The translations under genes were made by a program, and so were the position numbers. A DNA stretch of 64,000 bases from an uncultured Spirochaetota bacterium (GTDB lineage: Bacteria; Spirochaetota; Spirochaetia; SZUA-6; Fen-1364). Each line of letters starts with the position of its first letter. Position 1 is the stretch's first letter. Below, one piece after another: positions 1-64,000 of this stretch. The notes below the pieces were generated by a model. The model was not told the DNA's origin. It made no database searches and saw only the letters and a list, made by a program, of their open reading frames with translations. The stretch is taken from positions 288,001 through 352,000 of the forward strand of contig CAVTHO010000006.1 of assembly GCA_963734545.1 (NCBI GenBank). Direction: 5' to 3'.

Positions 1-2556
1 CGGACTCGCGCCTTCTGCAGGGCACGCCATGGGTTGCGCGGGCACCTTTTCTTCGCGAGCTTCCCTCCCGCATCCCTGCCCGGATCTGCGCCTCGGTCAC
101 TCTCTCCACGATGCATGGCTGTCCCCCCGGTGAGATCGAATCGATCTGCGCGTACCTGCTTCGGGAGAAGAAGCTGGACACGCTCGTGAAGCTCAACCCC
201 ACCCTGTTGGGGCACGAGCGCGCCAAAGAGATACTCTCCGGCCTGGGCTTCGGCTACGTGAGCCTGAACCCGGAAGGCTTTCGCAAGGACCTGCAGTACG
301 CCGACGCGGTCCCGATGCTGACCCGGCTTCTCGGCCTGGGCAGGCAGGAAGGCAGGCACTTTGGCGCCAAGCTTTCCAATACCCTTGCGGCGGCCAACAG
401 CAGGGGCGTGCTGCCGGGAGACGAGATGTACATGTCCGGCAGGGCGCTCTACCCGCTGACGATCACTCTCGCCGCGAGCCTTGCAGCCGATTTCAAGGGA
501 GCGCTGCCGCTCTCGTTTTCCGGCGGTGTGTCCGCCTGGAATATCGGCGAGGTGCTGGAGGCGGGCATACGGCCCATCACGCTTGCCACGGACCTGCTGA
601 AGCCCGGCGGATACGGAAGGCTGAAAGAGCTTGCGGAAACGGCGGAGAAACACGCGGCGGCATGGGGCACACGGCGCGTGGATGCCCGGGGGCTTGGACG
701 CGCAGCGGAAGCCGTGCGCGGCGCCCCGTCACGCTCAGAAAGGACTTCCGCGGCGCCGGCGAAGGTCCACGTCGAGGGACCGCTTCCCCTGTTCGATTGT
801 TTCGTCGCGCCGTGCATGCATGCCTGCCCGATCTGCCAGGATGTTCCCGAGTACGTGCACCTGGCCGGCGCAGGCAGGTTCGAGGAAGCATTCGAGGTCA
901 TCTACAGGCGCAACCCGCTCCCCTTCATGACAGGCTATCTCTGCGACCATCAGTGCACGCAGAACTGCACGCGCATGGACTGGGAAGGGTCTGTCCGGAT
1001 ACGGGAAGTCAAACGGGTCGCCGCGGAGAGAGGCTACGACGCCTATCGGTCCAGCGGCAGGCTGGCCGCGCGGAAGGCGGCGCCGAGGGGAGTGAAAGCA
1101 GCCGTCGTCGGCGCCGGTCCGGCGGGGCTGGCCGCCGCGTCTTTCCTGGCGCGCGAGGGCTTCGAGGCGCACGTGTTCGAGCGGGAGAGCGAGCCGGGAG
1201 GGATCGTGCGCTGGCTCCTGCCCGGGTTTCCGCCTGCCCGCCGCCTCTGTGGAGAAGGACGTGTCCCTGCTGACGGACCTGGGGGTCCGGTTCCACTTCG
1301 GCGTGAAGGAAAAGCCGCGCGTCGGGCAGCTGAATGCGGAAGGCTTCCGTTACGTGCTTGCCGGTATCGGCGCGGAAGCGGACAAGAGATCGGCATCGAG
1401 GGGGCGCGCGAGGCGTTCGCGTTCCTCCGCGCAGTTCAGGAAGGACCCGTCCTCCCTGCGTCTCGGACGTTCCGTCGTGGTCGTCGGGGCGGGAGACACC
1501 GCAATGGATGCGGCGCGCGCCGCAAAGCGCTGCAAGGGCGTGAAGGTCGTGCGGATCGTCTATCGCAGGTCGGAGCGCGAAATGCCTGCCTCCGCGGAAG
1601 AGTACGCCTCCGCGCGGGAGGAGGGGATCCTGTTTCATTTCCTGCGCGCGCCGGAGCGCTGGTCGGCGGAGGCCGGCCTCGTCTGCCGCGTGATGGAGCT
1701 GGGCCCTGAAGATCAGACCGGCCGCTCCCGTCCGGTGCCCACGGAAGCGCGCGAGACCCTGCCGGCCGACACCCTCATCACCGCGCTGGGCGCCGAGGTG
1801 GACAGCAGGGGGCTCGAGAGTCTCGGGCTGCCTCCCGACAAGGCCGCGATAGACGCGCGCACCCAGGAAACCGGAGTGCCCGGATTGTTTCTCATCGGGG
1901 ACGCGGCGGCCGGGGCAGAGACCATCGTAAAGGCGATTGCCTCGGCGCGAAGGGCGGTGGATGCAGTCTGCGCGCAGGAATCCGGGCGCACGGCACCCCC
2001 TCGCGCGCCGGAGAGCGCGGGCGCCGGCAGGGCGCCTGCCTGGGATGTGCCTGCGGAAGATACCACCCGGCTGCGCACCCTGCGTGACCGGCTGATACCG
2101 GTGTCTGCCGCGGGCGCCGATGATGACGAGGTCAGGGACACGGAATCGCGGCGCTGTCTCGGCTGCAGGGCGCTGTGTCTCAAGTGCGTCGAGGTCTGTC
2201 CGAACAGGGCCAACACGTTCATACGCGTGGAGGGCTTCAGCGACGAGGCGCAGATCGTTCACCTCGATGCGTTCTGCAACGAATGCGGGAACTGCGCCAC
2301 CTTCTGCCCGTGGGAGGGACGGCCATACAGGGACAAGCTCACCGTCTTCGAAAATGAAGCGGACTTCCGTGACAGCACCAATCCCGGCTTCTTCCTCCGA
2401 AGGGGCAGGGGCATGGTCCGGATGGACGGCCGGGTCCGGGACCTGCTGGTGGACGCGGCGGGAAACGTGACGGAAGGCATGGACAAGGGCTCCGCAAAAG
2501 CGGTGGTGAGCGCGATTGTGCGCGACTACCCCTACCTTCTCGGAGAACAGCAATGA
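1..2556 (+). CDS. ygfK: Putative selenate reductase subunit YgfK-like Fe-S flavoprotein (5' end outside window, frameshifted)
   Basis: ORFs 111-1709 and 1249-2556 join: KLNPTLLG, CFVAPCxxACPI, GAGPAG FAD motif, GAGDTAMDAAR, C-terminal CVEVCPNRAN and CNECGNC; overlaps ssnA start. Confidence 0.85.
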
Positions 2557-3875
2557 TCGTATTGAAAAATGCCACGCTCGTGCACCTGCACCCCGCCGAG
2601 GTGACTCCCGGCGTCGATGTCGTGATCGACGGAACAGAGATACGGACGGTGGGGCGGGCCGCCTCGGAAGCGTTGAAGGCGGAAAGGACCATCGACCTGG
2701 CGGGCCGCATCGTCATGCCGGGCCTCGTGTGCAGTCATGACCATTTCTACTCCGGTCTTTCCCGCGGCATCATGGCACGGATCGCGGCGAGCACCGACTT
2801 TGTTTCCACGCTGCAGAACCTCTGGTGGCGCCTGGACAAGGCGCTGGACGCCGACGCGCTGCAGTCCAGCGGCATGGTCTGCGCGATGGACGCGGTCAAG
2901 GCGGGCTGCACGGCCGTTATCGATCATCACGCATCCCCTTCCTTCATCACCGGCTCCCTGGAAATGCTGAAGGGATGCTTCGAGAAGGTGGGGCTCCGCG
3001 GGGTCCTCTGTTACGAGACCACGGACCGGAACGGTCCGGAAGGCTTGAAGCGGGGGGTGGAAGAGAACCGCAGCTTTGCCGGGCTGGTGGAGGAGGAGAA
3101 GAAAAGCCGGGGCGGGCAGCGGCTGGTGGAAGCGATGATCGGCGGACATGCCCCCTTCACACTTTCCAATGACGGTCTTGCGGCGCTTGCGGATGTCGTG
3201 TCGGCCACCGGACGCGGATTCCACGTGCACGCCGCGGAGGATGCGTTCGACGTTTCCTTTTCCCACGGCGCGTACGGCAAGGATCCTTTGCGCAGGCTGG
3301 ACGAGTTCGGCCTTCTCTCCGACAAGTCCCTGGTGGCGCACGGCCTGTACCTCACCGCCGCGGACCGGGAGATCCTCAACGTGCGCGGGGCATTTCTCGC
3401 CCACAACTGCCGCTCGAACATGAACAACCACGTCGGCTACAACGCCGAGCTGCCCCGGGTGAAGAACGTGGCGCTGGGCACCGACGGGATCGGCTCCGAC
3501 ATGCTCCTGGAGACCAAGTTCGCCTATTTCCGCCACCGTGACGCGGGAGGCCCTCTCACGCCGGGCGCCTTCATGCGTTTCCTCCAGAGCGGAAACGAGA
3601 TCCTGCATCGCTGCTTTGGTGAGAGCTTCGGCAGGGTGGAGGAGGGCTACAAGGCGGACCTCGTCATCCTGGACTACGACGCGCCGACCCCTCTCGTGCG
3701 CGAGAATGTCGCCGGTCATGCGATCTTCGGCATGGGAAGCAGGGACGTGGACACGGTGATCGTGAACGGCAGGATCATCATGGAGAGCAGGTCGTTCCGA
3801 TGGGACACGGCGCCCGTCTATGCGGCGGCCCAGGCAGCCGCGAGATCGCTCTGGCAGAAAATGGACCAGGCCTGA
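2553..3875 (+). CDS. ssnA: Putative aminohydrolase SsnA (amidohydrolase superfamily)
   Basis: SHDHFYSGLSRG metal motif, LWWRLD, DHHASP, HVHAAE, LGTDG; directly after ygfK. Confidence 0.88.
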   Translation: MIVLKNATLVHLHPAEVTPGVDVVIDGTEIRTVGRAASEALKAERTIDLAGRIVMPGLVCSHDHFYSGLSRGIMARIAASTDFVSTLQNLWWRLDKALDADALQSSGMVCAMDAVKAGCTAVIDHHASPSFITGSLEMLKGCFEKVGLRGVLCYETTDRNGPEGLKRGVEENRSFAGLVEEEKKSRGGQRLVEAMIGGHAPFTLSNDGLAALADVVSATGRGFHVHAAEDAFDVSFSHGAYGKDPLRRLDEFGLLSDKSLVAHGLYLTAADREILNVRGAFLAHNCRSNMNNHVGYNAELPRVKNVALGTDGIGSDMLLETKFAYFRHRDAGGPLTPGAFMRFLQSGNEILHRCFGESFGRVEEGYKADLVILDYDAPTPLVRENVAGHAIFGMGSRDVDTVIVNGRIIMESRSFRWDTAPVYAAAQAAARSLWQKMDQA

Positions 3876-3909
3876 TCACGCAGACCCCGTGTCCGCGCAG
3901 GCCGGGCTG

Positions 3910-3938
3910 TTGACAGACCCGCGCGTCTGGATCATCCT
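3910..3938 (+). promoter_or_regulatory. Putative sigma70 promoter for leader peptide/RNHCP gene
   Basis: TTGACA (3910-3915), 17-nt spacer, weak -10 CATCCT. Confidence 0.45.
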
Positions 3939-3971
3939 GTCGCAGCTTATTTCGAGAATTAGGAGGACGGA

Positions 3972-4037
3972 ATGTCAGCTCTTGCGAGCATTGTGGTGGA
4001 AAGGTCCTGCTGCGTTTTCCGGAGCTCGCGGAGGTAA
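3972..4037 (+). CDS. Putative 21-aa leader peptide MSALASIVVERSCCVFRSSRR
   Basis: AGGAGG at 3961-3966 before ATG; lies in a structured leader upstream of the RNHCP gene. Confidence 0.5.
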   Translation: MSALASIVVERSCCVFRSSRR

Positions 4038-4168
4038 TCGAACCGTTCCAGTGAGAGAATGAGAGCGGTCGGTTCCTTCGCGCAGTGAGCCGCGGTACCG
4101 CGTTCGCGCGGAACGCGTATTCGCGTATTCCGCGGCGGTTTGTATATCTCACGCGGAGGAATTGATCC

Positions 4169-4540
4169 TTGTCGAGATTCCAGAGCCCGGCCGCCCAGGC
4201 GGCCGACCAGCCTTTCCATTGCATCAATTGCAGCCAGCTCGTTCTGATCGCGTCCGCCGGGACGGACCAGAGAAATCATTGCCCCCACTGCCTGTGGAGC
4301 CTGCACGTCGACTTCCAGAATGGCGACAGGCGCTCCGCCTGCAGATCCCCCATGGAGCCCATCTCGGTGTGGGTGAAGCACAATGGCGAGTGGGCGGTGG
4401 TGCATCGCTGCAGGGAATGCGGCGCCCTGCGCGCAAACAGGATTGCGGGAGACGATAACGAGGTAATCCTCTTGTCCCTCGCTCTCAAGCCGCTTGCCCG
4501 GCCGGCGTTCCCCCTGGAGCGCCTGCGGCTGCCTACGTGA
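4169..4540 (+). CDS. RNHCP domain-containing protein
   Basis: FxCxNC...RNHCPHCLWSLHVD...GDR...C...HRCxxCG...NRIAGDDN; GGAGGA RBS. Confidence 0.9.
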   Translation: MSRFQSPAAQAADQPFHCINCSQLVLIASAGTDQRNHCPHCLWSLHVDFQNGDRRSACRSPMEPISVWVKHNGEWAVVHRCRECGALRANRIAGDDNEVILLSLALKPLARPAFPLERLRLPT

Positions 4541-4616
4541 ACTGTTCATTGCGGGCCCTCCCACAGGAGGGCTCGCCTTTTTCCGCCGGACAAATGAATG
4601 ACTTGTCCGGTTCGCG

Positions 4617-5261
4617 TCATTCGTTCTGCGGCGGTGGTGCCCTGCGGCGTGCCCTCGAGTCCAGCCTCTCGTCGCGCTGGCGGAATCGGAGCCACCTCTT
4701 CAGCCCTCTTTCGATCAGCATCATGACGTCGTCGGTGAGATCTTCCGTGTAGGGCCCGGGTATGTTGAGCGGAAGGGTCGTGAAGATCGCGATGAGCATC
4801 CTTTTCGGATTGCGGAAAAGGCTGGTGCGGAACACTCCTCTGCGCGTACCCTCTGCCAGGATCTCCTCAATGAGCTCTTCGATGCGCCCGAAGAGCGTGC
4901 TCCCGCTGCTCACCCTGTCCTCCAGCCCCGGATAGATGTACCGCCTCTCCCCGGTGTAGATGCCCCGCAGGATCTGGTTGCTGCGCAGGCTGAGGGTCGC
5001 ATAGCGAAAGAGCGCTTTCAGCCGGAAGAGGGGGGAGTGGAGGCTGTTCACGTGCTTTTCCATGTCGCGGATTCCGCGCTGCTCGATCGTGTCCAGGATG
5101 GCGGAGTAGAAGGCCTCCTTGCTGGGGAAGTAGGTATAGAAGCTGCCCATGCCGAGCCCCGCCGCATCCGTGATGTCCCTGATGCTGACATCGCGGTAGC
5201 CGTGCTGGGCAAAGAGCCGCTCGCCGATCCGGAGCAGGGTGTCCGTGCGGTTTCTTTCCAT
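4617..5261 (-). CDS. TetR/AcrR family transcriptional regulator
   Basis: N-terminal HTH LFAQHGY..VSIRDITDAAGLGMGSFYTYFPSKE. Confidence 0.9.
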   Translation of the reverse strand: MERNRTDTLLRIGERLFAQHGYRDVSIRDITDAAGLGMGSFYTYFPSKEAFYSAILDTIEQRGIRDMEKHVNSLHSPLFRLKALFRYATLSLRSNQILRGIYTGERRYIYPGLEDRVSSGSTLFGRIEELIEEILAEGTRRGVFRTSLFRNPKRMLIAIFTTLPLNIPGPYTEDLTDDVMMLIERGLKRWLRFRQRDERLDSRARRRAPPPQNE

Positions 5262-5439
5262 GAATCTCCCCTGGTGACGGACCGGATGCCGCGGTCAAAT
5301 ATCCGGCTTCTTCCCGTTTTCGACGGCCTCCGGCATGCGGCGGCGCGCCGGAGCCTCGTGAAACCCGCGTTTTTGGCACATCCGGCGCCGCGGGCGTTGA
5401 CACTACCCCGCGTGGAAAACAGTCTCGTGTGGGGAGAGT

Positions 5440-6765
5440 ATGAAAGCGCTGGAAAAAAGACAAGCAACCGAACCCCACTACGTGCTGGCGTGTCCCGTCT
5501 GCGGCGGGACGTACGAAGACTCTCCCGATGAGTTTCTTCTCTCCTGTCCCGCGCCGCATCCCCCGGCCCTGCTGCGCGCGGTCTACCGGGAAAAGAAGCT
5601 CAAGGCGCATCCCGAGCATTCAGGGGTCTTCCGGTTTTTCGACTGGCTCCCCATCAGGCGGCGGCTCCCCGGTGCCGCGGGCCCGGCCGTGTACCGCAGC
5701 ACCGGTCTGGGTCCGCTCCTGGGGCTGAACAACCTGTTCGTCGTATTCAACGGCTGGTGGCCCGAGAAGGGCGCCCGGATGGAAACCTGTACGTTCAAGG
5801 AGCTGGAGGCCCAGGCGGTGTGCGGCAGGATCATGGACGGCTGGGAGTCCGCCCTTGTCGTATCCTCCGCGGGCAACACGGCGCGCGCTTTCCACCACGC
5901 CTGCAGCCGCTACGACGTGCCGGCGCTGATCGTGGTTCCCCGCCGCGGCATGTCGATGCTCTGGGGCACCGGCGCGCGCCGCCCGGAATGTGCGCCTGGC
6001 GGTGATCGACGGGGGCGCCGACTACGCCGACGCCGTCGAGCTGGGCAACGGGATTGCCGGCACCGAGGGCTACTACTCGGAGGGCGGCGCGCGCAATGCG
6101 GCGCGGCGGGACGGCATGGGCACGACGGTGCTCTCCGCCGTGGAAGCTGCCGGAGTGATTCCCGATCACTACTTCCAGGCGGTCGGCAGCGGGACGGGCG
6201 CCATCGCGGCATGGGAGATGAACCTGAGGCTGCTGGAGGACGGACGTTTCGGCAGCAGGAAGATGAGGCTGCACCTTTCGCAGAACGCGCCCTTCACCCC
6301 GATGACGGATGCGTGGGAGGCAGGCTCCCGCACGCTTGCCGTCGAGCCGTCACCGAGGCGCGGGCCCGGTCCCACGCCATCCGCGCGCAGGTCCTGGGCA
6401 ACAGGAACCCGCCGTATTCCGTGACGGGCGGTCTCTATGACGCGCTTCGCGACACGGACGGCTGCATGTACCGGGTGACGAACGAGGAAGCGCGCAACGC
6501 GGGCCTGCTCTTCGAGGAGTGCGAAGGCAGCGATATCGATCCTGCCGCGGAAGTGGCCGTGGCGTCGCTGCTGGAGGCCGCGCGCGGGGGACGCATCCGG
6601 CCCCGGGACGCCGTTCTGCTCAACATCACGGGGGGCGGGCGGCGCAGGCTCCTTGCCTCGCGCAGAACGGCGGCGCTGCGGGAAGACGCCACATTCACGA
6701 TCGAGGAGCTGCGCACGGACGGCCCCGCGCGCGGCCTGCGGCTGCTCCGGGAGGCCCTCGCGTGA
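5440..6765 (+). CDS. Cysteate synthase (threonine-synthase-like PLP enzyme), frameshifted
   Basis: GWWPEKGA..TCTFKELEA (PLP Lys), SSAGNTARAF, EGGARNAARRDGMG, YFQAVGSGTG, LLNITGGG across ORFs 5440-6765 and 5990-6424. Confidence 0.85.
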   Translation: MKALEKRQATEPHYVLACPVCGGTYEDSPDEFLLSCPAPHPPALLRAVYREKKLKAHPEHSGVFRFFDWLPIRRRLPGAAGPAVYRSTGLGPLLGLNNLFVVFNGWWPEKGARMETCTFKELEAQAVCGRIMDGWESALVVSSAGNTARAFHHACSRYDVPALIVVPRRGMSMLWGTGARRPECAPGGDRRGRRLRRRRRAGQRDCRHRGLLLGGRRAQCGAAGRHGHDGALRRGSCRSDSRSLLPGGRQRDGRHRGMGDEPEAAGGRTFRQQEDEAAPFAERALHPDDGCVGGRLPHACRRAVTEARARSHAIRAQVLGNRNPPYSVTGGLYDALRDTDGCMYRVTNEEARNAGLLFEECEGSDIDPAAEVAVASLLEAARGGRIRPRDAVLLNITGGGRRRLLASRRTAALREDATFTIEELRTDGPARGLRLLREALA

Positions 6766-8007
6766 ACGATATTTTCGAGAAGACCCGGACCGACGGCGGC
6801 TACTTCGGCGATTTCCGCGCCGCCGGGGACATGTACTTCTCCCAGCCGATCCTCGACGGCGACCCGGGACCCCGGATGAAGTTCCAGGGCAAGGACGTCA
6901 TCGTCTGGGCCATCAACAACTATCTCGGCATCTCCGGGCAGGCCGGAGCTCACTGCCGCGGCCGCGGAGGCCGTAAAGCGCTACGGGCCCAGCGCCCCCA
7001 TGGGCTCGCGCCTGCTCACCGGCAACACGCGGGAGCACATCGAGCTGGAGAGGAAGCTGGCCGCGTTCTGCCGCAAGCCTGCCTCGATCGTGTTCAACTA
7101 CGGCTACCTCGGCGTGCTGGGCACCGTCTCGGCGCTGGTGGGCCCCGAGGACATCATCGTCATCGACTCTCTCTCCCACGCCTCCATGATCGACGCCACG
7201 CTGCTCGCCTCGGCCGGCCGGCGCTTTCGGCCGTACAAGCACAACAACATGGAGGACCTGGAGTCGCACCTGCAGGCCGCGGCAAAGGACCGCAAGGGCG
7301 GGATCCTCGTCGTGACCGAGGGCGTGTTCGGGATGAAGGGCAACTGCGCCCGGCTCGCCGATATCTGCGCGCTCAAGGAGCGCTACGGCGCGCGCCTGTT
7401 CGTGGACGACGCGCACGGGTTCGGCGTCATGGGCGCGGAGGGCCGCGGAACGGGTGAGCACTTCGGCGTGCAGGACAAGATCGATCTGTACTTCGGCACG
7501 TTCGCCAAGGCGTTTGCCGCAATCGGCGGGGTGACGGCGGGTGACTCCGACGTGGTGGAGTGGGTGCGCTACAATGCGCGGACAAACGTGTTTGCCAAGG
7601 CCCTGCCCATGGTGTACGTGAAGACCGTGGAAAAAGCGCTCTCCATCGTCGAAGGGGAACCGGAGCTGCGCAAAAAGATGTGGCACATCGCGCGCATGCT
7701 GCAATCAGGGCTGGTGGACCTGGGGTTCGACATCGGGGAACCCGAGTCCCCGATCACGCCGGTGTACGTGGTGGCGGGCGACGAGAAGACGGGCATGGCG
7801 CTCATGACCATGCTGCGCGAGGATTACGGCATATTCGTGTCCGGTGTGACATACCCGGTCGTGCCCCACGGCGTGTTTCTCTGCCGCATGATCCCCACCG
7901 CCGCGCATACCGAGGAAGACGTGCAGAAAACGCTCGACGCGTTCCGCCAGATGCGGGACCGGATGAAGCTGGATCTGTCGACAAAGCCGTCCCGGCAGAA
8001 CGGATAG
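6762..8007 (+). CDS. Alpha-oxoamine synthase family PLP acyltransferase, CapB/SulA (cysteate-fatty acyltransferase)-like, frameshifted
   Basis: GTG start overlaps upstream TGA; GPRMKFQGK..W..NNYLG, SHASMID, TEGVFGM, DDAHGFG, TFAKA, RMIPTAAHT. Confidence 0.75.
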
Positions 8008-8040
8008 GGGCGCCGCTCCTGCCGATCGGCGGTCCTGCCG

Positions 8041-8069
8041 TTGACACTGCCTGCCGATACGTGTACATT
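8041..8069 (+). promoter_or_regulatory. Putative sigma70 promoter with about 160-nt 5' UTR before the helicase
   Basis: TTGACA-17nt-TACATT. Confidence 0.55.
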
Positions 8070-8237
8070 CATCTCATATCAGAGCGCCGTGTCACGGTGC
8101 CTGAGGACATTCAACGAGTGAACAGGGCCTTACTAGTCCTCGCGGCGGCCTCACCGGCGATCCCACCGATTTCACACTCAAACAAGCCGGATATGTAACC
8201 GGACCTCTTCGTAAGAATTCCCGGTAGAAGGATCTCA

Positions 8238-9431
8238 ATGTATTTCTCAGATTTTTCCCTCGCAAAGGAGCTTCAGGCCGCTGCGCGGCGCATGGGCTTC
8301 GAACAGCCCACGCCCATCCAGGAGACGGCCATTCCGGCCGGCCTGTCGGGACGTGACGTCCTGGCCAGCGCGGAGACGGGCAGCGGCAAGACCGCCGCCT
8401 TCCTGCTTCCGATCATGCACAAGCTTCTGCCCATGCAGCGCGGCGCCACTCGCGCGCTCGTTGTCGCGCCCACGCGGGAGCTTGCCGCGCAGATCGCCGA
8501 TCACTTCCGCGAGCTTGCCGCCGGCACCCGCCTGACCTGCGCCGCCGTACACGGCGGAGTGGCAATGGGCGCGCAGGAGCGCGCGTTCCGCAAGGGCGTG
8601 GACATGGTCGTCGCCTGCCCCGGCAGGCTCCTGGACCACATGCGCAACAGCTACGTGGACCTGTCCGGCATCCAGTTCCTCGTCATCGACGAGGCTGACA
8701 GGATGCTCGACATGGGCTTCCTGCCGGACATCAAGCGCGTTCTCGCCGCGGTGCCCAGGAACAGGCAGACGTTCTTCTTCTCCGCCACGCTCCCCCCGGC
8801 CATCGTCACGCTGTCCCGTGAGCTGCTTCGAAGGACCCGGCCAGGCTGAACATCGACAGGAAGCCGGCGCCTGCCACCGGCATCACCCACTCGGTGTTTC
8901 CCGTGCCTTCAGACCGAAAGTCCAACCTGTTCCTCGAGCTGCTGGGCAAGGGGATCACGGGAAGCGTTCTCGTGTTCACCCGCACGAAGCACCGGGCGAA
9001 CAGGCTCGCCGATTTCCTGGACCAGCAACGGCGTGCGGTGCGCGCGGATCCACGGGAACCGCAGCCAGTCACAGCGCACCGCGGCGCTTGCCGGCTTCAA
9101 GCAGGGCAAGTTCCAGGTCCTCGTGGCCACGGACATCGCCGCGCGCGGCATCGACGTGGAGGCGCTGGGCTCGGTGGTGAACTTCGACGTTCCCCACCAG
9201 CCCGAGGACTACATCCACAGGGTCGGCCGCACGGCGCGGGCCCAGCTCACCGGTGACGCGCTGACCCTCGTTTCTCCCGAGGAGGAGAGGGATTTCGGCG
9301 CCATCGAGCGCGCGCTGGGCAGGCGCCTGCCCCGGCAGAAAGTGGAAGGTTTCGACTACACGTCGAAGCCGACGGTGACGCAGAGGCCTGCCCCCCGCCG
9401 GCAGAGGCAGGCGCCGCGCCGCGCGCGCTGA
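8238..9431 (+). CDS. DEAD-box RNA helicase (RhlE-like), frameshifted
   Basis: Q motif PTPIQ, AETGSGKT, PTRELA, DEAD, SAT, ARGID, HRVGRTAR. Confidence 0.92.
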
Positions 9432-9432
9432 T

Positions 9433-10377
9433 TCAGGTGTAGCGGATCCGGGGATTCAGCACCGCGTACAGCAGATCCGCCAGCAGGTTGGAGACGCTGA
9501 ACACGATGACGAGCAGGAGCGTGATTGCCTGCAGCAGGGGGATGTCCCTGCGCTGGATGGCGAACAGCAGGAGCCGGCCCAGGCCGGGGTAGCTGAAGAG
9601 TGACTCGGTCACGATCAGCCCGCCGATGAGCCAGCCGATCCCGATTGCGATCACCGTCACGGTGGGCAGGAGCGAGTTGCGGAGCACGTGCGTGAAGAGC
9701 ACGCGCGCCGGATGGAGTCCCTTCAGGTACGCGCTGCGCACGTAGTCCGTCGACAGGACCTCCGCGGTGGCGGACCGGGTCATGCGGGTGATATAGGCGA
9801 GACTCACCAGGGAGACGGTGATGCCCGGCAGGATGAGACGGGGAAGCGCTTCCAGGAGTCCCGCATCCGGGGTGATTGCCGAGCTCGCCGGGAGCCAGTT
9901 CAGCTTGAGGGCGAAAACCGCGATCAGCACGACCCCTGTGACGAACTCGGGAAGCCCGATGAACGCGAGGGACGTGATCGAGATGATCTGGTCGGCCACC
10001 TTGTTCCGGCGCAGCGCGGCGAGCAGGCCGAGCAGGATCCCCAGCGGCACGTACATGACGAACGCGACAAGGGCGAGCATGCCGGAGTTCCGCAGCCGGC
10101 CCGCCACGAGGTTCAGGACCGGCTCGCCCGTGCTCAACGACACGCCCCAGTCACCCTGCACGTAGTGCACCAGCCAGCTTCCGTATTGCATCGGCAGGGA
10201 CCGGTCGAGCCCGAGCTTTGCCCGCAATGCCTGGAGCGCCTCCGGGGTGGCAAACCGTCCGAGTATCGCTTTTGCCACGTCCCCCGGCAGGATCTGCGTC
10301 ACGATGAATATCAGCACGGATGAAATCAGCAGCGTCAGGAGGACAAGGCCGAGACGCCGCGCGATATAGGAGATCAT
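9433..10377 (-). CDS. Peptide/nickel ABC transporter permease (DppB-like)
   Basis: PGDVA..ILG, DYVRSAYLKGL, ESLFSYPGLG, LNPRIR. Confidence 0.9.
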   Translation of the reverse strand: MISYIARRLGLVLLTLLISSVLIFIVTQILPGDVAKAILGRFATPEALQALRAKLGLDRSLPMQYGSWLVHYVQGDWGVSLSTGEPVLNLVAGRLRNSGMLALVAFVMYVPLGILLGLLAALRRNKVADQIISITSLAFIGLPEFVTGVVLIAVFALKLNWLPASSAITPDAGLLEALPRLILPGITVSLVSLAYITRMTRSATAEVLSTDYVRSAYLKGLHPARVLFTHVLRNSLLPTVTVIAIGIGWLIGGLIVTESLFSYPGLGRLLLFAIQRRDIPLLQAITLLLVIVFSVSNLLADLLYAVLNPRIRYT

Positions 10378-12425
10378 CCTGGTTTCTCCGCCTGCAGCCG
10401 GGCGAGCTCGTCCAGGGGAATGTGGCAGTAGATCCGGTGGTTGTTCCTTCCCTCGCGCCAGGGCGGGGTCTGGGTCTCGCAGATTTTGCCCAGCTTGCGC
10501 GGGCATCGCGTGTGGAACCGGCAGCCCGCGGGCACGTTCAGCGCGCTCGGTACGCTGCCTTCCAGGCGAAGGGGACGCTGCACGACGTCAGGGTCAGCCA
10601 CGGGGATGGCCGAGAGAAGGGCCTCCGTGTACGGGTGATAGGGCGGCGCGAAGACGTCCGAGGCATCGCCCCACTCCATCAGGGCGCCGAGATACATGAC
10701 CGCGATCCAATGGGAAAGGTGCTGCACGGCGGCCAGGTCGTGGGAAATGAAAAGGTAGGAGACGCCGTTCTTCTCCTGGAGCTCGGTGAGGAGATTGACG
10801 AGGGAAGCCTGGACGGACACGTCGAGCGACGAAAGCGGCTCGTCCAGGAGTATCAGCTCGGGTTCAGCGGCAAACGCACGCGCGATAGCCACCCTTTGTT
10901 TCTCGCCCCCGCTCAGCTCCTCGGGAAGACGATGAGAATAGCTCTCTGACAGGTTGACCGCCCGGAGGAGAGCGAGGACCCTGCTCTTGAGCTCCCCGCG
11001 CGGAACAGAGGAAAGAAGCAGGAGGGGGCGCCGGATGGCCCGGCCCACCGTGTGGCGCGGATTCAGGGAAGCCTCGGGATTCTGAAAGACCATCTGCAGC
11101 TTTTTCAGGATTGCCCTGGGGCGCTGCGCCACGCCGGCTTCGAGGCTCACACCGCCCAGCGTGATCTCCCCGCTGCTCTTCGGCGCAAGCCCGATGACGG
11201 CGCGCAGCATCGTGGTCTTTCCGCACCCGCTTTCCCCCACGACGCCGAGCGTGTTTCCCTGCCTGACCCAGAGCGTCACGCCGTCCACGGCTTTCACCGT
11301 CTTCTGCGCGCCCCCCGGGACTCCGAAGAGCCTTTCCGCGGCTGGATAGCTTTTTTTCAGGTCGTGGATCCGGAGCACCTCGCGCCGTTCTTCAGGATGC
11401 GGCGGGATGACCTGGGCGGCCCGGGCGTATTCCGCCGCCGTGGGCAGCTCGTTCCAGCGGAGACACGCGCTGAAATGGCCGGGCTGCACCTCGACCAGCG
11501 GCGGCCGCCGCAGCGTGCATTCCTCGCGGACAAAGGCGCATCGCGGGGCAAAGACGCATCCCCGGGGAAGCTCGTCCAGCCGCGGGATCATGCCGGGTAT
11601 GCTGGTGAGCAGGCGCTTTCCCGCATCGCGCTCGAAGCGCGGGACGCAGCCCAGCAGGCTCAGCGTGTAGGGATGAAGGGGGCGCGTGTAGAGGGTGCGC
11701 ATCTCCGCCTGCTCGCAGAACTCCCCCGCGTACATGACACCCACCCGGTCGCAGAGCTTGGAGACCACGGCAAGGTCATGGGTGATGTACAGTATCGAGG
11801 AATCGAACTGCTTCTTGAGACGCTGAACGAGGTCGAGGACGACAGCCTGCGTGGTCACGTCCAGCGCGGTTGTCGGCTCGTCCAGGATGAGGAGCTCCGG
11901 CTCGGTGATCAGCGCCATGGCGATGACGGAGCGCTGCAGCATGCCGCCGGAAAGCTGGTGAGGGTAGCGGCGGAGGACAGACTCGGGATCAGGCATCGCC
12001 ACCCGGGCCAGCATGTCCCGTGCCTTCCTGCCGGCCTCCTCCCGTGACAGCCCGAGGTGCCGCCGGGCCACTTCCGCAAGCTGCGCGCCGATCCTCATCG
12101 AAGGATTGAGCGCCGTGGACGGGTTCTGGTAGACCATGCCGATGCGGCTTCCCCAGATCCTCCGCATCCGCCGCCGGGACAATCCGGTGAGCTGCTCGTC
12201 CCGCAGCCGGGAGAAGCCCGCGGTGACCCGTCCGTTGCCGCTCAGGTAGCCGATGGCCCCCATGGCAAGCGTGGTCTTTCCCGATCCCGATTCACCGACG
12301 AGCCCGAAGCATTCTTTCTCCGCAATGGTCAGGGTCGCATCCCGCACAGCCCCCAGGAGCCCGGATTCCGTTTCGTACCCGATCGAGAGTCCCTGGGTGT
12401 GAAAAACAGGCGGGCGATCTGCCAC
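10374..12425 (-). CDS. Fused DppD/DppF-type ABC ATP-binding protein (start approximate)
   Basis: Two Walker A motifs (GESGSGKT, GESGCGKT), LSGG signatures, HPYT and C-terminal Cys motifs. Confidence 0.9.
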   Translation of the reverse strand: MADRPPVFHTQGLSIGYETESGLLGAVRDATLTIAEKECFGLVGESGSGKTTLAMGAIGYLSGNGRVTAGFSRLRDEQLTGLSRRRMRRIWGSRIGMVYQNPSTALNPSMRIGAQLAEVARRHLGLSREEAGRKARDMLARVAMPDPESVLRRYPHQLSGGMLQRSVIAMALITEPELLILDEPTTALDVTTQAVVLDLVQRLKKQFDSSILYITHDLAVVSKLCDRVGVMYAGEFCEQAEMRTLYTRPLHPYTLSLLGCVPRFERDAGKRLLTSIPGMIPRLDELPRGCVFAPRCAFVREECTLRRPPLVEVQPGHFSACLRWNELPTAAEYARAAQVIPPHPEERREVLRIHDLKKSYPAAERLFGVPGGAQKTVKAVDGVTLWVRQGNTLGVVGESGCGKTTMLRAVIGLAPKSSGEITLGGVSLEAGVAQRPRAILKKLQMVFQNPEASLNPRHTVGRAIRRPLLLLSSVPRGELKSRVLALLRAVNLSESYSHRLPEELSGGEKQRVAIARAFAAEPELILLDEPLSSLDVSVQASLVNLLTELQEKNGVSYLFISHDLAAVQHLSHWIAVMYLGALMEWGDASDVFAPPYHPYTEALLSAIPVADPDVVQRPLRLEGSVPSALNVPAGCRFHTRCPRKLGKICETQTPPWREGRNNHRIYCHIPLDELARLQAEKPG

Positions 12426-12430
12426 GACCG

Positions 12431-13297
12431 CTACCTCCCCGTTCCCGGCTGCAGGACCTGGCGCAGCCCGTCCGTCATCAGGTTGGTGGCCACCACGAGC
12501 AGGGATATGGCCCCGGCAGGAAAGAGAAGGATCCACGGCGCGGTGGAGAAGTAGCTTCGGGCCTCGTTGATCTGCAGGCCCCAGTCCGGGGACGGCGGCT
12601 GGACCCCCAGGCCGAGGAAGCCGAGCGAGGCCACGAGAAAGATCGAATAGGAGAAACGCACCGACATTTCCACCAGGAGAGGCGCCATTGCATTGGGGAG
12701 TATCTCCCGGAAGAGTATGACCGAGTCCCGCTCACCCCGGATCCTGGCCGCCTCCACGAACTCCTTTGTCTTGAGATCCAGCACCATGCTGCGCGCCAGG
12801 CGCGCGAGCATGGGCACGTAGAGGACCGTCACCACGAGGAGCAGGTTCAACACGGACGGGCCCACCGTGGCGAGCAGGAGCAGCGCGAAGAGCAGGGGCG
12901 GGAAGGAGAGCAGGACGTCCAGGATCCTCATGAGCGCTTCATCCCAGAGCCGCCCGTAGTAGCCGGACAGCAGGCCGATGCTCACGCCGATCAGGGCGGC
13001 GAGCAGGGTCCCGGTGCCGCTCAGAAGGAAAATGGTGCGGCTTCCTGCCAGGACCCGGCTGAAGATATCCCTTCCGTACTGGTCCGTGCCGAAGAGGTGC
13101 GCGGCGCCCGGCGGCATGAGCCGGGAGGCGATGTCCTGGGCCTGGAACTGGTACGGGGCCACCAGGCTCCCGAAAATCGCCATGAGGAGAAAGAAGAGAA
13201 ACACGATTGTCCCGGCGAGCGCGGCGGGGTTCCGTCGGAGCCTCTCCCAGGAGCGGAGGAGCACGCGGACCCGGCGGGAGCTTTCAGAGACTTTCAT
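12431..13297 (-). CDS. Peptide/nickel ABC transporter permease (DppC-like)
   Basis: HLFGTDQYGRDIFSR, EFVEAAR, LGFLGLG..PDWG. Confidence 0.9.
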   Translation of the reverse strand: MKVSESSRRVRVLLRSWERLRRNPAALAGTIVFLFFLLMAIFGSLVAPYQFQAQDIASRLMPPGAAHLFGTDQYGRDIFSRVLAGSRTIFLLSGTGTLLAALIGVSIGLLSGYYGRLWDEALMRILDVLLSFPPLLFALLLLATVGPSVLNLLLVVTVLYVPMLARLARSMVLDLKTKEFVEAARIRGERDSVILFREILPNAMAPLLVEMSVRFSYSIFLVASLGFLGLGVQPPSPDWGLQINEARSYFSTAPWILLFPAGAISLLVVATNLMTDGLRQVLQPGTGR

Positions 13298-13351
13298 TGG
13301 AATACCCCCGACGGACCGGGGGTATTCCGATTCCACACGACCGGCAAACCG

Positions 13352-14878
13352 CTATTTCTTGAAGTATGCGTTCGTGAACCGGGTCCTGGCCCAGTCCGAT
13401 GCAAGGACGACGCCCTCGAGATTGGCGCTGAGCCCCGCCACCGCGTTCTCAAAATAGGTCACGATGATCGGCCCCCGGTCGATCAGGATCTGCTGCGCCT
13501 GCTTGTACAGCGCGGCGCGCTTTGCCTTGTTCATCTCCTTGTCCACCTTGGCAGTGAGCGCGTCGAACTCCGCATCCGACCAGTGGCTTTCGTTCCACTG
13601 ACTCTCGCTCGTGTAGGCGAGCTTGAAGTAGGTGACGGGCGTGGCCCGGGTGCCCCAGTCGGTGATGCCGAAATCGGCCTTCAGCCAGCTCTGGTCCCCT
13701 TCCCCGTAGTACACGTCGGAGGGAACGACCTGGATGTCGACATCCACGCCGATCTTCGCCATCTGTTCCTTCCACACCGTGGCCACGGGAACGACGTCAA
13801 GCGCGTTCTGCGCGGCCAGTGAGATCTTCAGCCCGTCCGGGTATCCGGCATCGGCAAGAAGCTTCTTCGCCTTTGCGAGGTCGAGCTTCGGGGGCTTGTT
13901 GAGGTAGTAGTCGGTGAACCCCGGCCCGACCGGCGTGAAGCCATTGCCCACGGACGCGAGGCCCGGGCGCACCGCGTTGATCAGCGCCTGGTGGTCCGTG
14001 GCCAGCTTCAGGGCCTGGCGCACGCGATTGTCCGCCGCGGGGTGGCCCGCATCCGAGCGCATGTGCAGGACCCAGTGCATATTGGAGTTGTTGGTGATGA
14101 TCTTCGTGCCGCTGTCCGCCTTCACGGCGTCCGCGAACTGCGTGCTCAAGCCGGGCACGTAGTTGAGCTGGTTCCCGCGCAGGGCTTCCACCTGTCCGCC
14201 CAGGTCAGGGGAGAAGATCATGTCGATCTCATCCAGGTAGGGCAGGGCGATTCCGTTCGCGTCCTTCTGCCTGAAGTAGGGGTTCTTTTTCAGCACGAGC
14301 CTGTCTTCGGGAGAATAGGAGGCGATCATGAACGCCCCGCTTCCCACCCTCTCTTTGCCGGGCTCCGTGCTGCCGCTGGGAATGATGCACGCATGATAGT
14401 CCCCCACGTCGCTGGCGAACTCGGGATTTGTGTCCGCAAGGGTGAACTGCACGCGTGTTGCGTCGAGGCCCTTGATATCCTGGATGCCCTTGAAGAGGCT
14501 TGCCGCGGGGCTGCCCACCTTGGGGTCCCGCAGACGGTTGAAGCTGAAGATCACGTCATCCACGGTGACAGGCTTCCCGTTGTTGAATCGGGCGCCGCTC
14601 TGCAGGGTGAAGATCCACACCTTGCCGTCGGCCGACTGCCACTTTGTGGCGAGGTCCGGCACCGGCCTGTTATTCGGATCGATGAATGTCAGGTGCTGGT
14701 ACACCTGCTCCAGGACCGTGATATCGGCGATGGACGTCGCGAAGTGCGGGTCCAGGTTGCCGATGGGCTGGCTTCCCACCTTCAGGATGCCCCCGGGCAC
14801 CGCGGGCGCGGCCCAGAGGGAGGTCACCGAGAAGAGGAGAACCGTGATCAAGAATCCGGGAAATACCTTCCGTGCCAT
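13352..14878 (-). CDS. ABC transporter substrate-binding protein, family 5
   Basis: Signal peptide, LDPH, PDLA..W, VTVDDVIFSF, RVRQAL. Confidence 0.9.
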   Translation of the reverse strand: MARKVFPGFLITVLLFSVTSLWAAPAVPGGILKVGSQPIGNLDPHFATSIADITVLEQVYQHLTFIDPNNRPVPDLATKWQSADGKVWIFTLQSGARFNNGKPVTVDDVIFSFNRLRDPKVGSPAASLFKGIQDIKGLDATRVQFTLADTNPEFASDVGDYHACIIPSGSTEPGKERVGSGAFMIASYSPEDRLVLKKNPYFRQKDANGIALPYLDEIDMIFSPDLGGQVEALRGNQLNYVPGLSTQFADAVKADSGTKIITNNSNMHWVLHMRSDAGHPAADNRVRQALKLATDHQALINAVRPGLASVGNGFTPVGPGFTDYYLNKPPKLDLAKAKKLLADAGYPDGLKISLAAQNALDVVPVATVWKEQMAKIGVDVDIQVVPSDVYYGEGDQSWLKADFGITDWGTRATPVTYFKLAYTSESQWNESHWSDAEFDALTAKVDKEMNKAKRAALYKQAQQILIDRGPIIVTYFENAVAGLSANLEGVVLASDWARTRFTNAYFKK

Positions 14879-15004
14879 GAAGACGCCTCCTTCTTTGCCA
14901 CAATAGTAGCCATGAACACTTTCCTAATGCAAGGGAAAGCGCCGCGAGGAGGCCCGAGTGACTCATCCGCCCATGCAGTGATAGAATGAAGGAAAGGGGA
15001 TATC

Positions 15005-17157
15005 GTGCCGGAGGACGCAAGGATCGTATCGGGGCACTGCGGACTCTGCCCGTCCGGGTGCGCCGTCCGGATTTCGGTGGAAGGCAACCGGATCGGCAAA
15101 GTCGTGCCGCAGAAGCGCCGCCCGGATGCGGTGAGCTGCGCCCGGGTCAGCCATGCGGCCGACATCGTGCATGCGCCGGACCGGCTCCTGTATCCGCTGA
15201 AAAGGGCGGGCGCCCGGGGGAAAACCGTTTCGTGCGGATAAGCTGGGCAGAGGCCCTCGACACGATTGCCGTCGGGCTTCAGGATGTTGCGCGCCGGCAG
15301 GGCCCGCAGGCGGTCTGCATGTACACGGGCCGCGGAACATTCGAGAGGTCGCTCTGGGAGATGCTTGCCCCTGCCGGTGTGCGTGAAACGAGCGCCTGGA
15401 GCCTGCTCTTTCCGTTCGGCTCGCCCAACACGACCGGGGCCGGTTCCAACTGCTACGTGAGCCACGCGGTCCTCGCCCCTGCCGTCACGTTCGGCGTCTG
15501 GTGGGCGGACACGCTGCCTGATCTGGAAAACTCCCGGCTCATCGTGGTCTGGGGCACGAACCCCGCCAATGCCTCCCCTCCCGTGCTGATGCGCCGGATC
15601 GAAAAGGCCGTGCAGCGGGGGGCCAGGGTCGTGGTGATCGATCATCGACGCACCGAAACCGCCCGGCGCACCGGCGCGCAGTGGCTCGCAATCCGGCCCG
15701 GCACGGACGGCGCGCTGGCGCTTTCCATGATCCACGTGCTCATTGAAGAGGGGCTGCACGATCGGGAGTTCGCGGAGCGCTGGACCGTGGGCTTCGACGA
15801 GCTTCGAGCTTATGTCGCCGGCTTTCCGCCTGAAAAGGCCGAAGAGATGACCGGCATTCCTGCAGAGACCATCCGCGAGACGGCAAGGGCCATTGCGGCC
15901 TCCGGCGGCGCCGCCCTTCTTTCCTATACCGGGCTGGAATACACGAACAGCGGCGTGCAGAACATACGCGCGGTCAAGATACTCTGGAGCCTGTCAGGCA
16001 ACCTCGATGTCCCGGGCGGGAATCTCATCAAGATGCCGGACACTGATTTCAAGGTGAATACCGGCCATCGCCTCGAGCCGCCATCCGGCGTCGATCCGAT
16101 CGGGAAGAGCAAGTATCCCCTCTACCATCTTTTCAGAAAAGAAGCCCATGCAATGGAGCTGCCCACGGGCAATCCTCCACGATGACCCGTACCCGGTGCG
16201 CGCAATGCTGGTGTGGGGCGCGTCGATCATCACCGGCTATCCCAACCCCGGCCTGTGGCGGCGCGCTTTCTCCGCGCTCGACTTTCTTCTCGTGGTGGAC
16301 CGTTTTCCCACAGAGGACTCGCGCTACGCGGACATCATCCTGCCCGCTGCCACGTCCTTCGAGGAGGATTCCTACCTCATCTCGGGCCGCCGCGTGGAGC
16401 TGCGCCGCAAGGTCATCGAGCCGCAGGGGGAATCGCGGAGCGACTGGGACATCGTCGCGGCGATTGCCGGCAGGCTCGGATACGGTCACCTCTTCCCGCG
16501 CTCGTCCCGGGAAATGCTGCGCTGGGCGTTCGAGGGAACAGAGATCGACCTGGAGGAGCTGGAGAAGACCGGAGAGGTATCGCTCCCGGTTTCTCCCATG
16601 CGCTACCGCAAGTGGGAATCCGGACTCCTGCGCCGGGACGGGAAGCCCGGGTTCGACACGCCGTCCGGCAAGCTCGAGATTGCCTCGAGCATCCTGAAAG
16701 AAAACGGATACGACCCCCTGCCCGGTCTATGCACCGCCCCGGGAAGGGCCTTCGGCGGCCCCCGGGCTTTCCCGGGAGTTTCCCCTCGTGTTCAATTCAG
16801 GCTCGCGCAACAAGACTTTCTTCAACTCCCAGCACCACAACATCGCGCGCCTCGCCGCGCAGAGACCCAATCCCCAGGCGTGGATGAATCCGCGCGATGC
16901 GCGCCCTCGCGGCATTGCGAGCGGCGATGCCGTGGACGTGGTGACCCCGAGAGGCCGTGTCCGATTCGAGGCTTTTGTCACGGAGGATATCGCTCCGGGA
17001 GCCGTGGAGGTGGACGCATCCGGCGGCGGCCCGCTGGGACCCCGGTCCTGGAGGGAAGCCAATGTGAACGAGCTGACGGACAGCGAGAATCGGGACCCGC
17101 TCTCCGGTTTCCCGGTTTACAAAGCGCTGCTCTGCGACGTGCGCAAATCCAGTCTAG
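15005..17157 (+). CDS. Molybdopterin (bis-MGD) oxidoreductase, frameshifted; 3' end approximate
   Basis: CGLCPSGC..C Fe-S motif, DRLLYPLKR, ISWAEALD, WGTNP, RPGTDGALAL, ADIILPAA, TPSGKLEI, MNPRDA..RGI..GD; no obvious TAT signal. Confidence 0.85.
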
Positions 17158-18572
17158 AGCCCGAGCACCTTTTCCACTTCCCGGGCCATCTTGTCCGGGA
17201 GGGGCGTGCCCGGGTGGCTGTCCATGAGGGCCAGCGTCTTGTCCCTCACCCTGGCGTGAAGGTCTTTCGAGCCCGAGGATTGCCAGCCGTCAAAACGCTG
17301 CCGGTCGAAAAGCGTCGGCTGCCAGAACTCACGGAAATGATTCAGCGTGTGATCCTCGCCCAGAAAGTTTCCTCCCGGGCCCACGGCGTGCACGACATCC
17401 AGGGCAAGGGACTCCTCATCGATGGAGAACCCGCGGGCGAAATGCCTCATCATGCCGATCATGTCCGCCGTGAATACCATCATCTCCGGCGAGGTGATGA
17501 GCCCCGCCTCCAGGTATCCCACGTCATGGACGAGGTTCGTTCCGCCCAGCATGGCGGTCTGGACCGAAAAGACGGCGTCCGCCGCGGCCTGCTCGTCGAA
17601 CAGGATTCCGTCCGTGTGCCCCGCATAGCCCCAGCTCGGCAGGCCGTAGTACCGGCCCATGCACGCCACCGCGACCCGCGCAAGCTGGAACTCGGGAGCC
17701 CCGTACACGCTGATGGACGTTTTCATGTCCAGGTGGTGCAGACCGCTTCCATAGAGAAAGGGCGCGCCGGCGCGTTTCATCTGCTGAATGACCAGGCTGC
17801 TCAGCACTTCGGCGTTTCCCAGGGCGAGCCCTCCCGCGAGCGTCACGGGCGCCGTGCTGCCCATCATGGGGGCAGGTGAATGCACGACGGGCAGGCCCTG
17901 CTCCGCCATGTAGAGGAGCTTCTCGGTGGCGGTGCGGCTGTGCTGCAGCGGCGTGGTGGGCTCCGAGTACAGCAGCAGCGTGGGGTTGAGCCTCAGCTTC
18001 TCCATCCCGCCTGCCACCATGGCCGCGGCCTCCGCAATGGCGCGGCAGTCCGACTCGTCGTCGCACACGAAGACAACGGGTTTCACGCTGTTCTCTATGA
18101 GGGTGGCATACTGCCTGCGGTAGGTGCGGCCGGTGAAATCCCGCGGTATGCCCATGGACATGAGGAATGAAAGCTCGGGAAGAGCGTCGACCAGGCGCGC
18201 GCAGGCCTTCAGGTCCGCGAGGGTGAACGGCCGCCGCTCCCCGGTGCGGGGATCCAGGTAGTTGGGACAATCGGAACCGGGACCAAAGCTCGTCTCACCG
18301 GGGCGCAGCGCCACGGTGGCCCTGTCCGTGCCGCGCTCACAGAGGGCGATCTCGGAGGGGGCCTGCTTCAGGGCCCACTCGGCAAGTCCGGGTGGAATGC
18401 GCACCAGGTTGCCGTCGGTCACGGGGCAGCCGGAGTCGCGAAGCAGCGCAAGTGCTTCCTCGTGGTGCACCCGGACACCAGTCCGTCTCAAGATCTCGAG
18501 GGAGGCGTGGTGAATCATGTCGCACTGGGCCCGGTCCATGAGCTGAAGGGAGGGAATTGCGCGTGAAGTCAT
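17154..18572 (-). CDS. Trimethylamine methyltransferase (MttB) family protein, no pyrrolysine
   Basis: IHHASLEIL..TG, GSTAPVTLAG.LA..NAE.L, YGAPE, VGPGGNFL..DHTL..F; no in-frame TAG. Confidence 0.88.
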   Translation of the reverse strand: MTSRAIPSLQLMDRAQCDMIHHASLEILRRTGVRVHHEEALALLRDSGCPVTDGNLVRIPPGLAEWALKQAPSEIALCERGTDRATVALRPGETSFGPGSDCPNYLDPRTGERRPFTLADLKACARLVDALPELSFLMSMGIPRDFTGRTYRRQYATLIENSVKPVVFVCDDESDCRAIAEAAAMVAGGMEKLRLNPTLLLYSEPTTPLQHSRTATEKLLYMAEQGLPVVHSPAPMMGSTAPVTLAGGLALGNAEVLSSLVIQQMKRAGAPFLYGSGLHHLDMKTSISVYGAPEFQLARVAVACMGRYYGLPSWGYAGHTDGILFDEQAAADAVFSVQTAMLGGTNLVHDVGYLEAGLITSPEMMVFTADMIGMMRHFARGFSIDEESLALDVVHAVGPGGNFLGEDHTLNHFREFWQPTLFDRQRFDGWQSSGSKDLHARVRDKTLALMDSHPGTPLPDKMAREVEKVLGL

Positions 18573-18647
18573 GCCTTACGTATAGGCCGCGCGCCGCCCG
18601 CTGTCAAGAAAATGGCATGGGGGGTAGTGTCCTGACTTGAAAAGTCT

Positions 18648-19277
18648 TCAGGAATTCCTGTAGTCGATTGGATCCAGGCAATCATCATATTGCGCTCGGC
18701 TGATCTTGATCCAGTCAGTCCCGTCGATGCCTCTTGAGTTTTGCGTCCCCGGTCCGACCGGATATGCGCAAGCTGTCCCGATCCATTGGCCTTGCATCTT
18801 TGAAATGGTTTTCACTTCTTTGACAGCTTCGCTCAGATCTTGGTCTTGGCTAAATATAAGAGCAACATCATATGCATTGGCCAGAGCCAAGCGCACGATG
18901 TCCAGAGCAATTCGAACATCTACGCCCTTCTCTTGGCCAATGCGAGCCACCGTTGTACTGCCATCGGGCAAGAGGATTGTCCTTGGACGGTATCTAAGTG
19001 GGCGAGTGAATGAACGAATGCCCCGAGTGCCCATAACCGCAAGCTTCTTTGACCAAAACTTATGCCAATCAGGTTTTTCAACGGACCCAGGAATCCCGGT
19101 GTAGAAATAGATGCCTGATATCGTCCAGCCCTTTGCCTTGCACACTAGTTCCGTTAGCAGCTTTGGGTCATAGTTTGGGAAAGCGTACCCAAATGCTTCC
19201 TTTGCCTGATAGAAAAGGTTTTGGCCGTCAAAAAAGGCAACAACTCTTTTTATTGTTGGTTCGGTTGGCACTCTCAA
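18648..19277 (-). CDS. NYN domain (PIN-like) ribonuclease on an AT-rich insert
   Basis: FFDGQNL, QEKGVDVRIALD, FSQDQDL; GC clearly below flanks. Confidence 0.88.
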   Translation of the reverse strand: MRVPTEPTIKRVVAFFDGQNLFYQAKEAFGYAFPNYDPKLLTELVCKAKGWTISGIYFYTGIPGSVEKPDWHKFWSKKLAVMGTRGIRSFTRPLRYRPRTILLPDGSTTVARIGQEKGVDVRIALDIVRLALANAYDVALIFSQDQDLSEAVKEVKTISKMQGQWIGTACAYPVGPGTQNSRGIDGTDWIKISRAQYDDCLDPIDYRNS

Positions 19278-19285
19278 TACCTTTG

Positions 19286-19385
19286 AAAATAAAAAACCCC
19301 ACCGGAGGCCCGAAGGCTGATCCAGCGGGGATCAGATTCCTAACGAATCTATTGGTACTTTAGCTCCATAGAATCCCGGTGTCAA
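19286..19385 (-). promoter_or_regulatory. Promoter plus structured leader with terminator-like hairpin upstream of the NYN gene
   Basis: TTGACA (19385-19380)-17nt-TAAAGT; hairpin 19330-19297 with UUCG loop, then U-tract. Confidence 0.7.
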
Positions 19386-19582
19386 CAAAAAGATCGGAAA
19401 ATCTACGAAAAGAATCAATACTAGAAATATTTAATATCTCTATTATGAATCAGCCTTCCCAAACAGGCGTTCCCTTATAGTGCTCGTCAATATGAACGGA
19501 GCGAAGCCAGGGGCCGCGGGACGACCTACTTGACCGCCGCACGGCGAAGGTTATTTTAGTGTCTGGAAGAAGGAGAGCGAAA

Positions 19583-20573
19583 ATGAAGCCGGTCGTCTGG
19601 GGCATACTTTCCGTATCAACGCACTACAGGCTGCGCGTGCACACGTTTCTGAAGAAATCTCCGCTCGTGGATATCCGCGGCATCGCCTCACGCTCGAGGG
19701 AAAGGGCAAGCGAGGCGGCACGCGATCTCGGGCTCCAGAAGGCGTATGGGTCCTACGAGGAGCTGCTGGCGGATCGGGAGATCGAGGCCGTCTATATCCC
19801 GCTTCCCAACCACATGCACGCGGAGTGGGTGAAAAAGGCGGCGGACGCGGGCAAGCACGTCCTCTGCGAGAAGCCCTTTGCCATGGACGCGAAGGAAGCG
19901 GAACAGGCCATCCGGCACGCCGAGCGCAAGGGAGTGCTCGTGATGGAGGCTTTCATGTACCGGTTCCATCCCCAGTGGAAGAGGGCGCGGGAGATCGTCC
20001 GGGCCGGTGAGATCGGGGAAGTGCAATCGGTGAACACGATCTTCTCCTACATGCTGACAGATCCGTCCAACATCAGGAACGTCCTTGCCGCGGGCGGCGG
20101 AGCCATCCCTGACATCGGCTGCTATGCCGTCTCCAGCGCGCGCTTCCTGGTGGGCCGGGAGCCTGTCCGGGTGGTCAGCCTCGTGCATCGCGACCCGAAG
20201 CTCAAGACCGACATCCTCACCTCCGGGATCCTGGATTTCGGCAAGGCGCGCTGTGTCTTCACGATCGGCACGCAGAGCTTCCCCTGGCAGCGCGTGGATG
20301 TCCTGGGCTCCGGCGGCGAGCTTTCCGTGCATCATCCCCTTCAATGCCTTCCCCGACGTGCCCATGCAGGTGAGCGTCACCACGGGGGTCGGCCCGAGGA
20401 ACTACCTCTCTCCCCCGTCCGATCAGTACGTGGAAATGTTCGAGCCTTTCTCCCGTGCAGTACGGGAAGGCGGTCCCGCGCCCACGCCGCCGCAGGATGC
20501 GATTGACAACATGAAGGTGCTGGACGCGTTGTTCCGCTCGGAGAAATCCGGGACCTGGGAGCAGGTAGGGTAG
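19583..20573 (+). CDS. Gfo/Idh/MocA family oxidoreductase, frameshifted
   Basis: YGSYEELL, VYIPLPNHMH, KHVLCEKP, EAFMYRFHPQW, DIGCY. Confidence 0.9.
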
Positions 20574-20581
20574 GCCGCGCA

Positions 20582-21444
20582 GTGGATACCACGGGAAGAA
20601 GCGTTGTCGTCACGGGGGTTTCCACCGGCATCGGCAATGGAATAACCCGCGTGCTGGTCCGGCAGGGCGTCCATGTCTTCGGAAGCGTGCGCAGGCGGGA
20701 GGACGCCGCGCGCCTCTCCGCGGAGCTCGGCAGCGGGTTCACCCCGCTGCTGTTCGACGTGACGGACACGCGCGCCATTGCGGCAGCCGTCGACCTCGTC
20801 CGAAAGAGCCTTTCCGGTGCCACCCTCATGGGCCTGGTCAACAATGCCGGCATCTCCGTGTTCGGGCCCCTGATGTACGTGCCCCTTGATGAGTTCCGCC
20901 GGCAGCTCGAGGTGAACCTCGTGTCCGTGCTCGCCGTGACCCAGGCGTTCCTCCCGCTGCTCGGCGCCGACCGGTCCCTGAGCCGGTGCCCCGGGGAGAA
21001 TCGTCAACATGGGTTCGGTGGGCGGGAAAATCGCGGCGCCGTTTCTCGGACCATATGCCGCTTCGAAGTTCGCCCTGGAGGGCCTGTCGGAGAGCCTGCG
21101 CCGCGAGCTGATGCTTTTCGGGATAGACGTCATCGTGATCGGCCCGGGAGCGGTGGCCACGCCGATCTGGGACAAGGCCGAGCGTGAAGACACCAGCTCG
21201 ATTCGAAGGCACCGAATATGCCGCCCCGCTTCGAAAGTTCGGGGCCTACTTTCTGAAGGAAGGCAAGGCGGGCTATCCGCCGGAGCGCGTCGGTGCGGTC
21301 GTGTGGCGCGCGCTTTCCCGCGCCCGTCCCCGGGTCCGCTATGCGGTTGTTCCTCACGTGCTGCGGGGCTGGATCATTCCTCGACTTCTTCCCAAGCGCC
21401 TCATTGATCGAATCATCGGAAGGAGCACCGGCCTCAGCACCTGA
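20582..21444 (+). CDS. Short-chain dehydrogenase/reductase, frameshifted
   Basis: TGVSTGIG, LVNNAG, YAASK. Confidence 0.9.
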
Positions 21445-21548
21445 GCGGCACGGTTCACGGTTCACGGTTCACAGGTCGATCAGGCCGCCATCCCCGCTGG
21501 GCCGCCATCCCTGTCGGAATTTTTTTCTTGACTTTTCCAGTTAGCTAT

Positions 21549-21564
21549 ATAACTATTTAGTTAT
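21549..21564. promoter_or_regulatory. Palindromic operator over the ArsR promoter and start codon
   Basis: ATAACTA-TT-TAGTTAT overlaps the -10 (TATATA) and the ATG at 21563; TTGACT upstream. Confidence 0.65.
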
Positions 21565-21926
21565 GCAACAGGCATTGGCTCCTGACAAATCACTGGACTG
21601 CGGTATTCGCTGCCCTGGCTGACCCTACCCGCAGAGCCATTGTCGAAAGGCTCGCGCGGGGCAGCGCATCCGTAATGGAGCTTTCAGAGCCTTTCAAACT
21701 GAGCCAACCCGCAATCTCCAAGCACCTGAAGGTGCTGGAGCGCGCCGGCCTGATTTCCCAGGGAAGGGACGCGCAGCGCCGGCCGCGCCAGATCGAGCCC
21801 CAGCGGATCAAGCAGCTGTCGGAATGGATAGAGAAGTATCGCCAAGTACTCGAGGAGAGCTACACGCGCCTCGAAAATTACCTGCAGTCATTGCAGGCCA
21901 AGGAGGATCCCCATGACCACCTCTAA
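21563..21926 (+). CDS. ArsR/SmtB family regulator, frameshift near 5' end
   Basis: VFAALADPTRRAI; LSQPAISKHLKVLERAGLI. Confidence 0.88.
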
Positions 21927-22398
21927 GCTCGAGGTGATTGCCCCGGCCAGCGAGCCGGTCATCATAACGCATCGTTTCATCAAGGCATCGCCCGCTTTGA
22001 TCTTCAAGGCGTGGACGACACCGGAGTACCTGAAGCAGTGGCTCGGGCCCCGTGAGCTCGAGATGATCTCCTGCGAGATCGATCTGCGCGTCGGCGGCCG
22101 GTACCGCTACGTGCACAGGTCTCCCGATGGCCAGGAGTACGGCTTCGGAGGCACGTACCTGGAGATCGACGCGCCGCACCGGATGGTGTGCACGTCTGTC
22201 TTCGAGATGATGCCCCAGTTCGAGGCCGTCGAGACCCTCACCCTGGAGGAGAAGGACGGCGGGACGCTGATCACCACCCACACCCGGCATGGCTCCGTCG
22301 AAGCCCGGGACGCGCACCTCTCCGGAGGCGGGATGGAGGCCGGCATGACGGACGGATACGATCGGCTGGAAGCACTCGTGCAGAGGAACTTCAAATGA
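21913..22398 (+). CDS. SRPBCC/AHSA1-like START domain protein
   Basis: FKAWTTPE.LKQW.GP, DLRVGG.YRY, GMEAGM..YDRL. Confidence 0.88.
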   Translation: MTTSKLEVIAPASEPVIITHRFIKASPALIFKAWTTPEYLKQWLGPRELEMISCEIDLRVGGRYRYVHRSPDGQEYGFGGTYLEIDAPHRMVCTSVFEMMPQFEAVETLTLEEKDGGTLITTHTRHGSVEARDAHLSGGGMEAGMTDGYDRLEALVQRNFK

Positions 22399-22859
22399 TC
22401 GACACGCCGAAGATCGTGAAGAGCGCCGAGCAGCTCACTGCCGTGGTCCATCTCACCGTTCCACGCTCCGAGATCCAGAACGTCATGGGGCCGGGCCTCA
22501 GCGAGGTGCAGGCTGCCGTTGCCGCCCAGGGCATTGCCGTCACCGGGCCCTGGTTCACGCACCATTTGAAGATGGATCCAAAAGTCTTCGATTTCGAGAT
22601 CTGCCTGCCGGTGAAAAAGCAGGTCAGCGCAACGGGCCGGGTCCGGCCGGGCCGCATGCCGGCCCGCAGGGTGGTCCGCACCGTCTTCCATGGCGACTAC
22701 GAGGGCCTCGCGGGTGCCTGGGGAGAGCTCACGAGCTGGATCGAGTCCGAAGGGCTCACGCCTGCCGAGGATCTCTATGAAATCTACACCAAGGGACCCG
22801 AAGCCAGCTCCGATCCGTCTGCCTGGCGCACGGAGCTGAATCAGCCGCTCAAGGAGTAA
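22395..22859 (+). CDS. GyrI-like small-molecule-binding protein
   Basis: DFEICLPV, HGDYEGL..AW..L..WI, YEIY..GP..WRTEL. Confidence 0.85.
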   Translation: MIDTPKIVKSAEQLTAVVHLTVPRSEIQNVMGPGLSEVQAAVAAQGIAVTGPWFTHHLKMDPKVFDFEICLPVKKQVSATGRVRPGRMPARRVVRTVFHGDYEGLAGAWGELTSWIESEGLTPAEDLYEIYTKGPEASSDPSAWRTELNQPLKE

Positions 22860-22888
22860 TGATGCACAGGGGGGCCGTGGAGGCCCCC

Positions 22889-24409
22889 CTACGATCGCAG
22901 GGCTTCTTCCATTGAAATGCCGGCCATCATCAGGCCGATCTGCTCCACGCTGCCCTGGCCGCGCGCAAGCACGCCGGTGATCCGGCCCTCGTACATGACC
23001 GCGATCCGGTCCGAGAGGGCCTGGATCTCGTCCAGGTCTTCAGAGATGAGAAGGATTCCGATGCCTGACTCCCGCTGGGCGAGCAGGCGCTCGTGGATAT
23101 AGCCTGTCGCGCTGATATCCACGCCGCGCGTCGGCTGCGCGGCGATCAGGACGGATGGCCGCCGGGAGAGCTCGCGGGCCATGATCAGCTTCTGAATGTT
23201 TCCCCCGGAGAGGTTTTTCAACGGCGTGTCGAGGCCGGGGGTTTTCACGGCATATTCCTTCACCAGCGCGGCGGCGTGCGCGCGCATCCGCGCCAGGCTG
23301 AGGAAAATGCCGCGGGCGTACGGCGGCGAGGAGTGGTCGTGGAGAAACACATTGTCCTGCACGGAGAACTCCCGGATGGCGCCGTCCCGCATGCGCTCCT
23401 CGGGGATATAGGCCATGCCGGCATCCACCCTCTGGTTGAGAGTGGCCTGGGTGATGTCGCGGCCATCGATCGTGACTGATCCCGCTGCCGGCCTGCGCAT
23501 GCCGGCCAGGCACTCGGCAAGCTCGCGCTGCCCGTTGCCGGACACCCCCGCGAGCCCCACGATTTCTCCTCCCCGTATGGTGAGATCGATGCCGCGCAGC
23601 GCCTCGGTGCCCCTGTCACCCTGGGCGCGGAGTCCCTGGATATGCAGCCGCGTCTGTCCGGGCTCGCGGGGCCGGGGGGCAAGCTCCTTGAGCTCGCGCC
23701 CCACCATCATGGTGACCAGCTCGGCGCGGCTGACCGATTTCGTGGGCCGGCAGCCGATCACCTTGCCGTCCCGCAGGACCGTCACCCTGTCACTGATGTC
23801 CATGACCTCGTGCAGCTTGTGGGAGATGAAGACGAGCGAATGGCCCTCCACGACCATGCGCCGCAGGGTGGCGAACAGGTCGTTGACCTCCTGGGGGGTC
23901 AGCACGGCAGTCGGCTCATCCAGGATGATCAGCCGGGCGCCGCGGTACAGAGCCTTCATGATCTCCACGCGCTGCTGCTCGCCCACGGAAAGCTGCCAGA
24001 CATACGCGTGCGGATCCATGGCAAGCCCGTATTCCTCGGAAAGCGCGCGGATCCGGGCAGTGACTTTTTTCAGGTCCAGGAGCGGCTCGCGGGAAGAGCG
24101 CTGGCCGAGGGCCACATTCTGCGCCACGGTCATGGTCGGCACGAGCATGAAGTGCTGGTGGATCATTCCAATGCCCGCGCGGATTGCGTCTGCAGGAGAG
24201 TGAAACAGGAGCTTCCTGCCGTCGATGAAGATCTCACCTTCATCCGGCTGGTACAGGCCGTAGAGCTGCCGCATCAGGGTGCTCTTTCCCGCGCCGTTCT
24301 CACCGAGGAGGGCGTGCACCTCTCCGGGCTCCACGTCGAAACAGACCCGTGAATTGGCCACCACGCCGGGGAAGCACTTCACTATGTCGACCATCTCCGC
24401 GTGACGCAT
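22889..24409 (-). CDS. Nucleoside/sugar ABC ATP-binding protein (double NBD)
   Basis: GENGAGKST, LSVGEQQRVEI, GVSGNGQ, LSGGNIQK, QPTRGVD. Confidence 0.92.
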   Translation of the reverse strand: MRHAEMVDIVKCFPGVVANSRVCFDVEPGEVHALLGENGAGKSTLMRQLYGLYQPDEGEIFIDGRKLLFHSPADAIRAGIGMIHQHFMLVPTMTVAQNVALGQRSSREPLLDLKKVTARIRALSEEYGLAMDPHAYVWQLSVGEQQRVEIMKALYRGARLIILDEPTAVLTPQEVNDLFATLRRMVVEGHSLVFISHKLHEVMDISDRVTVLRDGKVIGCRPTKSVSRAELVTMMVGRELKELAPRPREPGQTRLHIQGLRAQGDRGTEALRGIDLTIRGGEIVGLAGVSGNGQRELAECLAGMRRPAAGSVTIDGRDITQATLNQRVDAGMAYIPEERMRDGAIREFSVQDNVFLHDHSSPPYARGIFLSLARMRAHAAALVKEYAVKTPGLDTPLKNLSGGNIQKLIMARELSRRPSVLIAAQPTRGVDISATGYIHERLLAQRESGIGILLISEDLDEIQALSDRIAVMYEGRITGVLARGQGSVEQIGLMMAGISMEEALRS

Positions 24410-24532
24410 CCTGCTCCGCTCTTCAGCGAAGGTCCGGCCTACGGGCGTCGTGCACCGTATCGGCGCCCAACTGCTATCCGTTGCTACGGAGCGCCTCCGC
24501 CATCCATGCCCTCGGCGCGCCTCGCATCCTGT

Positions 24533-25504
24533 CTACGGCTGTACCTTGATCGTGCCCTTGGTGATGCCCTGGATGCTTGCGTCACCAGCCGACTTGGCGC
24601 TTGCCGGGAGCTTGTAGGACGGGTTGTACGCGATCTTCAGGCCGCCGTTTGCCAGCGTGAGCGTGTACTGGGTGCCGCCCAGGACGCCTGCCTTGTGCTT
24701 GGTGATCATGTCACGCAGCATTCCCGTCCAATCGTACACCTGGCTTGCCACGACCAGCGCGGAGGCAAGCGCAGCCTGATCCGACTGGGTGCCGAACCAC
24801 AGAACGCTTCCCTTGTCCCTGGCAGCGCCGATGGAGCCGACCACTGACTGCGAGGATCCTGTCAGCACGTCCGCCCCGCTTGCGATGTGGGTCTTTGCTG
24901 CTGCGGTCATGAGCGCGACATCGGAGAACGAGCCGGTCCACGTCTTGGAAATCGTGATGCTCTTGTCCACCGACTGCACACCCTGCAGGAACCCATCGAT
25001 GTACGTCTTGGCATCACCGACCTCGACCGGACCAGTGACACCGATCTTCCTGCTCTTTGTCATCCTGGCCGCGATGACGCCGTTCACATAGCCGCCCTGT
25101 TCCGCGGCGGCAGTGTAGGCGTAGACGTTCGGAAGCCCGAACGTGTTGACGTCAGTGCCCCAGGCGAATGTCACATCGGGAAAGTCCTTCGCGATCTCCT
25201 GCACGGACGAGCCGTACTGCGATCCGTGGGCAATGACGATGTCAAAGCCCTGGCTTGCATAGTCGCGCACAGCCGCCGCCGCATCCGGCACCTTGAACAT
25301 GTTCTCGGAGTACTTGAGCTCGAGGGCGGAGGCGCCCCCCATCTCTTTCTGGATGGACTGCAGCGCGCTCCACATGGACTGGCTGAACGCCATGTCCGTG
25401 GTCGCGCTGGGCATCACCACGGCGATGCGAAACGGCGCGGCGGTGACGCTCGCGGCGATCAGGACCCCCAGCACCACTGCGATGAAAAGGCTTCTCCTCG
25501 TCAT
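24533..25504 (-). CDS. BMP family ABC substrate-binding protein (purine nucleoside type)
   Basis: Signal peptide, D.AFSQS, RDYASQG.D.VIAHG, TGSFSD. Confidence 0.85.
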   Translation of the reverse strand: MTRRSLFIAVVLGVLIAASVTAAPFRIAVVMPSATTDMAFSQSMWSALQSIQKEMGGASALELKYSENMFKVPDAAAAVRDYASQGFDIVIAHGSQYGSSVQEIAKDFPDVTFAWGTDVNTFGLPNVYAYTAAAEQGGYVNGVIAARMTKSRKIGVTGPVEVGDAKTYIDGFLQGVQSVDKSITISKTWTGSFSDVALMTAAAKTHIASGADVLTGSSQSVVGSIGAARDKGSVLWFGTQSDQAALASALVVASQVYDWTGMLRDMITKHKAGVLGGTQYTLTLANGGLKIAYNPSYKLPASAKSAGDASIQGITKGTIKVQP

Positions 25505-25569
25505 TCCGATTCTCCTTTCAGAATCCGCACACACACCCGGGCGGCCAACGGCCGCTTTTCTTTTCGCTC

Positions 25570-26503
25570 CTAATTCTCCCCTCTCTCAAAGGGCTTGTTC
25601 AAGGCGGCAGGCTGGCGCATCCGGTTGACCGTAACGGTCAGTGCCGCGATTGTCAGCAGGTAGGGCAGCATCACCGCGACGCTGGAGGGAATCTTCACCC
25701 CCAGGACCTGCATCCAGAGCTGCAGTGAATTGACCACGCTGAAAAGCAGGGCGCCGCCCATCACGCCCACCGGGTTCCAGCCGCCGAAGTAGACGAGCGC
25801 CACGGCAATGAAGCCCTGGCCGGCGGTCAGGTCATCCTGGAAGAGATTCAGCAGGCTGATGGAGAGCGAGGCGCCCGCGATCCCCGCCAGGGTGGATCCG
25901 ATGCAGACGCTGAGGTACCGGATGCGGTCCACGCTGATGCCCAGCGAGTCTGCCGCGGCAGGGTTCTGTCCTACCGACTTGATCCGGAGCCCCAGGGTTG
26001 TCTTTTCCAGCATCCACCAGACCAGGGGCACGAGCAGGAACGCCCCGTAGACGGGCAGGCTGTTGCGGAAAAGGATGGGTCCGATGATCGGGATGTCCCC
26101 CAGGAGCGGAATGGCAACCGGCGGAAAGCCCTGCACCGTCTTCACCGTTCCGATCAGGATCTTGAAGAGCAGGCTCGACATTCCCAGGCCGAACATGTAG
26201 AGCCCGATGCCGCTCACACCCTGCTCGGCCTTGAGGGTCACGCTCACAAATGACATCAGGAGCCCCATCAAGCAGCCCGACGATCGCGGCGGCCAGGAGA
26301 CCCAGCCACAGGCTCCCCGTGGTCAAGGCGACGTAGAAGGCCGCGAAAGCGCTGAGCAGCATGATTCCGTCCACGCCGAGGTTCACCACGCCGGAGCTCT
26401 GCGCAATCGTCTCTCCAAGGGCCGCATACAGAAAAGGAGTGGCAAGGCTGACCATTGTATTGAGGATTCCCGACACGACGGTGAGGGAGAAGAGGTTCTT
26501 CAT
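25570..26503 (-). CDS. Nucleoside ABC permease, frameshifted
   Basis: AALGE..SGVVNLGVDG, GQNPAAADSLGI, GQGFIAVALVYFG.W.P. Confidence 0.88.
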
Positions 26504-27617
26504 GCGTCCTCGACCTTCCTCTGCCGGGCCGCCCACTTCCGCGACCAGAGCGCCGAGCCGGAGACGAACAGCACGACAAGGCCGAGAAGCGCGACCACCA
26601 GATGAGGACGGGACCTGGACCGCGCGCTGCATGGTGTCCGCGCCCACGAGCAGTCCGCCGAAGAGAATCGAGGCCGGGATCAGGCCCAGCGGATGCAGGC
26701 TGCCGAGCAGGGCAGCCACGATCCCGGTGAATCCGTAGCCGCTGGTAAGCCCCTCCAGCAATCGGTGCTGCACACCGATCACCTCCAGCACCCCGGCGAG
26801 CCCGGCGAATCCTCCTGCCAGCGTCAGGGAGAGCGCCTGGTAGGTGGGCACGTTGATGCCGGCGTACCGGGAGGCGTTGGGGATTCAGGCCTACTGCACG
26901 GATATTGTACCCGATGGTTGTTCGCCAGAGAAAAATGTAGACGACCACGGCAAGCACGACCGCGACTATCGCGCCCGCGTGAAGGAGCGTACGGGGCACC
27001 AGCCGCGGAAGCCAGACCTGCGCCGGCAATTGCGCCGACTGCGCCAGGAATGTCCTTGCCTTGACACCCGCCGGATCCATGAGCGGGCCCTGCAGGAGCA
27101 GGTTCATGAGCTGCAGCGCGATGGAGTTCATCATTATCGTGCTGAGGATTTCATTCACCCGCAGCCGCGCCTTGAGGAACCCGGGGACAAATCCCCATAT
27201 GGACCCGGCCAGGAAGCCGACGATCATGGTGGACGGTATGAGCAGCCACCCGGGCCAGGAGGGAAACGTCAGCGGGAACCACGCCGCCATCAGCGCGCCG
27301 GCAATGATCTGTCCTTCACCGCCGATGTTGATCACGTTGGCGCGGAAGGCAATGCAGATTCCCAGGCCGACAAGCAGGAGAGGGGTGGCTTTGACCAGGG
27401 TTTGCGTCAAGCCGAACCGGGAGCCGACCGCGCCCCTGACAAGGGCCGCATAGGCGGCGATTGGATCCGCCTTGAGGACCACCAGCATGATGGCGCCCAT
27501 GGCCAGCGCCACGACCACCCCTGCCATGGGCAGGAGGACCTTCAGGGCCAGGCCGCTCCAGTCGGTCGCGGGCCGTCGCGATTGCTGCAGGTCTGCGGAT
27601 GAAGATGCGGGCGGCAC
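26500..27617 (-). CDS. Nucleoside ABC permease, frameshifted (start approximate)
   Basis: NIGGEGQ, NEILSTIMMN, GYGFTGIVAALLG. Confidence 0.85.
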
Positions 27618-27665
27618 GTGACACGATACACTCACGAGAGTATTCTGCGCAACAGGATTTCCGGA

Positions 27666-30344
27666 ATGATTCAATTCACATTGAATGGCGACATTGTCGA
27701 GGCGGAAGGTGAGGGGACGCTCCTTTCCTACCTGCGCGGGGTGGCTCTCCTTACCGGGGCAAAGAACGCCTGCGGCGAGGGGACCTGCGGCGCCTGCTCG
27801 GTTATCGTGGACGGGTCCCTGGTCACATCCTGCACAATTCCCCGGTCGAGAAGATGGCCGGCAAATCGATCATCACTGTGGAAGGAATCCAGAAAGCCGA
27901 GATGGACGCCTACGTGCGCGCCTTTGCCGACGCAGGGGCGGTCCAGTGCGGGTTCTGCACGCCGGGCATGGTGATTGCCGCAAAAGCCCTGCTCGACAGG
28001 AACCCGAGCCCCACGGAGGCCCAGGTACGCACCGGCCTGCGACGGAACCTCTGCCGCTGCACGGGCTACGGGAAGATCGTGGCAGGTGTGCTTCTTGCGG
28101 CGCGCTACAGGGCTTCTGCCTCGGGGCATGTTGACGCTGCGGCCGCAGCGGGCGCCGCGGCGCCGGCAGCTGCACCGTCCGCGGCCGCCGGCATCGGGGC
28201 GCGGGTGCGCCGCGTGGACGCCGCGGCCAAGGCGCGCGGAAGCGCAATGTACGTGGACGATTTTTCCGAGCCGGGCATGCTCTTCGGCGCCGCGCTCAGG
28301 ACTCCTCATCCGCGCGCCCGCCTGGTTTCGCTGGATGTCTCCGCGGCGCGCGCGCTTCGCCGGTGTGGCCGCGGTTGCGACGTGGAAAGAGATCCCCGGC
28401 AACCGGTTCACCGGGCACGTTGTTGCTGACTGGCCGACGCTTGTGGCCGTGGGAGAAGCTGACCCGGTACGTGGGAGATGCGGTGGCCCTTGTTGCCGCG
28501 GAGTCCCCCGAGGTTGCCAGGGCGGCCTTATCGCTCATCAGGGCGGAATACGAGATTCTCGAGCCGATGCGATCACCCGAAGCCGCGCTTGCACCCGGGG
28601 CCCCGGCAATTCATCCAAAGGGAAATGTGCTCACCCGGCTCGCGCTCAAACGAGGGGACGCGGAAAAGGCAATTGCATCTGCCGCGCATGTCGTGCATGC
28701 CAGCTTCGAGACGCCGTTCACCGACCACGCATTCATGGAGCCGGAAAGCGCCCTCGCGTATCCCCCTGACCGGGACGGAGTGGTCCTGGTTCTCACGGGG
28801 GAGCAGAACGTGTACGACGGCCGGAGGTACGTGGCGGATACGCTCGGCCTTCCCCCGGAGAAAGTGCGCGTGATCTCGGCATACGTGGGAGGAGGGTTCG
28901 GCGGAAAAGAAGACCAGACGGTTCAGCACCACGCCGCTCTCCTTGCCTGGCTTTCCCACCGGCCGGTCAAGTGCACGCTGGGCAGGGCGGAGAGCATGCG
29001 CGTGCACGTCAAGCGGCACCCGATGTCCATCAACCTGAGCATGGGCTGCGATGCGGAAGGCAGGCTGGTCGGGTATCAGGCGCGCATCGTGGCGGACACC
29101 GGCGCATATGCCTCCCTCGGCGGACCGGTCCTTCACCGCGCGGTTGCTCACGCGGGCGGCCCGTACGCCTACGGAAACATCGACGTCGAGGGAATGGCCG
29201 TTTTCACGAACAATCCGCCTGCCGGCGCCTTCAGGGGATTCGGCGTGCCCCAGGTCAATTTCGCATTCGAGAGCGCCCTCGATCTTCTGGCGGAGAAGGC
29301 CGGTCTCTCCCCCTGGGAGATACGATTTCGCAACGCGGTCCGTCCGGGAGACATGCTTCCCAACGGACAGATCGCAGGTCCGGACACTGCCCTGGAAGAA
29401 TGCCTCCTTGCTGTGAAGCTCGATTTCGACGCAGCGCCCGGCCGCGCGGGAGTGGCGTGCGGCTTCAAGAACACCGGGCTCGGCATGGGACACAAGGACG
29501 TGGGACGCTGCGTGCTGAAGGTCGAGCCCGATCACGTCGAGGTCCGCACCGGCGCGGCCTGCATCGGCCAGGGGCTTGCCACGGTTCTCACGCAGATCGC
29601 CTGCGATGTACTCTCACTCGATCCCGCGCGGGTGCGCGTCGCGCTTCCCGACACCTTCAACACCCCGGACTCGGGCACGACAACCGCATCCCGCCAGACG
29701 CTGGTGACAGGAGAGGCCTGTCGGCGCGCGTGCATTGCAGCGCGCGAGGCGCTGGAGGGGGCGGGGGTAGGGGCGGGCGGCGAACGGGCAGGCGCCTTCC
29801 CGCTGGCGGTGCTGGCCGGCAGGGAGTTCCGCGGCGAGTATGAGGTGATTACCGATCCTTTCGAGACAGACAAGACCAATCCAATCCGGCATGTAGCGTA
29901 CAGCTATGCCTGCCAGTTGGTGGTCCTCGGTGAGGACGGCCGGATCGAGCGCGTCGTAGCGGCCCATGACTCAGGCGTGGTGGTGAACCCTCTCGCATTC
30001 GAAGGCCAGGTCGAGGGAGGGGTTGTCATGGGGCTCGGGTTCGCTCTCACCGAGCGCTTTCCGCTTGTCGACTGCGTTCCCACTGCCAAATTCGGACAGC
30101 TCGGACTGCTCCGGGCCACGGACGTGCCGCCCGGTGAGACGATCATCATCAGGAAGGCTCAGGCGGCGGGCGCGGCCGGCGTGGGCGCTGAACGGCTGCG
30201 GCAACCGGCGCCGCATACGGCGCCAAGGGCATCGGCGAGATCAGCTCGATCCCTACGGCCGCCGCGGTGGCCGGTGCGTACTTCGCGCGGGACGGCAAGC
30301 TCAGGACCAGCCTTCCTCTGGACGGAACGCCGTACAGCAGGTGA
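27666..30344 (+). CDS. xdh: Selenium-dependent xanthine dehydrogenase-like molybdoenzyme (2Fe-2S + Moco domains), frameshifted
   Basis: CGEGTCGAC, QCGFCTPG, NLCRCTGY, HAFMEPE, GGGFGGKED, AFRGFG, SGTTTASRQT, KGIGE. Confidence 0.85.
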
Positions 30345-30430
30345 GGACAATCGATTGATCGGGACACGACCGTCCTTGTTTCCACGAGGGAGGTGTGCCG
30401 TTAACGGTTCGAGTCCGACAGGGGGAGCCA
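30225..30430 (+). repeat. Direct repeat copy 1: xdh 3' end + spacer + tRNA-like 3' fragment (att-like)
   Basis: Matches 58158-58362; ends GGTTCGAGTCCGACAGGGGGAGCCA (T-loop, acceptor strand, CCA), followed by hairpin + T-tract. Confidence 0.9.
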
Positions 30431-31955
30431 GAACTGGACAGGTCGTCTCAGACGAGGCGGCCTGTTTTTTTGTGTCTTGGTGGTGCGCCGCGCCTCTTGG
30501 GCGATCCGGTGGATGATGTCGAACGGTGGCTTGAAGGCCGGGACCACCTGGTCCTGGTCGAGCGTCGAGCCCGGGCAGGATGAAGCCCAGGAGCGCCGCG
30601 CGCTCCGCTTGGCCGTGGGTCCGGAAGAACTCCTGGGCGTTCCGCGCGATCTCCAAGAGCCGGATCCCCTGCTCGATGTAGTTCTGGTCCGCCTTCTCGT
30701 GGCGTTCGATCCGGGCCCGGATCTGGGCTTGCTCCTCACGCCACGCGGAGACGTTGCGGCGGTAGAACGCTTCCTCGATCTCCCCGTCCAGCTTGTCCAG
30801 GTAGATCTGGTCGATGCGGTTCTGGAGCTTGGCGTACTGGGCGTTCAGCTTCTCGATGGCGCGGCGGTGGAACTCCGCCTTCTCCTTCTGGCTCTGGCGC
30901 AGCGCCTCCCGCATCCAGTCGAGCAGGGCCTCGGAGAACTGAAGCTCCCCGAGGATGTCCTCAAACTGCCGCTCCAGCTCCTCCTCCCGCACGTACAGCC
31001 CGCCGCAGGTGCCCTTGTCGAAGGTGCAGTGGTAGTAGATGTAGCGGTCCTTCTTGATCTCGGCGGTGATGGCGCAGCCGCAGGCGGCGCACTTCAGGAG
31101 GCCGGTGTAGGGGAAGCGGTGGGCCGTGGCCCGGGTGTCGTTTCTCTGCGCGGCGACGGCCTGGGCGCGGTCAAACAGCGCCTTGTCGATGAGCGGCGGG
31201 TGCTTGCCCTGGTAGCGCTTGCCGTTCCAGAGGAAGGCTCCCGTGTAGAAGGGGTTCTTCAGAATCTGGGCCACCGAGCTGCGACTCACGCGGCGGCCTT
31301 TGCGGGTGGTCAGCCCCTGCCGCGCGGCCAGCACCTCAAGCCTGCGGATGGAGAACTTGCCCGTGGCGTACTGCTCGAACATCTGGCGGATGATCGGGGC
31401 GCGCTGCGGGTCCAGCTCGATGGTCTTGTTGGTCTTGTCGTGCAGGTAGCCCAACGGCGCGTAGGCGGGAAACTCTCCCTCTTCCGCCTTCTCCTGCATG
31501 CCCTTTCGGGTCTCCTCGGAGAGGTTGTCGATGTAGTTCTTGGCCATCAGCACCTTGATGCCGTGGATGAACTTCTCATGGGACCGGGAGTCCTTGTTCA
31601 GCACCGAGCCTTCCTTGACGAAGATCAGCGTCACGTCCAGCTCGTCGATGGTCACGTAGTCCTTGAAGTTGCGGTACAGGCGGTCGGTCTTCTCACAGAG
31701 CAGGATTCGCACCTGGGGGTGCTCCTCCAGAAAGCGGATCATCTCGGTGAAGTGGGTGCGGCCGGACTGCTTGGCGGTCTCAACGTCGATGAACTCGCGG
31801 ACGACCTGGTAGTCGTGGCGGCGGGCGTAGGAGCGAAGCAGCTTGCACTGGGCGGGGATGGAGTAGCCGTCCCGCTCCTGCTCCTTGGAGGAGACTCTGG
31901 CGTAGAGAACGGCTTTGCTGGAAAGAAGCCCGTTCGGCTGCATCTCCTCCCTCAT
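30401..31955 (-). CDS. Large serine recombinase (integrase), frameshift near 3' end
   Basis: YARVSSKEQ catalytic Ser, DRLYRN, APLGY, ILKNPFYTG, GKHPPLI, zinc ribbon C..CG..YYHC, coiled coil; C-terminus WLPLSDSNR reads through the tRNA fragment. Confidence 0.93.
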
Positions 31956-32038
31956 GCGGTCAGCTTCAGCCTCCTACGGTCCCCGCCTACCGTCCCTGGT
32001 AGGCGGGGCATCTTGGCGCGGCGCAAGGACGCGCCGCG
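31811..32038 (-). repeat. Inverted repeat A (LSR leader + first codons); partner at 36543-36769
   Basis: Near-identical reverse complement; hairpins CGCGGCGC..GCGCCGCG and CCCCGCCTACC..GGTAGGCGGGG. Confidence 0.92.
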
Positions 32039-32126
32039 CGCCCCCCAAATCCCAAAAACGCGCTCCATACTATCCCTTCAAAGACGGTTGTCAATTGAAG
32101 ACCCCGCACAAGAGCACTCCGATGGA

Positions 32127-35100
32127 TCACGCTATTATCGCGTCCAAGACAAACGACTCTATTCTGAGGCCCGAAGATTCGCTTGTGATCGCCTCCGCCT
32201 GCCCCTCGAGGTAGGATCTAGCCTTTTGAAGCGTCTTCCACTTAGGGCGATAATCCGGCGGAATCCCTGGAACATCGAAGTATGCAACAACGAAAATGCC
32301 GTGGGTCAACCCATTGTCGCGAAGGTAGCGGTCGACAAGCTGGTCACGCATCGCGGTCCTACAAGTGCTGTTGTAAGAGTTCTTCACTTCCACAACGACG
32401 CTAAGCATCGTTTGACGAGGTTGCTGTAACGGGACCTGGACCAGTATGTCAGTCTCCTGGCCGGGCTTTCCCCCAAGTTTCCGTGCCACCAGCCGTCTGC
32501 GCAACTGCGTTTCTCGTGTGGCCACCAAGAAGTAGTCTTCCCCCTTCTTGCTGATTACGTGAACCAAGTTGTCCGAAACGGCCTCTTCATTTTTTGGCGT
32601 TGGAGATTGGCCGCGAGGAAGGTTCCAGAGATTCGATGAGAGCGGAGGCGGTCCGCGCAGGGAGCTCTGATACTCGTCCAACGCATCGACTACTAGGTCG
32701 AGAACGTCATCGTTGGATCTTAGCAGCTTTGCGCCGCTATCACGCAAGACCCAGACGACTTCCCGAAGATCAATCGGTGACCAACTTTGCATTCGTTCGT
32801 TGCGTTCAGCCTCAGAACGCGCAAAGCGGAGCCATGGATATTCACGACCGTACTTGCTTTCGATATAACGGACGGCGTCCACGGCATCCGGTGTTCCCTT
32901 GCCAGCTAGGAGGGAGAGAAGCCTGCTACGTAAAAAGACCGCCGAGTCCGCGGGACCAACAAAGTGTGCGCCTTCGTGCTGCGGATCGTCTCTCGGGGGG
33001 TAGGCCTGAAATAGCAAATCTAGCAACGTGCCTTGCTGTGGATCGCTCATTAGCGACAACCACGCGGTCTCGGTCCCTGGAATATGCGCCAAGCTGGAGA
33101 GGGTGGCCTTACGCACTCCCGCGCGCCGGCTTAGTACGAAGAATACTTTCTCGCAGCTACCGGGCGGGGAGCGACTTTAGGAGAGCCACCGCCGCGCGCA
33201 CGGCGGCATCCGAGCTCGCTGAATTCCGGGAAGAGACCGGCTGAAGCAAAGGGGCATGGCGGTTTCTGGAGCTCTCCTAAGCGACTCATCCATGACAAGG
33301 CTTAGGTTGTCGCCTCTTACCGCCTTGGCATGGATTAGTCGGCATATCGTGCTATTGAGGCGCTCGTCACTGACCTCTCCAAGTGCCTCAAAAATCGAGC
33401 CAAGGACACTGAAGCCTGACGGATCGCACGCAACTACCTTGATCCGCCGCCAAATTGCCTCAGGTAGGATGTCGTACGCAAGTCGCATGAGGAGTCTCTT
33501 GGGCCCCATCGGTTCCTGATCCAGCCGGTATCTGGTTTCTCTAACCACATACCAAATCCATATTTTCCAGATTCTGTTGCTGAGTGACTTCAAGAATGAA
33601 AGATCAACCTCGGCCAGGAGAAAGAAAGCCTCCATGACGCCGTCCATCGGTATGGTAGAGTACTCCTCTTCCTCTACGCGAGATGCCAAGTCGGTACAGT
33701 CCGTGACCAGTCGCTTCGCGGCCTCAACGATCTCCGCCCGGTCCTCTGGGCCCGCTTCTGCCCAACCCTCTGTTCGCACAATGAAGCGCGCAAATCTTTC
33801 TCGCCCGCGTTCGTCCATTGCTATGGCCCGGCGAAAGCCCGGCAAACCAATGAGGATCGTATTGGCATCTGGAAAGATAGCTGGTGACCACTTCCCTCCT
33901 AACGGCGTGTGTTTCCCCTTGCTCCTTTTCTCCCTCTCGCATCAGCCTGAGAAAGCGGCGTCCTGTCTCAGCTTCCTTTGAATCCAGTCGAACCGCAAGC
34001 GGAGGGAAATGGGACACAACAATAGGCTCGGCTCTCGATTGGTAGAGCAGATCAAAGCAGGCGTCATAGTTCTGCCATGGCAGCCAAGCGGCCATCTTGG
34101 CGAAGCTATCGGCCGCCGGCGAGCGACCTGAAATCGCCTTCTGCAGAAGCCATCCGAAATCCTGAACGTCGGCCAGGGCCGGCACCGACCTCAGGCCCTG
34201 GAATAGCTCCATCTCAGATGGGGCAAGCTTGGCAATGCATTCCAGCATAGAGTGCCGAAGTTGAGTATCCCTTTCGAATCTTGAAGCTATGGTCGCAGTA
34301 TCGTTCGTGGTCAGGAGTTCCTTACTCTTTCTATGAAGGAAGAAGGGTGCTGCGCCAACGCTTCCCGCTCGGATCACCCGGCTTGATAACTCCATGCAGA
34401 TCTCGTCTTGATCGGCCAAATCGAGAGCTCGGTAGGCGATAAGGCCAGCGATTTCCGATAATGGATCATCATGATGACGTCTCTTCCCCACTGAAGAAGC
34501 CCATTTGAGCACTTCGAGGTCAATTTGAGGCAGGGGGACAGCGCCCTGCGTCATCATCCACAAGAAATACTTGTAGGGCCCCATGTAGTTGCTGGCCTTT
34601 GGCGGCGAAAGTACTTGCAGGAGCTCTGAATCGCTCATATTCCAAGGCCAATTCAGTTGAAGGGCGAGGCCCTTCAGGTCGTCTTGCACGTCTTCTGGGA
34701 GGCCAACAGATAGAGGTTTGAGAGCACCTTTGCTCGATTCATTCCCAATCTCAGAAATCGCGTGGCCGCATTGAACGCGTGTTGCCAAGGGCAGGCTTTG
34801 GTCCAATGCCATCCGAGCCAAGTCCATGGCAAGTCCGACGAAACCGTTGCTTTCTGCCACCTTAATGGCAAAGGAGTGAACGTCCGCTGTATTCCCTGCT
34901 CTCTCAGCCAGGACTCGCCTTATATCGTCCTCAACTCCGTCATAGAAAAATCCTGATGTAAGGGCTTGATCTTGATGAACCTGAGCCTCCGTAAGACGCC
35001 CTGCCTTGAACATCTCAATTGTGGCTCTGAATGCGACTTTTCGAATTTCGTAGCTAGCAACTTCGCTACGGCCGATGAGCTCCGGGTCAGAAGTCGATAG

Positions 35101-36213
35101 CCAACCGGCAAACTCTGGATTGAAGCTCGCCGCCCACGCAGCGATCTCTTGTAAGGGACCAGCAATTCCGGATGCGTGCCCGCCGTCTCTGCTTAGCATC
35201 GAGCGAACCTGAAAGAGCGGCATTGTTGAGATTTTCTTTCCGGCAAGGAACTCCGCAATCTGCCGGTGTATGAAGCGGGCCCATTGGAACCCGGCACTAG
35301 TGAAGAGACCAGTTTCGCGAAGCGTCCGTAGCCCGTCGGCGTCGAATCCCAAACCCTCGAGCACTGCGATGTCGATTGAGCTTCCCTCAATCGTGCCTGA
35401 CCGAGACAAGCCTATCGACTCAGCCCCGGACAACAGCATCGCCGCGGCTACCTCCCCTGCCAGCCGTACGCAAGCGTCGACATTCGTCACCCGTGCTGTT
35501 CTACGCTCGTGTCGATCGAATGGGTCTTCGCACAGACGCCTAACCGCTCTGTCGAACAACTCGATTCGGCTACTGATTACCAGCCTGCCGGCCTTCCGAA
35601 ACTCGTCGATCAACATCCGCAACGTCATGGGGCGAGTGGCTAGTGAGAGAAGCTTCATTTCTCGGACAGAACGGGCAAACTCCTCAGCCTCAACGCCCTC
35701 TGCTGCCGCCGCTGTCCTGATGTCGTCTATGTCAAGCGGAAGAAGTTCAGCGACATGGACTTCGTCATGACCGTACACCTCGGACAGCGCCCTGACGAGG
35801 AAGCTCGGCCACACAGTGGATCTGCACGCGATTCGCAACGATGGCTTCTGTCCAAGAAACTTAGGGACCCAGTTGGAAAGCACATTCCCAGCCAGCGGAA
35901 CAGGCACCATTGCCTCGTCAAGGGCATCAAGCGCGAGCACGCCTTTACCGTCGGTCTGGGCAGCCAGGCTCTCGATTTCGGCCCTGAGGCCCGCCGCGTC
36001 GCTTACCAGTTCTCCAAGGCTCTTGCTACTGACAAGGCGACCTTGTTCGCGCTCAACCGCCGCAAGAACAGACAGTTCGTGCGTCTTTCCTAGACCAGCT
36101 GCGCCGAGCACGCACACGACCTTGAGCTCGGCCAAGTCGCGGGTGCGGACTTCTCTCTCGGAACCTTTTTCACGAATCGACCAGCGCCGATCTAGCGGCC
36201 AGTTGCTGCTCAA
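32127..36213 (-). CDS. Large STAND/NACHT-like NTPase with C-terminal PD-(D/E)xK-like nuclease domain, frameshifted
   Basis: ORFs 33724-36282, 33177-33845 and 32127-33116; Walker A GAAGLGKT, Walker B LALDALDE, LRIACR, FIHRQIAEFLA; C-terminal TDILV..VEVK; lower GC. Confidence 0.72.
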
Positions 36214-36542
36214 GCTACCCCTCCAGCACTTCTCTATAGCACATCCCTTCCTCAGAGTATTACGCGCACACGTCCCGTTCAAGCGTCCATGCGATCGTGC
36301 CTTTCAAGGCTGAAGCGACTGAGCGCTTCAGCCTTGAGATAACATAAAGGATTTGGAATCCATCTTGATCCTGAGGGGCTGAAGTATGGTGACCACTCAC
36401 CGTCGTCCCGCCTGATCCAGCTCTCCGCCAACACAACCAAGAAATGCGCAACCTCTTTCCCCAACGTGATGAGGCAGCTGAAAGAGGGCAGCCAGCGTGA
36501 CAATCTTCTGGGTCACCAAGTGTGAAGTATGACGAGTTGGAC

Positions 36543-36962
36543 CGCGGCGCGTCCGTGCGCCGCGCCAAGATGCCCCGCCTACCATGGACGGTAGGCGGGG
36601 ACCGAGGAGGCTGAAGGCGACCGCATGAGGGAGGGGATGCAGCCGACAGGGCTTCTTTCCAGCAAAGCCGTTCTCTACGCCAGAGTCTCCTCCAAGGAAC
36701 AGGAGCGGGACGGCTACTCCATCCCGGCCCAGTGCAAGCTACTTCGCTCCTACGCACGCCGCCACGACTCCGGGTGGCCGCTTCCGGGCATCGGTCGCGG
36801 GCCGACCGCGTGCCGACGCGCCCCAACGTCCTGTTGGGGCGCTCATCTGAAGAGGGCCAGAGACACGCGGCAGGGACGCCGCGCGTCTCTGGCCGGGGGG
36901 GGTCATCAAGAAAACAAGCATACTTGGGTGGCAATCCTGTTTCTCTTGCACGATGCCAGTTT
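36543..36962 (+). mobile_element. 420-bp miniature, internally deleted copy of the LSR element core (repeat A + LSR 5' stub fused to repeat B)
   Basis: 36543-36769 is the inverse of 31811-32038; about 36764-36962 is the inverse of 45928-46126. Confidence 0.75.
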
Positions 36963-36985
36963 GCTGTCAAACTATGGCTGACTAA

Positions 36986-39900
36986 TTATATCGGATCATC
37001 TGCCTCGGCGGATTCCGTGCTCAACACCTCCACAAACTCGGCGATGACGGATAGCTCGCCTTCCTCGATGCCCTTAAGCACAATTGGCGTATATGCAGGG
37101 TTGATGGGTAGTAAGCGGATTATGCTATGTTGCCAGGTACCGTCAGCGGAGGCGACCTTCTCGCTCTCGTATCGCTTGACGGTGAACTCGGCGTCGGTAT
37201 CAGGGTCGCGGATGTCTCGGTGTTGGACGAGCACCATGCGCCCTTGCCGGGTACCTTCGACGGGTCCAGCGAAAAGACACCAGGCGCCGTCGGGGATCAA
37301 CGGTTCCATGGACTTGCCGACTACCTGTGCAACGAACATTCCAGGACGCAGACGGTGATTCGCCTCGACAGCTACCCACATCCGATCGTCGTCCTCAACA
37401 TTTTGCGGATTGCTGAATGCACCAGCAGCAGCCTTGAGAGGAACGAGCGGCACGCATGTCACGTAGCGGTCATTCGCATGAGGTTGCACGATTCGGAGTT
37501 TAGGCCTTACTTCTTCTGCGCCAGCTCCTGCTTTCATAGAAGCACTCTTTCCATATGCGTCGCTACGAAGCCTCTTATATGCCTCCGACGCCATCCAAGC
37601 TATAACGACCTTCTGGAAGGGCAGATCGTTCATGTACCGAACGAAGATCTCCTCGTTCTGGTCCATGCGCTCGACGAACAGGTTCTCAAGCAGACTCTTG
37701 AACACCAGCTCGAACTTGTCGCCCGGGTTCACCGCGGCGGCCTGCTTTAAACCGTCGTCCGCCATGGCAGCCTCGACGATCTGATCGAAGAAGAGCTGGT
37801 CTGCCTGGTTGAAGTCAGTGCCGAAGCGCTCGTTTACTATGTCAATGAGCTGGGACAAAGGAATGGGCTGCGGGCGAGCGATGCCGGTGCCCACCTCTGT
37901 AGGACCGTCAAGAGGCTGTGCGTCGCCATCACGCAGACTGATCGAACCCTCGCTGATTTTCTGAAGCCTGTAGTACTCCAAGCGTACATCATCATCGAAC
38001 TGGTAGCCGGGCTCGGTGTGTCGTCTCGGCAGCTTCGAGGCCAGATGTCGAAGGAATACGTAAAGCCGCTCGAGGTCGGAGTCTTGGTAAGGGATTACCT
38101 GGCTGAGGAACCCGTACAGGTTGCGAAACCCCTGAACGTTGCCTCGCCAGAGTTCCGCTTCCTCCTCGTGGTCGGCCTGGAGCGCCGCGAATCGGGAGAC
38201 CGCCGGGTCCAAAGCGGCGTTCATCGCCTGATGGTCGATGGCGCTCTGCTTCGGCTTCGGCTTGAAATAGACGGCACAGAACAGCTCCACCTCTTTGGCC
38301 AGGTAGACCCCCGAAGAATCGAGCTCGCCCTTGAGTTGGTACAGGCGTGCGGGATCCACTTCTTCGCCCATCTCTGCGCCCTCGAAGTAGGTCTTGAACG
38401 CCTCACGGATCTCCTCACGGTCGTTCACGAAGTCGAGAACGAAGGTTTCTTCCTTGAGCGGATGGATGCGGTTCAAGCGCGAGAGCGTCTGTACCGCCTG
38501 GATGCCCGCGAGCCGCTTGTCGACGTACATGGTGTGCAGCAGCGGCTGGTCAAACCCGGTCTGGTATTTCTCCGCGACGAGGAGGACCTGGTACTCCTGC
38601 GTCGCGAACTTCTCGGGGAGCTCCTTCTCTCCGATCCCCTGGTTCATGCCCACTTCGGTGAAGGATACGTTTACGAGCTTGTCGTCTTGAACGATGCCGG
38701 AGAACGCCACCAACGTCTTTATTGGATACCCTTTCTCCTGAATGTACCTATCGAAGCTTTGCTTGTAGCGCACCGCCTCCAGGCGGGAACTTGTCACCAC
38801 CATCGCCTTGGCTCGGCCACCGATCTTGTGACGCGTGAAGGTATTGAAATGCTCGACCATCACCTCGGTCTTCTGCGCGATGTTGTACGGATGGAGCTTC
38901 ATGAAGCGTGCCAGCGCCTTTGCCGCCTTCTTGCGCTCGACGTTCGGGTCGTCCTCGCACGCCTTGAGCAGCTTGAAGTAGATGGCGTAGGTCGTGTAGT
39001 GCTTCAATACGTCGAGGATGAACTCCTCCTCGATTGCCTGCCGCATTGTGTAGCGGTGCGTCGGCTGTCCGTTCCTTCCGAATACGGCCAACGTCTTGTG
39101 CTTGGGTGTGGCGGTGAAAGCGAAGAAACTCAGGTTCGCCTGCCTGCCCCGTTTGGCCATACTGCGAAAAAGCTCCTCCATGTTTTCGACGCCTTCCTCG
39201 ACAGCACGGCGTTGGGCTTCATCACGCAGCGCCTCGCCGCCGAGCACTTCCTTGAGATCGGCAGCGGTCTCTCCGCTCTGCGAGCTGTGTGCTTCGTCGA
39301 TAATCACGGCGCAACGCCGCGTTGGAAGAACGCCCGAGCCGGTCGTCCCTCGCTCCTCGGCCATCTTGAGAAGCTGCCGGGACACAAATGGGAACTTCTG
39401 CAGTGTGGTGATGATTACCGGCACGGCTCTCTCGAGGGCCTCTGCCAGTTGTCTTGATCGCTCGTCGATCTTCTGAACCACACCCCGCTTGTGTTCGAAC
39501 TGGTAGATCGTATCCTGAAGCTGCTGGTCGAGCACAACCCGATCGGTCACTACAATCACACTGTCGAAGACCCGCTTGTTCTCCGCGTCGTGAAGCGACG
39601 CCAGCCGGTGCGCAAGCCAGGCGATGGTATTACTCTTTCCGCTGCCTGCGGAATGTTCGATAAGGTAGTTGTGCCCAATGCCCTCGCGTCTGGCCGCGTC
39701 CACCAGCGTCCGTACTGCCTGCAGCTGGTGGTAGCGGGGGAAGATCATGGTCTCCTTCTTTACCTTACGGCCCTCGTCGTCGCGCTTCTCCTCGATCTGG
39801 ATATGCACGAACCGCGCCAGCAGGTCGAGCAAGCTGTCGCGCTGTAGGACTTCCTCCCAAAGATAGGCGGTGCGATAGCTGCGGCCTGTAGGGTCCGGCG

Positions 39901-40566
39901 GGTTCCCTGCACCACCGTCGCAACCCTTATTGAATGGGAGGAAGTGGGTCGCCGAACCGGCCAGCCGTGTCGTCATCAACACCGCTTCGGTGTCGACGGC
40001 GAAATGTATGAGGGTTCGACGCTTGAACTCGAAGATCGGCTCACGCGGGTCGCGGTCCTGCTTATACTGCCGACGTGCGTCCTCTACAGTCTGGCCCGTG
40101 AGCGGGTTTTTCAGTTCTAGGTAACGATGGGGATTCCGTTAAGACTTAACATGACGTCGAGAGATTTCTCCGACCTTGCCGAGTAGTGGAGCTGCCGAGT
40201 CAAGCCCAAGCGGTTGGCCGCATAGCGGGCTTCCAACTCCAGGTTCAGCTCGTGCGCGGCCTTGAAGAACGCGACATGAAGCGTCCGTCCATAGCACTTG
40301 AACCCGTGACGAAGGGTCGCGATCGATCCATTGGCGTCCATCCATTTGCACAGGTCGATGAGGATCTGCTCCCCCGTCTTCTCGCCGTGCAGCGCCTCCA
40401 GCTTAGCCCACTCCTTAGGCTGGGTCTCACGGATGAAGCCGAGCACCGCCTCAGGGAAGATTGCGCGGCCGCGATCGAAGCCGTAGCGGGCTACATGTAA
40501 ATAGCCGTTCTGGAGGAGGTGCGCCTCGATGACGGTCTCGAAGGCCGCTTCGTTCGTTCGGTTCAT
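36986..40566 (-). CDS. hsdR: Type I restriction subunit R with C-terminal S24 (LexA-like) peptidase domain, frameshift near 40117
   Basis: LNGIPI..ELKN nuclease, HSAGSGKS, DEAH, FTATP, QTGFDQP, QTLSRLNR; C-terminal AAAG..GKSMEP..TVKR. Confidence 0.9.
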
Positions 40567-41057
40567 TGCTTGGGTCCCAGTACGAAGCGCGCCCGCTCAT
40601 GTCGGAGCATTTCGTATGGCGTCATGCACTTGATTCCAAGACCGATGCAGGCGTCGGGAATCTTGATCTTGCGCGTTGAAGCGGAAGGGACTTCGTGCGT
40701 CACGACTGTATGCTTGCCCGCATGAGCCTGTGCCACCAGGTAGTAGTCGGCCACCTGAAGAAACGTACTGACGGCGGAAGGTTCGTAGCTCTGACCGGTC
40801 GCCCAGGTGCTCACCGCGGCCAGAGAAGGGAACGACGCCGCGTCGGGCCGGAGGAAGAAACCGGCGCCCCGTGCGTCGGCCCATCCCGACAGTTCGTCCG
40901 CCACGGCCTGCACTTCGTCGCCGACCTTCTCGACGCTGAACACCGTGCCGGCCGCGTTGTTCTCGATGAGCCACTCCCAGAACGCCGGGCAGAAGTCGAG
41001 CCCGTAGTGCAGGTTCTTGGCACGGATGAACACGTCGGCATCAAGCAAGTAGGCCAT
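40563..41057 (-). CDS. DUF4411 family PIN-like protein
   Basis: YLLDADVFI.A...Y..DFCPAFWEWL, ADYYLVA.A, VVTHE, KIKIPDAC. Confidence 0.85.
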   Translation of the reverse strand: MAYLLDADVFIRAKNLHYGLDFCPAFWEWLIENNAAGTVFSVEKVGDEVQAVADELSGWADARGAGFFLRPDAASFPSLAAVSTWATGQSYEPSAVSTFLQVADYYLVAQAHAGKHTVVTHEVPSASTRKIKIPDACIGLGIKCMTPYEMLRHERARFVLGPKQ

Positions 41058-42204
41058 CAGAACCCCAACCCCAGGCTGTGTCCTAGATCGCGAAACGTCG
41101 CCATCTTCTTGAAGCCCAGCAGCCGGAAAGCCTCCGTAAAGGACGAGCTGCCTTCCAACGTGCTGACCACCAGAGCGCGGGCGAAACGTTTGCTCGCCCT
41201 TGCGCCGAGCGTCAGGTAGAAGTCGCCGCCGCTTCCCTTCGGAAGCTTGCGCAGCCGATCGAGCTCCGCATCGTATGCCGCCCAATAGGCGTCGCGCGTG
41301 AGCCCGCCCGCATCGTGGATGCGGCGCAGGATGACCAGCGTGCTCACCTTGAAGCGCCGCGCCAGTCGGTCCATCTCGGTGCGCAACTCGGCGCGGCGGT
41401 CGTACTCGGCGCGGAGAACCTCCAGCGGCACGAGCAGCTCGGCGGCGACCTGGTTGCACCAGCGCTCCACCTCATGGTCGGGCACCGAGGCGGCCTGCGC
41501 ATCGGAGAGGGCGGACTGGCCGAGCCAGATATGCACAAGCTCATGTGCCAGCGTGAACATCTGCGCCGCCTTGGTGTCTGCGCCGTTGATGAACACGAGC
41601 GGCGCGAGGTCATCGGCCAGCGCGAATCCGCGGAACTCCTGCGGATCGAGCTTGCGCCGGTTGTTGCTGCCCACGACACCGCTCACCATCACGAGCACGC
41701 CCAGCGCGTCCGCCTGCTCGATGAAGTGGCGCAGCGCGTCGGTCCAGGTCGGCATTCGGCGGCGCTCCTCGACGTCGAAGCCCAGCGCGTGGCGGATCGC
41801 GCGCCGCCGTGCGCACCACGTCGTCCGTCACCCGCACGGAGCCGACGAACGGCAAGCGGCGCCTCTCCCATGGACCGCGCGAAGTCCCGGTACCACTCCT
41901 GGCGCTGCTGGCAGAGGTACAGAGTGTCGAGCAGGTCGGGGCTCGGGCGATCGATGCGCTCGGTTGCGACCGTGCGGAAATCCGGAATCGGTACACGCTC
42001 GACCGGCGGCTCTGGAAGGAAGAGGTAGCCAACCGGCGTGTGCGTGGCCTTGGCGAAACCCTCGAGCTGCTTGAGCGTCGGTTGTTTTTCGCCACGCTCC
42101 CAGGCCGGAAGCTGCGGAATGCGGTGCGCCAGCGCACCGAGTCCAAGCCCCGCACGCTCGCACGCCCAGCGCAGCATCTCCGGCCTGACTTCGACATACA
42201 TCAT
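41057..42204 (-). CDS. HTH + ImmA/IrrE family zinc metallopeptidase, frameshifted
   Basis: N-terminal HTH ([13 protein letters not shown]), [15 protein letters not shown] (HExxH), E.WCN.VAAELL.P. Confidence 0.88.
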
Positions 42205-43490
42205 GCCATAGCCTCTTGGACGTCAATCTGGCCTGTCACAGCCGCGCCGATGAGGGCGGCGCGGCGTTCCTTGAGTAGGGCGATTGTGCGTTCAGTTGCG
42301 GCTTGCAGCGCGTCAATCTCGGCTGTCTCCGCGCGGATATAGGCTACGATAGTGCGCTGTTCATCGAGGGGTGGTACCGGGAAGAAAACTTCGAAGAAGC
42401 CCTCGGGATAAAGGCGTAGCCGCGACGACCATACACCCTTTGAGTACCGGGTCACTTCCTGCGCGAAAATGGGGATGCGAACCAATGCATCTACGAACTG
42501 GGGATCAAGTCGAGGGCCGGGCTGGTACACATTGTAGGCGGGGCTGACTATGCCACTCACAGGCGACACGCCCATGGCACCCATCCAAGCCCAAAGTGTA
42601 TTGATAACGAGGTCGTTCGCGTGGCAGATCTTGTACCCTTCTGTTGTCTTTGCTTCGAACATGTTGACATCTTTTTCAGCCCGGGTAGTCACTCCCGTAA
42701 GATGTGAAACGGTTAGTAGCTCCTCCTCTCCGGTCTCCGAGCGTACATCGCGCTCCCGAAAAAGCCACTGCGATCTCTCGACCTCCCAGTGGGTGGGAAT
42801 CTCGTAGAGCCATGGGATGCCAGAATCTCTCAGTGGGGCGCTGGAGTCGAGGCCGCGGGTGACGGCCCGGGTGATGAGCGCCCGACGTTTCTCGGCCAAC
42901 AGCCTGAGTACCCGCTCCTTTTCCGCTACTAGCGCATCCAGATGCGCCGTCTCGCGGTCGAGGTAGAGCGCGACAGCTCTTTGAGTTGGTGGAGGAGGAA
43001 GCAGCACCGCTTGCTCTGCTACCTGCTCCGCGTTCAGCGAAGGCACAGCACCCGGATTGGCAACTTGGCCAAAGTCTACAAGCGCCAAGTTATGGAGCAT
43101 GAACCGTTGGTCAGCACGACTGCTATCGAGAATAAGACCCATCATATTGTTGTCGATGCATGAAGCTTGTCCAAGAAATCTGAACCGGTTCAGCAACAGA
43201 GCTGCACCAACCTTCGCAAACACGATTGTGCCAGCGGGAAAGACGAAGGCTCCGAGTTGCGTAGCGGTATCACGCGATACGGAATGTTCACTGTATATTA
43301 GGCAGCCGTCTATGTTGGCTTCCGCAAGGTGCTTCACTTTAAAGAAAGGCAGTTCTTCGCCCTTCGTTCCTTGCTCGATATCTGGAAAGCCCGCGCCGCC
43401 TTTCAATCGTCCGAGATATCTGAGGCGAATTCGTGGCCACCGCGTTGCTCCAGGCGATACTTGGTCTGTAATCGGGCCAAGTTCACTCAC
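42201..43490 (-). CDS. hsdS: Type I R-M specificity subunit S
   Basis: Two variable TRDs separated by conserved PP..Q..I..YLD.ETA.ID..L..E.R.ALI..AVT helices. Confidence 0.9.
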   Translation of the reverse strand: MSELGPITDQVSPGATRWPRIRLRYLGRLKGGAGFPDIEQGTKGEELPFFKVKHLAEANIDGCLIYSEHSVSRDTATQLGAFVFPAGTIVFAKVGAALLLNRFRFLGQASCIDNNMMGLILDSSRADQRFMLHNLALVDFGQVANPGAVPSLNAEQVAEQAVLLPPPPTQRAVALYLDRETAHLDALVAEKERVLRLLAEKRRALITRAVTRGLDSSAPLRDSGIPWLYEIPTHWEVERSQWLFRERDVRSETGEEELLTVSHLTGVTTRAEKDVNMFEAKTTEGYKICHANDLVINTLWAWMGAMGVSPVSGIVSPAYNVYQPGPRLDPQFVDALVRIPIFAQEVTRYSKGVWSSRLRLYPEGFFEVFFPVPPLDEQRTIVAYIRAETAEIDALQAATERTIALLKERRAALIGAAVTGQIDVQEAMA

Positions 43491-45476
43491 TCCGTCACCT
43501 CCCGCAGTAGCCGCATGATCTCTTCCTCCGCTATTTTCAGCTCCGCATCTATCTCCTCCAGCGGGCGCGGCGGGGTATACTTGTAGAAGTGACGGTTGAA
43601 GTTGATCTCGTAGCCTACTTTATCTTTGCTTCGATCCATCCAGGCATCGCGCACGTGCGGGAGCACCTCGCGCTCGAAGTAGGTGTCGATGTCGTCCTTC
43701 AGCGGTACGTTCTCGAAGTCGCGCAGGTCGGGGTCGGGCTCGTAACCGTCGTCGCGTCCACCCTTGGCAACCGGCTCAGCTTCGGGGTCCTTCTGCGTGA
43801 AGACGCTACGGAAGAGCTTCTGCTCGGTCGCCTTCCAGCGGGACTTGCGCTTGCTGAAGTAAGTCCTCAATGCGGCTCCACGCCGCGTTCCAGTCACATT
43901 GCGGCTCGCGGCCAAGTGCCTTATCGATGGCCTGAATGTCACCGAGCAGGTGCGGGTATGTGTCGAGGAAGCGAGTTTTGTCCTTGACGGTCATCTGATA
44001 GCACAGCCTCAGAGGCCGTTCGACTGTTACACGGGTGTAACCGAAGTCGGCATTGTCAAAGATCTTTGAGTTGTCGCCGTCGCAGAAACGGCCATAAAGC
44101 CTCACGATTTCCGCGATATCCTTGGAAGACATGTGGCGGCGCTTGTCGCCGAGGCTCCGCTTGGAATCCTCGCTGCCTCCTGGCTGCCACTTGGCGCGGG
44201 TATCGACGAGCAGAATCCTTCCCTTGCGGCGCTTTTCCTTTCGGTTGGTGACGATCCAGATGTATGTGCCGATGCCGGTATTATAGAACATCTGCTCCGG
44301 CAGGGCGATGATGGCTTCGAGCCAGTCGCTCTCTATGATCCACTTGCGGATGTCGCTTTCTCCCGAGCCCGCACCACCGGTGAAGAGGGGTGAGCCGCTG
44401 AAGACGATTGCAAGCCGCGAACCATACTTTTGCTGGTTGGGCAGGACTGGCTCGAATTTACTGATCATGTGCTGGAGGAAAAGGAGAGCACCGTCGTTGA
44501 CGCGTGGAAGGCCGGCGCCGAAGCGGCCGCCGAAGCCGAGCTTGTCGTGCTGCTGCTCGATCTCCTTCTGCTGCTTCTTCCAGTCCACGCCGAAGGGCGG
44601 GTTCGCGAGCAGGTAGTCGAAGGTATCACCTTCGAACTGGTCGTCAGTAAAGCTGTCGCCGAAACGCACGTTGTCGCCGCTGCCGTTGTGGTCCACCTGC
44701 TTCATGAGTATATCTGAGGCTGCGGTCGCAAACGCGCGCTTGTTGTAATCCTGGCCGTAGACGAAAAGTCTGGCTGCCGAGTGATGTTGGCGGAGGTAAT
44801 TCTGGGCTTCGGCGAGCATGCCACCCGTGCCGCAGGCTGGGTCTAGAAGCTTGCGCACGGTACCGGGCGTTGCGAGGAGCTTGTCGTCGTTAATGAACAG
44901 GATGTTCACCATCAACCGGATGACTTCGCGCGGCGTGAAGTGATCGCCGGCGGTCTCGTTGGCGAGTTCGTTGAAGCGCCTGATGAGGTTTTCGAAAATT
45001 AGCCCCATCTGCTCGTTCGGCACCGCGGCCGGATGCAAGTCGACGTCGCAGAACTTTGAAACCACTAGGTAGAGAATATCCGCCTCTCGCATCCTCTCAA
45101 TCTCGTTCTCGAACTCAAAATAGTCAAAAATAGTGCGGACATTGGCGGAGAAGCCCTTTATATAGCTGACCAAATGTCTCTCGATGTTGTCGGGGTCACC
45201 CTTCAGCTTCTCGAAGTCGAGCTGCGAGTGGTTATGTAAGCGCTGTCCGGCGGCCTTGTTCAGGAGCTTGTCGAGCGCATCGTTGTTGAGCCTGCCGCCC
45301 TTTCTCTTCTCGTACTCCGAGACGACCTTGGCTTTGGTCGGCGCGAGCACGCAGTCGAAGCGGCGAATCACGGTCATCGGGAGCATCACACGCTCGTATT
45401 GGGGCGGTCGATAGGGGCCGCGTAGCAGGTCGGCGATCTGCCAGATGAGGTTCGCGAAATAGTTGTGGTCAGGCAT
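43487..45476 (-). CDS. hsdM: Type I R-M N6-adenine methyltransferase subunit M, frameshifted
   Basis: HFTPREVI, DPACGTGGML, NPPF, MFYNTGI, GYEINFNRHFY. Confidence 0.93.
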
Positions 45477-45495
45477 CAGTCACCCCAGCCTAACG

Positions 45496-45762
45496 TTATC
45501 TGATATGTGCCATTTCGCGCCCGGTCTGCGGCGTTCCTGGCAACCCTGCGCCTTCATTGCTGTTTTGCTTCCGGCGGTTGTTGTCATTCCGGCCAGCACT
45601 ACCTGTATGCACCCACTTGTCGACTTCTGATATTTTGAACTTCCACAGCCTACCCACTCGGTGAGCAGGCAATCGTTTGCTCTCGATCCACCGGTAGACA
45701 GAATCCTTCGCGACGCCAAGATGATTCGCGACTTCGTCAACCGAAACCCAAAACTCTTGCAT
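45496..45762 (-). CDS. Excisionase-like HTH DNA-binding protein
   Basis: SVDEVA.HLGV.KDSVYRWI....LPAHRVGRLWKF..SEVD.W. Confidence 0.85.
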   Translation of the reverse strand: MQEFWVSVDEVANHLGVAKDSVYRWIESKRLPAHRVGRLWKFKISEVDKWVHTGSAGRNDNNRRKQNSNEGAGLPGTPQTGREMAHIR

Positions 45763-45927
45763 TGTCTTTCCTTTAAAAGCGCTCTGTCCAGTAAGGCTTT
45801 CGGCTTAAGCCTATATTAGAAACTATCACGGTCTATGAGGATGCACAAGAGCAGATATAAGTGGGTAAGAATCGGCGTCATTAATCGCTTACATGAAAAT
45901 TGATTCGCACTTTCTTTAGCGACATAA

Positions 45928-46126
45928 AAACTGGCATCGTGCAAGAGAAACAGGATTGGCACCCAAGTATGCTTGTTTTCTTGATGACCCCCCCCGGGCC
46001 AGAGACTCGCGGCGTCCCTGCCGCGTGTCTCTGGCCCTCTTCAGAGGAGCGCCCCAACACGGACGTTGGGGCGCGTCGGCACGCGGTCGGCCCCGACCGA
46101 TCCTCGGAAGAGACCACCGGGTCGCG
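45928..46126 (-). repeat. Inverted repeat B; partner at about 36764-36962
   Basis: Near-identical reverse complement containing two GC-rich hairpins and a G/C run. Confidence 0.92.
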
Positions 46127-46149
46127 GATCGGTCGAAGAGACGCCAGTC

Positions 46150-46495
46150 TCACGCACGGGCAAGTATCCCCCTCACCGTGTTGGCTTGCCAGACGCCGTT
46201 CTGCTTGGTCGGGATGAGCTTCAGGTTGAGATTGCCGGCGATCTCCCGCAGAGACAGCCCGCCGGCGCGGTACTGCCGCATCATTCGGATCGCCGCTTGC
46301 TCGGCGCTCGTTCTTCACGAGCTGGTGGTTCAGGTAGTCGAAGCCGAAGGGCAGTTGGCCGGTCCGCTTGCGCCCGTTCCCGTTCCGCGGGATGCCGAAT
46401 CGGTCCAGAGCCTCCAGCACCCCCGCGTGGCTCACGCCGACCAGCCGCTCGATCTCGCGGGCGGATAGGTGCTCGCTCGTGTAGAGCCGCTCCAA
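46150..46495 (-). CDS. Small HTH + Recombinase-type DNA-binding domain protein lacking a catalytic domain, frameshifted
   Basis: LSAREI..LVGVSH..V, GQLPFGF, EQAAI..M...R..GLSLREIA..LN...IPTK..G.W...TV..IL. Confidence 0.65.
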
Positions 46496-47036
46496 GGCAG
46501 GCCCTTGCTTCGCAAGGAGCAGACGGGCGGCAGCGGGATAAGGCCCTCAATCAGCGCGGGAGCGCGACCGTGCCCGTTTGCTTTCTGTTGGGCCGGGGGA
46601 GACGAGACCGACTCGAACAGGCCTCTCAAACGGCGAGCAGAGCGGGGATTTCCTCGATCTTGTGCTCGTAGCAGTAGGTTCGAAGCTCGTCCAATAGGGG
46701 GAGCGACGGCGAACGGTACGCGAACTGGCTCTTTCAGGCAAACACCTGAGAGAGCCAGTTTCATTTCCGCGTCCATCAGAAGCAGCCTTGAGATCAGCCC
46801 GTGGATGCCCAGCTTGAGGGCTTCCCCGGTTTGATCGAGCACTTTCCGAAGGCTGTATCGGGTGAACTGATCCTCCCGGTGCTTCAGGATGGATTCGGCC
46901 TGACCAATGGCATCGAGGACGAACGTCTATTTCTCTTCGAGCCCCTTCTTGCGCTGCCCCGCAAACTTCGGACCAGGGAGTGCCATTGCCCGGATGCGGG
47001 TGCCGAGCACGTACAGTTCTCCGTGGATCTCACGGC

Positions 47037-47828
47037 TCACTCCAGCCGGCCGGTCACAGCGCCGAGGACCAGGACCATCAGCATGACGCCTTCCACCCCG
47101 TGGATGATGACGGACATCCAGTTCGACCGGAACACTCTGGACGGCAGAGCGATGAGAATGCCGCTGATCAGGATAATCGGGATATACGAAGCCTTGTGCA
47201 CGTGGTAGGCCGCAAAGAGGCAGGCATTTGCGAGCCAGTCGAAGCGGCCGAAGACGCCGTTCATCCTCGGAAGCAGGATACCGCGGAAGAGCAGCTCTTC
47301 CCCGAGCAGATAGTTGAAGAGGCAGCTCACCAGCGCGAGACCGACCAGCCACCACGCTCCGAGGAATTGGGGGCTCAGGAGGCCCGAGATCTCGGCGTAT
47401 GCGGGCGTTGCGAGCCCCGGCGCGAGCCTGAGGACAGCCGCCCGAAGCGGTTCCAGGACGCCGGTCTGGCCGAGAGCGAATCCGTAGACGATGACCGGAA
47501 TGACCCAGAGGAAGAGGATGGGCCGGCGCCGCCCCGACTGCGGGTCGGTGGGCACCTTGAGCCAGAGCCGTTTCTTGAGGTTCTCCCAGGTGAGCGGCCG
47601 GACCTCGCGCCGAATCAGGAGCGCCGAGACGACGAACTGCCAGGCCATGCCGAGGACCATCATGACCCAGAAGAAGATGCCGGGGTGAAGCGTCTCCGGC
47701 AGCCGGGGCAGGGCGAGGGGCACCACCACGTAGCGGAAGAGACCCATTGGGGCGGTCACGGCGAGCCAGATCCCCAGGATCTTCGGAAGGGTGTACTGCG
47801 GCTGTTCCACGGCTCGATTGCTGTTCAT
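47037..47828 (-). CDS. CPBP (Abi/CAAX) intramembrane metalloprotease
   Basis: EELLFRG, FAAYH, IIHG motifs, multiple TM helices. Confidence 0.88.
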   Translation of the reverse strand: MNSNRAVEQPQYTLPKILGIWLAVTAPMGLFRYVVVPLALPRLPETLHPGIFFWVMMVLGMAWQFVVSALLIRREVRPLTWENLKKRLWLKVPTDPQSGRRRPILFLWVIPVIVYGFALGQTGVLEPLRAAVLRLAPGLATPAYAEISGLLSPQFLGAWWLVGLALVSCLFNYLLGEELLFRGILLPRMNGVFGRFDWLANACLFAAYHVHKASYIPIILISGILIALPSRVFRSNWMSVIIHGVEGVMLMVLVLGAVTGRLE

Positions 47829-47906
47829 AGGAGCCTCCATGGCGAGAGGATAGGAGGCCTCCGGGGAGAAGACCATCGACCGAAGGGTGGATTCGGCCCG
47901 CGGGGC

Positions 47907-47924
47907 CATCGATCAACCGGTTGA
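47907..47924. promoter_or_regulatory. Putative LuxR-type operator, copy 1
   Basis: CATCGATCAACCGGTTGA; near-copies at 50106-50123 and 50138-50155. Confidence 0.65.
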
Positions 47925-47973
47925 ACCGCTCCGGCGGCCCTTCGGGCCGTCCTCGCGGCCTGCTGGTTGCTGC

Positions 47974-48903
47974 CTACGAGCGGGTCAAGTTGAAGAGCTC
48001 GTAGCGGCTTTTCGTTCCGGTCTTTTCGTAGATGCTGTGGAGGTGAGTCTTTACCGTGGCGAGGCTCACGAAGAGCTTCTCGGCGATCTCCCGGTTGGAG
48101 AGCCCCTTGTTGAGGAGGGGGATGACTTCGCGTTCCCGGGGAGATAACCCGTACTGGTCGACAAAGGTCGGGCCCACAGCGGGAGGCGCCTGCCAGTCCG
48201 CCAGGACATAGGTGCCGAAGTAGTACATCAGGATCCCACCAAAGAGCAGGTGTGGGACGGAGGCCACCATGAAGGAGCTCCCGGCCGGCGTCAACGGAAG
48301 CTCGCGCGCCCCCGCGAGGTATTGGATCATCCCCCAGACATCCGAGAGAAAGGCCACGAGCCCGAAGAGGATCAGAGACCAGATGAGAACGAGCTCACGA
48401 ACCGGGCGGTCCCTCTTCTGACCGGTCAACCCGACGACGAGCAGGTAGGCGAACAACGCAAGGAGCAGGAAGAAGGAGGCGCTCCCGAGGGCAGTGAACC
48501 GCATGGTGGCGCGTGTAAGATCGACGATCCTGGAGCCGGGCAGGAGGCTGAGGATCAGGCCGACCGCATACGCGCCGACCACGATCCGATCGCGCAGCCT
48601 TTGTCCCTTCTCGACGAAGAGCCGGTGGAAGTACAGCGTCCCGATGCACATGAACACCGCGTTGAGCACGTTTCCGATCGTGTGCGTTGCAAGGAAGACA
48701 TCGACGGAAACGGGATGCACGTTCAGGTAGAGGTACTGTTCGACGGCGATGACGGAGATCCTCACCGTCAGTGTGCCGTAGAAGCCGATGAGCAGCCAGT
48801 ACGCTCCGATCCGGGACCTGATTGTGCCGAGGAGGGACACCGCAACGGCGATGAACCCGGTGAGGGCAACGACGACGTAGTAGACGATCATCGCGTGGGG
48901 CAC
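47974..48903 (-). CDS. Membrane-anchored LuxR-family regulator
   Basis: About 7 TM segments then LSPREREV..GLSNREIA.KLFVS.ATVKTHL. Confidence 0.88.
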   Translation of the reverse strand: MPHAMIVYYVVVALTGFIAVAVSLLGTIRSRIGAYWLLIGFYGTLTVRISVIAVEQYLYLNVHPVSVDVFLATHTIGNVLNAVFMCIGTLYFHRLFVEKGQRLRDRIVVGAYAVGLILSLLPGSRIVDLTRATMRFTALGSASFFLLLALFAYLLVVGLTGQKRDRPVRELVLIWSLILFGLVAFLSDVWGMIQYLAGARELPLTPAGSSFMVASVPHLLFGGILMYYFGTYVLADWQAPPAVGPTFVDQYGLSPREREVIPLLNKGLSNREIAEKLFVSLATVKTHLHSIYEKTGTKSRYELFNLTRS

Positions 48904-49018
48904 TGCACTAATCTATGCACCGCGATGGCTTCCGTTCAAGTGGAAACGCGGGGCACCGGGGCGCTCGGCGGAGACGGGCCTGCAGCCGTCATGAGCAAAT
49001 GCAGGCTGAGGGTTATCG

Positions 49019-49054
49019 AAAAAAGAGGTCGCCCACGAGCCTGCGGGCGACCTC
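49019..49054 (-). terminator. Rho-independent terminator
   Basis: GAGGTCGCCCGC..GTGGGCGACCTC hairpin followed by a T-run on the minus strand. Confidence 0.7.
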
Positions 49055-49095
49055 AAGACAGCTATGGTAGCGAATGCTCGCCTGATTCTTTCGCC

Positions 49096-50021
49096 TTAGA
49101 ACTGTATGCCGACAAACACCCCGGGCCAGAAGCGCCGCTCTTTGCTGCTGAAGCCGAACTCGTATCCGTGAAGGGGTGGAGGGTGATGCTGGTGGCGTTT
49201 GTATTGCTCATGTAGTTGAAGGAAACCCCGCCGATAAGCGAAAAGAAAGAGAAGTTGTATCCCAGGTAGACCCTGGCTCGAAAAAGGCTCTCATACTCTA
49301 CGGCGATAGCATCCCGGGGGGAGACCACGCTGTAGATCCCCTCGACGTTGAGAAACACCTTGTCCAGGGGGATATGAACTCCCATACCAAGTCCAGCGGT
49401 CAGATCTTTGCCCTGGCTGTCCACGCCCACTGTGTAGATGTTGTAGACGGTCTTCGTCCCGTGTATCAGGGCCAGATTCGTCAATCCCATTTCATCGTAC
49501 CAGGATTGCGCATGGGTCTGTCCGTTCTTGAGCACAATACTGACCAGTCCTATGGGTATGCCGTCATTTTCTTCCGCGACATTGACCACACCCAGTTGAA
49601 CGCCTCTGGCGCTCTTGCTGATATTCACCACTCCGGCCTGGGCAAAGGGCGTGCTTTTTGCATAGTTGAGCACCCCAGCCTGAGCGCCATTCGCCGTGCC
49701 TAAGACTGTGTTGACCACACCGGCCTGGACTCCGGTGAGATCCCCGGACACCCAGTTAGCCACCCCGGCTTGAACTCCCCCTGCATCTTCTCCGATGATG
49801 CTGACCACCCCGAGGGCCGCTCCTCTGAGCACATCGGCGTATCCGGCCACGACGTTCAGTTGTACGATGTTGATCGTCTTGTTTCCGGCGGCCTGCCCAA
49901 AGCTGATCATGGGAACCAGGGAAAGATTGACCGGTACCACAGCGTAGCTGTCCTCCGCGATCACCGTTGTGGATGCCACCGCTGCGAGAAGCAGTACCAA
50001 TAGAAAACCTCTCTTGTTCAT
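49096..50021 (-). CDS. Secreted surface-repeat protein (LA_2272-like G.Q.G.VN repeats) with beta-rich C-terminus, frameshift near 3' end
   Basis: Signal peptide; repeated GVQAGVAN/GVQAGVVN/GAQAGVLN; alternative frame ends GIQF*. Confidence 0.65.
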
Positions 50022-50105
50022 TGTCCTCTCCTTGTTCTGATGAGTTTGTTGTCTATCTCCTACAGAGATCTGTGCCAATAGAAACCCGAAACGGGTGTCG
50101 AAAGA

Positions 50106-50155
50106 CATCGATCAACGGATTGAGAAGGGCGCCGGAGCATCGATCAACGGGTTGA
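50106..50155. promoter_or_regulatory. Putative LuxR-type operator, copies 2 and 3
   Basis: CATCGATCAACGGATTGA and CATCGATCAACGGGTTGA, 32 bp apart. Confidence 0.65.
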
Positions 50156-50231
50156 TTCGTGCACTTCGCGTAGGAGATGTGGCGTCGTTTGACGGCGGGG
50201 CGCTTTGTGGATGGAGCACGGAACGCTTGAG

Positions 50232-50276
50232 CGCCGTACGGCAGGTGAGCACAGACGACTAATCGGGACGCGCCCG
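50232..50276 (+). repeat. Degenerate third copy of the xdh 3' end/spacer
   Basis: CGCCGTACgGCAGGTGAGcACAgaCGAcTaATCGGGACgCGcCCG matches about 30328-30372. Confidence 0.7.
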
Positions 50277-50281
50277 CGGGC

Positions 50282-51148
50282 TTACCCCTTCACGGCTCCG
50301 AAGGTCAGCCCCCGCACCAGGTATTTCTGGAAGAAGAGGGTCAGGATGACTCCCGGGAGGATGGCGATCAGGGACAACGCCGAGATCTCCCCCCAGGGGA
50401 TCTCGTGCCCTCCGGTCATGCCTGCAAGCGTAATGGGAAGGGTCACCGCATGTGAGCGTGTGAAGATGAGCGCGAACAGGAACTCGTTCCAGGAAAAAAT
50501 GAAGACGAAGAGGGCCGTGACCGCAATGCCCGGAACGGCAAGGGGAAGGACGTATTTGCGGAACGCATGGAACCTCGAGTATCCGTCCAGAAGCGCGGCA
50601 TTTTCTATTCCCTGGGGAATGTCCTCGAAGAAGCCTTTCATGATCCAGACGGCAAAGGGCATGTTGATGAGGATGTAGGAAAGGAAGAGAACAGGGTACG
50701 TGTCGAGTACCTTCAGCGTCTTCCAGATCATGAACAGCGGCATGGTGGCGATGACGGGAGGGGCGAACAGGAGCGAGAGAACGAAGAAGCTCATGTTGTC
50801 CCCGCCCACCTTGAAGCGCCCCATGCTGTAGGCCAGGAGGACGCCGAAGCCTATCACCAGGACGGTATTGGCGAGCGCGACGACCAGGCTGGAAACCAGA
50901 GCCTCTGCGCCGCCAAAGGTCGTCAACCCCCTGACGAAGTTTTCGAAATCGAAGTGGCTCGGCCAGAAGATCGGCGGATAATGGTAGAACTCCCCTTCCA
51001 CCTTGAACGCGCCGACCGCGATCCAGTACACGGGGAACAGGAAGATGACGAAGAAGATGAGGATGAGGAGGAAGCGCAGCACCGTGAAGAGCGTGCGGAT
51101 GCGCTTCCGCCGGGCGAGCTCTTCCCTGTTCAAGGCGATCGTGTTCAT
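50282..51148 (-). CDS. Carbohydrate ABC transporter permease
   Basis: IP..IENAALLDG, FIFSWNEF, QKYLVRGLT.GAVKG. Confidence 0.92.
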   Translation of the reverse strand: MNTIALNREELARRKRIRTLFTVLRFLLILIFFVIFLFPVYWIAVGAFKVEGEFYHYPPIFWPSHFDFENFVRGLTTFGGAEALVSSLVVALANTVLVIGFGVLLAYSMGRFKVGGDNMSFFVLSLLFAPPVIATMPLFMIWKTLKVLDTYPVLFLSYILINMPFAVWIMKGFFEDIPQGIENAALLDGYSRFHAFRKYVLPLAVPGIAVTALFVFIFSWNEFLFALIFTRSHAVTLPITLAGMTGGHEIPWGEISALSLIAILPGVILTLFFQKYLVRGLTFGAVKG

Positions 51149-52053
51149 GACTCCTTGCCCTCCCTGCGATTCATGACAATGCCGATGAAGAGCTTGGCGA
51201 TGACCGTGATGATGATGAGCTGGACCACCGCGATGGCGGCCGACATGCCCACGTTGAAGCTCTTGAACCCCATGATATACGTGAGAACGCTGAGAGTTTC
51301 AGTCGATACTCCGGGGCCGCCGCCGGTGAGGATCTGGACCGGGTCGAAAATCTTGAAGATGAAGATGATCCTCAGGAGGACGACCAGCGTGAACATGGGC
51401 CGCAGGAGCGGCATGGTCACGCGCCAGAGGGTCTCGCGGGCGGATGAGCCGTCGACGCTGGAGGCTTCGTAGACCTGCTTGGGAATGGCGGAGAGACCGG
51501 CCAGAAGGACGACCATGACGAAGGGCGTCCACTGCCAGGTGTCCATGATGAGAATCGAGGCCATTGCGAGAAGCGGCTTGGCCAGCCATGCCGGGGGAGT
51601 TACTCCGAAGAAGCTCAGCAGGTAGTTGAGCGGTCCGAACCGGTTGTCCAGGATGATCTTCCATTCGAAGCCCGCGACCACCGGGGTGATCATGACGGGG
51701 ATCAGGAACAGGGCGACGATGACCCTGCTGCCGGGGAACTTCTTGTTGAGGAGGAGGGCCAGGACCAGGGCGAGGAACGACTGAACCGGGATGCCGATCA
51801 CCATGATGATCATGCTGTTCAGGAAAGCGTTCCAGAACCGGCCGTCAGTGAACAGGTTCCCGTAGTTCTCGAACCACGCGAAGCGCGGCGGCATGGGTGT
51901 GGCCAGGGTTTTCACGAAAAAGCTGTTGAACAGCATGTAGGCCAGGGGACCGACGACAAGGAGGATGAGAACGACCATGCCGGGGAGCGCCACGAGGCGC
52001 GCAAAGCGCTTCTGGCTCTTCTCAAGAGTGAGGATGTTTTCCAAGCTCGCCAT
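51145..52053 (-). CDS. Carbohydrate ABC transporter permease
   Basis: WQWTPF, YEAS.VDG, LTGGGPG..TETL. Confidence 0.92.
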   Translation of the reverse strand: MASLENILTLEKSQKRFARLVALPGMVVLILLVVGPLAYMLFNSFFVKTLATPMPPRFAWFENYGNLFTDGRFWNAFLNSMIIMVIGIPVQSFLALVLALLLNKKFPGSRVIVALFLIPVMITPVVAGFEWKIILDNRFGPLNYLLSFFGVTPPAWLAKPLLAMASILIMDTWQWTPFVMVVLLAGLSAIPKQVYEASSVDGSSARETLWRVTMPLLRPMFTLVVLLRIIFIFKIFDPVQILTGGGPGVSTETLSVLTYIMGFKSFNVGMSAAIAVVQLIIITVIAKLFIGIVMNRREGKES

Positions 52054-52132
52054 AGCCGATCTCCCCCCCGCAAGGGCGCCGCTCACGCCGTCCCTGGCTG
52101 CGGTGCCCCTCGCCATCCTTGGCTAGGAAAGA

Positions 52133-52162
52133 GAGCCCGCCGCCGAGGCGGCGGGCTTTTTT
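52133..52162. terminator. Stem-loop between SBP and permease genes
   Basis: AGCCCGCCGCC-GA-GGCGGCGGGCT flanked by T/A runs. Confidence 0.65.
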
Positions 52163-52175
52163 CCGTCCTTCGAAT

Positions 52176-53615
52176 CTAGTCCTTCCAGAACCCGTGCTTC
52201 TTCCACATTTCGAGCATTGAGTTGTAGATCTTCTTCTGCTTCGCCGCGTCGAGGTTCTGCGTGATCTTGTCCCACGACGCCGCGGCCGTGTTGAGCGCCT
52301 TGGCCGGGTCAGCGGTGCCTGACAGCGCGCTTGTCACCGCTACATCCAGGGCATCCAGGTAATCGGCGGAGCCGGGGATGTTGATGTCGGGGAAGATGTG
52401 GTTGAGGTTGTCACCGACTGCATCGAGGTATTCCTTGGCGTCCGCCGCGGATCCGAACTTCTCCCATGCCTTGATGTTCTTGAAATGAGAGATGCGGTAA
52501 GGATCCTCACCTGCGTCATTCGACGTGACGGCCTTGATGCTTTCGTCATTGCTGAGCATGGATGCCACCCAGAAGGCCTCCTTGGGATGCTTGGTGGTCG
52601 TGGGGATGCCGAGGACGCGGCCGACAGGCGCGGCGGCGCGGAAGTAGATGGACCCGTCCGCCTGCTTCACGCCGGGTACCTGGGAAACGCCCGCGTTGTG
52701 GAGGATGAACTTCGTGGAGAACTTGGGGTCATTGGCCTTCTTCCAGACGTCGGACCACTGGATCATCGTGGCAACGCGGCCCTGGAGATATGCGTTCATC
52801 AGCTCCGTGTACCCGAAGCTCATGACGTCGGGAGGGCAGTACGGCATGAGGTTTTTCAGGATGTTGATGGCCTGGACTCCCGCCGGGGAGTTGATCTGGG
52901 GCTTCATGTTCCTGTCGAAGTAGGCGCCGCCGAGAGACCCGAAGACGTTGCTCCACCAGGCATACGCGAAGCCGCGCGCCCCGAGGAACGCAAAGCCGTA
53001 GAAGTCCTGGTCCAGCGTCTTGCCCGCCAGCATCTCGCCCTTCTTGCGCGTGAAGAACTGCGCGACCTTGGCCAGGTCATCCCAGGTCCTGGGCACCGCG
53101 AGATTCTGGCCGAACTTCGCCTTGAACGCCGTCTTCTCCGCCGCGTTTGAGAAGATGCTCTTCGCGTAGTACAGGTTCAGGATATCTCCGTCGTAGGGCA
53201 GGGCGTACGTCTTGCCGTTGTACATGTCATAGAGGTCGCGGTACGCGGGGATCACGTCACCCATCATGGGATCATGGACGGAGAACAGCGGGTCCAGCGG
53301 CTGGAGGTAGCCGAACTCGGCGAACTCGCCGACGTACGGGGGGTAGAAGATGACCACGTCGTACGCGCCCGTGCCGCCGACGAACTCGGTCTTCAGCTTC
53401 TCATAGACCGAGGTGAACGGAACGCCCACAACATCGATGGTGATTCCCCTCGCGGCTGCCAGGGGCTTCAGCCACTCCACCGGGTTGAGGTTCTGGCCCT
53501 CGTCACCATAGACCGTGATCGTCACCTTGGCCTGGGAGAACACCGGCAGGGCGGCGATCATGAGCGCGGCGACAAGGATCAGGAAGAACTTCTTAGTGCC
53601 GATCATACTCATCAC
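52176..53615 (-). CDS. Carbohydrate ABC substrate-binding protein
   Basis: Signal peptide, YNGKTYALPYDGD, VPRTWDDL, PQINSP. Confidence 0.9.
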   Translation of the reverse strand: MMSMIGTKKFFLILVAALMIAALPVFSQAKVTITVYGDEGQNLNPVEWLKPLAAARGITIDVVGVPFTSVYEKLKTEFVGGTGAYDVVIFYPPYVGEFAEFGYLQPLDPLFSVHDPMMGDVIPAYRDLYDMYNGKTYALPYDGDILNLYYAKSIFSNAAEKTAFKAKFGQNLAVPRTWDDLAKVAQFFTRKKGEMLAGKTLDQDFYGFAFLGARGFAYAWWSNVFGSLGGAYFDRNMKPQINSPAGVQAINILKNLMPYCPPDVMSFGYTELMNAYLQGRVATMIQWSDVWKKANDPKFSTKFILHNAGVSQVPGVKQADGSIYFRAAAPVGRVLGIPTTTKHPKEAFWVASMLSNDESIKAVTSNDAGEDPYRISHFKNIKAWEKFGSAADAKEYLDAVGDNLNHIFPDINIPGSADYLDALDVAVTSALSGTADPAKALNTAAASWDKITQNLDAAKQKKIYNSMLEMWKKHGFWKD

Positions 53616-53653
53616 CTCCTAAGAATGTTGAGTCTCACTCGACGAACGTCGAG

Positions 53654-54751
53654 TCAATGGCCAGGACGCATCCGCATCGTGGTCTCCACGTCATAGAACA
53701 GGACCTTCTCGGGCTCGAAGGAAAACGAGACTGCCTGGTCGAGCTCCAGGCGCAGGCCCGCATCGCCGACTTTGAACACCAGGTCCCCCGCGCCCAGGGT
53801 GAGGGAGGCAAGGGTGAAATCTCCGAGCACCTCGAACGTGTGCACGCGGCTGTTGATGTACCCCGGGCGTCCCGCCGTCCCCACCAGCAGGTTCTTGGGA
53901 CGGATGCCGATGATGAACTTCGGCTTGTCGGGGACCGCAGGAAGGCGCAGGTCGCTCAGGGCCACTTTCTGTCCCGCGATCGAAAGCAGGTCCCGTCCGC
54001 CGTCTCTCACACGCTCGACGGGGAACGTGTTCATGGCCGGCTCGCCGACAAAGCCGGCCACGAAAAGGTTCTCCGGGGTATCGTAGATCTCCTCCGGAGT
54101 CCCGATCTGCTGCAGCTCGCCGTCGTTCATGACGATGATCCTGTCCGACATGGCAAGCGCTTCAAGCTGGTCATGCGTGACGAACAGGGCCGTGAGCTTC
54201 ATGAGCTTCTGCACCCTGCGGATCTCCCCGCGGAGCATGACGCGTTCGTTCGCATCCAGGTGCGAGAGGACCTCGTCCAGGAGAAAAACGGAGGCGGACC
54301 GCACCAGTGCGCGCGCGAGGCCGGTCCGCTGCTGCGCCCCGCCGCTCAGGGACGAGGGACGCTGATTCTTGTAGGCCGCGATTCCCAGGGAGTCGCACAT
54401 GGCGTTGACCTGGCGCTCGATCTCGCTCTCCGGGGTTTTTCGGATTCTCAGGGGATAGGCGATGTTCTCGAATACGGTGAGGTGCGGGTACAGCGCGTAG
54501 GACTCGAAGGCCATCGCGATATTGCGGTCGCCGGGCTCCAGCTCGTTCACCCTGATGCCGTCGATCAGGACATCGCCCCTCGATATCTCCTCCAGCCCCG
54601 CGATCATCCGCAGGGTGGACGTCTTCCCGCAGCCCGACGGCCCGAGCACGGAGATGAACTCCCCCTCGTTCACCGTCGCGGAGATCCCCTTCACCGCCTC
54701 GAAGTGGTTGTCGTAGATCTTCCAGACCTGTTTCAGCTCCACGGTTCCCAT
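53654..54751 (-). CDS. MalK-like ABC ATP-binding protein
   Basis: GPSGCGKT, LSGG, VTHDQ, C-terminal TOBE region. Confidence 0.92.
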   Translation of the reverse strand: MGTVELKQVWKIYDNHFEAVKGISATVNEGEFISVLGPSGCGKTSTLRMIAGLEEISRGDVLIDGIRVNELEPGDRNIAMAFESYALYPHLTVFENIAYPLRIRKTPESEIERQVNAMCDSLGIAAYKNQRPSSLSGGAQQRTGLARALVRSASVFLLDEVLSHLDANERVMLRGEIRRVQKLMKLTALFVTHDQLEALAMSDRIIVMNDGELQQIGTPEEIYDTPENLFVAGFVGEPAMNTFPVERVRDGGRDLLSIAGQKVALSDLRLPAVPDKPKFIIGIRPKNLLVGTAGRPGYINSRVHTFEVLGDFTLASLTLGAGDLVFKVGDAGLRLELDQAVSFSFEPEKVLFYDVETTMRMRPGH

Positions 54752-54752
54752 G

Positions 54753-55844
54753 CTATGCCCCCGCTCCGATCCGCTCGCCGCTCGCGCCGTCGAAAAGGTA
54801 CACTGCGCGAGGGTCCAGTCGGATGAACACGCGCTGATTGATGTCGAAGCGCGTGCCACGCGGCGTGAGGACCTTTACGAGACTGTCGCCAACCATTATG
54901 GAATAGACCCTCGTGTCCTCAATCTGCTCGGAAACGTAGACGGAGCCCTCGATGCAGTTCTCCTCCTCCCGCTGCTGGAGCGCCGCGGTGAAATGACGGA
55001 ATCCCAGAACTACTTTTCCGCGCGCCGGCCCCGCGGAAACGCCCCGCAGGGAGACATTGCGGTCCCCAAAGGACAGGACCAGCCCGCCGTTTTCCGCGCG
55101 GGCGTCCTCGAAGCGAACGAGGTTCATGGGGGGCTCGCCCAGCAGGGTAGCAACGAATATGTTGCGGGGACGGGAGAACACTTCCTCGGGAGGGCCGATC
55201 TGCACCACCTTTCCCTTGTTCAGGATGACCACGGAGTCCGCAAGCGCCAGCGCCTCGCGGTAATCGTGGGTAACGTAGATCATGGTCTTGCCGAGGTCCT
55301 TGTGGATTCGCTTGAACTCGCCCCGCATCCGGTGCCGCAGCTTCGCATCCAGGTGCGCGATGGGTTCGTCCAGGAGGTAGATTTCCGCGTCCCGGATGAG
55401 ACAGCGCGCGAGAGCCGTTCTCTGTTTCTGGCCTCCGCTGATCTGGGAAGGGAGTTTCTCCAGGTGCTCATCGATGCCCAGAAGCTTCGCGGTCCGCTTC
55501 ACCCGGCCATCCAGCTCTTCCCGCGCCACCTTGCGCACCCTCAGAGGCGAAGCGATGTTTTCGTATACGGAGAACGTCGGGTACAGCGCGTAGTCCTCGA
55601 AGACCATCGAGATGTTGCGCTCCTGCGGGCTGATGGACCTGAGACTGGCGCCGTTCCTGATGACATCCCCCGAGGTCTCCTGGAGGATGCCGGCGATGAT
55701 TTTCAGTGTCGTGGTCTTGCCTGCACCGGAAGGCCCCAGGATCACGGTGAAGCTCCCTTCCACGCAGGAGAAGCTCACGTCATCTATTCCCTTGACCCTG
55801 CTGTACTGTTTTATGAGGTTCCTGATCTCGAGGTAATCAGCCAT
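54753..55844 (-). CDS. MalK-like ABC ATP-binding protein
   Basis: GPSGAGKT, ISGGQKQR, DEP, VTHD. Confidence 0.92.
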   Translation of the reverse strand: MADYLEIRNLIKQYSRVKGIDDVSFSCVEGSFTVILGPSGAGKTTTLKIIAGILQETSGDVIRNGASLRSISPQERNISMVFEDYALYPTFSVYENIASPLRVRKVAREELDGRVKRTAKLLGIDEHLEKLPSQISGGQKQRTALARCLIRDAEIYLLDEPIAHLDAKLRHRMRGEFKRIHKDLGKTMIYVTHDYREALALADSVVILNKGKVVQIGPPEEVFSRPRNIFVATLLGEPPMNLVRFEDARAENGGLVLSFGDRNVSLRGVSAGPARGKVVLGFRHFTAALQQREEENCIEGSVYVSEQIEDTRVYSIMVGDSLVKVLTPRGTRFDINQRVFIRLDPRAVYLFDGASGERIGAGA

Positions 55845-56026
55845 CGCCGCGATCCTTTCGAGTCAGTAAAGAATGGCTTTCTAGATCGCGCTAGTATAGA
55901 GTTCGGAAAAGTCAAATGTCAAGCAAATTGATTTTGTTTCCTGAGAGAAGTAGAATACGACGGCATGATACGCCGCCTCCGGGCCGCCCAGCGGGCTCGG
56001 AGTCCCTTGCATGAAGGGAGGACACA

Positions 56027-57106
56027 ATGACAGGACGGGTCAGCCTGGACAGGAGCGCGTTCACCGACCGGGAGAGGGTCCTCTGCGAGGCGGGCAGCCT
56101 GCGAGCCGTGTCCTTCCTCTTCTCCACGGGCGTCGCCGGATTGCGTCTCGAAAACTCCCGCGGGCACATCGTCGTGCTCCCCTGGCAGGGTCAGCAAGTC
56201 TGGGACGCCGTCTTCGACGGCCGCCGCCTGACCATGCAGACCGTTTTTCCCGAACCCGTGCCCACCGTCCACCTGCTGGACTCCTATGGTGCGTTCCTCT
56301 ACCACTGCGGCGCTCTGCGCATGGGGAACCCCGGGCCCCAGGACAGTCATCCTCTTCATGGCGAGCTCCCGACGGCTCCCTACCAGGAGGCATGGCTCAC
56401 CTTCGGTGAGGACGAGGCCGGAGCCTGGATGGGCGTCTCCGGCGCGTACAGCTACGCGAAGGCTTTCGGCGACAAGTACCGTGCGGTCCCGACAGTGAAG
56501 CTCCACGAGAAGGGGACCGTGCTCGACGTCTCCATGACGGTGGAGAACCTCGCGCACTTTCCCATGGACCTCATGTACATGTGCCACGTGAACTTCCTGC
56601 CTGCGAAAAACGGGGAGATCATCCAGGCCGCGGGGTGGGACACCCGGGACATGACCGTGCGTTCGAGCATCCCCGCCCACGTCAAGCCGACCCCGCAATT
56701 CCTCGCGTTCATGGAATCGCTTTCGAAGAATCCCGGCGTCACGCGGATCATGCGGCCCGAGGACGAGTACAACCCCGAGATCGTCTTCTACATCCGCAAC
56801 CTCAAGCGGGACCCGGGCGGCATGACGCACATGCTCCAGAAGCACCCGGACGGCTCTTCGGACTACGTCGGCTGGGACCCGAAGGTGCTCGATCACGCGG
56901 TACGATGGATCCTCGTGCACGCGGACCAGAAAGTGATGGGCATGGCGCTGCCGTCGACATGTGATCCGGAGGGCTACACGGCAGAGAAGCAGAAGGGCAA
57001 CGTGCGCAGCATTCCGGCCCTGGGAAGCGTCACGTTCGCCGTCAGAGCCGGGTACCTGGACGCCGGGGAAACCCGGAGGATGGAATCCGCGATCCGTTCA
57101 CTGTAA
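56027..57106 (+). CDS. DUF4432/aldose 1-epimerase-like protein (DeoM-like mutarotase)
   Basis: LPWQGQQVWD, YG.F..HCG...MG.P...D.HPLHGE, YMCHVNF, ALPSTC.PEGY. Confidence 0.8.
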   Translation: MTGRVSLDRSAFTDRERVLCEAGSLRAVSFLFSTGVAGLRLENSRGHIVVLPWQGQQVWDAVFDGRRLTMQTVFPEPVPTVHLLDSYGAFLYHCGALRMGNPGPQDSHPLHGELPTAPYQEAWLTFGEDEAGAWMGVSGAYSYAKAFGDKYRAVPTVKLHEKGTVLDVSMTVENLAHFPMDLMYMCHVNFLPAKNGEIIQAAGWDTRDMTVRSSIPAHVKPTPQFLAFMESLSKNPGVTRIMRPEDEYNPEIVFYIRNLKRDPGGMTHMLQKHPDGSSDYVGWDPKVLDHAVRWILVHADQKVMGMALPSTCDPEGYTAEKQKGNVRSIPALGSVTFAVRAGYLDAGETRRMESAIRSL

Positions 57107-57136
57107 GACGTCCCCTGTAGCGATGGAGGAAGCAGA

Positions 57137-58058
57137 ATGGCCAGGCCGAGAATTACCGTCGTGGGAAGCAACATGGTCGATCTCATCACCTATATCCGCC
57201 GGATGCCGAAGGAGGGGGAGACCATCGAGGCCCCTCGATTCGAAATGGGCTTCGGCGGCAAGGGCGCCAACCAGGCGGTGGCGGCGGCGCTCCTCGGCGC
57301 CGAAGTGTGCATGGTGACCAAGGTCGGAGACGACCTGTTCGGGCCCAACACGAAAAAGAACTTCGAGCGCTACGGCATCGACACGAGCCACGTCGATATC
57401 GTGCCCGGAGTTTCGAGCGGGGTGGCTCCCATCTTCGTCGACGAGAAATCGCACAACAGCATCCTCATCATCAAGGGCGCCAACGCGCACCTCACACCGA
57501 AGGACGTGGACAGGGCGAAAGACAGGATCCTGAAGAAGCGACGTCGTGATCATGCAGCTCGAGATCAGCCTGGAGACCGTCTACCACACCATCGAGCTGT
57601 GCGCTTCGCGGAAGGTCCCCGTCATCCTGAATCCCGCGCCCGGGGACCCGGCGCTCGACGTGGGTAAGATTCGAAGCGTCTCCTTCTTCGCTCCGAACGA
57701 GACCGAGCTGCAGACGCTCACCGGCCTGCCGACGGGAAGCCTCGAAGAGGTGAAGGCCGCGGCGCGAACCCTCCTGGCCAAAGGGCTTCCGAAGATCATC
57801 GTGACTCTCGGGGAGAAAGGCTGCCTGCTCCTTACGGCGGAAGGGGAAACGCTCGTGCCGGGCTTCCGCGTGGCGAGCATGGACACCACCGGCGCCGGTG
57901 ACGCGTTCATCGGCTGTTTTGCCGTGTACTTCGTCGAGACCCGGGACGTCGCGAAAGCCCTGGAAACCGCCAACCGGTACGCGGCTCTTTCGACGATGAA
58001 GCCCGGGACGCAGAAGTCCTTCATTGACCGCAAGGGCTTCGAGGCGGCAGACCGGTAA
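57137..58058 (+). CDS. rbsK: Ribokinase/deoxyribokinase (PfkB family), frameshifted
   Basis: GSNMVDL, GGKGANQAVAAA, LNPAP, PNETE, DTTGAGDAF. Confidence 0.85.
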
Positions 58059-58157
58059 GGGGAAAAGGGGCGCGCCGCCGCCGTGCAGGACAGGCATTCA
58101 TCGCCCACTCTGAAACCCAGGGACCACCTCGTTCTCCTCCTCCCCTTTCTGCTTATC

Positions 58158-58362
58158 AAAGGCATCGGTGAGATCAGCTCGATCCCCACGGCTGCCGCTG
58201 TTGCAGGCGCGTACTTTGCGCGGGACGGAAAGCTCAGATCCAGCCTTCCTCTGGAGGGAACGCCGTACAGCAGGTGAGGACAATCGATTGATCGGGACAC
58301 GACCGTCCTTGTTTCCACGAGGGAGGTGTGCCGTTAACGGTTCGAGTCCGGCCTGGGGAGCA
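58158..58362 (+). repeat. Direct repeat copy 2: orphan xdh 3' end + spacer + tRNA-like 3' fragment
   Basis: KGIGEISSIPTAAAVAGAY..PYSR*, identical spacer, then GGTTCGAGTCCGGCCTGGGGAGC. Confidence 0.9.
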
Positions 58363-58369
58363 GGATTGG

Positions 58370-58404
58370 ACAGGCAGCTCCGGGATCCGGGGCTGCCTTT
58401 TTTG
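58370..58404 (+). terminator. Rho-independent terminator after the tRNA-like fragment
   Basis: AGGCAGCTCCGG-GAT-CCGGGGCTGCCT then TTTTT. Confidence 0.75.
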
Positions 58405-58482
58405 TTTCCCAGGGTGATCCTAACAACAGCGTCATCCGCGGCTATGTTGACCGCGGAGAATGGCGGCTCCTATAATGGATCG

Positions 58483-61138
58483 ATGTCCGAGCCGATATTG
58501 GCCACCAAACTCCATATCCCCGCGCCCCGGCCGAAAGCGGTCCCTCGCCCCCGATTGATCGAGCGGTTGAACGAGGGCCTTCACCAGAAACTGACGCTCA
58601 TCTCGGCCCCCGCCGGTTTCGGCAAGACCACGCTGGTCAGCGAATGGATCGCCGGCAGCAGGCAGCCGGCCGCCTGGCTTTCGCTGGACGAAGGGGACAG
58701 CGATCCGACCCGCTTTCTGGCCTATCTGGTCGCTGCGTTGCGGTCCGTCGCGGCAAATATCGGAGAAGGAATATCCGCCGTTCTCCAGTCCCCTCAATCG
58801 CCGCCGACGGAATCGATCCTGACGGCCCTGCTCAATGAAATCGCCGCCATCCCGGAAACCTTCATCATCGTCCTCGACGACTATCACGTCATCGATGCCA
58901 AGCCGGTCGAGGATGCCCTCGCCTTCCTGCTCGAGCACCTGCCGCCGCGGATGCACCTCGTCATCGCCACCCGCGAGGATCCCCGGCTGCCCCTGGCCCG
59001 GCTGCGCGCCCGGGGGCAGATGGCCGAGCTGCGCGCCGCGGACCTGCGCTTCACCCCCGCCGAAACCACCGAGTTCCTCAATCGGATGATGGGGTTGGGC
59101 CTCGCGGCGGAAGACATCGCCGCGCTGGAAACCCGGACCGAGGGTTGGATCGCCGGCCTGCAACTGGCCGCGATCTCAATGCGGGGACATGACGATGCCT
59201 CAGGCTTCATCAGATCGTTCACCGGCAGCCACGGTTTCGTTCTGGATTACCTGGTGGAAGAAGTCCTGGAACGGCAGCCCGAGAGCGTCCAGACTTTCCT
59301 TCTGCGCACGTCGATCCTCGAACGCCTGTGCGGTCCCCTGTGCGACGCCGTCCTGCCCGGCTCCTCCGCCTCCGGCCAGGCGACCCTGGAATACCTCGAA
59401 CACGCCAACCTGTTCATCGTTTCCCTCGACAATGAGCGGCGCTGGTACCGCTATCACCATCTTTTCGCGGAATTGCTGAGGCAGCGGCAGCAAAGGAACG
59501 CCGAATCGACGGCCGAGCTGCACGATCTGCGCCAGCCAGTGGTACGAAGACAATGGCCTGGAAATCGATGCATTCCACCATGCCGCCGCCGCCAACGACA
59601 TCGAGCGGGCGGAGCGCCTGATCGAAGGAAAGGGGATGCCCCTGTACTTCCGCGGCGCCATGGCCCCGGTCCTTCACTGGCTGGAGTCGCTGCCGGCCCC
59701 GGTCCTGGATGCCAGGCCTTCGCTGTGGGTGACGTACGCCTCGTCGTTGATGATGTCGGGCAAACCGGGCGGCGTCGAACCGAAATTGCAGGCCGCCGAA
59801 GCCGCGCTCACAAAGCGCCGAGCCGGACGGCACGACGCGGAACCTCGTCGGACACATCGCCGCCCTGCGGGCCTTGCTGGCCGCCACCCGGAACGAGGCG
59901 GAAACCATGATTGCCCAGTCGCGCCGCGCGCTGGAGTATCTGCATCCCGAAAACCTGTCCGTCCGCACCATCACGTCCCTGACGCTGGGGATCGCCCATC
60001 AGCTCCAGGGAGACCGCGCCGCGGCCGGCCGGGCTTTTGCCGAAGCCATGGCCATCGGCCAGGCGTCCGGGAACATGATGATCGCCGCGGCGGCCGCGTC
60101 CTCTCTTGGCCAGGTGCAGGAATCGGAAAATCAGCTCCATCAGGCGGCAGAGACCTACCGGCGCCTCCTGTCGATGGTCGGCGATCCTGCGCATATGGCT
60201 ACCTGCGAAGCGCACCACGGCCTGGCCCGGATATTCTACGAATGGAACGACCTGGATGCCGCCGAGCAGCACGCGCAGCAGTGCGCCCGACTGGCGCAGC
60301 AGATAGAATGCGACACACTCCGTTGCCTGCGAGGTGCTGCTTGCCCGCCTCAGGCTTGCGCGGGGAGATCCGGCCGGCGCGGCTGCCCTGTTGGCCAAGG
60401 CCGGCGAGACCGCCCGCGGGTCGAACTTCGTCAACCAGATCCCTCACATCGCCGCGGCGCAAGTACATGCGCTGCTTCACCAGGGCAATCCCGCGGCGGC
60501 CGCTCAGGTGGCGCAATCCCATGACATACCCATGAGCCAGGCCCGGGTCATGCTGGCGCGGGGGGACACCGCCGCGGCGCTTGCGCTTTTGGAGCCGATA
60601 CGCGGACAGATGGATGCAAAGTGCTGGCACGATGAGCGGCTGAAGATAATGATCCTGCAGGCGTTGGCGCTCCATGCGCAAGGCGATACGGACGACGCAC
60701 TGCGGCACCTGGGCGACGCGCTCGCGCTGGCACAGCCCGGCGGCTTCATCCGCATCTTCGTGGACGAGGGTCCGCGAATGGCCAGTCTGTTGTCCGAAGC
60801 GGCCGCGAACGGGATCATGCCGGACTATGCGACAAAGTTGCAGGATGGCATTCGAGGCCGAGGAGCGGAAGATCGAGGACGAATCCGATCCGCACCATTC
60901 CCAGGGCCTCGTCGAGCCATTGAGCCGACGGGAGTTGGAAGTATTGCGCCTTGTCGCGCAAGGGCTCTCGAACCACGAGATAAGCGAGCGGCTTTTCCTC
61001 GCCTTGAGCACGGTGAAAGGGCACAATCTGAAGATTTTCGAAAAGTTGCAGGTAAAAAGGCGCACCGAAGCCATAGCCCGCGCCCGCGAACTGGGCCTGC
61101 TGCGGTCGAAAGCACTAGAACTTCTTCATAACCCATAA
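58483..61138 (+). CDS. MalT-like STAND ATPase/TPR/LuxR regulator, frameshifted, probably leaderless
   Basis: ILATKL.IP..RPRL, APAGFGKTT, WLSLDEGD, LDDYH, TEGWIAGLQLA, C-terminal LS.RELEVL HTH; TTGACC-18nt-TATAAT ends 6 nt before the ATG. Confidence 0.9.
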
Positions 61139-61204
61139 AACAGTACCTCAAACAATACTTAAGTCTCTATGTCGCGATGCGGTCCCGCGGATAGTCTCCG
61201 CACC

Positions 61205-61429
61205 ATGATCTATCAGATCAGGATCAAGGGCCTTCTGGATCGTCAGTGGACGGACTGGTTCGGCGGCATGACCATCTCTCCGACGGAAGACGGCGACACC
61301 CTGTTGACCGGCCCGGTCGAGGATCAGGCCGCGCTGCACGGGCTGCTGAAAAAGGTGCGGGATTTGGGAATGCCATTGATCTCGGTCGGCCCCATCGAGC
61401 CCGACCGGAGGAGGGAAGCGATGAAGTAG
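61205..61429 (+). CDS. Small conserved protein typical of MalT-like loci
   Basis: YQIRIKG.L...W.DWF.GMTI..G.T.LTG.V.DQAALHGLL.KVRDLG.PLISV. Confidence 0.75.
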   Translation: MIYQIRIKGLLDRQWTDWFGGMTISPTEDGDTLLTGPVEDQAALHGLLKKVRDLGMPLISVGPIEPDRRREAMK

Positions 61430-61510
61430 AATCCACTGCCCGCAAGAATCAGTAGAGCAAACTTTCAAAAACAAACCAAGGAGGAAAAGAGATGACAAAC
61501 GAGCAAATCA

Positions 61511-61927
61511 ATGGATAGGAAAGTGCTTCTTTCCACGCTCTGGATATTCGCGATGTTCAATTATCTTTACGCGGATGTGTACACGCTGTTCTTCAATCCC
61601 GTGCTTCAGAAAGAATTGTGGCAGAAATTCGCGGAAGGATTCGCCGGCTCCATTCCAATCACCCAGGGATTCGTGTTGATGACAGCGGTACTGATGGAAA
61701 CGGCGATTGCCATGGTCATCCTGTCCCGGGTATTGAAGTATGGAGCGAATCGCTGGGTGAATATTATCTCCGGCGCATTCCATACTCTGTTCGTCTTCTG
61801 GTCGCTGATCGGGGACCCGGTAAGTCTTTTCTATGTCTTTTTTGCAGTCATAGAAATGGCGTGCACCCTGCTCATCGTCTGGCTGGCAATAAGGTGGAAA
61901 CCGGCGGTAGAGTCCGCGGTCCGCTGA
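61511..61927 (+). CDS. DUF6326-like membrane protein
   Basis: LSTLWIFAMFNYLYAD, NRWVNII, four TM helices. Confidence 0.75.
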   Translation: MDRKVLLSTLWIFAMFNYLYADVYTLFFNPVLQKELWQKFAEGFAGSIPITQGFVLMTAVLMETAIAMVILSRVLKYGANRWVNIISGAFHTLFVFWSLIGDPVSLFYVFFAVIEMACTLLIVWLAIRWKPAVESAVR

Positions 61928-62010
61928 TAAGACAAGACACAGATGCAAAGAGCCGGAATGGCGACAAACCGGCTCTTTGATTGCATACGCCACCATACTG
62001 GGAGGCATTT

Positions 62011-62199
62011 CGGCGGTAGAACGCCTCCTCAATTTCCCCGTCCAGCCTGTCCAGGTAGATTTGGTCGATCCGGTTCTGGAGCTTGGTGCCCGCAGCTCCG
62101 TAGCCCAGATTCTGAAGAACCCCTTCTACACGGGAGACTTCCTGTGGAACGGCGCCCCGATCATCCGCCAGATGTTCGAGCAGTACGCAACTGGGGAAG
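62011..62199. pseudogene. Scrambled remnants of a large serine recombinase gene
   Basis: 62011-62086 matches 30757-30832 (direct); 62091-62153 matches inverse of 31221-31283; 62153-62199 matches inverse of about 31356-31402. Confidence 0.85.
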
Positions 62200-62428
62200 T
62201 GCGGTGCGCGTCAGGAATCGACCGGAATACTCGAATACCTGAGGCTGTGGTGTGATGTCTCAATGCGGATATGTGAGGAGAACTACTCAGGTTGTCCCGT
62301 GCCGGGAAATCGGCGATTCAAATAAAACGGGGATTCCTGACGATATCACGGCCCCCTCCAGGCGGCGACTATGTGGCCATGACGTCGACGCCTGGCAACA
62401 GCCTGGACTTCGACGCAAGGAGGCTGTC

Positions 62429-62663
62429 ATGAGTCATTCGCTGGTGTGGATCTCAAACGCTGGTCTTCTCCGTGTTCCTGGGCGCAGTGATCCTCTTGAG
62501 CTGGATCAGTTTCGTACGGAAGATCATCACGGGGCGGCGTTCGCGCCAGGTTGAGGGGACCTCGTCCGTGATGGAATATCCACCGTCCGACGATCCCTAC
62601 ATGCCCTACATGCCCTTCATGCTCGAAGATTTCCTTTCCCACTTCGAGGACTTGGACTTCTGA
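62429..62663 (+). CDS. Small hypothetical membrane protein, probably frameshifted
   Basis: AAGGAGG RBS, hydrophobic stretch and acidic tail (ORF 62472-62663). Confidence 0.4.
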
Positions 62664-62681
62664 GACATCGAGGCAGAAGAC

Positions 62682-64000
62682 ATGGACCAATCCGAGTTCT
62701 CAGCCGTTGTCGAGCACTACTACGAGCATCCCGAGCCGGGACGCGTGGTCGATGCGCTGGAGTGGGTGGGCACCGTTGCCAGGCCGGAGGATGCGGTCGG
62801 TGTCGTCTACTTCTTCGCCCGGGTGGGAATGAGCAACCCAGGGATACTCAAGGGGTTTCGCGGGCTGCTGGAGAGAGGACCCACCGAGGCCGGGGAGTTC
62901 ACGCGGGCGGTCCTTCGACTCCTGGAAGGTCGAGGAACAAAGGCGGCGCTGCTCTCCGCGATCCGGGAAAGCGTGGGCGAGGAGACGCGGGCGCTGCAGG
63001 CTTCCCTGGCAAAACTGTCGGGGCCCTCGACTGCAAAGGCAGATCCGCCCGTGGTTGCTCGGATCGAGATGGACTGCACCTGGGGTGAGTTCTACCTCAC
63101 CGGGGATCCCCGTACCGTGCTGCCCATTATCTACGTCCTGGGCTGGCCGGACCTCCTTGGGGCGAAACTAGGCGAGTGGAAGCGCGCCCATTCCGCCGGG
63201 AGGGCGGCCAGACTCGTGAGAGCTCTGCGTGAGAGAGATTTCGATCCGAGCTCAGAGGACCTCGATCTGAGCGCCACGACCCTCTGCATGACGCCATCGC
63301 CGGACCGGTTCGCGGCCGTTTGCAGGGCGCTTCCGTTCCCTCTTGCGTCAGCGGACCTGCAATACATCGCGGCGAAAACCGCTGCGCTGTGGTCAGTGCG
63401 GTCACACGCGGAGAGCCATGCGAGGATTCGCCGCCTCTGCGGTGAGGCGGCAGTCGATGAGCGTGCCCGCCGACGCCTCCAGGAAATCCTCGCCGATCTC
63501 AGCTTTGCATGGGATTGCGACGATGACGCAGCGCGTGGAGCGTCTGACGCCCAGGTGGCGACGTTGGGCGCGCGGGATCTTGCCTGGTTGGCCTGTCCCA
63601 TGGACGCGGGTGCAGGCAGGTTCCTGGGAATCCCTGCTGCCCGCGAGGTCGCCGAGGTCTGCGCGAGCAACGTTCTGGCTGCTTCCTCTTACCTCACCTG
63701 GGTAGCGATCACCAGCCCCGGTGATGAGGGAAAACTGGAATACCGCATAGGGATCGCACACGGCGGACGGGCCCGGGTGGCGCGCCGGGCGCTGCCGGAC
63801 GACGACTACGATGGATGGGTCACCATCGGCGAAAGGCACTGGCCCTTTGGACTCATACCCAGTATTCGGGAACAGGAGACTCGTGAGACGCAGGCCTTGA
63901 GCGTTGAGAGGTTCGCAGAGGTGCTCAGACACGAAGAGCCTCGGACAGTCCAAACGCATTGTCAGGATGACGTGAGCTTCACGGTGCTCACCTACGTGCT
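62682..64000 (+). CDS. Hypothetical protein, runs off the window end
   Basis: Manual translation gives an open frame from ATG 62682 (MDQSEFSAVVEHYYEHPEP..DCTWGEFYLTGD..AALWSVRSHA) with no stop; absent from the track for that reason. Confidence 0.6.
   Translation, partial: MDQSEFSAVVEHYYEHPEPGRVVDALEWVGTVARPEDAVGVVYFFARVGMSNPGILKGFRGLLERGPTEAGEFTRAVLRLLEGRGTKAALLSAIRESVGEETRALQASLAKLSGPSTAKADPPVVARIEMDCTWGEFYLTGDPRTVLPIIYVLGWPDLLGAKLGEWKRAHSAGRAARLVRALRERDFDPSSEDLDLSATTLCMTPSPDRFAAVCRALPFPLASADLQYIAAKTAALWSVRSHAESHARIRRLCGEAAVDERARRRLQEILADLSFAWDCDDDAARGASDAQVATLGARDLAWLACPMDAGAGRFLGIPAAREVAEVCASNVLAASSYLTWVAITSPGDEGKLEYRIGIAHGGRARVARRALPDDDYDGWVTIGERHWPFGLIPSIREQETRETQALSVERFAEVLRHEEPRTVQTHCQDDVSFTVLTYV

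Follow-up and report, generated by a model that had tools for sequence, protein, structure and literature searches.

Sulfonolipids are involved in gliding motility as well as in host and choanoflagellate signalling, and they are used as markers of the Bacteroidota. Reviews place these lipids in the Bacteroidota only, and 9632 of the 9633 genomes prioritised in a 2024 gut survey belonged to that phylum (PMC11525784). The locus considered here lies in the genome of an uncultured wetland spirochaete, within a window of 64,000 nucleotides (the whole stretch of DNA that was analysed), and raises the question of whether bacteria outside the Bacteroidota might also produce capnine-type lipids.

The features of the locus are listed in Table 1. 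A cysteate synthase of the threonine-synthase type overlaps an alpha-oxoamine synthase at a GTGA sequence, in which the GTG start of the second gene (6762-6764) runs into the TGA stop of the first (6763-6765), and a TetR-family regulator is encoded divergently, all as described in the original prediction. The motifs that it quoted from the second enzyme are present (GPRMKFQGK, TEGVFGMKG and CRMIPTAAHT), and the reductase that it found lacking beside the pair is indeed absent from the neighbouring genes, which encode a DEAD-box helicase downstream of the pair and an amidohydrolase and an Fe-S flavoprotein upstream of the TetR gene. Frame breaks in both enzyme genes were overlooked in that first reading; GPRMKFQGK and TEGVFGMKG lie in different reading frames of the window.

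The regulator may control the enzyme pair, and in 17 of 80 related loci a homologous TetR gene stands upstream of the pair in divergent orientation. The window regulator scored above the cut-off of none of the NCBIfam equivalog models, and a search for inverted repeats (a TetR operator) between 5230 and 5450 returned no pairs. Neither tRNA genes nor Rfam matches were detected in the window.

Table 1. Features of the locus, with positions numbered from the first letter of the window
Feature	Positions	Strand	Remarks
TetR-family regulator	4617..5261	minus	Intact, 214 aa; divergent to the enzyme genes; PF00440 (TetR_N) 3.2e-14
Intergenic region, TetR / cysteate synthase	5262..5439	.	Presumed divergent promoters, from position only
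Cysteate synthase, whole	5440..6765	plus	TIGR03844-type; three segments in frames 1, 2 and 1
Cysteate synthase, segment 1	5440..5984	plus	Frame 1; TIGR03844 positions 1-158, 162.8 bits
Cysteate synthase, middle segment	5985..6346	plus	Frame 2; TIGR03844 positions 162-277, 165.5 bits
Cysteate synthase, final segment	6347..6765	plus	Frame 1; TIGR03844 positions 284-390, 123.1 bits; stop TGA 6763-6765
Alpha-oxoamine synthase, whole	6762..8007	plus	CFAT-like; GTG start 6762, stop 8005-8007
CFAT-like alpha-oxoamine synthase, N-terminal segment	6762..6936	plus	Frame 0; aligns with P0003 residues 1-59
CFAT-like alpha-oxoamine synthase, main segment	6937..8007	plus	Frame 1; PF00155 (Aminotran_1_2) 2.6e-44; catalytic Lys and SulA-type Lys

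The two enzymes and their host

Each of the three pieces of the cysteate synthase scores below the curated TIGR03844 cut-off of 324.9 bits, and the sum of the pieces is a rough guide only. Intact orthologues from the same genus reach 453-485 bits, which supports the family originally predicted. Among 14 control genomes the model matched only Methanosarcina acetivorans (1e-40). None of the 120 cysteate synthase homologues listed carries the name of a cultured organism, and one homologue of the acyltransferase (P0088, 69% identity) is named Salinispira pacifica.

The N-terminal translation of the oxoamine synthase (VNDIFEKTRTDGGYFG...GPRMKFQGK...NNYLGISG) matches residues 1-59 of P0003, an intact homologue of 414 aa that is 95% identical to the main segment. 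When searched against solved structures, the main segment ranked CapB/CFAT of Capnocytophaga ochracea (PDB 28eh, 28fa) first, with 351.7 bits for 28eh, followed by the cysteate acyl-ACP transferase SulA of Alistipes finegoldii (PDB 7u7h, 329.4 bits), ahead of the best serine palmitoyltransferase (SPT), that of Sphingobacterium multivorum (3a2b, 248.9 bits), the best Kbl (206 bits) and BioF (at most 167.6 bits). P0003 gave the same order (405.9 bits for 28eh, 377.2 for 7u7h and 264 for 3a2b), its alignment with 28eh spanning residues 1-402 of both proteins, while an SPT-like protein used as a control (L102) ranked SPT top, with 461 bits against 267. The SPT of S. multivorum thus falls 100-140 bits below the cysteate fatty acyltransferases (CFATs), although it has the fold, the condensation chemistry and the catalytic Lys, His, Asp and Arg in common with the window enzyme.

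A hand count on the alignment gave 166 identities over 343 residues (48%) between the window enzyme and CapB. The Schiff-base lysine is present (K250 of 28eh corresponds to the K of TFAKA), and both the window enzyme and P0003 keep N52, G114, Y115, H139, E187, D216, H219, F245, T247, A249, K250, F278 and K280, all of them CapB residues listed in PMC13692747. A lysine at position 281 of SulA (280 of CapB), replaced by alanine in Spt, has been proposed to discriminate SulA from Spt (Radka et al., PMC9304779). The equivalent lysine is found in the window enzyme (the K of NVFAKALP), as in A. finegoldii SulA, and at this position K occurs in all 30 family rows of the alignment and A in all seven SPT-like rows. 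With respect to CapB, F113 is replaced by Y, and the pocket differs at three positions (C141 to S, A82 to S and M277 to V).

A tree of 62 rows was built under LG+G4 with ultrafast bootstrap and SH-aLRT support, in which the 50%-cluster representative P0249 (541 bits for 7u7h, 519 for 28eh) stood in for the characterised CapB and SulA. The window enzyme fell within a family of 32 rows (99/99), which a clade of 39 rows (100/97) unites with P0249; the SPT-like rows (99/96), the Kbl rows (99/98) and the BioF rows lie outside this CFAT clade. The sister relation of the two CFAT subclades is weakly supported (88/45). At positions 113, 187, 245, 249 and 280 (CapB numbering) the window enzyme has the same residues as P0249 (Y, E, F, A and K), in contrast to T, D, M (T in one row), S and A in the seven SPT-like rows. 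An earlier mixture-model tree of 99 rows, without a CFAT anchor, had also placed an 81-row family (100 SH-aLRT) apart from the SPT-like, Kbl and BioF rows. By sequence, the window family forms a subfamily of its own with about 48% identity to CapB, and these comparisons support placing the oxoamine synthase with the cysteate fatty acyltransferases (CapB/SulA/CFAT).

The host genome (G000) is that of a spirochaete and not of a member of the Bacteroidota. It contains four FlaA matches compared with none in the 14 control genomes, and the syntenic relatives of the window are titled Spirochaetia or Spirochaetota. The original prediction of an enzyme of the CapB/SulA kind rather than BioF, Kbl or SPT, to be checked by phylogeny, and of a spirochaete-like host therefore holds on the structure ranking, the SulA-type lysine, the clade formed with the CFAT proxy and the FlaA matches.

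Gene context and the predicted pathway

Taken together, the two genes probably form an operon that covers the head-group half of sulfonolipid biosynthesis in this free-living spirochaete. In the first step, judging from family membership, the PLP-dependent enzyme of threonine-synthase fold would convert O-phospho-L-serine and sulfite to L-cysteate. The acyltransferase, apparently coupled to the synthase in translation through the GTGA overlap, would then form the external aldimine of PLP with cysteate and, after decarboxylation, condense it with a long-chain acyl thioester, yielding 3-ketocapnine, as suggested by homology, signature residues and gene linkage. An m/z of 364.0 is reported for the palmitoyl product of such a condensation (PMC13692747). 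A short-chain dehydrogenase (SDR) would reduce this product to capnine, and from these steps we infer that the host may make a capnine-type lipid.

The same two enzyme types occur in A. finegoldii, since Alistipes and Odoribacter use an archaeal-type cysteate synthase according to a review (PMC10191378). The present case differs from A. finegoldii in that the host belongs to the Spirochaetota, the genes for both enzymes share an operon and overlap, and the acyltransferase comes from a separate subfamily. In Capnocytophaga, which has the best solved relative of the window acyltransferase, cysteate is made by CapA, described in the same review as only distantly related to synthases of the window type. 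The Methanosarcina cysteate synthase serves the coenzyme M route. It belongs to the same curated family (TIGR03844) as the window synthase, whose product would feed the adjacent acyltransferase and not sulfopyruvate and coenzyme M synthesis.

This study found the cysteate synthase directly upstream of the acyltransferase in 51 of the 80 related loci; it was absent from that place in 24, and five could not be called. Among 60 relatives and G000, 28 genomes carry both genes, eight the acyltransferase only, one a fragment of the synthase only and 24 neither, and both genes are found in 17 of the 20 species of the genus. Sulfate-activation and sulfate-reduction genes occur near the pair in some of the 80 loci (cysNC in 13, cysH in 13 and cysD in eight), which lends indirect support to the predicted formation of cysteate from O-phosphoserine and sulfite. 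An SDR gene directly follows the pair in 18 of the loci, including seven of the 11 close relatives. No such gene follows the pair in the window, and the best candidate in G000 is unlinked (G000:C9:143660-144442). It shares 47-52% identity with the SDRs linked to the pair in relatives, and its neighbours (a DUF819 protein, a class-III aminotransferase, a glycosyltransferase and a methyltransferase) give no lipid-specific support. Fused AMP-binding/ACP/CFAT-like proteins were also found, which points to acyl-ACP-type donors.

Such fusions of a fatty-acyl-AMP ligase (FAAL) with ACP are likewise a usual feature of loading modules for natural products, and could also be read to mean that the pair condenses cysteate with an acyl thioester into something other than a membrane sulfonolipid, such as a sulfonated aminoketone of short chain length, a signal or a secondary-metabolite building block. 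The standing of the window family as a subfamily separate from the characterised enzymes would fit such a product, as would a two-domain protein of the glyoxalase/VOC family, of unknown role, that accompanies the pair in 33 of the 80 loci and the failure to find an N-acyltransferase or a linked reductase in G000. We nevertheless consider a non-lipid product unlikely, given that the acyl-side residues and the five discriminating pocket residues agree with CFAT, that the SDR following the pair in the 18 loci is of the ketosphinganine-type reductase subtype, and that retention of the pair in nearly all species of the genus is more in keeping with a housekeeping lipid than with a sporadic metabolite.

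Frame breaks and the amino acid substrate

In the window the cysteate synthase changes from frame 1 to frame 2 at about 5984 and back to frame 1 at about 6346, and the oxoamine synthase from frame 0 to frame 1 at about 6935, so that both coding sequences are interrupted. The three sites were compared with metagenome contigs from four runs (X1-X4), some bins being uncovered in some runs, and with two genomes of the same genus (G307 and G319). Near 5982-5986 the window carries a private extra base, which the contigs of all four runs lack at 5982 or 5985, G307 at 5984 and G319 at 5986. Near 6346-6347 it lacks a base: the X2 and X4 contigs have an extra C behind 6346 and both same-genus genomes one more base at 6347. 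This C is not found in the X1 cover (depth 2.78). Near 6934-6938 a further private extra base is missing at 6934 from X4, the sole covering contig, and is absent from G307 (at 6938) and G319 (at 6935). Of 51 related loci, 50 have the cysteate synthase in a single frame, and 35 of 36 acyltransferase matches in relatives are without an internal stop (G000's own excluded; 36 genomes, one with two copies).

The three breaks are very likely indel errors of the assembly, because private indels of a similar kind are found in unrelated genes close by. About 11 small ones are spread over unrelated genes in positions 1-9500 of the window. The spacer has one extra base at about 5431-5434 compared with contigs of three runs and both same-genus genomes. 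Changes of 1-2 bases also affect the DEAD-box helicase gene, the upstream Fe-S flavoprotein gene and genes on other contigs. It follows that the organism probably has intact copies of both genes.

Were the breaks real, the strain would carry a decaying, non-functional pair. Three breaks within 2.6 kb and the X1 cover at 6346 could be taken in that sense, and none of the compared reads was identified as coming from the source sample itself. Decay is nonetheless quite improbable, as the genes are otherwise free of stops and deletions, the encoded protein and an intact homologue share 95% identity, and the indels are absent from every other source examined, quite apart from the similar changes in the helicase and flavoprotein genes, in the spacer and on other contigs. 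Programmed frameshifting was ruled out, given three separate sites, none of them found in relatives, and the unrelated neighbouring genes also affected.

The oxoamine synthase might alternatively use serine or glycine in the manner of SPT or Kbl, the cysteate being destined for sulfopyruvate, taurine-like solutes or sulfite detoxification. Public pipelines label its homologues 'glycine C-acetyltransferase', the serines at positions 82 and 141 of the window enzyme are the residues of the SPT-like rows, and eight of the 36 acyltransferase-bearing relatives are without a TIGR03844 enzyme. Against this, neither the window enzyme nor P0003 reached the cut-off of any NCBIfam Kbl, BioF or SPT model, and P0003 did not reach that of ALAS either (P0003 with Kbl 326.8 bits against 460 and with BioF 310.2 against 426.45; the SPT equivalogs 297.9-312.4 against 640), and G000 encodes a separate true Kbl (519.5 bits against 460). 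Lys280 replaces the alanine of the SPT-like rows, and overlapping stop and start codons, together with linkage in 51 of the 80 loci, bind the two enzymes to one another; the one relative that has the synthase without the acyltransferase has it as a fragment. The use of serine or glycine is therefore regarded as very improbable, and cysteate remains the favoured candidate substrate.

Possible sulfonolipids beyond the Bacteroidota

No report of sulfonolipids in spirochaetes was found in the literature searched, which comprised open-access papers only, and the main-text lipid account of cultured Oceanispirochaeta strains mentions no capnines (PMC11129491). The broader proposition is that capnine-type sulfonolipids extend beyond the Bacteroidota, in that a sister CFAT subfamily, mostly joined to an archaeal-type cysteate synthase, gives free-living Spirochaetota sulfonated sphingoid-like membrane lipids, here across the 17 of 20 species of one wetland genus that have the pair; we would put this at an even chance. 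The subfamily sometimes occurs with sulfate-activation genes, with a reductase, or fused to a fatty-acyl-AMP ligase and ACP. Sulfonated lipids may likewise be made by organisms whose metagenome-assembled genomes (MAGs) are titled WOR-3, Lentisphaeria, Aminicenantes and others.

A point against the pathway is that G000, which is 89% complete, gave no match to the PAPS-reductase, ATP-sulfurylase or sulfite-reductase families as a source of the sulfite. Sulfate-assimilation genes are not seen in this genus, where the pathway would need external sulfite or organosulfonates.

Before gene decay is called in long-contig MAGs, apparent pseudogenes should be compared with relatives. If these lipids are indeed produced by spirochaetes and other uncultured lineages, capnine signals from the environment and inferences based on sulfonolipids would need to be read again, and the public 'glycine C-acetyltransferase' names of these enzymes would need correction.

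Layout of the locus and its host

The original prediction placed a divergent TetR-family gene, a cysteate synthase and an alpha-oxoamine synthase within 4617-8007, and all three were found there (see table). The predicted GTGA overlap lies at 6762-6765, where the TGA of the synthase (6763-6765) and the GTG of the oxoamine synthase (6762-6764) meet, and each quoted motif (GPRMKFQGK, TEGVFGM.G and R(M)IPTA.HT) is present. As had also been claimed, neither flank of the locus carries a reductase gene beside the pair: a DEAD-box helicase is encoded downstream, and genes for an amidohydrolase and for a large Fe-S flavoprotein lie upstream of TetR. The amidohydrolase gene (2553-3875) follows the flavoprotein gene within the region 3-3875, and the two presumably resemble a dihydropyrimidine dehydrogenase and dihydropyrimidinase pair.

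Genes of the putative cysteate synthase and acyltransferase locus
Gene	Coordinates	Strand	Remarks
TetR-family gene	4617-5261	minus	214 aa, PF00440 3.2e-14, divergent
Cysteate synthase	5440-6765	plus	three TIGR03844-matching pieces
Alpha-oxoamine synthase	6762-8007	plus	directly after cysteate synthase

The window (C6:288001-352000 of its own genome, G000) belongs to a 5.14 Mb assembly in 10 contigs, with a completeness of 89% and a contamination of 4.9%. The expected spirochaete-like, non-Bacteroidota host was confirmed: FlaA gave four matches in G000 and none in the 14 control genomes, and synteny is shared with MAGs titled Spirochaetia. G000 is a spirochaete. The G+C content of the window is about 64%, and falls to 0.555-0.58 (about 0.64 elsewhere) at 18000-20000, 32000-38000 and 42000-46000.

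Affiliation of the alpha-oxoamine synthase

No NCBIfam equivalog was passed by the main segment of the oxoamine synthase (Kbl 300 against a cut-off of 460, SPT 297.9 against 640, BioF 287 against 426), nor by P0003, an intact 414-aa homologue with 95% identity. Among all solved structures, the main segment matched best the cysteate fatty acyltransferases (CFATs) of C. ochracea (CapB, 28eh; 351.7 bits) and A. finegoldii (SulA, 7u7h; 329.4 bits), followed by SPT (3a2b, 248.9), Kbl (206) and BioF (at most 167.6). P0003 ranked them likewise (405.9 for 28eh, 377.2 for 7u7h and 264 for 3a2b); its alignment with 28eh spans residues 1-402 of both, with GPRMKFQGK opposite GPHMKFQGK and N52 kept. As controls, an SPT-like protein of a related MAG placed SPT first (461 vs 267 bits), and CFATs came out on top for both the Bacteroidota-titled family member L048 (391.5 and 369.1 vs 247.7 bits) and the deepest member, L074 (336.1 and 316.9 vs 224 bits).

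Lys281 of SulA, a residue that according to the available text of Radka et al. (PMC9304779) "may be used to distinguish" SulA from Spt, is Ala in the latter. The equivalent K280 in CapB numbering was kept in all 30 aligned family rows. The accessible part of Pang et al. (PMC13692747) lists the residues that form the pocket of CapB in complex with cysteate. In the alignment, the window protein has Y113, G114, Y115, H139, E187, D216, H219, F245, T247, A249, K250, F278, K280 and R375, and differs from CapB at three positions (A82 to S, C141 to S and M277 to V). The seven SPT-like rows carry T113, D187, M245 (T in one row), S249 and A280.

Searching 1.84 billion cluster representatives with P0003 yielded P0249 (540.9 bits to 7u7h, 519.2 to 28eh), which stood in the tree as proxy for the characterised CFATs in place of CapB and SulA themselves. 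The 62 rows comprised 30 family rows, 20 representatives, E. coli BioF and Kbl, and paralogues labelled by NCBIfam as SPT-like, Kbl or BioF-like from the same MAGs and G000; 29 of the 80 related loci were included, one per subclade, the remainder being left out for speed. The window's family was supported at 99/99 and its union with the P0249 group, a clade of 39 rows, at 100/97; the SPT-like (99/96) and Kbl (99/98) clades both fell outside. The direct sister relation of the family and the P0249 group was weak (88/45). On these nodes, the family forms a subfamily of its own alongside the characterised CFATs and is not nested within them. The motif-based assignment to the CapB/SulA clade over BioF or Kbl was therefore borne out by structure ranking, K280 and, with P0249 as proxy, the tree.

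G000 encodes its own Kbl (above cut-off), a BioF-like protein and a paralogue with no family assignment; since Kbl and BioF-like proteins are thus present separately, a housekeeping Kbl or BioF role for the pair's enzyme was ruled out. Public pipelines label its homologues 'glycine C-acetyltransferase'. In three metagenome representatives of 1049-1127 aa (P0243, P0244 and P0246), a CFAT-like C-terminal domain is fused to an AMP-binding (fatty-acyl-AMP-ligase-like) domain and a phosphopantetheine carrier; all keep the Lys280 signature, and P0243 is 60% identical to P0003.

Frame breaks in the window copy

Both enzyme genes contain frame breaks that the original prediction overlooked. The synthase stays in frame 1 as far as about 5984, continues in frame 2 until about 6346 and then returns to frame 1, its pieces covering TIGR03844 positions 1-158 (162.8 bits), 162-277 (165.5) and 284-390 (123.1); the oxoamine synthase starts in frame 0 and shifts to frame 1 near 6935. 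Logan contigs from four wetland-metagenome runs (X1-X4), at a likeness of at least 92%, lacked the base at 5982 or 5985 in all four runs and that at 5431 in three. An additional C behind 6346 was found in X2 and X4 and was absent from X1 (depth 2.78), and the base at 6934 was missing in X4, the sole run covering it. Blastn against the same-genus genomes G307 (86-89% identity) and G319 (about 90%) placed indels in the window at about 5434 (+1), 5984/5986 (+1), 6347 (-1) and 6935/6938 (+1), with others in the helicase gene (+2 at about 8826-8831, +1 at 9025) and six private single-base indels in the flavoprotein gene, between window positions 730 and 1430. Between 9401 and 14000, only three indels (2, 3 and 3 bases) separate the window from G307.

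Of 51 related loci, 50 have the synthase in a single frame, and 35 of the 36 acyltransferase matches of relatives (one genome has two copies; G000's own is excluded) have no internal stop. Other G000 genes are also split compared with relatives (for example C9:210842-211757 and C6:403521-404898), a FlaA gene is in two pieces, and a further oxoamine synthase paralogue, on C7, is in five frame segments. Because of the Logan contigs, the same-genus comparisons, the intact relatives and these other split genes, the breaks are regarded as private to the G000 assembly. We hold with considerable confidence that the breaks are assembly indels, and the window copy most probably looks broken through assembly error; real decay of the pair in the G000 strain is a less likely rival.

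The helicase gene (8238-9431) is split: the DEAD domain (8238-8849) and the C-terminal portion of Helicase_C (9033-9431) share one frame and are separated by a segment that leaves it. The flavoprotein gene (Fer4_20, Pyr_redox_2, 4Fe-4S dicluster) forms overlapping ORFs, 3-1709 and 1249-2556, and is a single ORF of about 1030 aa in relatives. The oxoamine synthase paralogue at C7:898111-899113 shows five frame segments in 1 kb, either a further error cluster or a true pseudogene.

Gene linkage, sulfite supply and known systems

Eighty of 584 relatives were kept as related loci, mostly from MAGs titled Spirochaetia or Spirochaetota, with others titled Aminicenantes, WOR-3, Stahlbacteria, Lentisphaeria, Chitinophagales, 'Cytophagia', Bacillota and 'Eubacteriales'. 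These titles are the submitters' and some conflict between near-identical proteins, hence little weight is given to them. Eight loci with close acyltransferases (L034, L035, L040, L041, L046, L047, L051 and L079; branch lengths 0.03-0.14) are titled 'Aminicenantes' or 'Eubacteriales', and some of these titles are probably wrong.

The synthase lies directly upstream of the acyltransferase in 51 of the 80 loci and is absent there in 24, five being too short. Among 60 relatives and G000, 36 genomes carry the acyltransferase and 29 match TIGR03844 (both in 28, acyltransferase alone in eight, a synthase fragment alone in one, neither in 24); 17 of 20 other species of the genus have both. In an even phylum sample the acyltransferase was found in 24 of 301 genomes at E <=1e-90; within family f16 of that sample, 16 of 17 genomes carry it, with identities of 57-62%. 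The call of a threonine-synthase-type cysteate synthase is supported by intact same-genus orthologues, which score 453-485 bits against the TIGR03844 cut-off of 324.9, while each of the three window pieces matches the family below that cut-off; among the 14 control genomes only Methanosarcina acetivorans matched at 1e-40, and public pipelines already name homologues 'cysteate synthase [Spirochaetia bacterium]'.

Clustering of neighbouring ORFs across the 80 loci brought out several genes that recur near the pair: a cysH of the PAPS-reductase type (13 loci), a fusion of cysN with APS kinase (13) and cysD (8), with deep spirochaete loci showing cysD-cysNC-synthase-acyltransferase(-cysH) clusters. 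Nine such loci (L055, L056, L066, L069, L073, L075, L076, L078 and L080) combine cysD, the fusion, synthase and acyltransferase in one cluster, six with cysH; such clusters would provide a route from sulfate to lipid head group. By tblastn, 18 of the 80 loci have a short-chain dehydrogenase (SDR) gene immediately after the pair, among them seven of the 11 closest (L003, L005, L007, L008, L009, L015 and L022). Through the neighbouring cys genes and SDR, the synthase is linked with sulfite and the pair with a step of ketoreduction.

A helicase, not an SDR, follows the pair in G000, G307 and G319. The best G000 homologue of the linked SDR, C9:143660-144442 (47-52% identical; 209-256 bits vs 115-127 for the next SDR), has neighbours that are not lipid-specific and may be a paralogue. 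A two-domain glyoxalase/VOC protein (about 354 aa, no NCBIfam name) is encoded beside the pair in 33 of 80 loci, e.g. L067:6535-7596; its G000 orthologue is unlinked (C3:166111-167166, 46-61% identity). PF01507, PF01747 and PF01077 (PAPS-reductase family, ATP-sulfurylase and NIR_SIR sulfite reductase) had no match in the 89%-complete G000, which keeps a predicted sulfite-using synthase without these three families.

The closest known system is the Alistipes/Odoribacter route, which, according to the available text of PMC10191378, relies on a cysteate synthase homologous to the archaeal enzyme instead of CapA. The accessible part of a gut survey (PMC11525784) assigns 9632 of 9633 prioritised genomes to Bacteroidota, and that of a human-microbiota survey with loose cut-offs (PMC11211663) makes no spirochaete claim; no report of sulfonolipids or a cysteate-acyltransferase pathway in spirochaetes was found in the open-access literature. 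The first reading, a candidate sulfonolipid pathway outside Bacteroidota, is supported, with function inferred. Judged from sequence, the pair would extend a known pathway type to a new host phylum, with an acyltransferase that belongs to a sister subfamily.

Follow-up and report, generated by a model that had tools for sequence, protein, structure and literature searches.

Introduction

The closest worked example of the arrangement described here is the AbiF toxin of Clostridioides difficile with its RNA RCd22 (abiF motif, RF03085). In the accessible part of the report, a terminator lowers toxin expression 17-fold, and RCd22 binds and neutralises the AbiF toxin in cis as well as in trans (10.1101/2025.04.15.648962). 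The type III systems ToxIN, CptIN and TenpIN are described as phage-defence loci in which the terminator sets the ratio of RNA to toxin. HEC-09 is reported to be an NYN/MARF1-like predicted RNase which is embedded in Hma systems and which, in the accessible description, gave no protection against the phages tested.

Here we analyse the leader RNA and the gene of an NYN-domain ribonuclease. Both are found in a window of 64,000 nucleotides, that is, the whole stretch of DNA under study, from an uncultured Spirochaetota bacterium (assembly GCA_963734545.1, contig CAVTHO010000006.1, positions 288,001 to 352,000). The leader is a real and conserved RNA structure which is tied to this family of NYN nucleases. 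It probably serves to keep a potentially toxic defence nuclease in check.

As far as the published layout can be compared, the locus shares with AbiF/RCd22 the succession of promoter (a sigma-A promoter for RCd22), hairpin non-coding RNA, Rho-independent terminator, ribosome-binding site and a gene for a protein that targets RNA, in our case by prediction. There are, however, differences. The AbiF protein is reported to be Abi_2/HEPN-like whereas ours is an NYN protein, and RCd22 is described with two abiF hairpins and a separate terminator whereas the single hairpin of the NYN leader is itself the terminator stem. The abiF model RF03085 does not match the NYN leader (Rfam 15 cmscan), and the NYN module is known from its sequence alone. 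With the type III systems, as described, the locus has in common that an RNA and a terminator stand directly 5′ of a predicted endoribonuclease gene under one promoter. In contrast, antitoxins of the ToxIN type are reported to be tandem repeats which are cut by the toxin into cyclic complexes, whereas the NYN leader is one unit and only rarely two. The type III toxins belong to the ToxN, CptN and TenpN families, here the protein is NYN. HEC-09 resembles our protein as an NYN-type predicted RNase within a defence system, and differs in that a leader RNA is mentioned only for the NYN module, as far as the accessible description of HEC-09 goes. The initial annotation had invoked type III or AbiF-like logic, and at the level of the layout, from the promoter through the short RNA and the terminator to the RNase gene, the comparison is appropriate. 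By analogy, the module may thus be an RNA-governed toxic RNase of the type III/AbiF kind; new would be the NYN family and an unusually small RNA which doubles as terminator.

Anatomy of the locus in the window

All features of the leader and the gene lie on the minus strand. A sigma-70-type promoter, TTGACA-17-TAAAGT, is located at 19357..19385, with the −35 element TTGACA at 19385-19380, a spacer of 17 nt and the −10 element TAAAGT at 19362-19357. In the promoter scan it scored 10 of 12, which confirms the near-consensus promoter of the initial annotation. Transcription of the leader would start near A 19350.

At its 5′ end the leader can form a small hairpin, AGATTC/GAATCT (19334..19350; sequence and fold). 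This hairpin was annotated correctly for the window but is not kept family-wide, as the further 5′ part of the leader alignment (columns 2–7) has a mean pairwise identity of 27%. An alternative stem, CTGATCC/GGATCAG, is a perfect 7 bp stem in the window (19317..19335) and will be considered in the Discussion. The single-stranded 5′ flank AATCTGAT (19331..19338) is conserved with the family consensus UAUYURCY, and its A 19337 and T 19334 stand in columns which are invariant across 72 leaders.

The flank is followed by the conserved main hairpin of 34 nt (19297..19330; fold and covariation), which reads at 19330-19297 CCCCGCTGGA-TCA-GCC-TTCG-GGC-C-TCCGGTGGGG. It is built of a 10-bp stem, a 3x1 internal loop with the invariant C at 19307, a 3-bp GCC/GGC stem and a UUCG tetraloop. 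The U-tract TTTTTTATTTT (19286..19296; U6AU4) lies directly 3′ of the stem. A GC-rich stem of 10 + 3 pairs with a directly abutting U-tract has the form of an intrinsic terminator. RNAfold predicts both hairpins for 19360-19265 with −35.2 kcal/mol (z = −3.33), and none of 200 shuffles folds as well as this leader. The terminator hairpin with U-tract before the NYN start, already read in the sequence by the initial annotation, was recovered in 81 of 81 loci.

The motif AAAGG (19280..19284), read from the sequence as a weak Shine–Dalgarno-like element, stands 8 nt 5′ of GTG 19271, and in many homologues GGGGAGG is found at its position. The gene for the NYN-domain protein (207 aa; Pfam and homologue alignment) occupies 18648..19271 and starts with this GTG. 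The automated ORF call had set the start at TTG 19277 (209 aa), but the alignment with 26 homologues places it at GTG 19271 ('MPTEP...'). Therefore the U-tract ends 14 nt 5′ of the start codon. Promoter, hairpin and ORF together form a unit of about 0.75 kb.

Conservation and covariation of the leader hairpin

Homologous loci were collected from GTDB with one genome per species. The scan yielded 480 encoding stretches among 494 pattern matches, of which the best 80 were used. Their record titles name Spirochaetota, Deltaproteobacteria, Acidobacteriota, Planctomycetota, Verrucomicrobiota and Omnitrophota, also Kiritimatiellia, Nitrospirota, Chloroflexota, Actinomycetota, Bacteroidota and Armatimonadota, and others. 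The leader alignment comprises 72 sequences, namely the window and 71 loci. It leaves out the loci L025, L050, L051, L059, L064, L074, L075, L077 and L091, for which the simple hairpin finder failed or picked a different one, or too little flank was available.

In the 72 leaders, pairing holds in 99.4% of 935 cells for the 13 pairs of the main hairpin. Both sides have changed in nine of the 13 pairs, compared to 3.1 ± 1.0 in shuffled alignments. None of 500 shuffles reached this number, nor any other of the five covariation measures that were computed for the main hairpin. Thus, the compensatory changes in the leaders of homologues bear out the annotated structure. Sliding the 3′ partners by 1–3 columns lets the pairing drop to 42–60%. 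Summed from the pair types, 110 of the 935 cells are G-U. Since the opposite strand would have a mismatch at each G-U pair, it is the sense RNA that is structured.

From the 72-leader alignment we built the covariance model R1, which matches the window in full at 19285..19344 on the minus strand (63.9 bits, E = 1.7e-13). R1 has a match directly 5′ of NYN in each of the 81 sources, the nine left-out loci included, and so recovered all of the loci, some of which the first regex and the simple hairpin finder had missed. In 509 kb searched on both strands there are 84 matches, just three extra copies beyond the 81 leaders. The fitted alignment of 84 rows has 98.7% pairing and again nine pairs with double changes.

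The mean pairwise identity amounts to 77% in the hairpin, 68% in the 8-nt 5′ flank and 67% in the U-tract. In the NYN gene, third codon positions reach 38%, and first and second positions 73%. The hairpin is hence conserved on a par with the first two codon positions. All 72 leaders agree in eleven columns, and these include the CCC/GGG clamp, the first U past the stem, the flank A and U, and the bulged C which faces the 3-nt internal loop. The terminal loop varies (GCAA, GAAA, GUAA and UUCG tetraloops, sometimes with a longer upper stem).

With Rfam 15 (cmscan, E ≤ 10, positions 18300-19900) we obtained three matches far below the gathering score, none of them on the hairpin. A literature search at the level of abstracts retrieved no publication in which NYN genes are described with an upstream RNA motif. 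The hairpin RNA stands outside every Rfam 15 family and is probably undescribed.

Of the 81 leaders, 58 have a promoter-like site with a score of at least 9 of 12 in the 110 nt upstream, and two have too little upstream DNA for promoter scoring. The distance from the end of the −10 element to the stem is 9–19 nt in 33 of these 58 leaders (mode 16) and 25–35 nt in 23; the window, where the −10 ends 26 nt before the stem, belongs to the 25–35-nt class. In all 81 leaders the hairpin has a median ΔG of −22.8 kcal/mol (range −32.5 to −15.3), and in 71 of them T accounts for 7 or 8 of the 9 nt that follow the stem. From the stem end to the start codon the median is 24 nt with a range of 9–90 nt. As no promoter fits into this gap, every NYN mRNA has to be transcribed through the hairpin.

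Linkage of the hairpin to the NYN gene

The 5.1-Mb genome of the window contains the NYN protein once and the R1 match once. Among 41 related genomes, five encode a full-length close NYN (G000, G002, G007, G008 and G010), and there are further traces: G015 has fragments, the copy in G024 is broken, and G030 has a relative of 32% identity. R1 matches are found in seven of the 41 genomes. Five of these are the genomes with an intact close NYN, with the match adjacent to the gene in each case; the others are G024 and G016. In G016, the NYN gene behind promoter and hairpin has lost a large internal part, and hsdM comes next. In 151 genomes drawn as a sample from across the phylum there is a single strong R1 match, in G110, where NYN again follows the hairpin. 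An R1 match of 31 bits in G179 was rejected, being an ordinary terminator without NYN.

The hairpin is present at an NYN relative of 48% identity on a viral contig. At a relative of 52% identity in Methylobacterium (M. bullatum) the stem is weaker and the hairpin is kept without U-tract; therefore termination is not universal. An NYN of 32% identity lacks the hairpin. A distant NYN gene on Klebsiella plasmids of 4.2 kb has a terminator hairpin about 20 nt 5′ of its start.

The linkage was also examined from the side of the RNA. A motif-first scan of metagenomes with a degenerate hairpin pattern gave at least 120 stretches, of which 80 were examined. In 61 of the 80 loci (61 of the 77 assessable ones) a relative of the NYN protein with 41–69% identity starts within 150 nt downstream. 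Three of the remaining loci are too short downstream to be judged, and 16 lack a full NYN gene. With a family profile we found NYN fragments in seven of these 16, four clear and three weak N-terminal pieces (E = 0.1–0.9), and nine of the 80 loci are orphan hairpins. The degenerate pattern finds intact hairpins only, and therefore orphans and remnants are no proof of selection on the RNA. Hairpins beside decayed NYN genes might have been kept because the deletion is recent rather than through selection. Altogether the linkage of the hairpin to this NYN family is tight and almost exclusive.

One hairpin is the rule (78 of 81 sources), and three sources carry a second copy. The whole unit of promoter and hairpin is duplicated in tandem in L059, an additional hairpin lies 142 nt upstream in L079, and in L075 an orphan unit of promoter and hairpin is located about 1 kb downstream of NYN. 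The metagenome locus L189 is a third case of tandem hairpins.

The NYN protein

The ORF matches the Pfam family NYN (PF01936) with E = 1.7e-9 and 38.8 bits at a cut-off of 24.2, and NYN is the sole Pfam family at E ≤ 0.1. Of 4456 candidates, 4060 are homologues at E ≤ 1e-3. The top 120 of these 4060 relatives have 60–93% identity and about 200–240 aa, and PF01936 is found in 120 of 120. NCBIfam has no family for the protein. By these profile searches the protein is not a member of the ToxN, CptN or TenpN families. In PADLOC the top match is HEC-09 with E = 3.8e-13, residues 8–158 aligning to positions 2–147 of 203 of a profile whose library has no curated cut-off.

The protein contains the invariant acidic motifs FDGQN, EKGxDVRxALD and FSQDQDL, and D17, D120, D126, D145 and D147 are invariant in 27 aligned sequences. 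Following the motif pattern of PIN-like/NYN proteins, we take the acidic residues of these motifs to be the putative active site. The AlphaFold2 model (pLDDT 85.1, pTM 0.81) has its best fold match in the PDB with 2qip, the protein VPA0982 from Vibrio parahaemolyticus (Foldseek E = 1.3e-6, TM 0.51/0.64; 19% identity). The entry title of 2qip says 'unknown function', and we presume that it is a member of the LabA/NYN family. According to the model, the NYN protein has a PIN-like/LabA-like fold. It differs from VPA0982 in that the NYN family has an extra part of about 50 conserved C-terminal residues (W165...DYR207). A search of the PDB by sequence profile gave nothing meaningful (top match a histidine kinase, E = 0.048).

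Mobility and genomic context

The module has a GC content of 43–53% in surroundings of about 65% (composition profile). From the composition and from empty sites in relatives we delineate a low-GC insertion of about 0.9 kb at 18618..19527 (no strand; edges approximate), which is flanked by divergent genes of the MttB family and the GFO/IDH/MocA family (Pfam). In G014 and G002, two genomes of the same genus, the site is empty and the two flanks are about 50 nt apart. The initial annotation was therefore right to regard the NYN gene as standalone and horizontally acquired. The relative of 93% identity in G010 stands in another neighbourhood, and the similarity is confined to 18650-19394 of the window, from the stop codon to just past the −35 element. 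Therefore the transferred unit consists of promoter, leader and ORF. As a mobile module it is self-contained, comprising a strong promoter, a gene for an NYN ribonuclease and, between them, a short leader RNA. At the edges of the insertion neither a target-site duplication nor terminal repeats were seen.

All-against-all ORF clustering of the 80 loci revealed no conserved protein partner. Besides NYN and its shadow frames, hsdM and hsdS alone form clusters, with 10 loci each. The neighbours were scanned with Pfam, upstream 69 proteins, as 11 of the 80 loci have no upstream ORF of at least 100 aa, and downstream 66 proteins, that is, 60 of 75 immediate neighbours (15 short ORFs were dropped) and six further ORFs. 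Directly upstream hsdM is found in 8 of the 69 neighbours, downstream hsdS is found in seven loci, and in seven loci NYN is situated between hsdM and hsdS, embedded in a type I restriction-modification operon. Further neighbours are an Eco57I-type methylase, a C-5 methylase, Cas10, ThsA-Macro, HEPN proteins, HipA_C, WYL, ORF6N, Hypoth_Ymh, integrases and transposases. In these general Pfam scans of 69 upstream and 66 downstream proteins nothing suggests an Hma system. When the Pfam names were labelled by hand, neighbours related to restriction-modification, defence, toxin–antitoxin or mobile elements turned up at about 27 of the 80 loci, and about 53 have ordinary housekeeping neighbours, the locus of the window among them. 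The phage genomes of INPHARED gave no match and IMG/VR only three loci. Plasmids gave one close match on a 2.8-Mb Methylobacterium replicon, all others being at most 32% identical.

Discussion

We suggest, as our leading though tentative reading, that the hairpin is an intrinsic terminator which throttles NYN and that the nuclease in addition recognises the short RNA, which should be abundant. The hairpin would end most transcripts, which would give an abundant RNA of about 55–75 nt and little nuclease, and NYN would be made only by read-through past the terminator. Some protein should read the hairpin, most simply NYN itself. We infer specific recognition by NYN because the sequence and the unpaired invariant bases are conserved and not the shape alone. 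The action of ToxI on ToxN and of RCd22 on AbiF may serve as models: the short RNA, or the hairpin on the mRNA, could hold NYN inactive or repress it, and the module might act as an abortive-infection or addiction-type defence gene. The duplicated unit of L059, the extra hairpins of L079 and L189 and the orphan of L075 fit a functional short-RNA unit, and the hairpins beside deleted NYN genes would also suit it. Termination by the leader, as well as the binding, toxicity and defence role proposed for leader and NYN, are predictions from the sequences.

With more reserve we put forward that the module could represent a new, minimal class of RNA–protein toxin–antitoxin or abortive-infection systems. 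In such a class, the hairpin of an RNA of about 55 nt would be at once terminator and inhibitor, or substrate mimic, of an NYN endoribonuclease, on a 0.75-kb cassette which is spread over more than 20 lineage labels and enters restriction-modification operons. We regard this as possible.

Some observations run counter to parts of these readings. An antitoxin made of a lone hairpin differs from the repeat arrays which are processed by the toxin in type III systems. For a role in defence, the nearest candidate family, HEC-09, was without protection against the phages tested as far as its description is accessible, and housekeeping neighbours prevail (about 53 of 80 loci). Any strong terminator needs a CCCC/GGGG clamp and a U-tract, and the conservation could partly serve termination alone.

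The effect of the hairpin could also be confined to the messenger. NYN would then target the hairpin in its own mRNA, by binding or cleavage, and so repress translation or destabilise the message, without any antitoxin acting in trans. The conserved sequence and the invariant unpaired bases point to recognition by a protein and suit this autoregulation as well, the hairpin, about 12–15 nt from the ribosome-binding site, and the U-tract abut the Shine–Dalgarno element, and there is precedent, as RNase III, RNase E and Regnase-1 regulate themselves via hairpins in their own mRNAs. However, the conserved U-tract would be left unexplained, and so would the duplicate of L059, the second hairpin of L079, the orphan unit of L075 and the hairpins beside decayed NYN genes. 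We consider autoregulation in cis alone doubtful, though to be taken seriously.

The hairpin might also be just a strong constitutive terminator in front of a harmful nuclease and not be recognised by any protein. The canonical anatomy of the terminator agrees with such a passive attenuator, as does the terminator hairpin before the distant NYN gene on the 4.2-kb Klebsiella plasmids. Terminators, however, are rarely conserved in sequence across phyla, whereas here the hairpin has 77% identity against 38% at synonymous sites. Moreover, three bases that are dispensable for termination, the bulged C and the A and U of the flank, do not vary at all, and the Methylobacterium member has a hairpin without U-tract. 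Thus, we think it unlikely that the hairpin acts by termination alone.

Even less probable, in our view, is that little termination takes place and that the hairpin shields the mRNA at its 5′ end while the U-tract recruits ribosomes. The hairpin is indeed close to the 5′ end, as the distance from the end of the −10 element to the stem is 9–19 nt for 33 of the 58 promoters that were scored, and a U-rich stretch stands immediately 5′ of the Shine–Dalgarno element. But a GC-rich stem of 13 pairs (10 + 3) followed by 7–8 U is a textbook signal for termination, and stabilisation of the message would explain neither the invariance of the sequence nor the orphan and duplicated units.

The initial annotation had proposed a terminator/antiterminator switch in which the 7-bp stem at 19335-19317 competes with the terminator under the control of a ligand or factor. 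This stem is perfect in the window, has one G-U pair in the 93% relative and would be the first to form during transcription. Beyond these two sequences it does not hold. Of the 72 leaders, 68 have a broken centre pair, the stem as a whole pairs in 67.4% of the cells, and its covariation measures are attained by 44 to 483 of 500 shuffles. In addition, where the −10 ends 9–19 nt before the stem (33 of 58 leaders), only about 10 nt of RNA would be left for a sensor, and with roughly −9 kcal/mol by a rough estimate the stem would have to compete with a terminator of −22.8 kcal/mol in the median. The stem is thus real in the window, and as a switch of the family it is highly improbable. That the hairpin acts as DNA, as a recombination or transposition site which moves the cassette, is scarcely credible, for although the module is clearly mobile by a mechanism that is not visible, the opposite strand would have mismatches at the 110 G-U cells among 935, the hairpin is set about 55 nt into the unit and not at its end, ORF clustering and the Pfam scans of the neighbours gave no linked recombinase, and target duplication or terminal repeats were not found.

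If the hairpin is both the terminator and an RNA which the nuclease recognises, as we favour, then the NYN (PIN-like) family would join the few protein toxins which are governed by a cis-encoded structured RNA, and a single terminator hairpin could serve as a regulatory RNA. The motif itself is short, very well supported by covariation and absent from Rfam 15. Together with its NYN gene it is widespread in environmental bacteria, with 480 loci in GTDB representatives and at least 120 metagenome stretches.

The seven loci with NYN between hsdM and hsdS recall PrrC, an anticodon nuclease which is reportedly a latent RNase in the type I restriction-modification locus EcoprrI and is said to be silenced by the restriction-modification proteins. 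In both cases, an RNase gene lies among hsd genes. The NYN module differs from PrrC in having an RNA element of its own and in being found by itself as well. The embedding as hsdM-NYN-hsdS would be a concrete candidate for a second-line RNase defence which is coupled to restriction-modification.

Hairpin copies beyond the single leader

In several loci the leader hairpin of the NYN module, which consists of promoter, hairpin with U-tract and NYN-domain ribonuclease gene, is present more than once. Among the loci of GTDB species representatives encoding NYN relatives, L059 carries the entire promoter and hairpin unit twice in tandem (2822-2981), and in L079 (298-499) a second hairpin lies 142 nt upstream and is preceded by a -10-like TAAAGT. 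Two hairpins directly adjoin each other in the metagenome locus L189, which was found by the hairpin pattern. An orphan promoter and hairpin, identical to the first copy of the same locus, is located in L075 (1674-1733) about 1 kb downstream of the NYN gene. In the window, a segment of 13 nt (19446-19458), located upstream of the promoter, is 92% complementary to the 5′ arm and loop of the hairpin (19312-19324). By a rough estimate about 0.4 such 13-nt complementary pairs are expected by chance in the region, and this stretch could be a remnant of an inverted hairpin copy or a chance match.

A weaker hairpin with one mismatch (29 bits against the covariance model of the leader) was found in Methylobacterium bullatum (L113, 3892-3951), where the encoded NYN protein is a 52% relative. 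No U-tract follows its stem, and this locus represents a natural case in which the hairpin is separated from termination. A distant NYN gene (28% identical) resides on 4.2-kb ColRNAI-type plasmids of Klebsiella (plasmid matches H4-H7). About 20 nt 5′ of its start codon there is a canonical terminator hairpin, AAAAAGGCCTGCA-TATG-CAGGCCTTTTT (L116, 880-935), and the gene upstream is oriented divergently. Such a terminator hairpin ahead of the gene may be common among NYN genes in general.

Genes adjoining the NYN gene

The NYN reading frame overlaps the next one by 4 nt (3633-3636) in both L042, where hsdS follows, and L023, where an Eco57I-type methylase follows; in each the NYN frame ends at 3636 and its neighbor starts at 3633. 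This overlap suggests that both frames are cotranscribed, through the leader terminator, and translationally coupled. In L066, a second, different NYN-domain protein (3961-4719; PF01936, E = 7e-11) is encoded just 3′ of the module within a type I restriction-modification locus, and in L061 a Cas10/Csm1-like gene (994-3627) lies directly 3′ of the module.

Elsewhere in the window, a single long gene on the plus strand (about 15005-17150) is apparently spread across three reading frames (14986-16185, 16148-17227, and 16788-17879). Judged by its translated frames, the gene putatively encodes a molybdopterin oxidoreductase, and frameshifts or assembly indels could have caused the split.

Follow-up and report, generated by a model that had tools for sequence, protein, structure and literature searches.

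Repeated xdh 3' ends and a serine recombinase module in a layered variable region of an uncultured Spirochaetota genome

Genes and features to the right of xdh

The window, the 64-kb stretch of DNA analysed here, carries on its forward strand an xdh-family molybdopterin oxidoreductase gene (27854-30344), in which Pfam models place 2Fe-2S, hammerhead and MoCoBD domains. As assembled, the gene is split over several frames by four 1-nt indels relative to the orthologue of a sister species (G014), an intact single ORF of 920 AA, and because the differences from this intact gene are 1-nt indels, at least two of the four in short homopolymer runs, the frameshifts look like assembly error. Positions 10400-30398 of the window are collinear with one contig of G014 (G014:C7) at 87-89% identity, and the homology stops at 30398, the last nucleotide of a native 54-nt spacer that follows the xdh stop codon on the forward strand (spacer X, 30345-30398). 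For a metagenome contig, L122, the xdh homology breaks off 4 nt past the stop codon, and in four lineages xdh has four different right-hand neighbours. Everything to the right of 30398 is a variable region, and it is built in layers. Relatives with an empty site, that is xdh and spacer X followed by an unoccupied tRNA-like site, had been proposed as a check, and none was found among those examined; G014, G002 and L122 each hold other DNA, which leaves the insertion with no before-and-after pair. A search for the right boundary of the region in the 20 kb that follow the window did not find it, G014 and G002 showing no synteny there except for one 0.8-kb match in G002.

The region holds the remains of three large serine recombinase (LSR) modules, one near-intact, one reduced to a 5' stump and one to scrambled fragments. 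The near-intact gene, LSR1 (30400-31955, reverse strand), adjoins the xdh spacer, and Pfam matches over 30162-31955 on that strand identify Resolvase (PF00239, 4.3e-23), Recombinase (PF07508, 1.6e-17) and zinc ribbon (PF13408, 1.3e-9) domains; its last ~150 nt need at least two frame corrections to match relatives, and 1-nt indels occur elsewhere in the assembly too. The 5' end of LSR1 and the DNA upstream of it form the left arm of an inverted repeat, A (31811-32038), whose right arm is the inverted 5' stump of the second module, LSR3 (36543-36769, forward strand), with its first 48 codons at 36625-36768 (96% identical). Between the arms lie three ORFs of 329, 222 and 852 AA (32130-36282, reverse strand) with no Pfam or PADLOC match and a GC content of about 0.56. 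A second inverted repeat, B (36799-36962 and 45928-46093, 96-100% identical), encloses a Type I restriction-modification operon (36989-45476, reverse strand), which encodes HsdR with a C-terminal S24 peptidase domain, HsdS, and an HsdM split over two frames, and within which sits a pair of genes for a DUF4411 protein and an M78 peptidase.

Overlapping the right arm of repeat B, a stretch at 45988-46618 (reverse strand) is 80% identical to DNA of L122 that lies ~57 nt past the stop codon of xdh, and comprises most of a 204-AA ORF (45884-46495) together with a T-loop-like GTTCGAGTCGG near 46610. Farther right are a CAAX-protease-like gene, a LuxR/GerE regulator and a 348-AA ORF with no assigned function (47040-50108, reverse strand), and then a sugar block (50277-58156) that contains an ABC transporter, a DUF4432 gene, a PfkB kinase and a permease gene cut off after its first ~20 codons, and that is without a recombinase. 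The last features are a MalT-like regulator (AAA_16, TPR_MalT and GerE domains; 58474-61135, forward strand), split over four frames, and the scrambled remains of the third LSR gene, LSR2 (62001-62194, with a remnant match at 61995-62153), one piece direct and two inverted, with 90-95% nucleotide identity and, at the protein level, correspondence to residues 372-405 and 224-245.

Copies of the xdh 3' end

The original prediction was that the end of xdh, its spacer and a tRNA 3' fragment recur 28 kb away, and we found these elements in a direct repeat of 205 nt at 92% identity (30224-30428 and 58157-58361; blastn E 6e-77). By sequence comparison, copy 1 holds the last 39 codons and the stop of the resident xdh (30225-30344, forward strand), and copy 2 is an orphan 3' end of the same extent and strand (58158-58277), joined on its left to the truncated permease at 58156/58157 and followed by its own spacer X (58278-58331, forward strand), identical to 30345-30398, as X follows xdh in G014. 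The coding parts differ at 13 nucleotides spread over 13 codons, and our codon comparison reproduced exactly the predicted 11 synonymous changes, the remaining two being T/S and D/E. The longest identical run measures 94 nt (30324-30417 and 58257-58350) and consists of the last 7 xdh codons, the stop and 73 noncoding nt ending at GAGTCCG, in agreement with the ~70 nt noted earlier; 3' of this motif the copies do continue, as had been proposed, into different tRNA acceptor strands and different terminator hairpins (30436-30467 and 58372-58398). The decayed third copy that had been placed at 50232-50276 was also recovered by alignment, as a short forward-strand match (50229-50276) that takes in the last codons with the stop plus 28 nt of the spacer; over its 48 nt it is 81% identical to 30325-30372 of copy 1 (E 2.5e-7). 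The two orphan ends derive from different alleles, lie downstream of the full gene in the same orientation, and have abrupt left edges.

Per 120 coding nt, copies 1 and 2 differ from G014 by 11 and 14 nucleotides and from L122 by 7 and 14, respectively. Because 11 of the 13 changed codons are synonymous and copy 2 is about as distant from the resident gene (13 differences) as from either of these other-lineage alleles, the comparison supports the earlier suggestion that copy 2 belonged to a functional xdh allele while it diverged. The differences between copies 1 and 2 are unevenly placed, with 13 in 99 nt versus 0 in 94 nt (Fisher p = 1.7e-4), and the noncoding part had been taken to be constrained as a recombination site. 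This was not supported: the spacer of G014 matches in only 40 of 56 aligned columns, so that the identity does not reflect long-term constraint, and with 109 of 120 positions (11 differences) matching in the adjoining coding part, the spacer is not more conserved in this comparison than its coding neighbours, while the L122 homology has already ended. Two stretches are invariant among the copies compared, namely the T-loop (12 nt) and the final 25 nt around the stop of xdh, and the limits of the 94-nt block fall within them. If our leading account, given below, is right, an identical noncoding block between repeats need not signal functional constraint. When metagenomes were scanned, an exact 32-nt pattern spanning X and the T-loop gave 0 matches, and L122 was the 1 contig recovered with a 25-nt pattern from the end of xdh. 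By eye, X resembles the tRNA-like arms found to the left of other tRNA-Asn fragments (the katG arms in G013, G019 and G002 and the C4 arm of G000), but an HMM of 15 such arms had no match on X at E<=10, and after this result we no longer regarded X as an arm brought in by the element or as what is left of a tRNA 5' half.

The two orphan ends mark the exact limits of the sugar block, copy 3 on its left and copy 2 on its right, and the block is 88% identical to a contiguous region of G009 (matching positions 50277-55956 and 57123-58153 of the window). In G009 a permease gene follows PfkB, whereas the window keeps ~20 permease codons and passes directly to xdh codon -39, so the left edge of copy 2 is an illegitimate joint. 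The rest of the permease was not found in the window's own genome (89% complete), and a simple tandem duplication within that genome is therefore not supported. No relative searched has xdh directly before the sugar block, the two lying on different contigs in all six genomes that have both. A faint likeness of 58085-58135 to an LSR 3' flank was not significant in blastn.

That copy 2 is an artefact, arising from the joining of haplotypes of two strains in a metagenome assembly, appears highly improbable. The assembly, in 10 contigs, has 89% completeness and 4.9% contamination, with many frameshifts or 1-nt indels in the genes of the window; the best public run contains 23% of the sampled words from 57600-58900, and no contig bridges 58156/58157, the contigs of four wetland runs that cover 56500-60500 coming from relatives and either stopping at 58153 or starting near 58158. 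Assembler misjoins, however, typically arise at shared repeats, and this joint connects two unrelated truncated genes that share none. The 13 coding differences and the wholly different right halves indicate that the copies are not one repeat collapsed or doubled, and 94 nt of identity is short for contigs of such size.

The recombinase module and its tRNA-derived end

Comparison with the genome's own tRNA-Asn and with fragments in relatives identified the sequence at 30399-30430 (forward strand) as derived from tRNA-Asn(GTT), with an anticodon-loop vestige (CGTTAAC), the T-loop GGTTCGAGTCCG (30406-30417), the 3' T-stem, the acceptor strand and CCA. The corresponding fragment of copy 2 (58332-58362, forward strand) has the same T-loop (58339-58350), a different acceptor strand and no CCA. 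A terminator-like hairpin with a T run (30436-30474, forward strand) follows the first fragment at the end of the LSR module, in a GGACAGG-hairpin-T run pattern that is kept in related loci; behind the second fragment, a different hairpin is followed by ~18 nt matching the LSR-proximal flank of the locus G014:C8, after which homology ends (58372-58421, forward strand). Since ARAGORN found 0 tRNA genes in the 64-kb window and the Rfam tRNA model had no match in 30300-30480 at E<=10, only the 3' fragment is tRNA-derived; on the fragment arrays of L114, L101 and L103 the Rfam model likewise had no match at E<=1. The true tRNA-Asn of this genome (L003, 1451-1524; Rfam tRNA, 68.5 bits) has the T-loop and acceptor pattern of the window fragment and is followed by the same GGACAGG hairpin. 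A genome-wide pattern search returned five such fragments, all on the forward strand (reversed control, 0), one being the tRNA gene and two the window copies (30406-30428 and 58339-58361, with LSR1 between them). At the true tRNA-Asn, a fragment lies 805 nt downstream, with a toxin-antitoxin-like pair in between, a classic small example of an island at a tRNA gene.

Three of four same-genus LSR loci (L019-L021) reach the junction, and all that they have in common with the window is the module at 30406-32055 (reverse strand), at 90-92% identity, beginning at the T-loop or next to it; the cargo beyond differs in each genome. At three of the four loci (katG in G013, G014:C8 and G006:C42) DNA other than that of the window lies to the left of the tRNA fragment, and the fourth contig, from G001, ends at 30513, too early to show its flank. 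The G014:C8 junction gave no simple before-and-after pair with G001 and G019, because in both the orthologous gene is followed by antisense tRNA-like sequence (by eye) and then by other DNA.

These comparisons bear on the proposal that the whole module of xdh end, spacer and tRNA fragment is an LSR attachment site, regenerated by successive LSR integrations and with a noncoding part required by the enzyme. An LSR gene directly adjoins copy 1, more LSR remnants occur inside the island and after copy 2, the T-loop present in both full copies is the part common to all junctions compared, and passages of two reports describe other integrases whose elements form tandem arrays at a single site (10.1101/2020.12.28.424599; PMC4383910). 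The proposal was nevertheless not supported as stated, and we regard it as unlikely. The same-genus loci share only the T-loop region onward, the spacer is divergent in G014 and absent from L122, the orphan left edge is the truncated-permease joint and not a crossover product, and the sugar block is without a recombinase of its own. As is established for LSRs, attP recombines with attB and is not known to do so with attL-like hybrid sites, and both full copies have an element-type right half. We read the repeated module as a seam, a composite of native and mobile parts, and not as a single attachment site.

From 571 confirmed relatives in this LSR family we kept 80 loci. In 57 of them a full tRNA gene, convergent with the LSR gene, lies no more than 500 nt from its end (22 Asn-GTT, 26 Gln and 9 other); nine loci had no room for a tRNA and 14 had none. 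In 56 of these 57 cases the LSR reading frame extends into the tRNA on the antisense strand. Such a frame may cross the end of the element, and the enzyme would then carry one C-terminal tail while the element is integrated and another after excision. The genomes of L096 and L034 have canonical LSR-tRNA pairs, and 25-26-nt patterns with up to 2 mismatches, used there to look for a further copy of the tRNA 3' end, matched nothing but the tRNA. Integrative elements with LSRs are known from phages (phiC31 and Bxb1 types) and from SCCmec (Ccr type), and LSR1 resembles these enzymes in its Resolvase, Recombinase and zinc ribbon domains and in the position of its gene, which is the outermost of the element and adjoins the attachment site. 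In contrast to these elements, its family lies against tRNA genes in most loci, and its closest phage-borne relatives are at most 30% identical (50,697 phage records). A tentative possibility is that these enzymes form a large, phylum-spanning family of serine integrases whose targets are tRNA genes (mainly Asn and Gln), with a C-terminal tail changing on integration, and that in this spirochaete-like genus they also use non-gene tRNA-like sites, seeding cassette arrays beside ordinary genes such as xdh and katG. In the papers searched we found no description of this family, and a passage of the Islander database report gives the tRNA-gene habit as unknown for serine integrases (PMC4383910). 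If our account is right, such integrases matter for island mapping, as they would escape software in which tRNA fragments are matched to tyrosine integrases, and with their ubiquitous target sites they may have potential as genome-engineering tools.

Proposed history and known counterparts

Our leading account, to which we give roughly an even chance, is layering by the LSR module together with displacement, in several rounds, of the 3' end of xdh. In this account the native part, made up of the xdh end and X, meets 54 nt past the xdh stop the outer end of a mobile integration module made up of the tRNA-Asn 3' fragment, the terminator and the convergent LSR gene; the family usually adjoins a full tRNA gene at its 3' end and here occupies a site without an intact one. 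The two orphans may represent earlier versions of the xdh 3' end, displaced to the right as DNA arriving from related lineages brought its own xdh end and different downstream DNA, presumably by homologous recombination in xdh on one side and illegitimate joining on the other. This process would correspond to the 3'-end displacement proposed for Rhs and T6SS arrays. The donor that it predicts for copy 3, with xdh and then the sugar block, was found in no relative searched. The earlier suggestion that cassettes accreted serially is partly supported. The region is layered, as shown by the boundary at 30398, the three LSR modules or remnants, the mosaic cargo and the sugar block between orphans; a constrained recombination site of ~70 nt is not supported.

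The same map could be produced by a single event, in which a circular 28-kb molecule that had captured an xdh-end fragment by illegitimate excision from a related donor, with the third copy already inside, was inserted by a Campbell-type crossover in the xdh-end homology and could leave again through the 205-nt repeats. Direct repeats flanking a segment, a central identical block with diverged flanks on both sides, the one novel joint at 58156/58157 and the missing remainder of the permease all agree with this. It leaves unexplained, however, an identical spacer beside a coding part differing by 13% and an xdh remnant of a third allele at the left edge of the sugar block, and it requires the same extra conversion step as our leading account, and we consider it quite unlikely. 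This extra event is needed because single-crossover models predict two independent spacers; the 94-nt identical block looks like a tract left by recombination or gene conversion, or like the place where a later replacement of the xdh allele ended, a step that is ad hoc in either form.

A variable region with a layered build is a known kind of genome architecture, and the locus described here is a variant of known systems. Islands at tRNA genes have displaced tRNA 3' fragments and tandem arrays, as set out in parts of the Islander (PMC4383910) and tycheposon (bioRxiv 10.1101/2020.12.28.424599) reports, the latter describing how new elements push older ones into the island and leave partial tRNAs and integrase fragments behind. 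As in these islands, tRNA 3' fragments in direct orientation divide the cargo blocks of the window, a recombinase gene sits beside a fragment, and more recombinase remnants and fragments lie deeper in the island. Unlike them, the window has a large serine recombinase, the end of a protein-coding gene forms part of its repeats, and the intact tRNA gene of the Islander signature is missing. If our account is correct, an ordinary metabolic gene can anchor a fast-changing region, the discarded xdh 3' ends form a stratigraphy of DNA imported in succession from related lineages, and the locus points to a serine integrase family tied to tRNA genes.

The other counterpart is the C-terminal displacement array of Rhs, CDI and T6SS effector loci, for which passages of PMC5361080 propose homology-facilitated illegitimate recombination and describe anchor recombination and strings of orphan 3' regions. 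The xdh locus has the same arrangement of a full gene followed by orphan 3' ends in the same orientation, each from another allele and with an abrupt start; copy 2 still has attached the spacer that follows xdh in G014, and copy 3 would likewise have kept its former downstream DNA. In contrast to those loci, xdh encodes a metabolic enzyme and not a polymorphic toxin, and the displaced ends encode nearly the same peptide, with 2 conservative changes in 39 residues. With peptides so nearly identical, no selection for new C-termini or for retained immunity genes is apparent, and the orphan xdh ends look like by-products.

The repeated module at the 3' end of xdh

The direct repeat described in the original prediction was confirmed, with 30224-30428 at xdh itself (copy 1) and the orphan stretch 58157-58361 (copy 2) sharing 92% identity over 205 nt (E 6e-77). 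The codon comparison made there was also borne out, as the last 39 codons and the stop contained 13 differences, of which 11 were synonymous and two were the T/S and D/E exchanges. The longest identical run was 94 nt in length (30324-30417 in copy 1, 58257-58350 in copy 2) and comprised the final seven codons and the stop together with 73 nt of noncoding DNA up to GAGTCCG, past which the copies diverged as described in acceptor strand and in terminator (terminator-like hairpins at 30436-30467 and 58372-58398, respectively). The third copy was present but short (50229-50276; 81% identity over 48 nt, E 2.5e-7). No tRNA genes were called within the window and no Rfam family reached threshold there.

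The DNA of a sister species (G014) was collinear with the window from 10400 to 30398 at 87-89% identity, and this homology ended 54 nt past the xdh stop and 8 nt before the T-loop; beyond the equivalent point G014 carries other genes and no tRNA fragment. For the metagenome contig L122, which contains a fourth xdh allele, homology to the window xdh locus ended 4 nt past the stop, and beyond a gap of about 57 nt lay an inverted match to window 45988-46618 at 80% identity. An inverted katG downstream region began about 35 nt after xdh in a further relative, G002, where katG and xdh are convergent neighbours with about 190 nt between them (L007; G002:C22:1-2999). The joint in this genome lay at TTCGAA within T-loop-like sequence, the katG side ending in GGTTCGAA, and resembles a product of recombination between two T-loop sites in inverted orientation. 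Comparison of the window, G014, L122, and G002 therefore revealed four lineages with four different right-hand neighbours of xdh, and no empty xdh site was found among the relatives, which were represented by one, often incomplete, genome per species.

The ORF adjoining copy 1 encodes a large serine recombinase (LSR1) with Resolvase, Recombinase, and zinc-ribbon domains, and recombinases 92-95% identical to it occurred in four genomes of the same genus (G001, G006, G013, and G014). At the loci available for three of these (L019-L021), only 30406-32055 was shared with the window, a stretch that holds the tRNA fragment, the terminator, and the LSR gene with some 95 nt of its upstream DNA. Left of the tRNA fragment, three of the four loci each had different DNA, which was the spacer of katG for G013, a different gene for G014:C8, and other sequence for G006:C42; the G001 contig stopped short of the junction. 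We therefore concluded that this 1.65-kb module is the mobile unit and that the cargo behind it varies, and we reinterpret the repeated module as a seam at which the native xdh end meets a tRNA-type LSR module. Related LSR modules occupied comparable sites after katG in G013, in one case intact and in the other decayed. In G019, the tRNA fragment at the katG site had a trailer resembling that of the true tRNA-Asn locus. It belongs to an array of six tRNA-Asn 3' fragments within 7 kb (L114; G019:C92:5000-14232, reverse strand), each followed by an element-type terminator or a true-tRNA-Asn-like trailer, with katG and a toxin-antitoxin-like pair interspersed among them; ARAGORN made no tRNA calls at this locus.

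The identical block and the xdh alleles

The xdh ends of copies 1, 2, and 3, G014, and L122 were all distinct alleles. Over 120 nt, copy 1 differed from copy 2 at 13 positions, from G014 at 11, and from L122 at 7, and copy 2 differed from both G014 and L122 at 14. Random codon changes are expected to be mostly nonsynonymous, and since 11 of the 13 codons changed between copies 1 and 2 were synonymous, copy 2 evolved within a working gene, in agreement with the suggestion that the orphan came from a functional xdh allele.

The native 54-nt spacer after the xdh stop (30345-30398 in copy 1) was identical in copies 1 and 2, and the distribution of differences between these copies was strongly uneven (13 in 99 nt versus 0 in 94 nt; Fisher p = 1.7e-4). 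The proposal that the noncoding part is constrained as a recombination site was not supported. No more than 40 of the 56 columns aligned with the G014 spacer matched, and the spacer of copy 3 differed at 7 of 28 positions; long-term constraint is therefore not the cause of the identity. From these comparisons we infer that the identity must be recent, representing a gene-conversion tract, a crossover footprint, or the boundary left when the xdh allele was later replaced. Both limits of the identical block lie in stretches that showed no variation among the copies compared, namely 25 nt around the xdh stop (the same in copies 1 and 2, G014, and L122) and the 12-nt T-loop, and such invariant stretches are where recombination end points would be expected. 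We also considered the spacer as a relative of tRNA-like arms and rejected this, as an HMM of 15 arms gave no match to it at E<=10.

Anatomy and assembly of the island

Beyond the LSR1 module (30399-32055), three ORFs without family match and with a GC content of about 0.56 (32130-36282) were followed by what is left of a second LSR module, an inverted 5' stump (36543-36769; first 48 codons, 96% identical). A type I restriction-modification operon (36989-45476), with a DUF4411 and M78-peptidase gene pair between hsdR and hsdS, was bracketed by an inverted repeat of 96-100% identity (36799-36962 and 45928-46093), between whose arms the 9-kb restriction segment could invert by recombination. The repeat sequence was also present in L122, the contig carrying an xdh 3' end, and the HsdR-like subunit (36989-39982, minus strand) had a C-terminal S24 (LexA-like) peptidase domain. 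Farther right were a CAAX-protease-like gene, a LuxR-type regulator, and an ORF without assigned function (47040-50108), copy 3, a sugar block (50277-58156), copy 2 plus the separate tRNA fragment and terminator that go with it and then about 18 nt matching the LSR flank of G014:C8 (58157-58421), a MalT-like regulator with a DUF6326 gene (58474-61924), and a third LSR gene in scrambled pieces (62001-62194). A search of the 20 kb past the window did not reach the right-hand limit of the variable region. In the intergenic region left of copy 3 (50108-50160), the motif CATCGATCAACGGrTTGA occurred twice, 31 nt apart, and may be a candidate operator of the adjacent gene. The reading frames of xdh, LSR1, hsdM, pfkB, and the MalT-like gene are broken by frameshifts (27660-30570 and 43490-61135). 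Because the differences between the window xdh and the intact G014 xdh included four 1-nt indels, at least two of them in short homopolymer runs, the frameshifts probably reflect errors of long-read assembly and not decay of the genes, which we did not label as pseudogenes.

The edges of the sugar block were defined by a contiguous region in a related genome, G009, that matched window 50277-55956 and 57123-58153 at 88% identity and in which a permease gene comes after PfkB. Of this gene the window retains about the first 20 codons and then switches at 58156/58157 to xdh codon -39, the remainder of the permease not being found in its own genome, and the block starts one base after the end of copy 3. 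It is therefore bracketed exactly by two orphan xdh ends, and copy 2 starts on its left at an illegitimate joint of two truncated genes, a kind of joint that makes an assembly chimera unlikely.

The layered nature of the island, as put forward in the original prediction, was supported, and the boundaries, LSR remnants, and joints were seen directly in the DNA. The model that went with it, in which LSRs alone drive accretion and the whole module serves as the att site, was weakened, as the spacer is not conserved, copy 2 begins at an illegitimate joint, the sugar block has no recombinase, and copies 1 and 2 both have an element-type right half. Our preferred reading has two parts. An LSR module of a family normally found at tRNA gene ends lies 54 nt after xdh, at a site without an intact tRNA. 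The preferred explanation for the orphan ends is 3'-end displacement, in which incoming DNA of related lineages would pair with xdh on one side and be joined illegitimately on the other, leaving the earlier xdh end and its downstream DNA behind, farther downstream. We infer the order of events and the enzyme for each step. A single Campbell-type insertion of one circle predicts the same map as displacement, but explains neither copy 3 nor the identical spacer. Displacement of 3' ends has likewise been proposed (PMC5361080) for T6SS and Rhs arrays. A related picture is outlined in a preprint on tycheposons (10.1101/2020.12.28.424599), in which new elements push older ones into the island and partial tRNAs and integrase fragments remain. 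We regard the present island as a variation on such known architectures.

tRNA-Asn fragments and the recombinase family

The source genome (5.14 Mb, 10 contigs, 89% complete) has its true tRNA-Asn(GTT) gene on a different contig, where the T-loop and acceptor pattern matches that of the module fragment, as do the GGACAGG hairpin and T run after it. A pattern search recovered five such stretches, all on the forward strand (reversed control, 0): the true gene, a fragment that lies 805 nt farther downstream on the other side of a toxin-antitoxin-like gene pair, an orphan behind another gene, and window copies 1 and 2. Behind the true gene, locus L003 (G000:C4:68885-71948) contained an element-type terminator, the small toxin-antitoxin-like pair, and the second tRNA-Asn 3' fragment, and 47 nt of an LSR 3' end persisted as a remnant about 700 nt beyond that fragment. 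The junction of CCGTTAAC with GGTTCG was common to copies 1 and 2; by comparison with a longer G019 fragment it looks like the vestige of an anticodon loop from which 13 nt were deleted, and its sharing fits the identical block being one allele present twice.

A scan with one genome per species, often incomplete, confirmed 571 relatives of the recombinase, of which 80 loci were kept. A convergent tRNA gene lay within 500 nt of the LSR end at 57 of these, mostly 82-142 nt away (tRNA-Gln in 26, tRNA-Asn-GTT in 22, other tRNAs in 9); none was present within this distance at 14, and the flank was too short to judge at 9. A relative of 75% identity in a Spirochaetales MAG adjoins a full tRNA-Asn. 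The nearest phage homologues among 50,697 phage records were at most 30% identical. The tRNA-gene habit is stated as not known for serine integrases in PMC4383910, with one predicted exception, a Paracoccus phage at tRNA-Met, appearing in PMC6536676. We found no published description of the present LSR family in the literature searched, though one may exist, and we consider this family the most promising lead from the locus. The LSR frame, extended from the match, reached at least 10 nt antisense into the tRNA at 56 of the 57 loci (L023-L098), and because of this overlap the C-terminal tail of the recombinase may vary with the integration state of the element. The frame stopped 42 nt inside the tRNA in 13 of the 22 tRNA-Asn cases, and in the one whose sequence was inspected (L025) the stop was the TAA of the anticodon loop.

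Follow-up and report, generated by a model that had tools for sequence, protein, structure and literature searches.

A probable serine-recombinase island at a tRNA-Asn gene of an uncultured Spirochaetota bacterium, with inverted repeats made of core sequences

Genes and repeats at the locus

The window, a 64,000-nt stretch of one contig, was taken from a metagenome-assembled draft genome of an uncultured Spirochaetota bacterium (10 contigs, 89% completeness, 5.1 Mb). Its central part contains a gene for a large serine recombinase (LSR), two cargo modules and two pairs of long inverted repeats:

27685–30343, + strand: left flank, gene X of the xanthine-dehydrogenase family (Pfam: Fer2_2, hammerhead, MoCoBD_1/2)
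30159–31955, − strand: LSR ORF, 598 aa as assembled, with Resolvase, Recombinase and Zn_ribbon_recom domains
30399–30470, + strand: left junction, attL-type (comparison with tRNA-Asn loci and metagenome locus L047)
31811–32038, − strand: repeat A, consisting of an 83-nt leader with two GC hairpins, a ribosome-binding site and LSR codons 1–48
32067–32094, − strand: promoter-like site TTGACA-16-TAGTAT facing the LSR, just outside repeat A (consensus scan, 10/12 matches)
32127–36282, − strand: cargo 1, one NACHT-domain antiphage-like gene (EruA/HyoA-like) in three ORFs (33724–36282, 33177–33845, 32127–33116)
36543–36769, + strand: repeat A', inverted copy of A, opening a 118-aa chimeric ORF (36625–36981)
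36770–36962, + strand: repeat B', inverted copy of B that meets A' at a CGAC microhomology
36986–45762, − strand: cargo 2, type I restriction-modification (R-M) operon (Pfam, PADLOC), with the following seven ORFs
36986–39982, − strand: hsdR with a C-terminal S24 peptidase domain
40117–40566, − strand: HSDR_N fragment
40563–41459, − strand: DUF4411
41057–41755, − strand: M78 peptidase
42201–43490, − strand: hsdS
43806–45476, − strand: hsdM
45496–45762, − strand: HTH_17 "xis-like" ORF (Pfam)
45928–46126, − strand: repeat B, 3' flank of gene S, with two conserved hairpins, a G-run (45988–45995) and a 60-nt extension (45928–45987)
46150–46495, − strand: gene S, HTH and first half of a Recombinase domain (translations), frameshifted near 46307
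46591–46704, − strand: right island end, attR P arm, with GGGGGAG at 46697–46703 (att alignment, frame check, ORFs of metagenome loci L048 and L049)
46705–46958, + strand: native downstream flank of tRNA-Asn, like that in G008:C57 and G024:C121

All three LSR domains scored above their cut-offs (PF00239, 4e-23; PF07508, 2e-17; PF13408, 1e-9), and the best NCBIfam resemblances were to CcrB, CcrA and XisF, all far below the cut-offs. Homology to the LSRs of relatives covers 31955 to about 30406, but residues about 463–502 are out of register; LSR relatives show 86–94% identity, and the LSR of the window, with its garbled stretch, is 82% identical to that of L048. Gene S codes for a conserved protein of about 120 aa (151 homologues, mostly 120–123 aa), and an intact homologue in genome G015 matches PF07508 positions 3–50 of 102. 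Related contigs have one base fewer at 46307/8 in gene S. Frame breaks in the LSR, S and NACHT genes make the activity of this island copy uncertain, but assembly indels are an equally good reason for them, since the housekeeping genes X, which is conserved and split into two ORFs in this assembly, and PfkB are broken as well.

Cargo 1 had been called a STAND-nuclease in an earlier note made from the DNA letters alone. The STAND assignment held, as the gene is of the EruA/HyoA-like NACHT type, whereas no nuclease domain was found in the protein. The NCBIfam EruA profile is covered from 4 to 672 by the 852-aa ORF and from 1031 to 1316 by the 329-aa ORF, both below the curated cut-off, and the gene had no match in Pfam or PADLOC. 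The overall layout of LSR, A, STAND gene, A'B', type I R-M genes with the xis-like ORF, B and the small recombinase-domain gene was found by ORF, Pfam and PADLOC analysis just as the note had described it. Phage, conjugation or replication genes were not seen in the 16 kb of the island.

The two repeat pairs, likewise pointed out in the note, proved to be true inverted pairs in a repeat search and in self-BLAST of the window (A/A': 31811–32038 against 36769–36543, 228 nt, 94.7%, E 7e-98; B/B': 36770–36962 against 46121–45928, 195 nt, 94.4%, E 7e-79), which detected no duplication of cargo. Global alignment gave 216/228 identical positions and a longest exact run of 50 nt for A/A', and 188/202 and 38 nt for B/B'. 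In a search of the whole genome of 5.1 Mb, A and B had matches at three places only, all of them in the window. Repeat A includes the region of the catalytic-serine motif of the LSR, and the corresponding 48-aa stretch of A' is 96% identical to the LSR. As the note had proposed, the repeats are rich in hairpins: the leader of A folds into two GC stems (z −2.8) and B into two to three stems (z −5.0), with four base pairs of the B hairpins kept through compensatory change in an alignment of ten sequences.

Attachment sites and the conserved core

We interpret positions 30399–46704 as an integrated island of about 16.3 kb that was moved by the LSR through recombination at the 3' end of tRNA-Asn(GTT), and consider this reading as a whole probable. 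Both island ends, at about 30399 and 46704, are derived from tRNA-Asn(GTT). Synteny of the left flank with relatives stops at 30335–30398 and is followed, at the island end that adjoins the LSR 3' end, by a truncated 3' part of tRNA-Asn (T arm and acceptor end), GGGGGAG at 30421–30427 and a hairpin with a T-run. On the right, 14 of the matches listed, in 11 genomes, terminate exactly at 46704, and the sequence beyond (46705–46958) is 87% and 74% identical to that directly after intact tRNA-Asn in G008:C57 and G024:C121. ARAGORN called no whole tRNA in the window. The window also holds the kind of debris known from tRNA islands, namely fragmented integrase pieces and partial tRNAs.

Three attB sites (intact tRNA-Asn in G000:C4, G008:C57 and G024:C121), one attL (L047; in addition, two truncated attL-type junctions), two attP (L048 and L049) and three attR (the window and two in G000:C4) could be aligned. 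All four forms contain the core GGGGGAG, and their arms swap as expected for one crossover within a short core, without long identity. Four site types with only this short core in common imply that the LSR would work by attP × attB chemistry. L047 and L048 share 99.3% identity across 1647 bp, after which L047 runs into a whole tRNA-Asn and L048 into S and B, so that both integrated and free (or tandem) forms exist. The reading frame of the LSR crosses attP, and integration replaces its last ~24 codons; the conserved codons that are read by the LSR in the attP form are encoded on the − strand of the right island end. The same genome harbours LSR-less element remnants with an attP-like internal junction at tRNA-Asn, indicating that tandem arrays occur; G000:C4 shows such an array. 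With this domain set, four att types and both free (or tandem) and integrated forms, the island belongs with the LSR integrative elements.

Since the island ends lie at about 30399 and 46704, A and B are neighbours only across the att junction, which is what the note had predicted for the excised circle. The order A-LSR-attP-S-B is indeed contiguous in the independent metagenome contigs L048 and L049, two of the 80 metagenome loci kept; among the three closest loci (80–82% identity), the third is the integrated form. One contig of public run X3 also joins 46704 to 30435; public runs were compared as contigs, with a share of at most 0.15 of the sampled words in any of them. When free or in tandem, the core would be a single block of hairpin leader A, LSR, attP in the last LSR codons, S and hairpin module B. 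Integration would split this block, leaving the LSR and A at one island end and S and B at the opposite one, and everything between the two halves, here two anti-phage modules, would be exchangeable cargo. Candidate genes for a directionality factor are S and the HTH_17 ORF.

The core homology of relatives ends at G-runs on the outer edges of A and B: flanks outside the G-run of A were mutually unrelated in 7/7 aligned copies, and B homology stops at its G-run in all 8 copies from other genomes and contigs. The hairpins therefore are part of the core and not of the cassettes. Beyond B lie type I R-M genes in the window, BREX in G015, two methyltransferases in G011, a type I methyltransferase in L048, and LacI with a sugar transporter in G024:C93, i.e. 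defence-related cargo in four of five cases. The variable, mostly defence-related cargo beside A and beside B agrees with the suggestion of the note that the two border a slot where defence genes are swapped, although the A and B flanks of relatives could be compared only one side at a time, as no contig carried a second complete element including both of its ends.

Origin of the inverted A'B' unit

The most fitting explanation of the 420-bp A'B' unit is a second core from which LSR-attP-S was lost via a deletion at the CGAC microhomology, and the inverted repeats are most likely a rearrangement scar. A'B' would be the remnant of a closely related core that came to lie inverted between the two cargo modules and lost everything from LSR codon 49 through S; in this arrangement an A end stands on both sides of one module and a B end on both sides of the other. 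The CGAC common to both sides of the join had been noticed before and is confirmed by the alignment. The claim that repeat similarity ends at the cargo edges applies only approximately: the edge of A' lies within about 10 nt of the core boundary, but A' is without the G-run that closes the conserved core in relatives, and B and B' extend 60 nt beyond the G-run where the B homology of relatives stops. The simplest routes that could have led to this structure are two, either formation of a tandem dimer of two elements, followed by inversion of the internal core junction and then deletion, or reverse insertion of an opened circle; we infer the order of steps in both cases. The note had favoured a core "reinserted in reverse", which is plausible, but a tandem dimer that underwent a single inversion and a single deletion would fit the topology equally well, as would a templated repair patch. 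A counterpoint to reading the repeats as a scar is that A'B' could have become inverted only through at least one illegitimate event that left no other trace.

In the repair patch model, a break between the cassettes would have been fixed by copying the resident B and then A, with template switches at microhomologies such as the CGAC and without participation of a second element. A' and B' are indeed closest to the resident A (95%) and B (94%), with at most 93% identity to any other copy, and the last 60 nt of B' (36903–36962) are common to B only and absent from every relative. Nearly all differences between A and A' are derived in A', as expected of a decaying copy, although import from a sister element would account for them just as well. 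On the other hand, the position of the outer A' edge so close to the canonical core boundary would be a coincidence in this model, and the A'-derived changes within the 48 codons (4 synonymous; 3 nucleotides in 2 codons nonsynonymous) lean towards past coding constraint, with numbers too small to decide. We regard a repair patch as unlikely. Mis-joining of reads at the repeats during assembly is very improbable: the draft state of the metagenome assembly and the split genes would be compatible with such an artefact, but A' deviates from A at 12 positions and B' from B at 14, so that they are distinct sequences rather than collapsed copies. Moreover, a 196-nt contig of the unrelated public run X2, which stays inside the repeat, matches A' with 0 differences, and repeats of ~200 nt are probably short compared to the reads needed for contigs of such size.

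Repeats around a segment next to a serine recombinase gene also raise the question whether they form an inversion switch. Recombination between A and A' would flip the NACHT cassette and move the LSR from the promoter-like site at 32067–32094 to the other flank, thereby turning integrase expression down or up, while B/B' recombination would flip the R-M cassette. Exact runs of 50 and 38 nt should be long enough for homologous recombination, the promoter-like site just outside A points at the LSR, and the cargo-side 70 nt of B and B' are 99% alike, compared to 94–96% elsewhere. The second inverted pair around defence cargo, a 913-bp, 99.8% identical duplication of S-B without A around BREX in G015, could likewise be seen in favour of a switch. 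However, the repeats have diverged by 5–6%, which gives no sign of frequent conversion between them, and with two promoter-like sites in 5.4 kb versus 1.3 expected, the single match is within chance and weak on its own. Both cassettes seem to bring along their upstream regions within the segments that the repeats enclose, so that flipping would probably not cause an obvious change of expression. No second copy of the LSR 5' region was present in any of the 80 metagenome LSR loci, 40 of which include at least 3 kb upstream, and duplication of A was likewise absent from the 24 other family genomes, where A-type matches were confined to the LSR gene itself, in 3 genomes. The att-derived motifs GGGGGAG, GGTTCGA and TGGACAGG were found on neither strand of A, A'B' or B. 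Nothing therefore indicates a programmed genetic switch, as the segment is bracketed by inverted repeats but these are without the three motifs searched and without conservation in the loci and genomes compared; a working inversion switch is unlikely. RecA-type inversion between the repeats could occur, but rarely.

A further point against the scar reading comes from the S-B pair of G015: among 25 family genomes, inverted core duplications around defence cargo arose no fewer than two times, a hint at a recurring process rather than a single accident. It is conceivable, though we would rate it a long shot, that the hairpins and G-runs on the outer sides of A and B serve as dedicated borders of a slot in a minimal LSR element of two genes, and that defence systems are taken up and reoriented in this slot. 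Inverted core copies like those of the window and of G015 would then arise repeatedly from the hairpins and allow the host to flip the cassettes, and a flip at A/A' would separate the integrase from its promoter and thereby lock the island in place.

Relation to known elements

The island shares its enzyme architecture, a recombinase gene adjoining the attachment site and a variable cargo region with serine-integrase prophages, SCC-type cassettes with Ccr recombinases and the fdxN element with XisF. It differs from these LSR integrative elements by targeting a tRNA gene 3' end, by an LSR frame that spans attP and exchanges its last codons on integration, and by the conserved partner S with half a Recombinase domain just across attP. 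The 3' ends of tRNA genes are typical targets of tyrosine integrases, and a non-exhaustive literature search yielded no description of an LSR element targeting them. Hin/Gin-type invertases, shufflons and phase-variable hsdS loci are site-specific inversion systems, with which the island has in common an inverted-repeat-flanked segment beside a serine recombinase gene and a repeat that overlaps the recombinase 5' end. In contrast to these systems, the repeats of 200–230 nt are diverged and without an att-like site, the recombinase is an LSR of the integrase type, the cassettes have no evident alternative gene ends or outside promoter, and the arrangement did not recur in the 80 loci and 24 genomes compared. 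An integron-type cassette platform was dismissed because no tyrosine recombinase was among the ORFs scanned and the hairpins belong to the core. A composite transposon was rejected as well, since A' holds only 48 LSR codons, B is a non-coding 3' flank and there are no repeats with an insertion-sequence transposase.

Tycheposons and similar islands are tRNA-integrating cargo elements that are stacked with partial tRNAs between them and leave fragmented integrases and partial tRNAs; nearly all of them (474 of 501) have tyrosine recombinases (10.1101/2020.12.28.424599). The island resembles them in being integrated at the 3' end of a tRNA gene, with partial copies of the tRNA, stacking in tandem (G000:C4) and integrase debris. 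Its integrase, however, is an LSR, its core consists of two genes and its cargo is limited to defence systems. Pipolins, an example of defence hotspots in mobile elements, are described as integrative elements with a fixed core and changing defence systems (PMC11551731). The island is similar in this respect, but it has other core genes and another recombinase, and its slot is bounded by conserved hairpin modules ending in G-runs.

The island can be seen as a variant of LSR integrative defence islands, and the compact serine-integrase islands of uncultured Spirochaetota to which it belongs apparently are an undescribed family. All four attachment-site forms, with a tRNA gene as target, could be found in natural sequence; attP interrupts the integrase gene itself, with a conserved small partner protein encoded just across. 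This provides a defined attP/attB pair that can be tested, along with a candidate for an accessory factor. The slot has been occupied repeatedly by anti-phage systems, comprising type I R-M, BREX, methyltransferases and a NACHT gene. The case illustrates how two islands can fuse their defence cargo, and that long inverted repeats assembled from parts of an integrase core need not be switches but can be scars left by the fusion of elements.

Inverted repeats and the recombinase core

A repeat search over 29-49 kb returned five inverted segments that merge to two pairs, and self-BLAST of the whole window gave 94.7% identity over 228 nt for pair A and 94.4% over 195 nt for pair B.

Inverted repeat pairs (repeat search and self-BLAST)
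31811-32038 with 36543-36769, inverted: repeat pair A (A and A')
36770-36962 with 45928-46121, inverted: repeat pair B (B' and B)

Across the complete 5.1-Mb assembly, A/B sequence occurs at these three places only. The two near-identical inverted pairs described in the earlier note are thus confirmed. In global alignments, A and A' are identical at 216 of 228 positions (longest exact run 50 nt) and B and B' at 188 of 202 (38 nt). The richness in hairpins, likewise noticed before, was borne out by folding, with two GC stems in the A leader (z -2.8 in one copy, -2.2 in the other) and two long stems in B (z -5.0 and -4.9), and the proposed CGAC microhomology at the A'/B' join is seen in both sequences (A side ...CCACGAC/T, B side ...GCGAC/C, slash at the join). 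Rfam gave no family at gathering score in the whole window and only a chance-level match within 45800-46800; the B hairpin pattern had no match among viral contigs.

A consists of an 83-nt leader and codons 1-48 of a 598-aa ORF, which is identified as a large serine recombinase (LSR) by its Resolvase, Recombinase and zinc-ribbon domains, while B starts 24 nt past the stop codon (46150) of the small partner gene S. In the window, S is frameshifted and has one base at 46307/8 that is absent from related contigs. The intact S of family genome G015 encodes a helix-turn-helix followed by a match to the first half of the Recombinase domain (PF07508 positions 3-50 of 102; 31 bits vs a cut-off of 21.1). 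A protein search returned 151 homologues at E <= 0.001, which have a common length of 120-123 aa and all end at ...ILARA, which marks S as a conserved gene rather than a chance fragment. Of 301 genomes in the class, 4 matched S, one of them being G000, the genome of the window, so that the family is narrow; a scan of the genome collection found three S loci only, two of them the G015 copies. Structure prediction of S and LSR as a complex with two alignments scored 0.00, which is evidence neither way on binding.

Frame breaks split the flanking xanthine-dehydrogenase-family gene X (27854-30516), a PfkB kinase gene (57137-58058), the NACHT gene of the first cassette (32127-36282) and S (46150-46495). 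With two housekeeping genes (X and PfkB) among those split, assembly indels are likely and pseudogene calls in the window are unsafe; for the window LSR, indels and decay are indistinguishable.

Attachment sites at tRNA-Asn

Synteny of the left flank, gene X, stops in relatives at 30335-30398, and the homology to their LSR begins at about 30406. At the right end, at least 14 matches across 11 family genomes, among the matches listed, all stop exactly at 46704, and the next 250 nt (46705-46958) correspond to the DNA following an intact tRNA-Asn(GTT) in two family genomes (G008:C57 and G024:C121). Aligned on one strand, the junctions make up a classical four-site set with the common core GGGGGAG.

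Attachment sites
attB: tRNA-Asn 3' end; three genomes
attL: whole tRNA-Asn, then LSR-side arm; metagenome contig L047
attP: S-side arm, then LSR-side arm; metagenome contigs L048 and L049
attR: S-side arm, then tRNA downstream flank; window, and twice in contig C4 of G000

L047 and L048 share 99.3% identity across 1647 bp before diverging at the core, and a joint from 46704 to 30435 was present in one low-depth contig of public run X3. At its left site, the window has the tRNA 3' part alone, fused to intergenic DNA after gene X; ARAGORN called no tRNA genes in the window. L048 and L049 carry A, LSR, attP, S and B in this order on one strand within 2.3 kb, which is exactly the arrangement that the earlier note had deduced for the excised circle, with A and B contiguous only across the att junction.

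In these two contigs, the LSR reading frame crosses attP, its last ~24 codons come from the S-side arm, and S starts within ~75 nt of the LSR stop. The right end of the window codes for the same ~24-codon tail. Integration thus swaps the tail of the LSR and parts S from it, and we infer that both genes are co-transcribed in the circle. The window LSR is out of register with its relatives at residues ~463-502, and as assembled the tail would not be in frame after excision.

A second attL-type junction was observed in the window (58158-58409 and 61995-62200). It consists of the last 174 nt of gene X and a truncated tRNA remnant, identical to 30225-30417 as far as checked, and continues into a different element arm and pieces of a second LSR in scrambled arrangement (aa 495-577 and 376-405; inverted 224-245 and 186-200), between which an AAA_16/NACHT STAND gene is located (58168-59910). 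This points to a junction that was duplicated with its segment and to another defence island, now decayed. B-like double hairpins without S were found ~1.6 kb downstream of unoccupied tRNA-Asn genes (G008:C57:1147-3233 and G024:C121:330-2429), indicating that the module also occurs outside the element or that these are old remnants.

Origin of the A'B' unit and the question of inversion

The 420-bp A'B' unit between the two cassettes is an inverted form of the core that lacks everything from LSR codon 49 up to 24 nt downstream of the S stop, with CGAC at the deletion joint. A' is closest to the resident A (95%) and B' to the resident B (94%); any other copy reaches at most 93%. Differences between A and A' are nearly all derived in A', where the changes in the 48 codons comprise 4 synonymous ones and 3 nucleotides in 2 codons that alter residues. 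A' ends ~10 nt before the canonical G-run. A stretch of 60 nt past the G-run is common to B and B' and found in no relative. Two A-type ends now bound one cassette, and two B-type ends bound the other. A tandem dimer whose internal A-LSR-att-S-B junction was inverted and then internally deleted would yield this topology; an opened circle inserted in reverse would fit it equally well, and A'B' may instead be a repair patch for which the resident core served as template.

Tandem stacking occurs in G000 itself, where two LSR-less remnants lie head to tail at the tRNA-Asn of contig C4 with an attP-like junction between them. In this locus (G000:C4:70336-79285; L044 4336-13285), an intact tRNA-Asn(GTT) is followed by a 1.4-kb unit of two element ends only, the attP-like junction and a second remnant of 7.4 kb that closes in another right end. 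C4 lacks the native downstream flank of tRNA-Asn, which occupies positions 46705-46958 of the window; a chromosomal rearrangement thus appears to have been brought about by the elements. In run X2, a 196-nt public contig matches A' (window 36545-36740) with 0 differences, and not A; the A' variant therefore exists in another sample.

Other classes of structure were rejected: a composite transposon, as A' holds 48 LSR codons only and B is non-coding 3' flank; an integron, as no tyrosine recombinase was present among the ORFs scanned and the hairpins are part of the core, not of cassettes; and assembly collapse, as A' and B' differ from A and B at 12 and 14 positions.

We consider the inverted repeats to be probably a scar of rearrangement. 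That they work as an inversion switch appears unlikely, although exact runs of their length (50 and 38 nt) should suffice for homologous recombination and a promoter-like TTGACA-16-TAGTAT just outside A faces the LSR (2 such sites in 5.4 kb vs 1.3 expected). The inverted S-B pair of G015, 913 bp at 99.8% identity around a BREX system, also speaks for a switch. Against it, the repeats of the window are 5-6% diverged and devoid of an att-like motif, none of 80 related metagenome loci, of which 40 extend at least 3 kb upstream, has a second copy of the LSR 5' region, and in 24 other family genomes A matches at the LSR gene only. Public runs matching the window numbered 15, with shares of at most 0.15 each, and consist of contigs throughout; when four of them were aligned to the window, none of the joints listed changed strand at the repeats, but contigs do not bear on inversion. 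Summed contig depth was higher over the LSR (35-55) and S-B (13-16) than over the cargo (0-6.5) in run X1, and likewise in X3 (69-82, 13-30 and 0-13.5, respectively); depth is unsuited to ranking, and the runs were chosen using part of the same stretch, so no weight was placed on it.

The G015 repeats (G015:C10, L033/L034; 9858-10769 and 28586-29497 of the joined stretch) bracket 17.8 kb of BREX system. In the left copy, the final 20 nt of the element end are missing. On the right, a loop of 17 nt separates the attR core and terminator arm from an inverted tRNA 3' remnant opposite them, which gives a palindrome centred on a hairpin.

Cargo slot and relation to known elements

The A leader was aligned in seven copies (A, A', two metagenome, three family genomes). 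The hairpins are common to all, and the copies agree from the G-run onward; upstream of it all seven differ, even the 99.3% identical pair L047 and L048. Ten B copies have two hairpins in common, in which compensatory changes preserve four base pairs, and likeness to the window's B stops at the G-run in eight copies from other genomes and contigs.

Cargo following B
Window: type I R-M operon
G015: BREX (BrxC/PglY, PglX, BrxHI, PglZ, BrxA)
G011: two type II methyltransferases
L048: type I methyltransferase (3' end, facing B)
G024:C93: LacI regulator and sugar transporter

Comparison of related genomes, as suggested in the earlier note, revealed B-side cargo that differs from locus to locus and is defence-related in 4 of 5. 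As no contig contains a complete second element, each locus documents the slot from a single side. Cargo 1 is one EruA/HyoA-like NACHT gene, broken up into three ORFs and scoring far below equivalog cut-offs; of its earlier description as a STAND-nuclease, the STAND part holds, but no nuclease domain was found. The HTH_17 ORF previously termed xis is cargo and not core, since, beyond the window itself and a single match at chance level, the related loci compared contain no homologue of it. In the type I operon, the hsdR product carries an S24 peptidase domain at its C-terminus (aa 847-982), the HSDR_N part is on a separate 149-aa ORF (both in the 36986-41755 region), and genes for an M78 (IrrE-like) peptidase and a DUF4411 protein lie between hsdS and hsdR.

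The logic of enzyme and sites is the same as in serine-integrase elements. As an island, it behaves as described for tycheposons, which are tyrosine-recombinase elements: seeding at a tRNA, stacking in tandem, and partial tRNAs and integrase debris left behind (10.1101/2020.12.28.424599). A full-text literature search found no description of such an LSR island family, which is not proof of absence. The family is set apart by a tRNA as target of an LSR, an attP inside the LSR coding end, the conserved S partner, boundaries of hairpin and G-run, and a strong bias to defence cargo.
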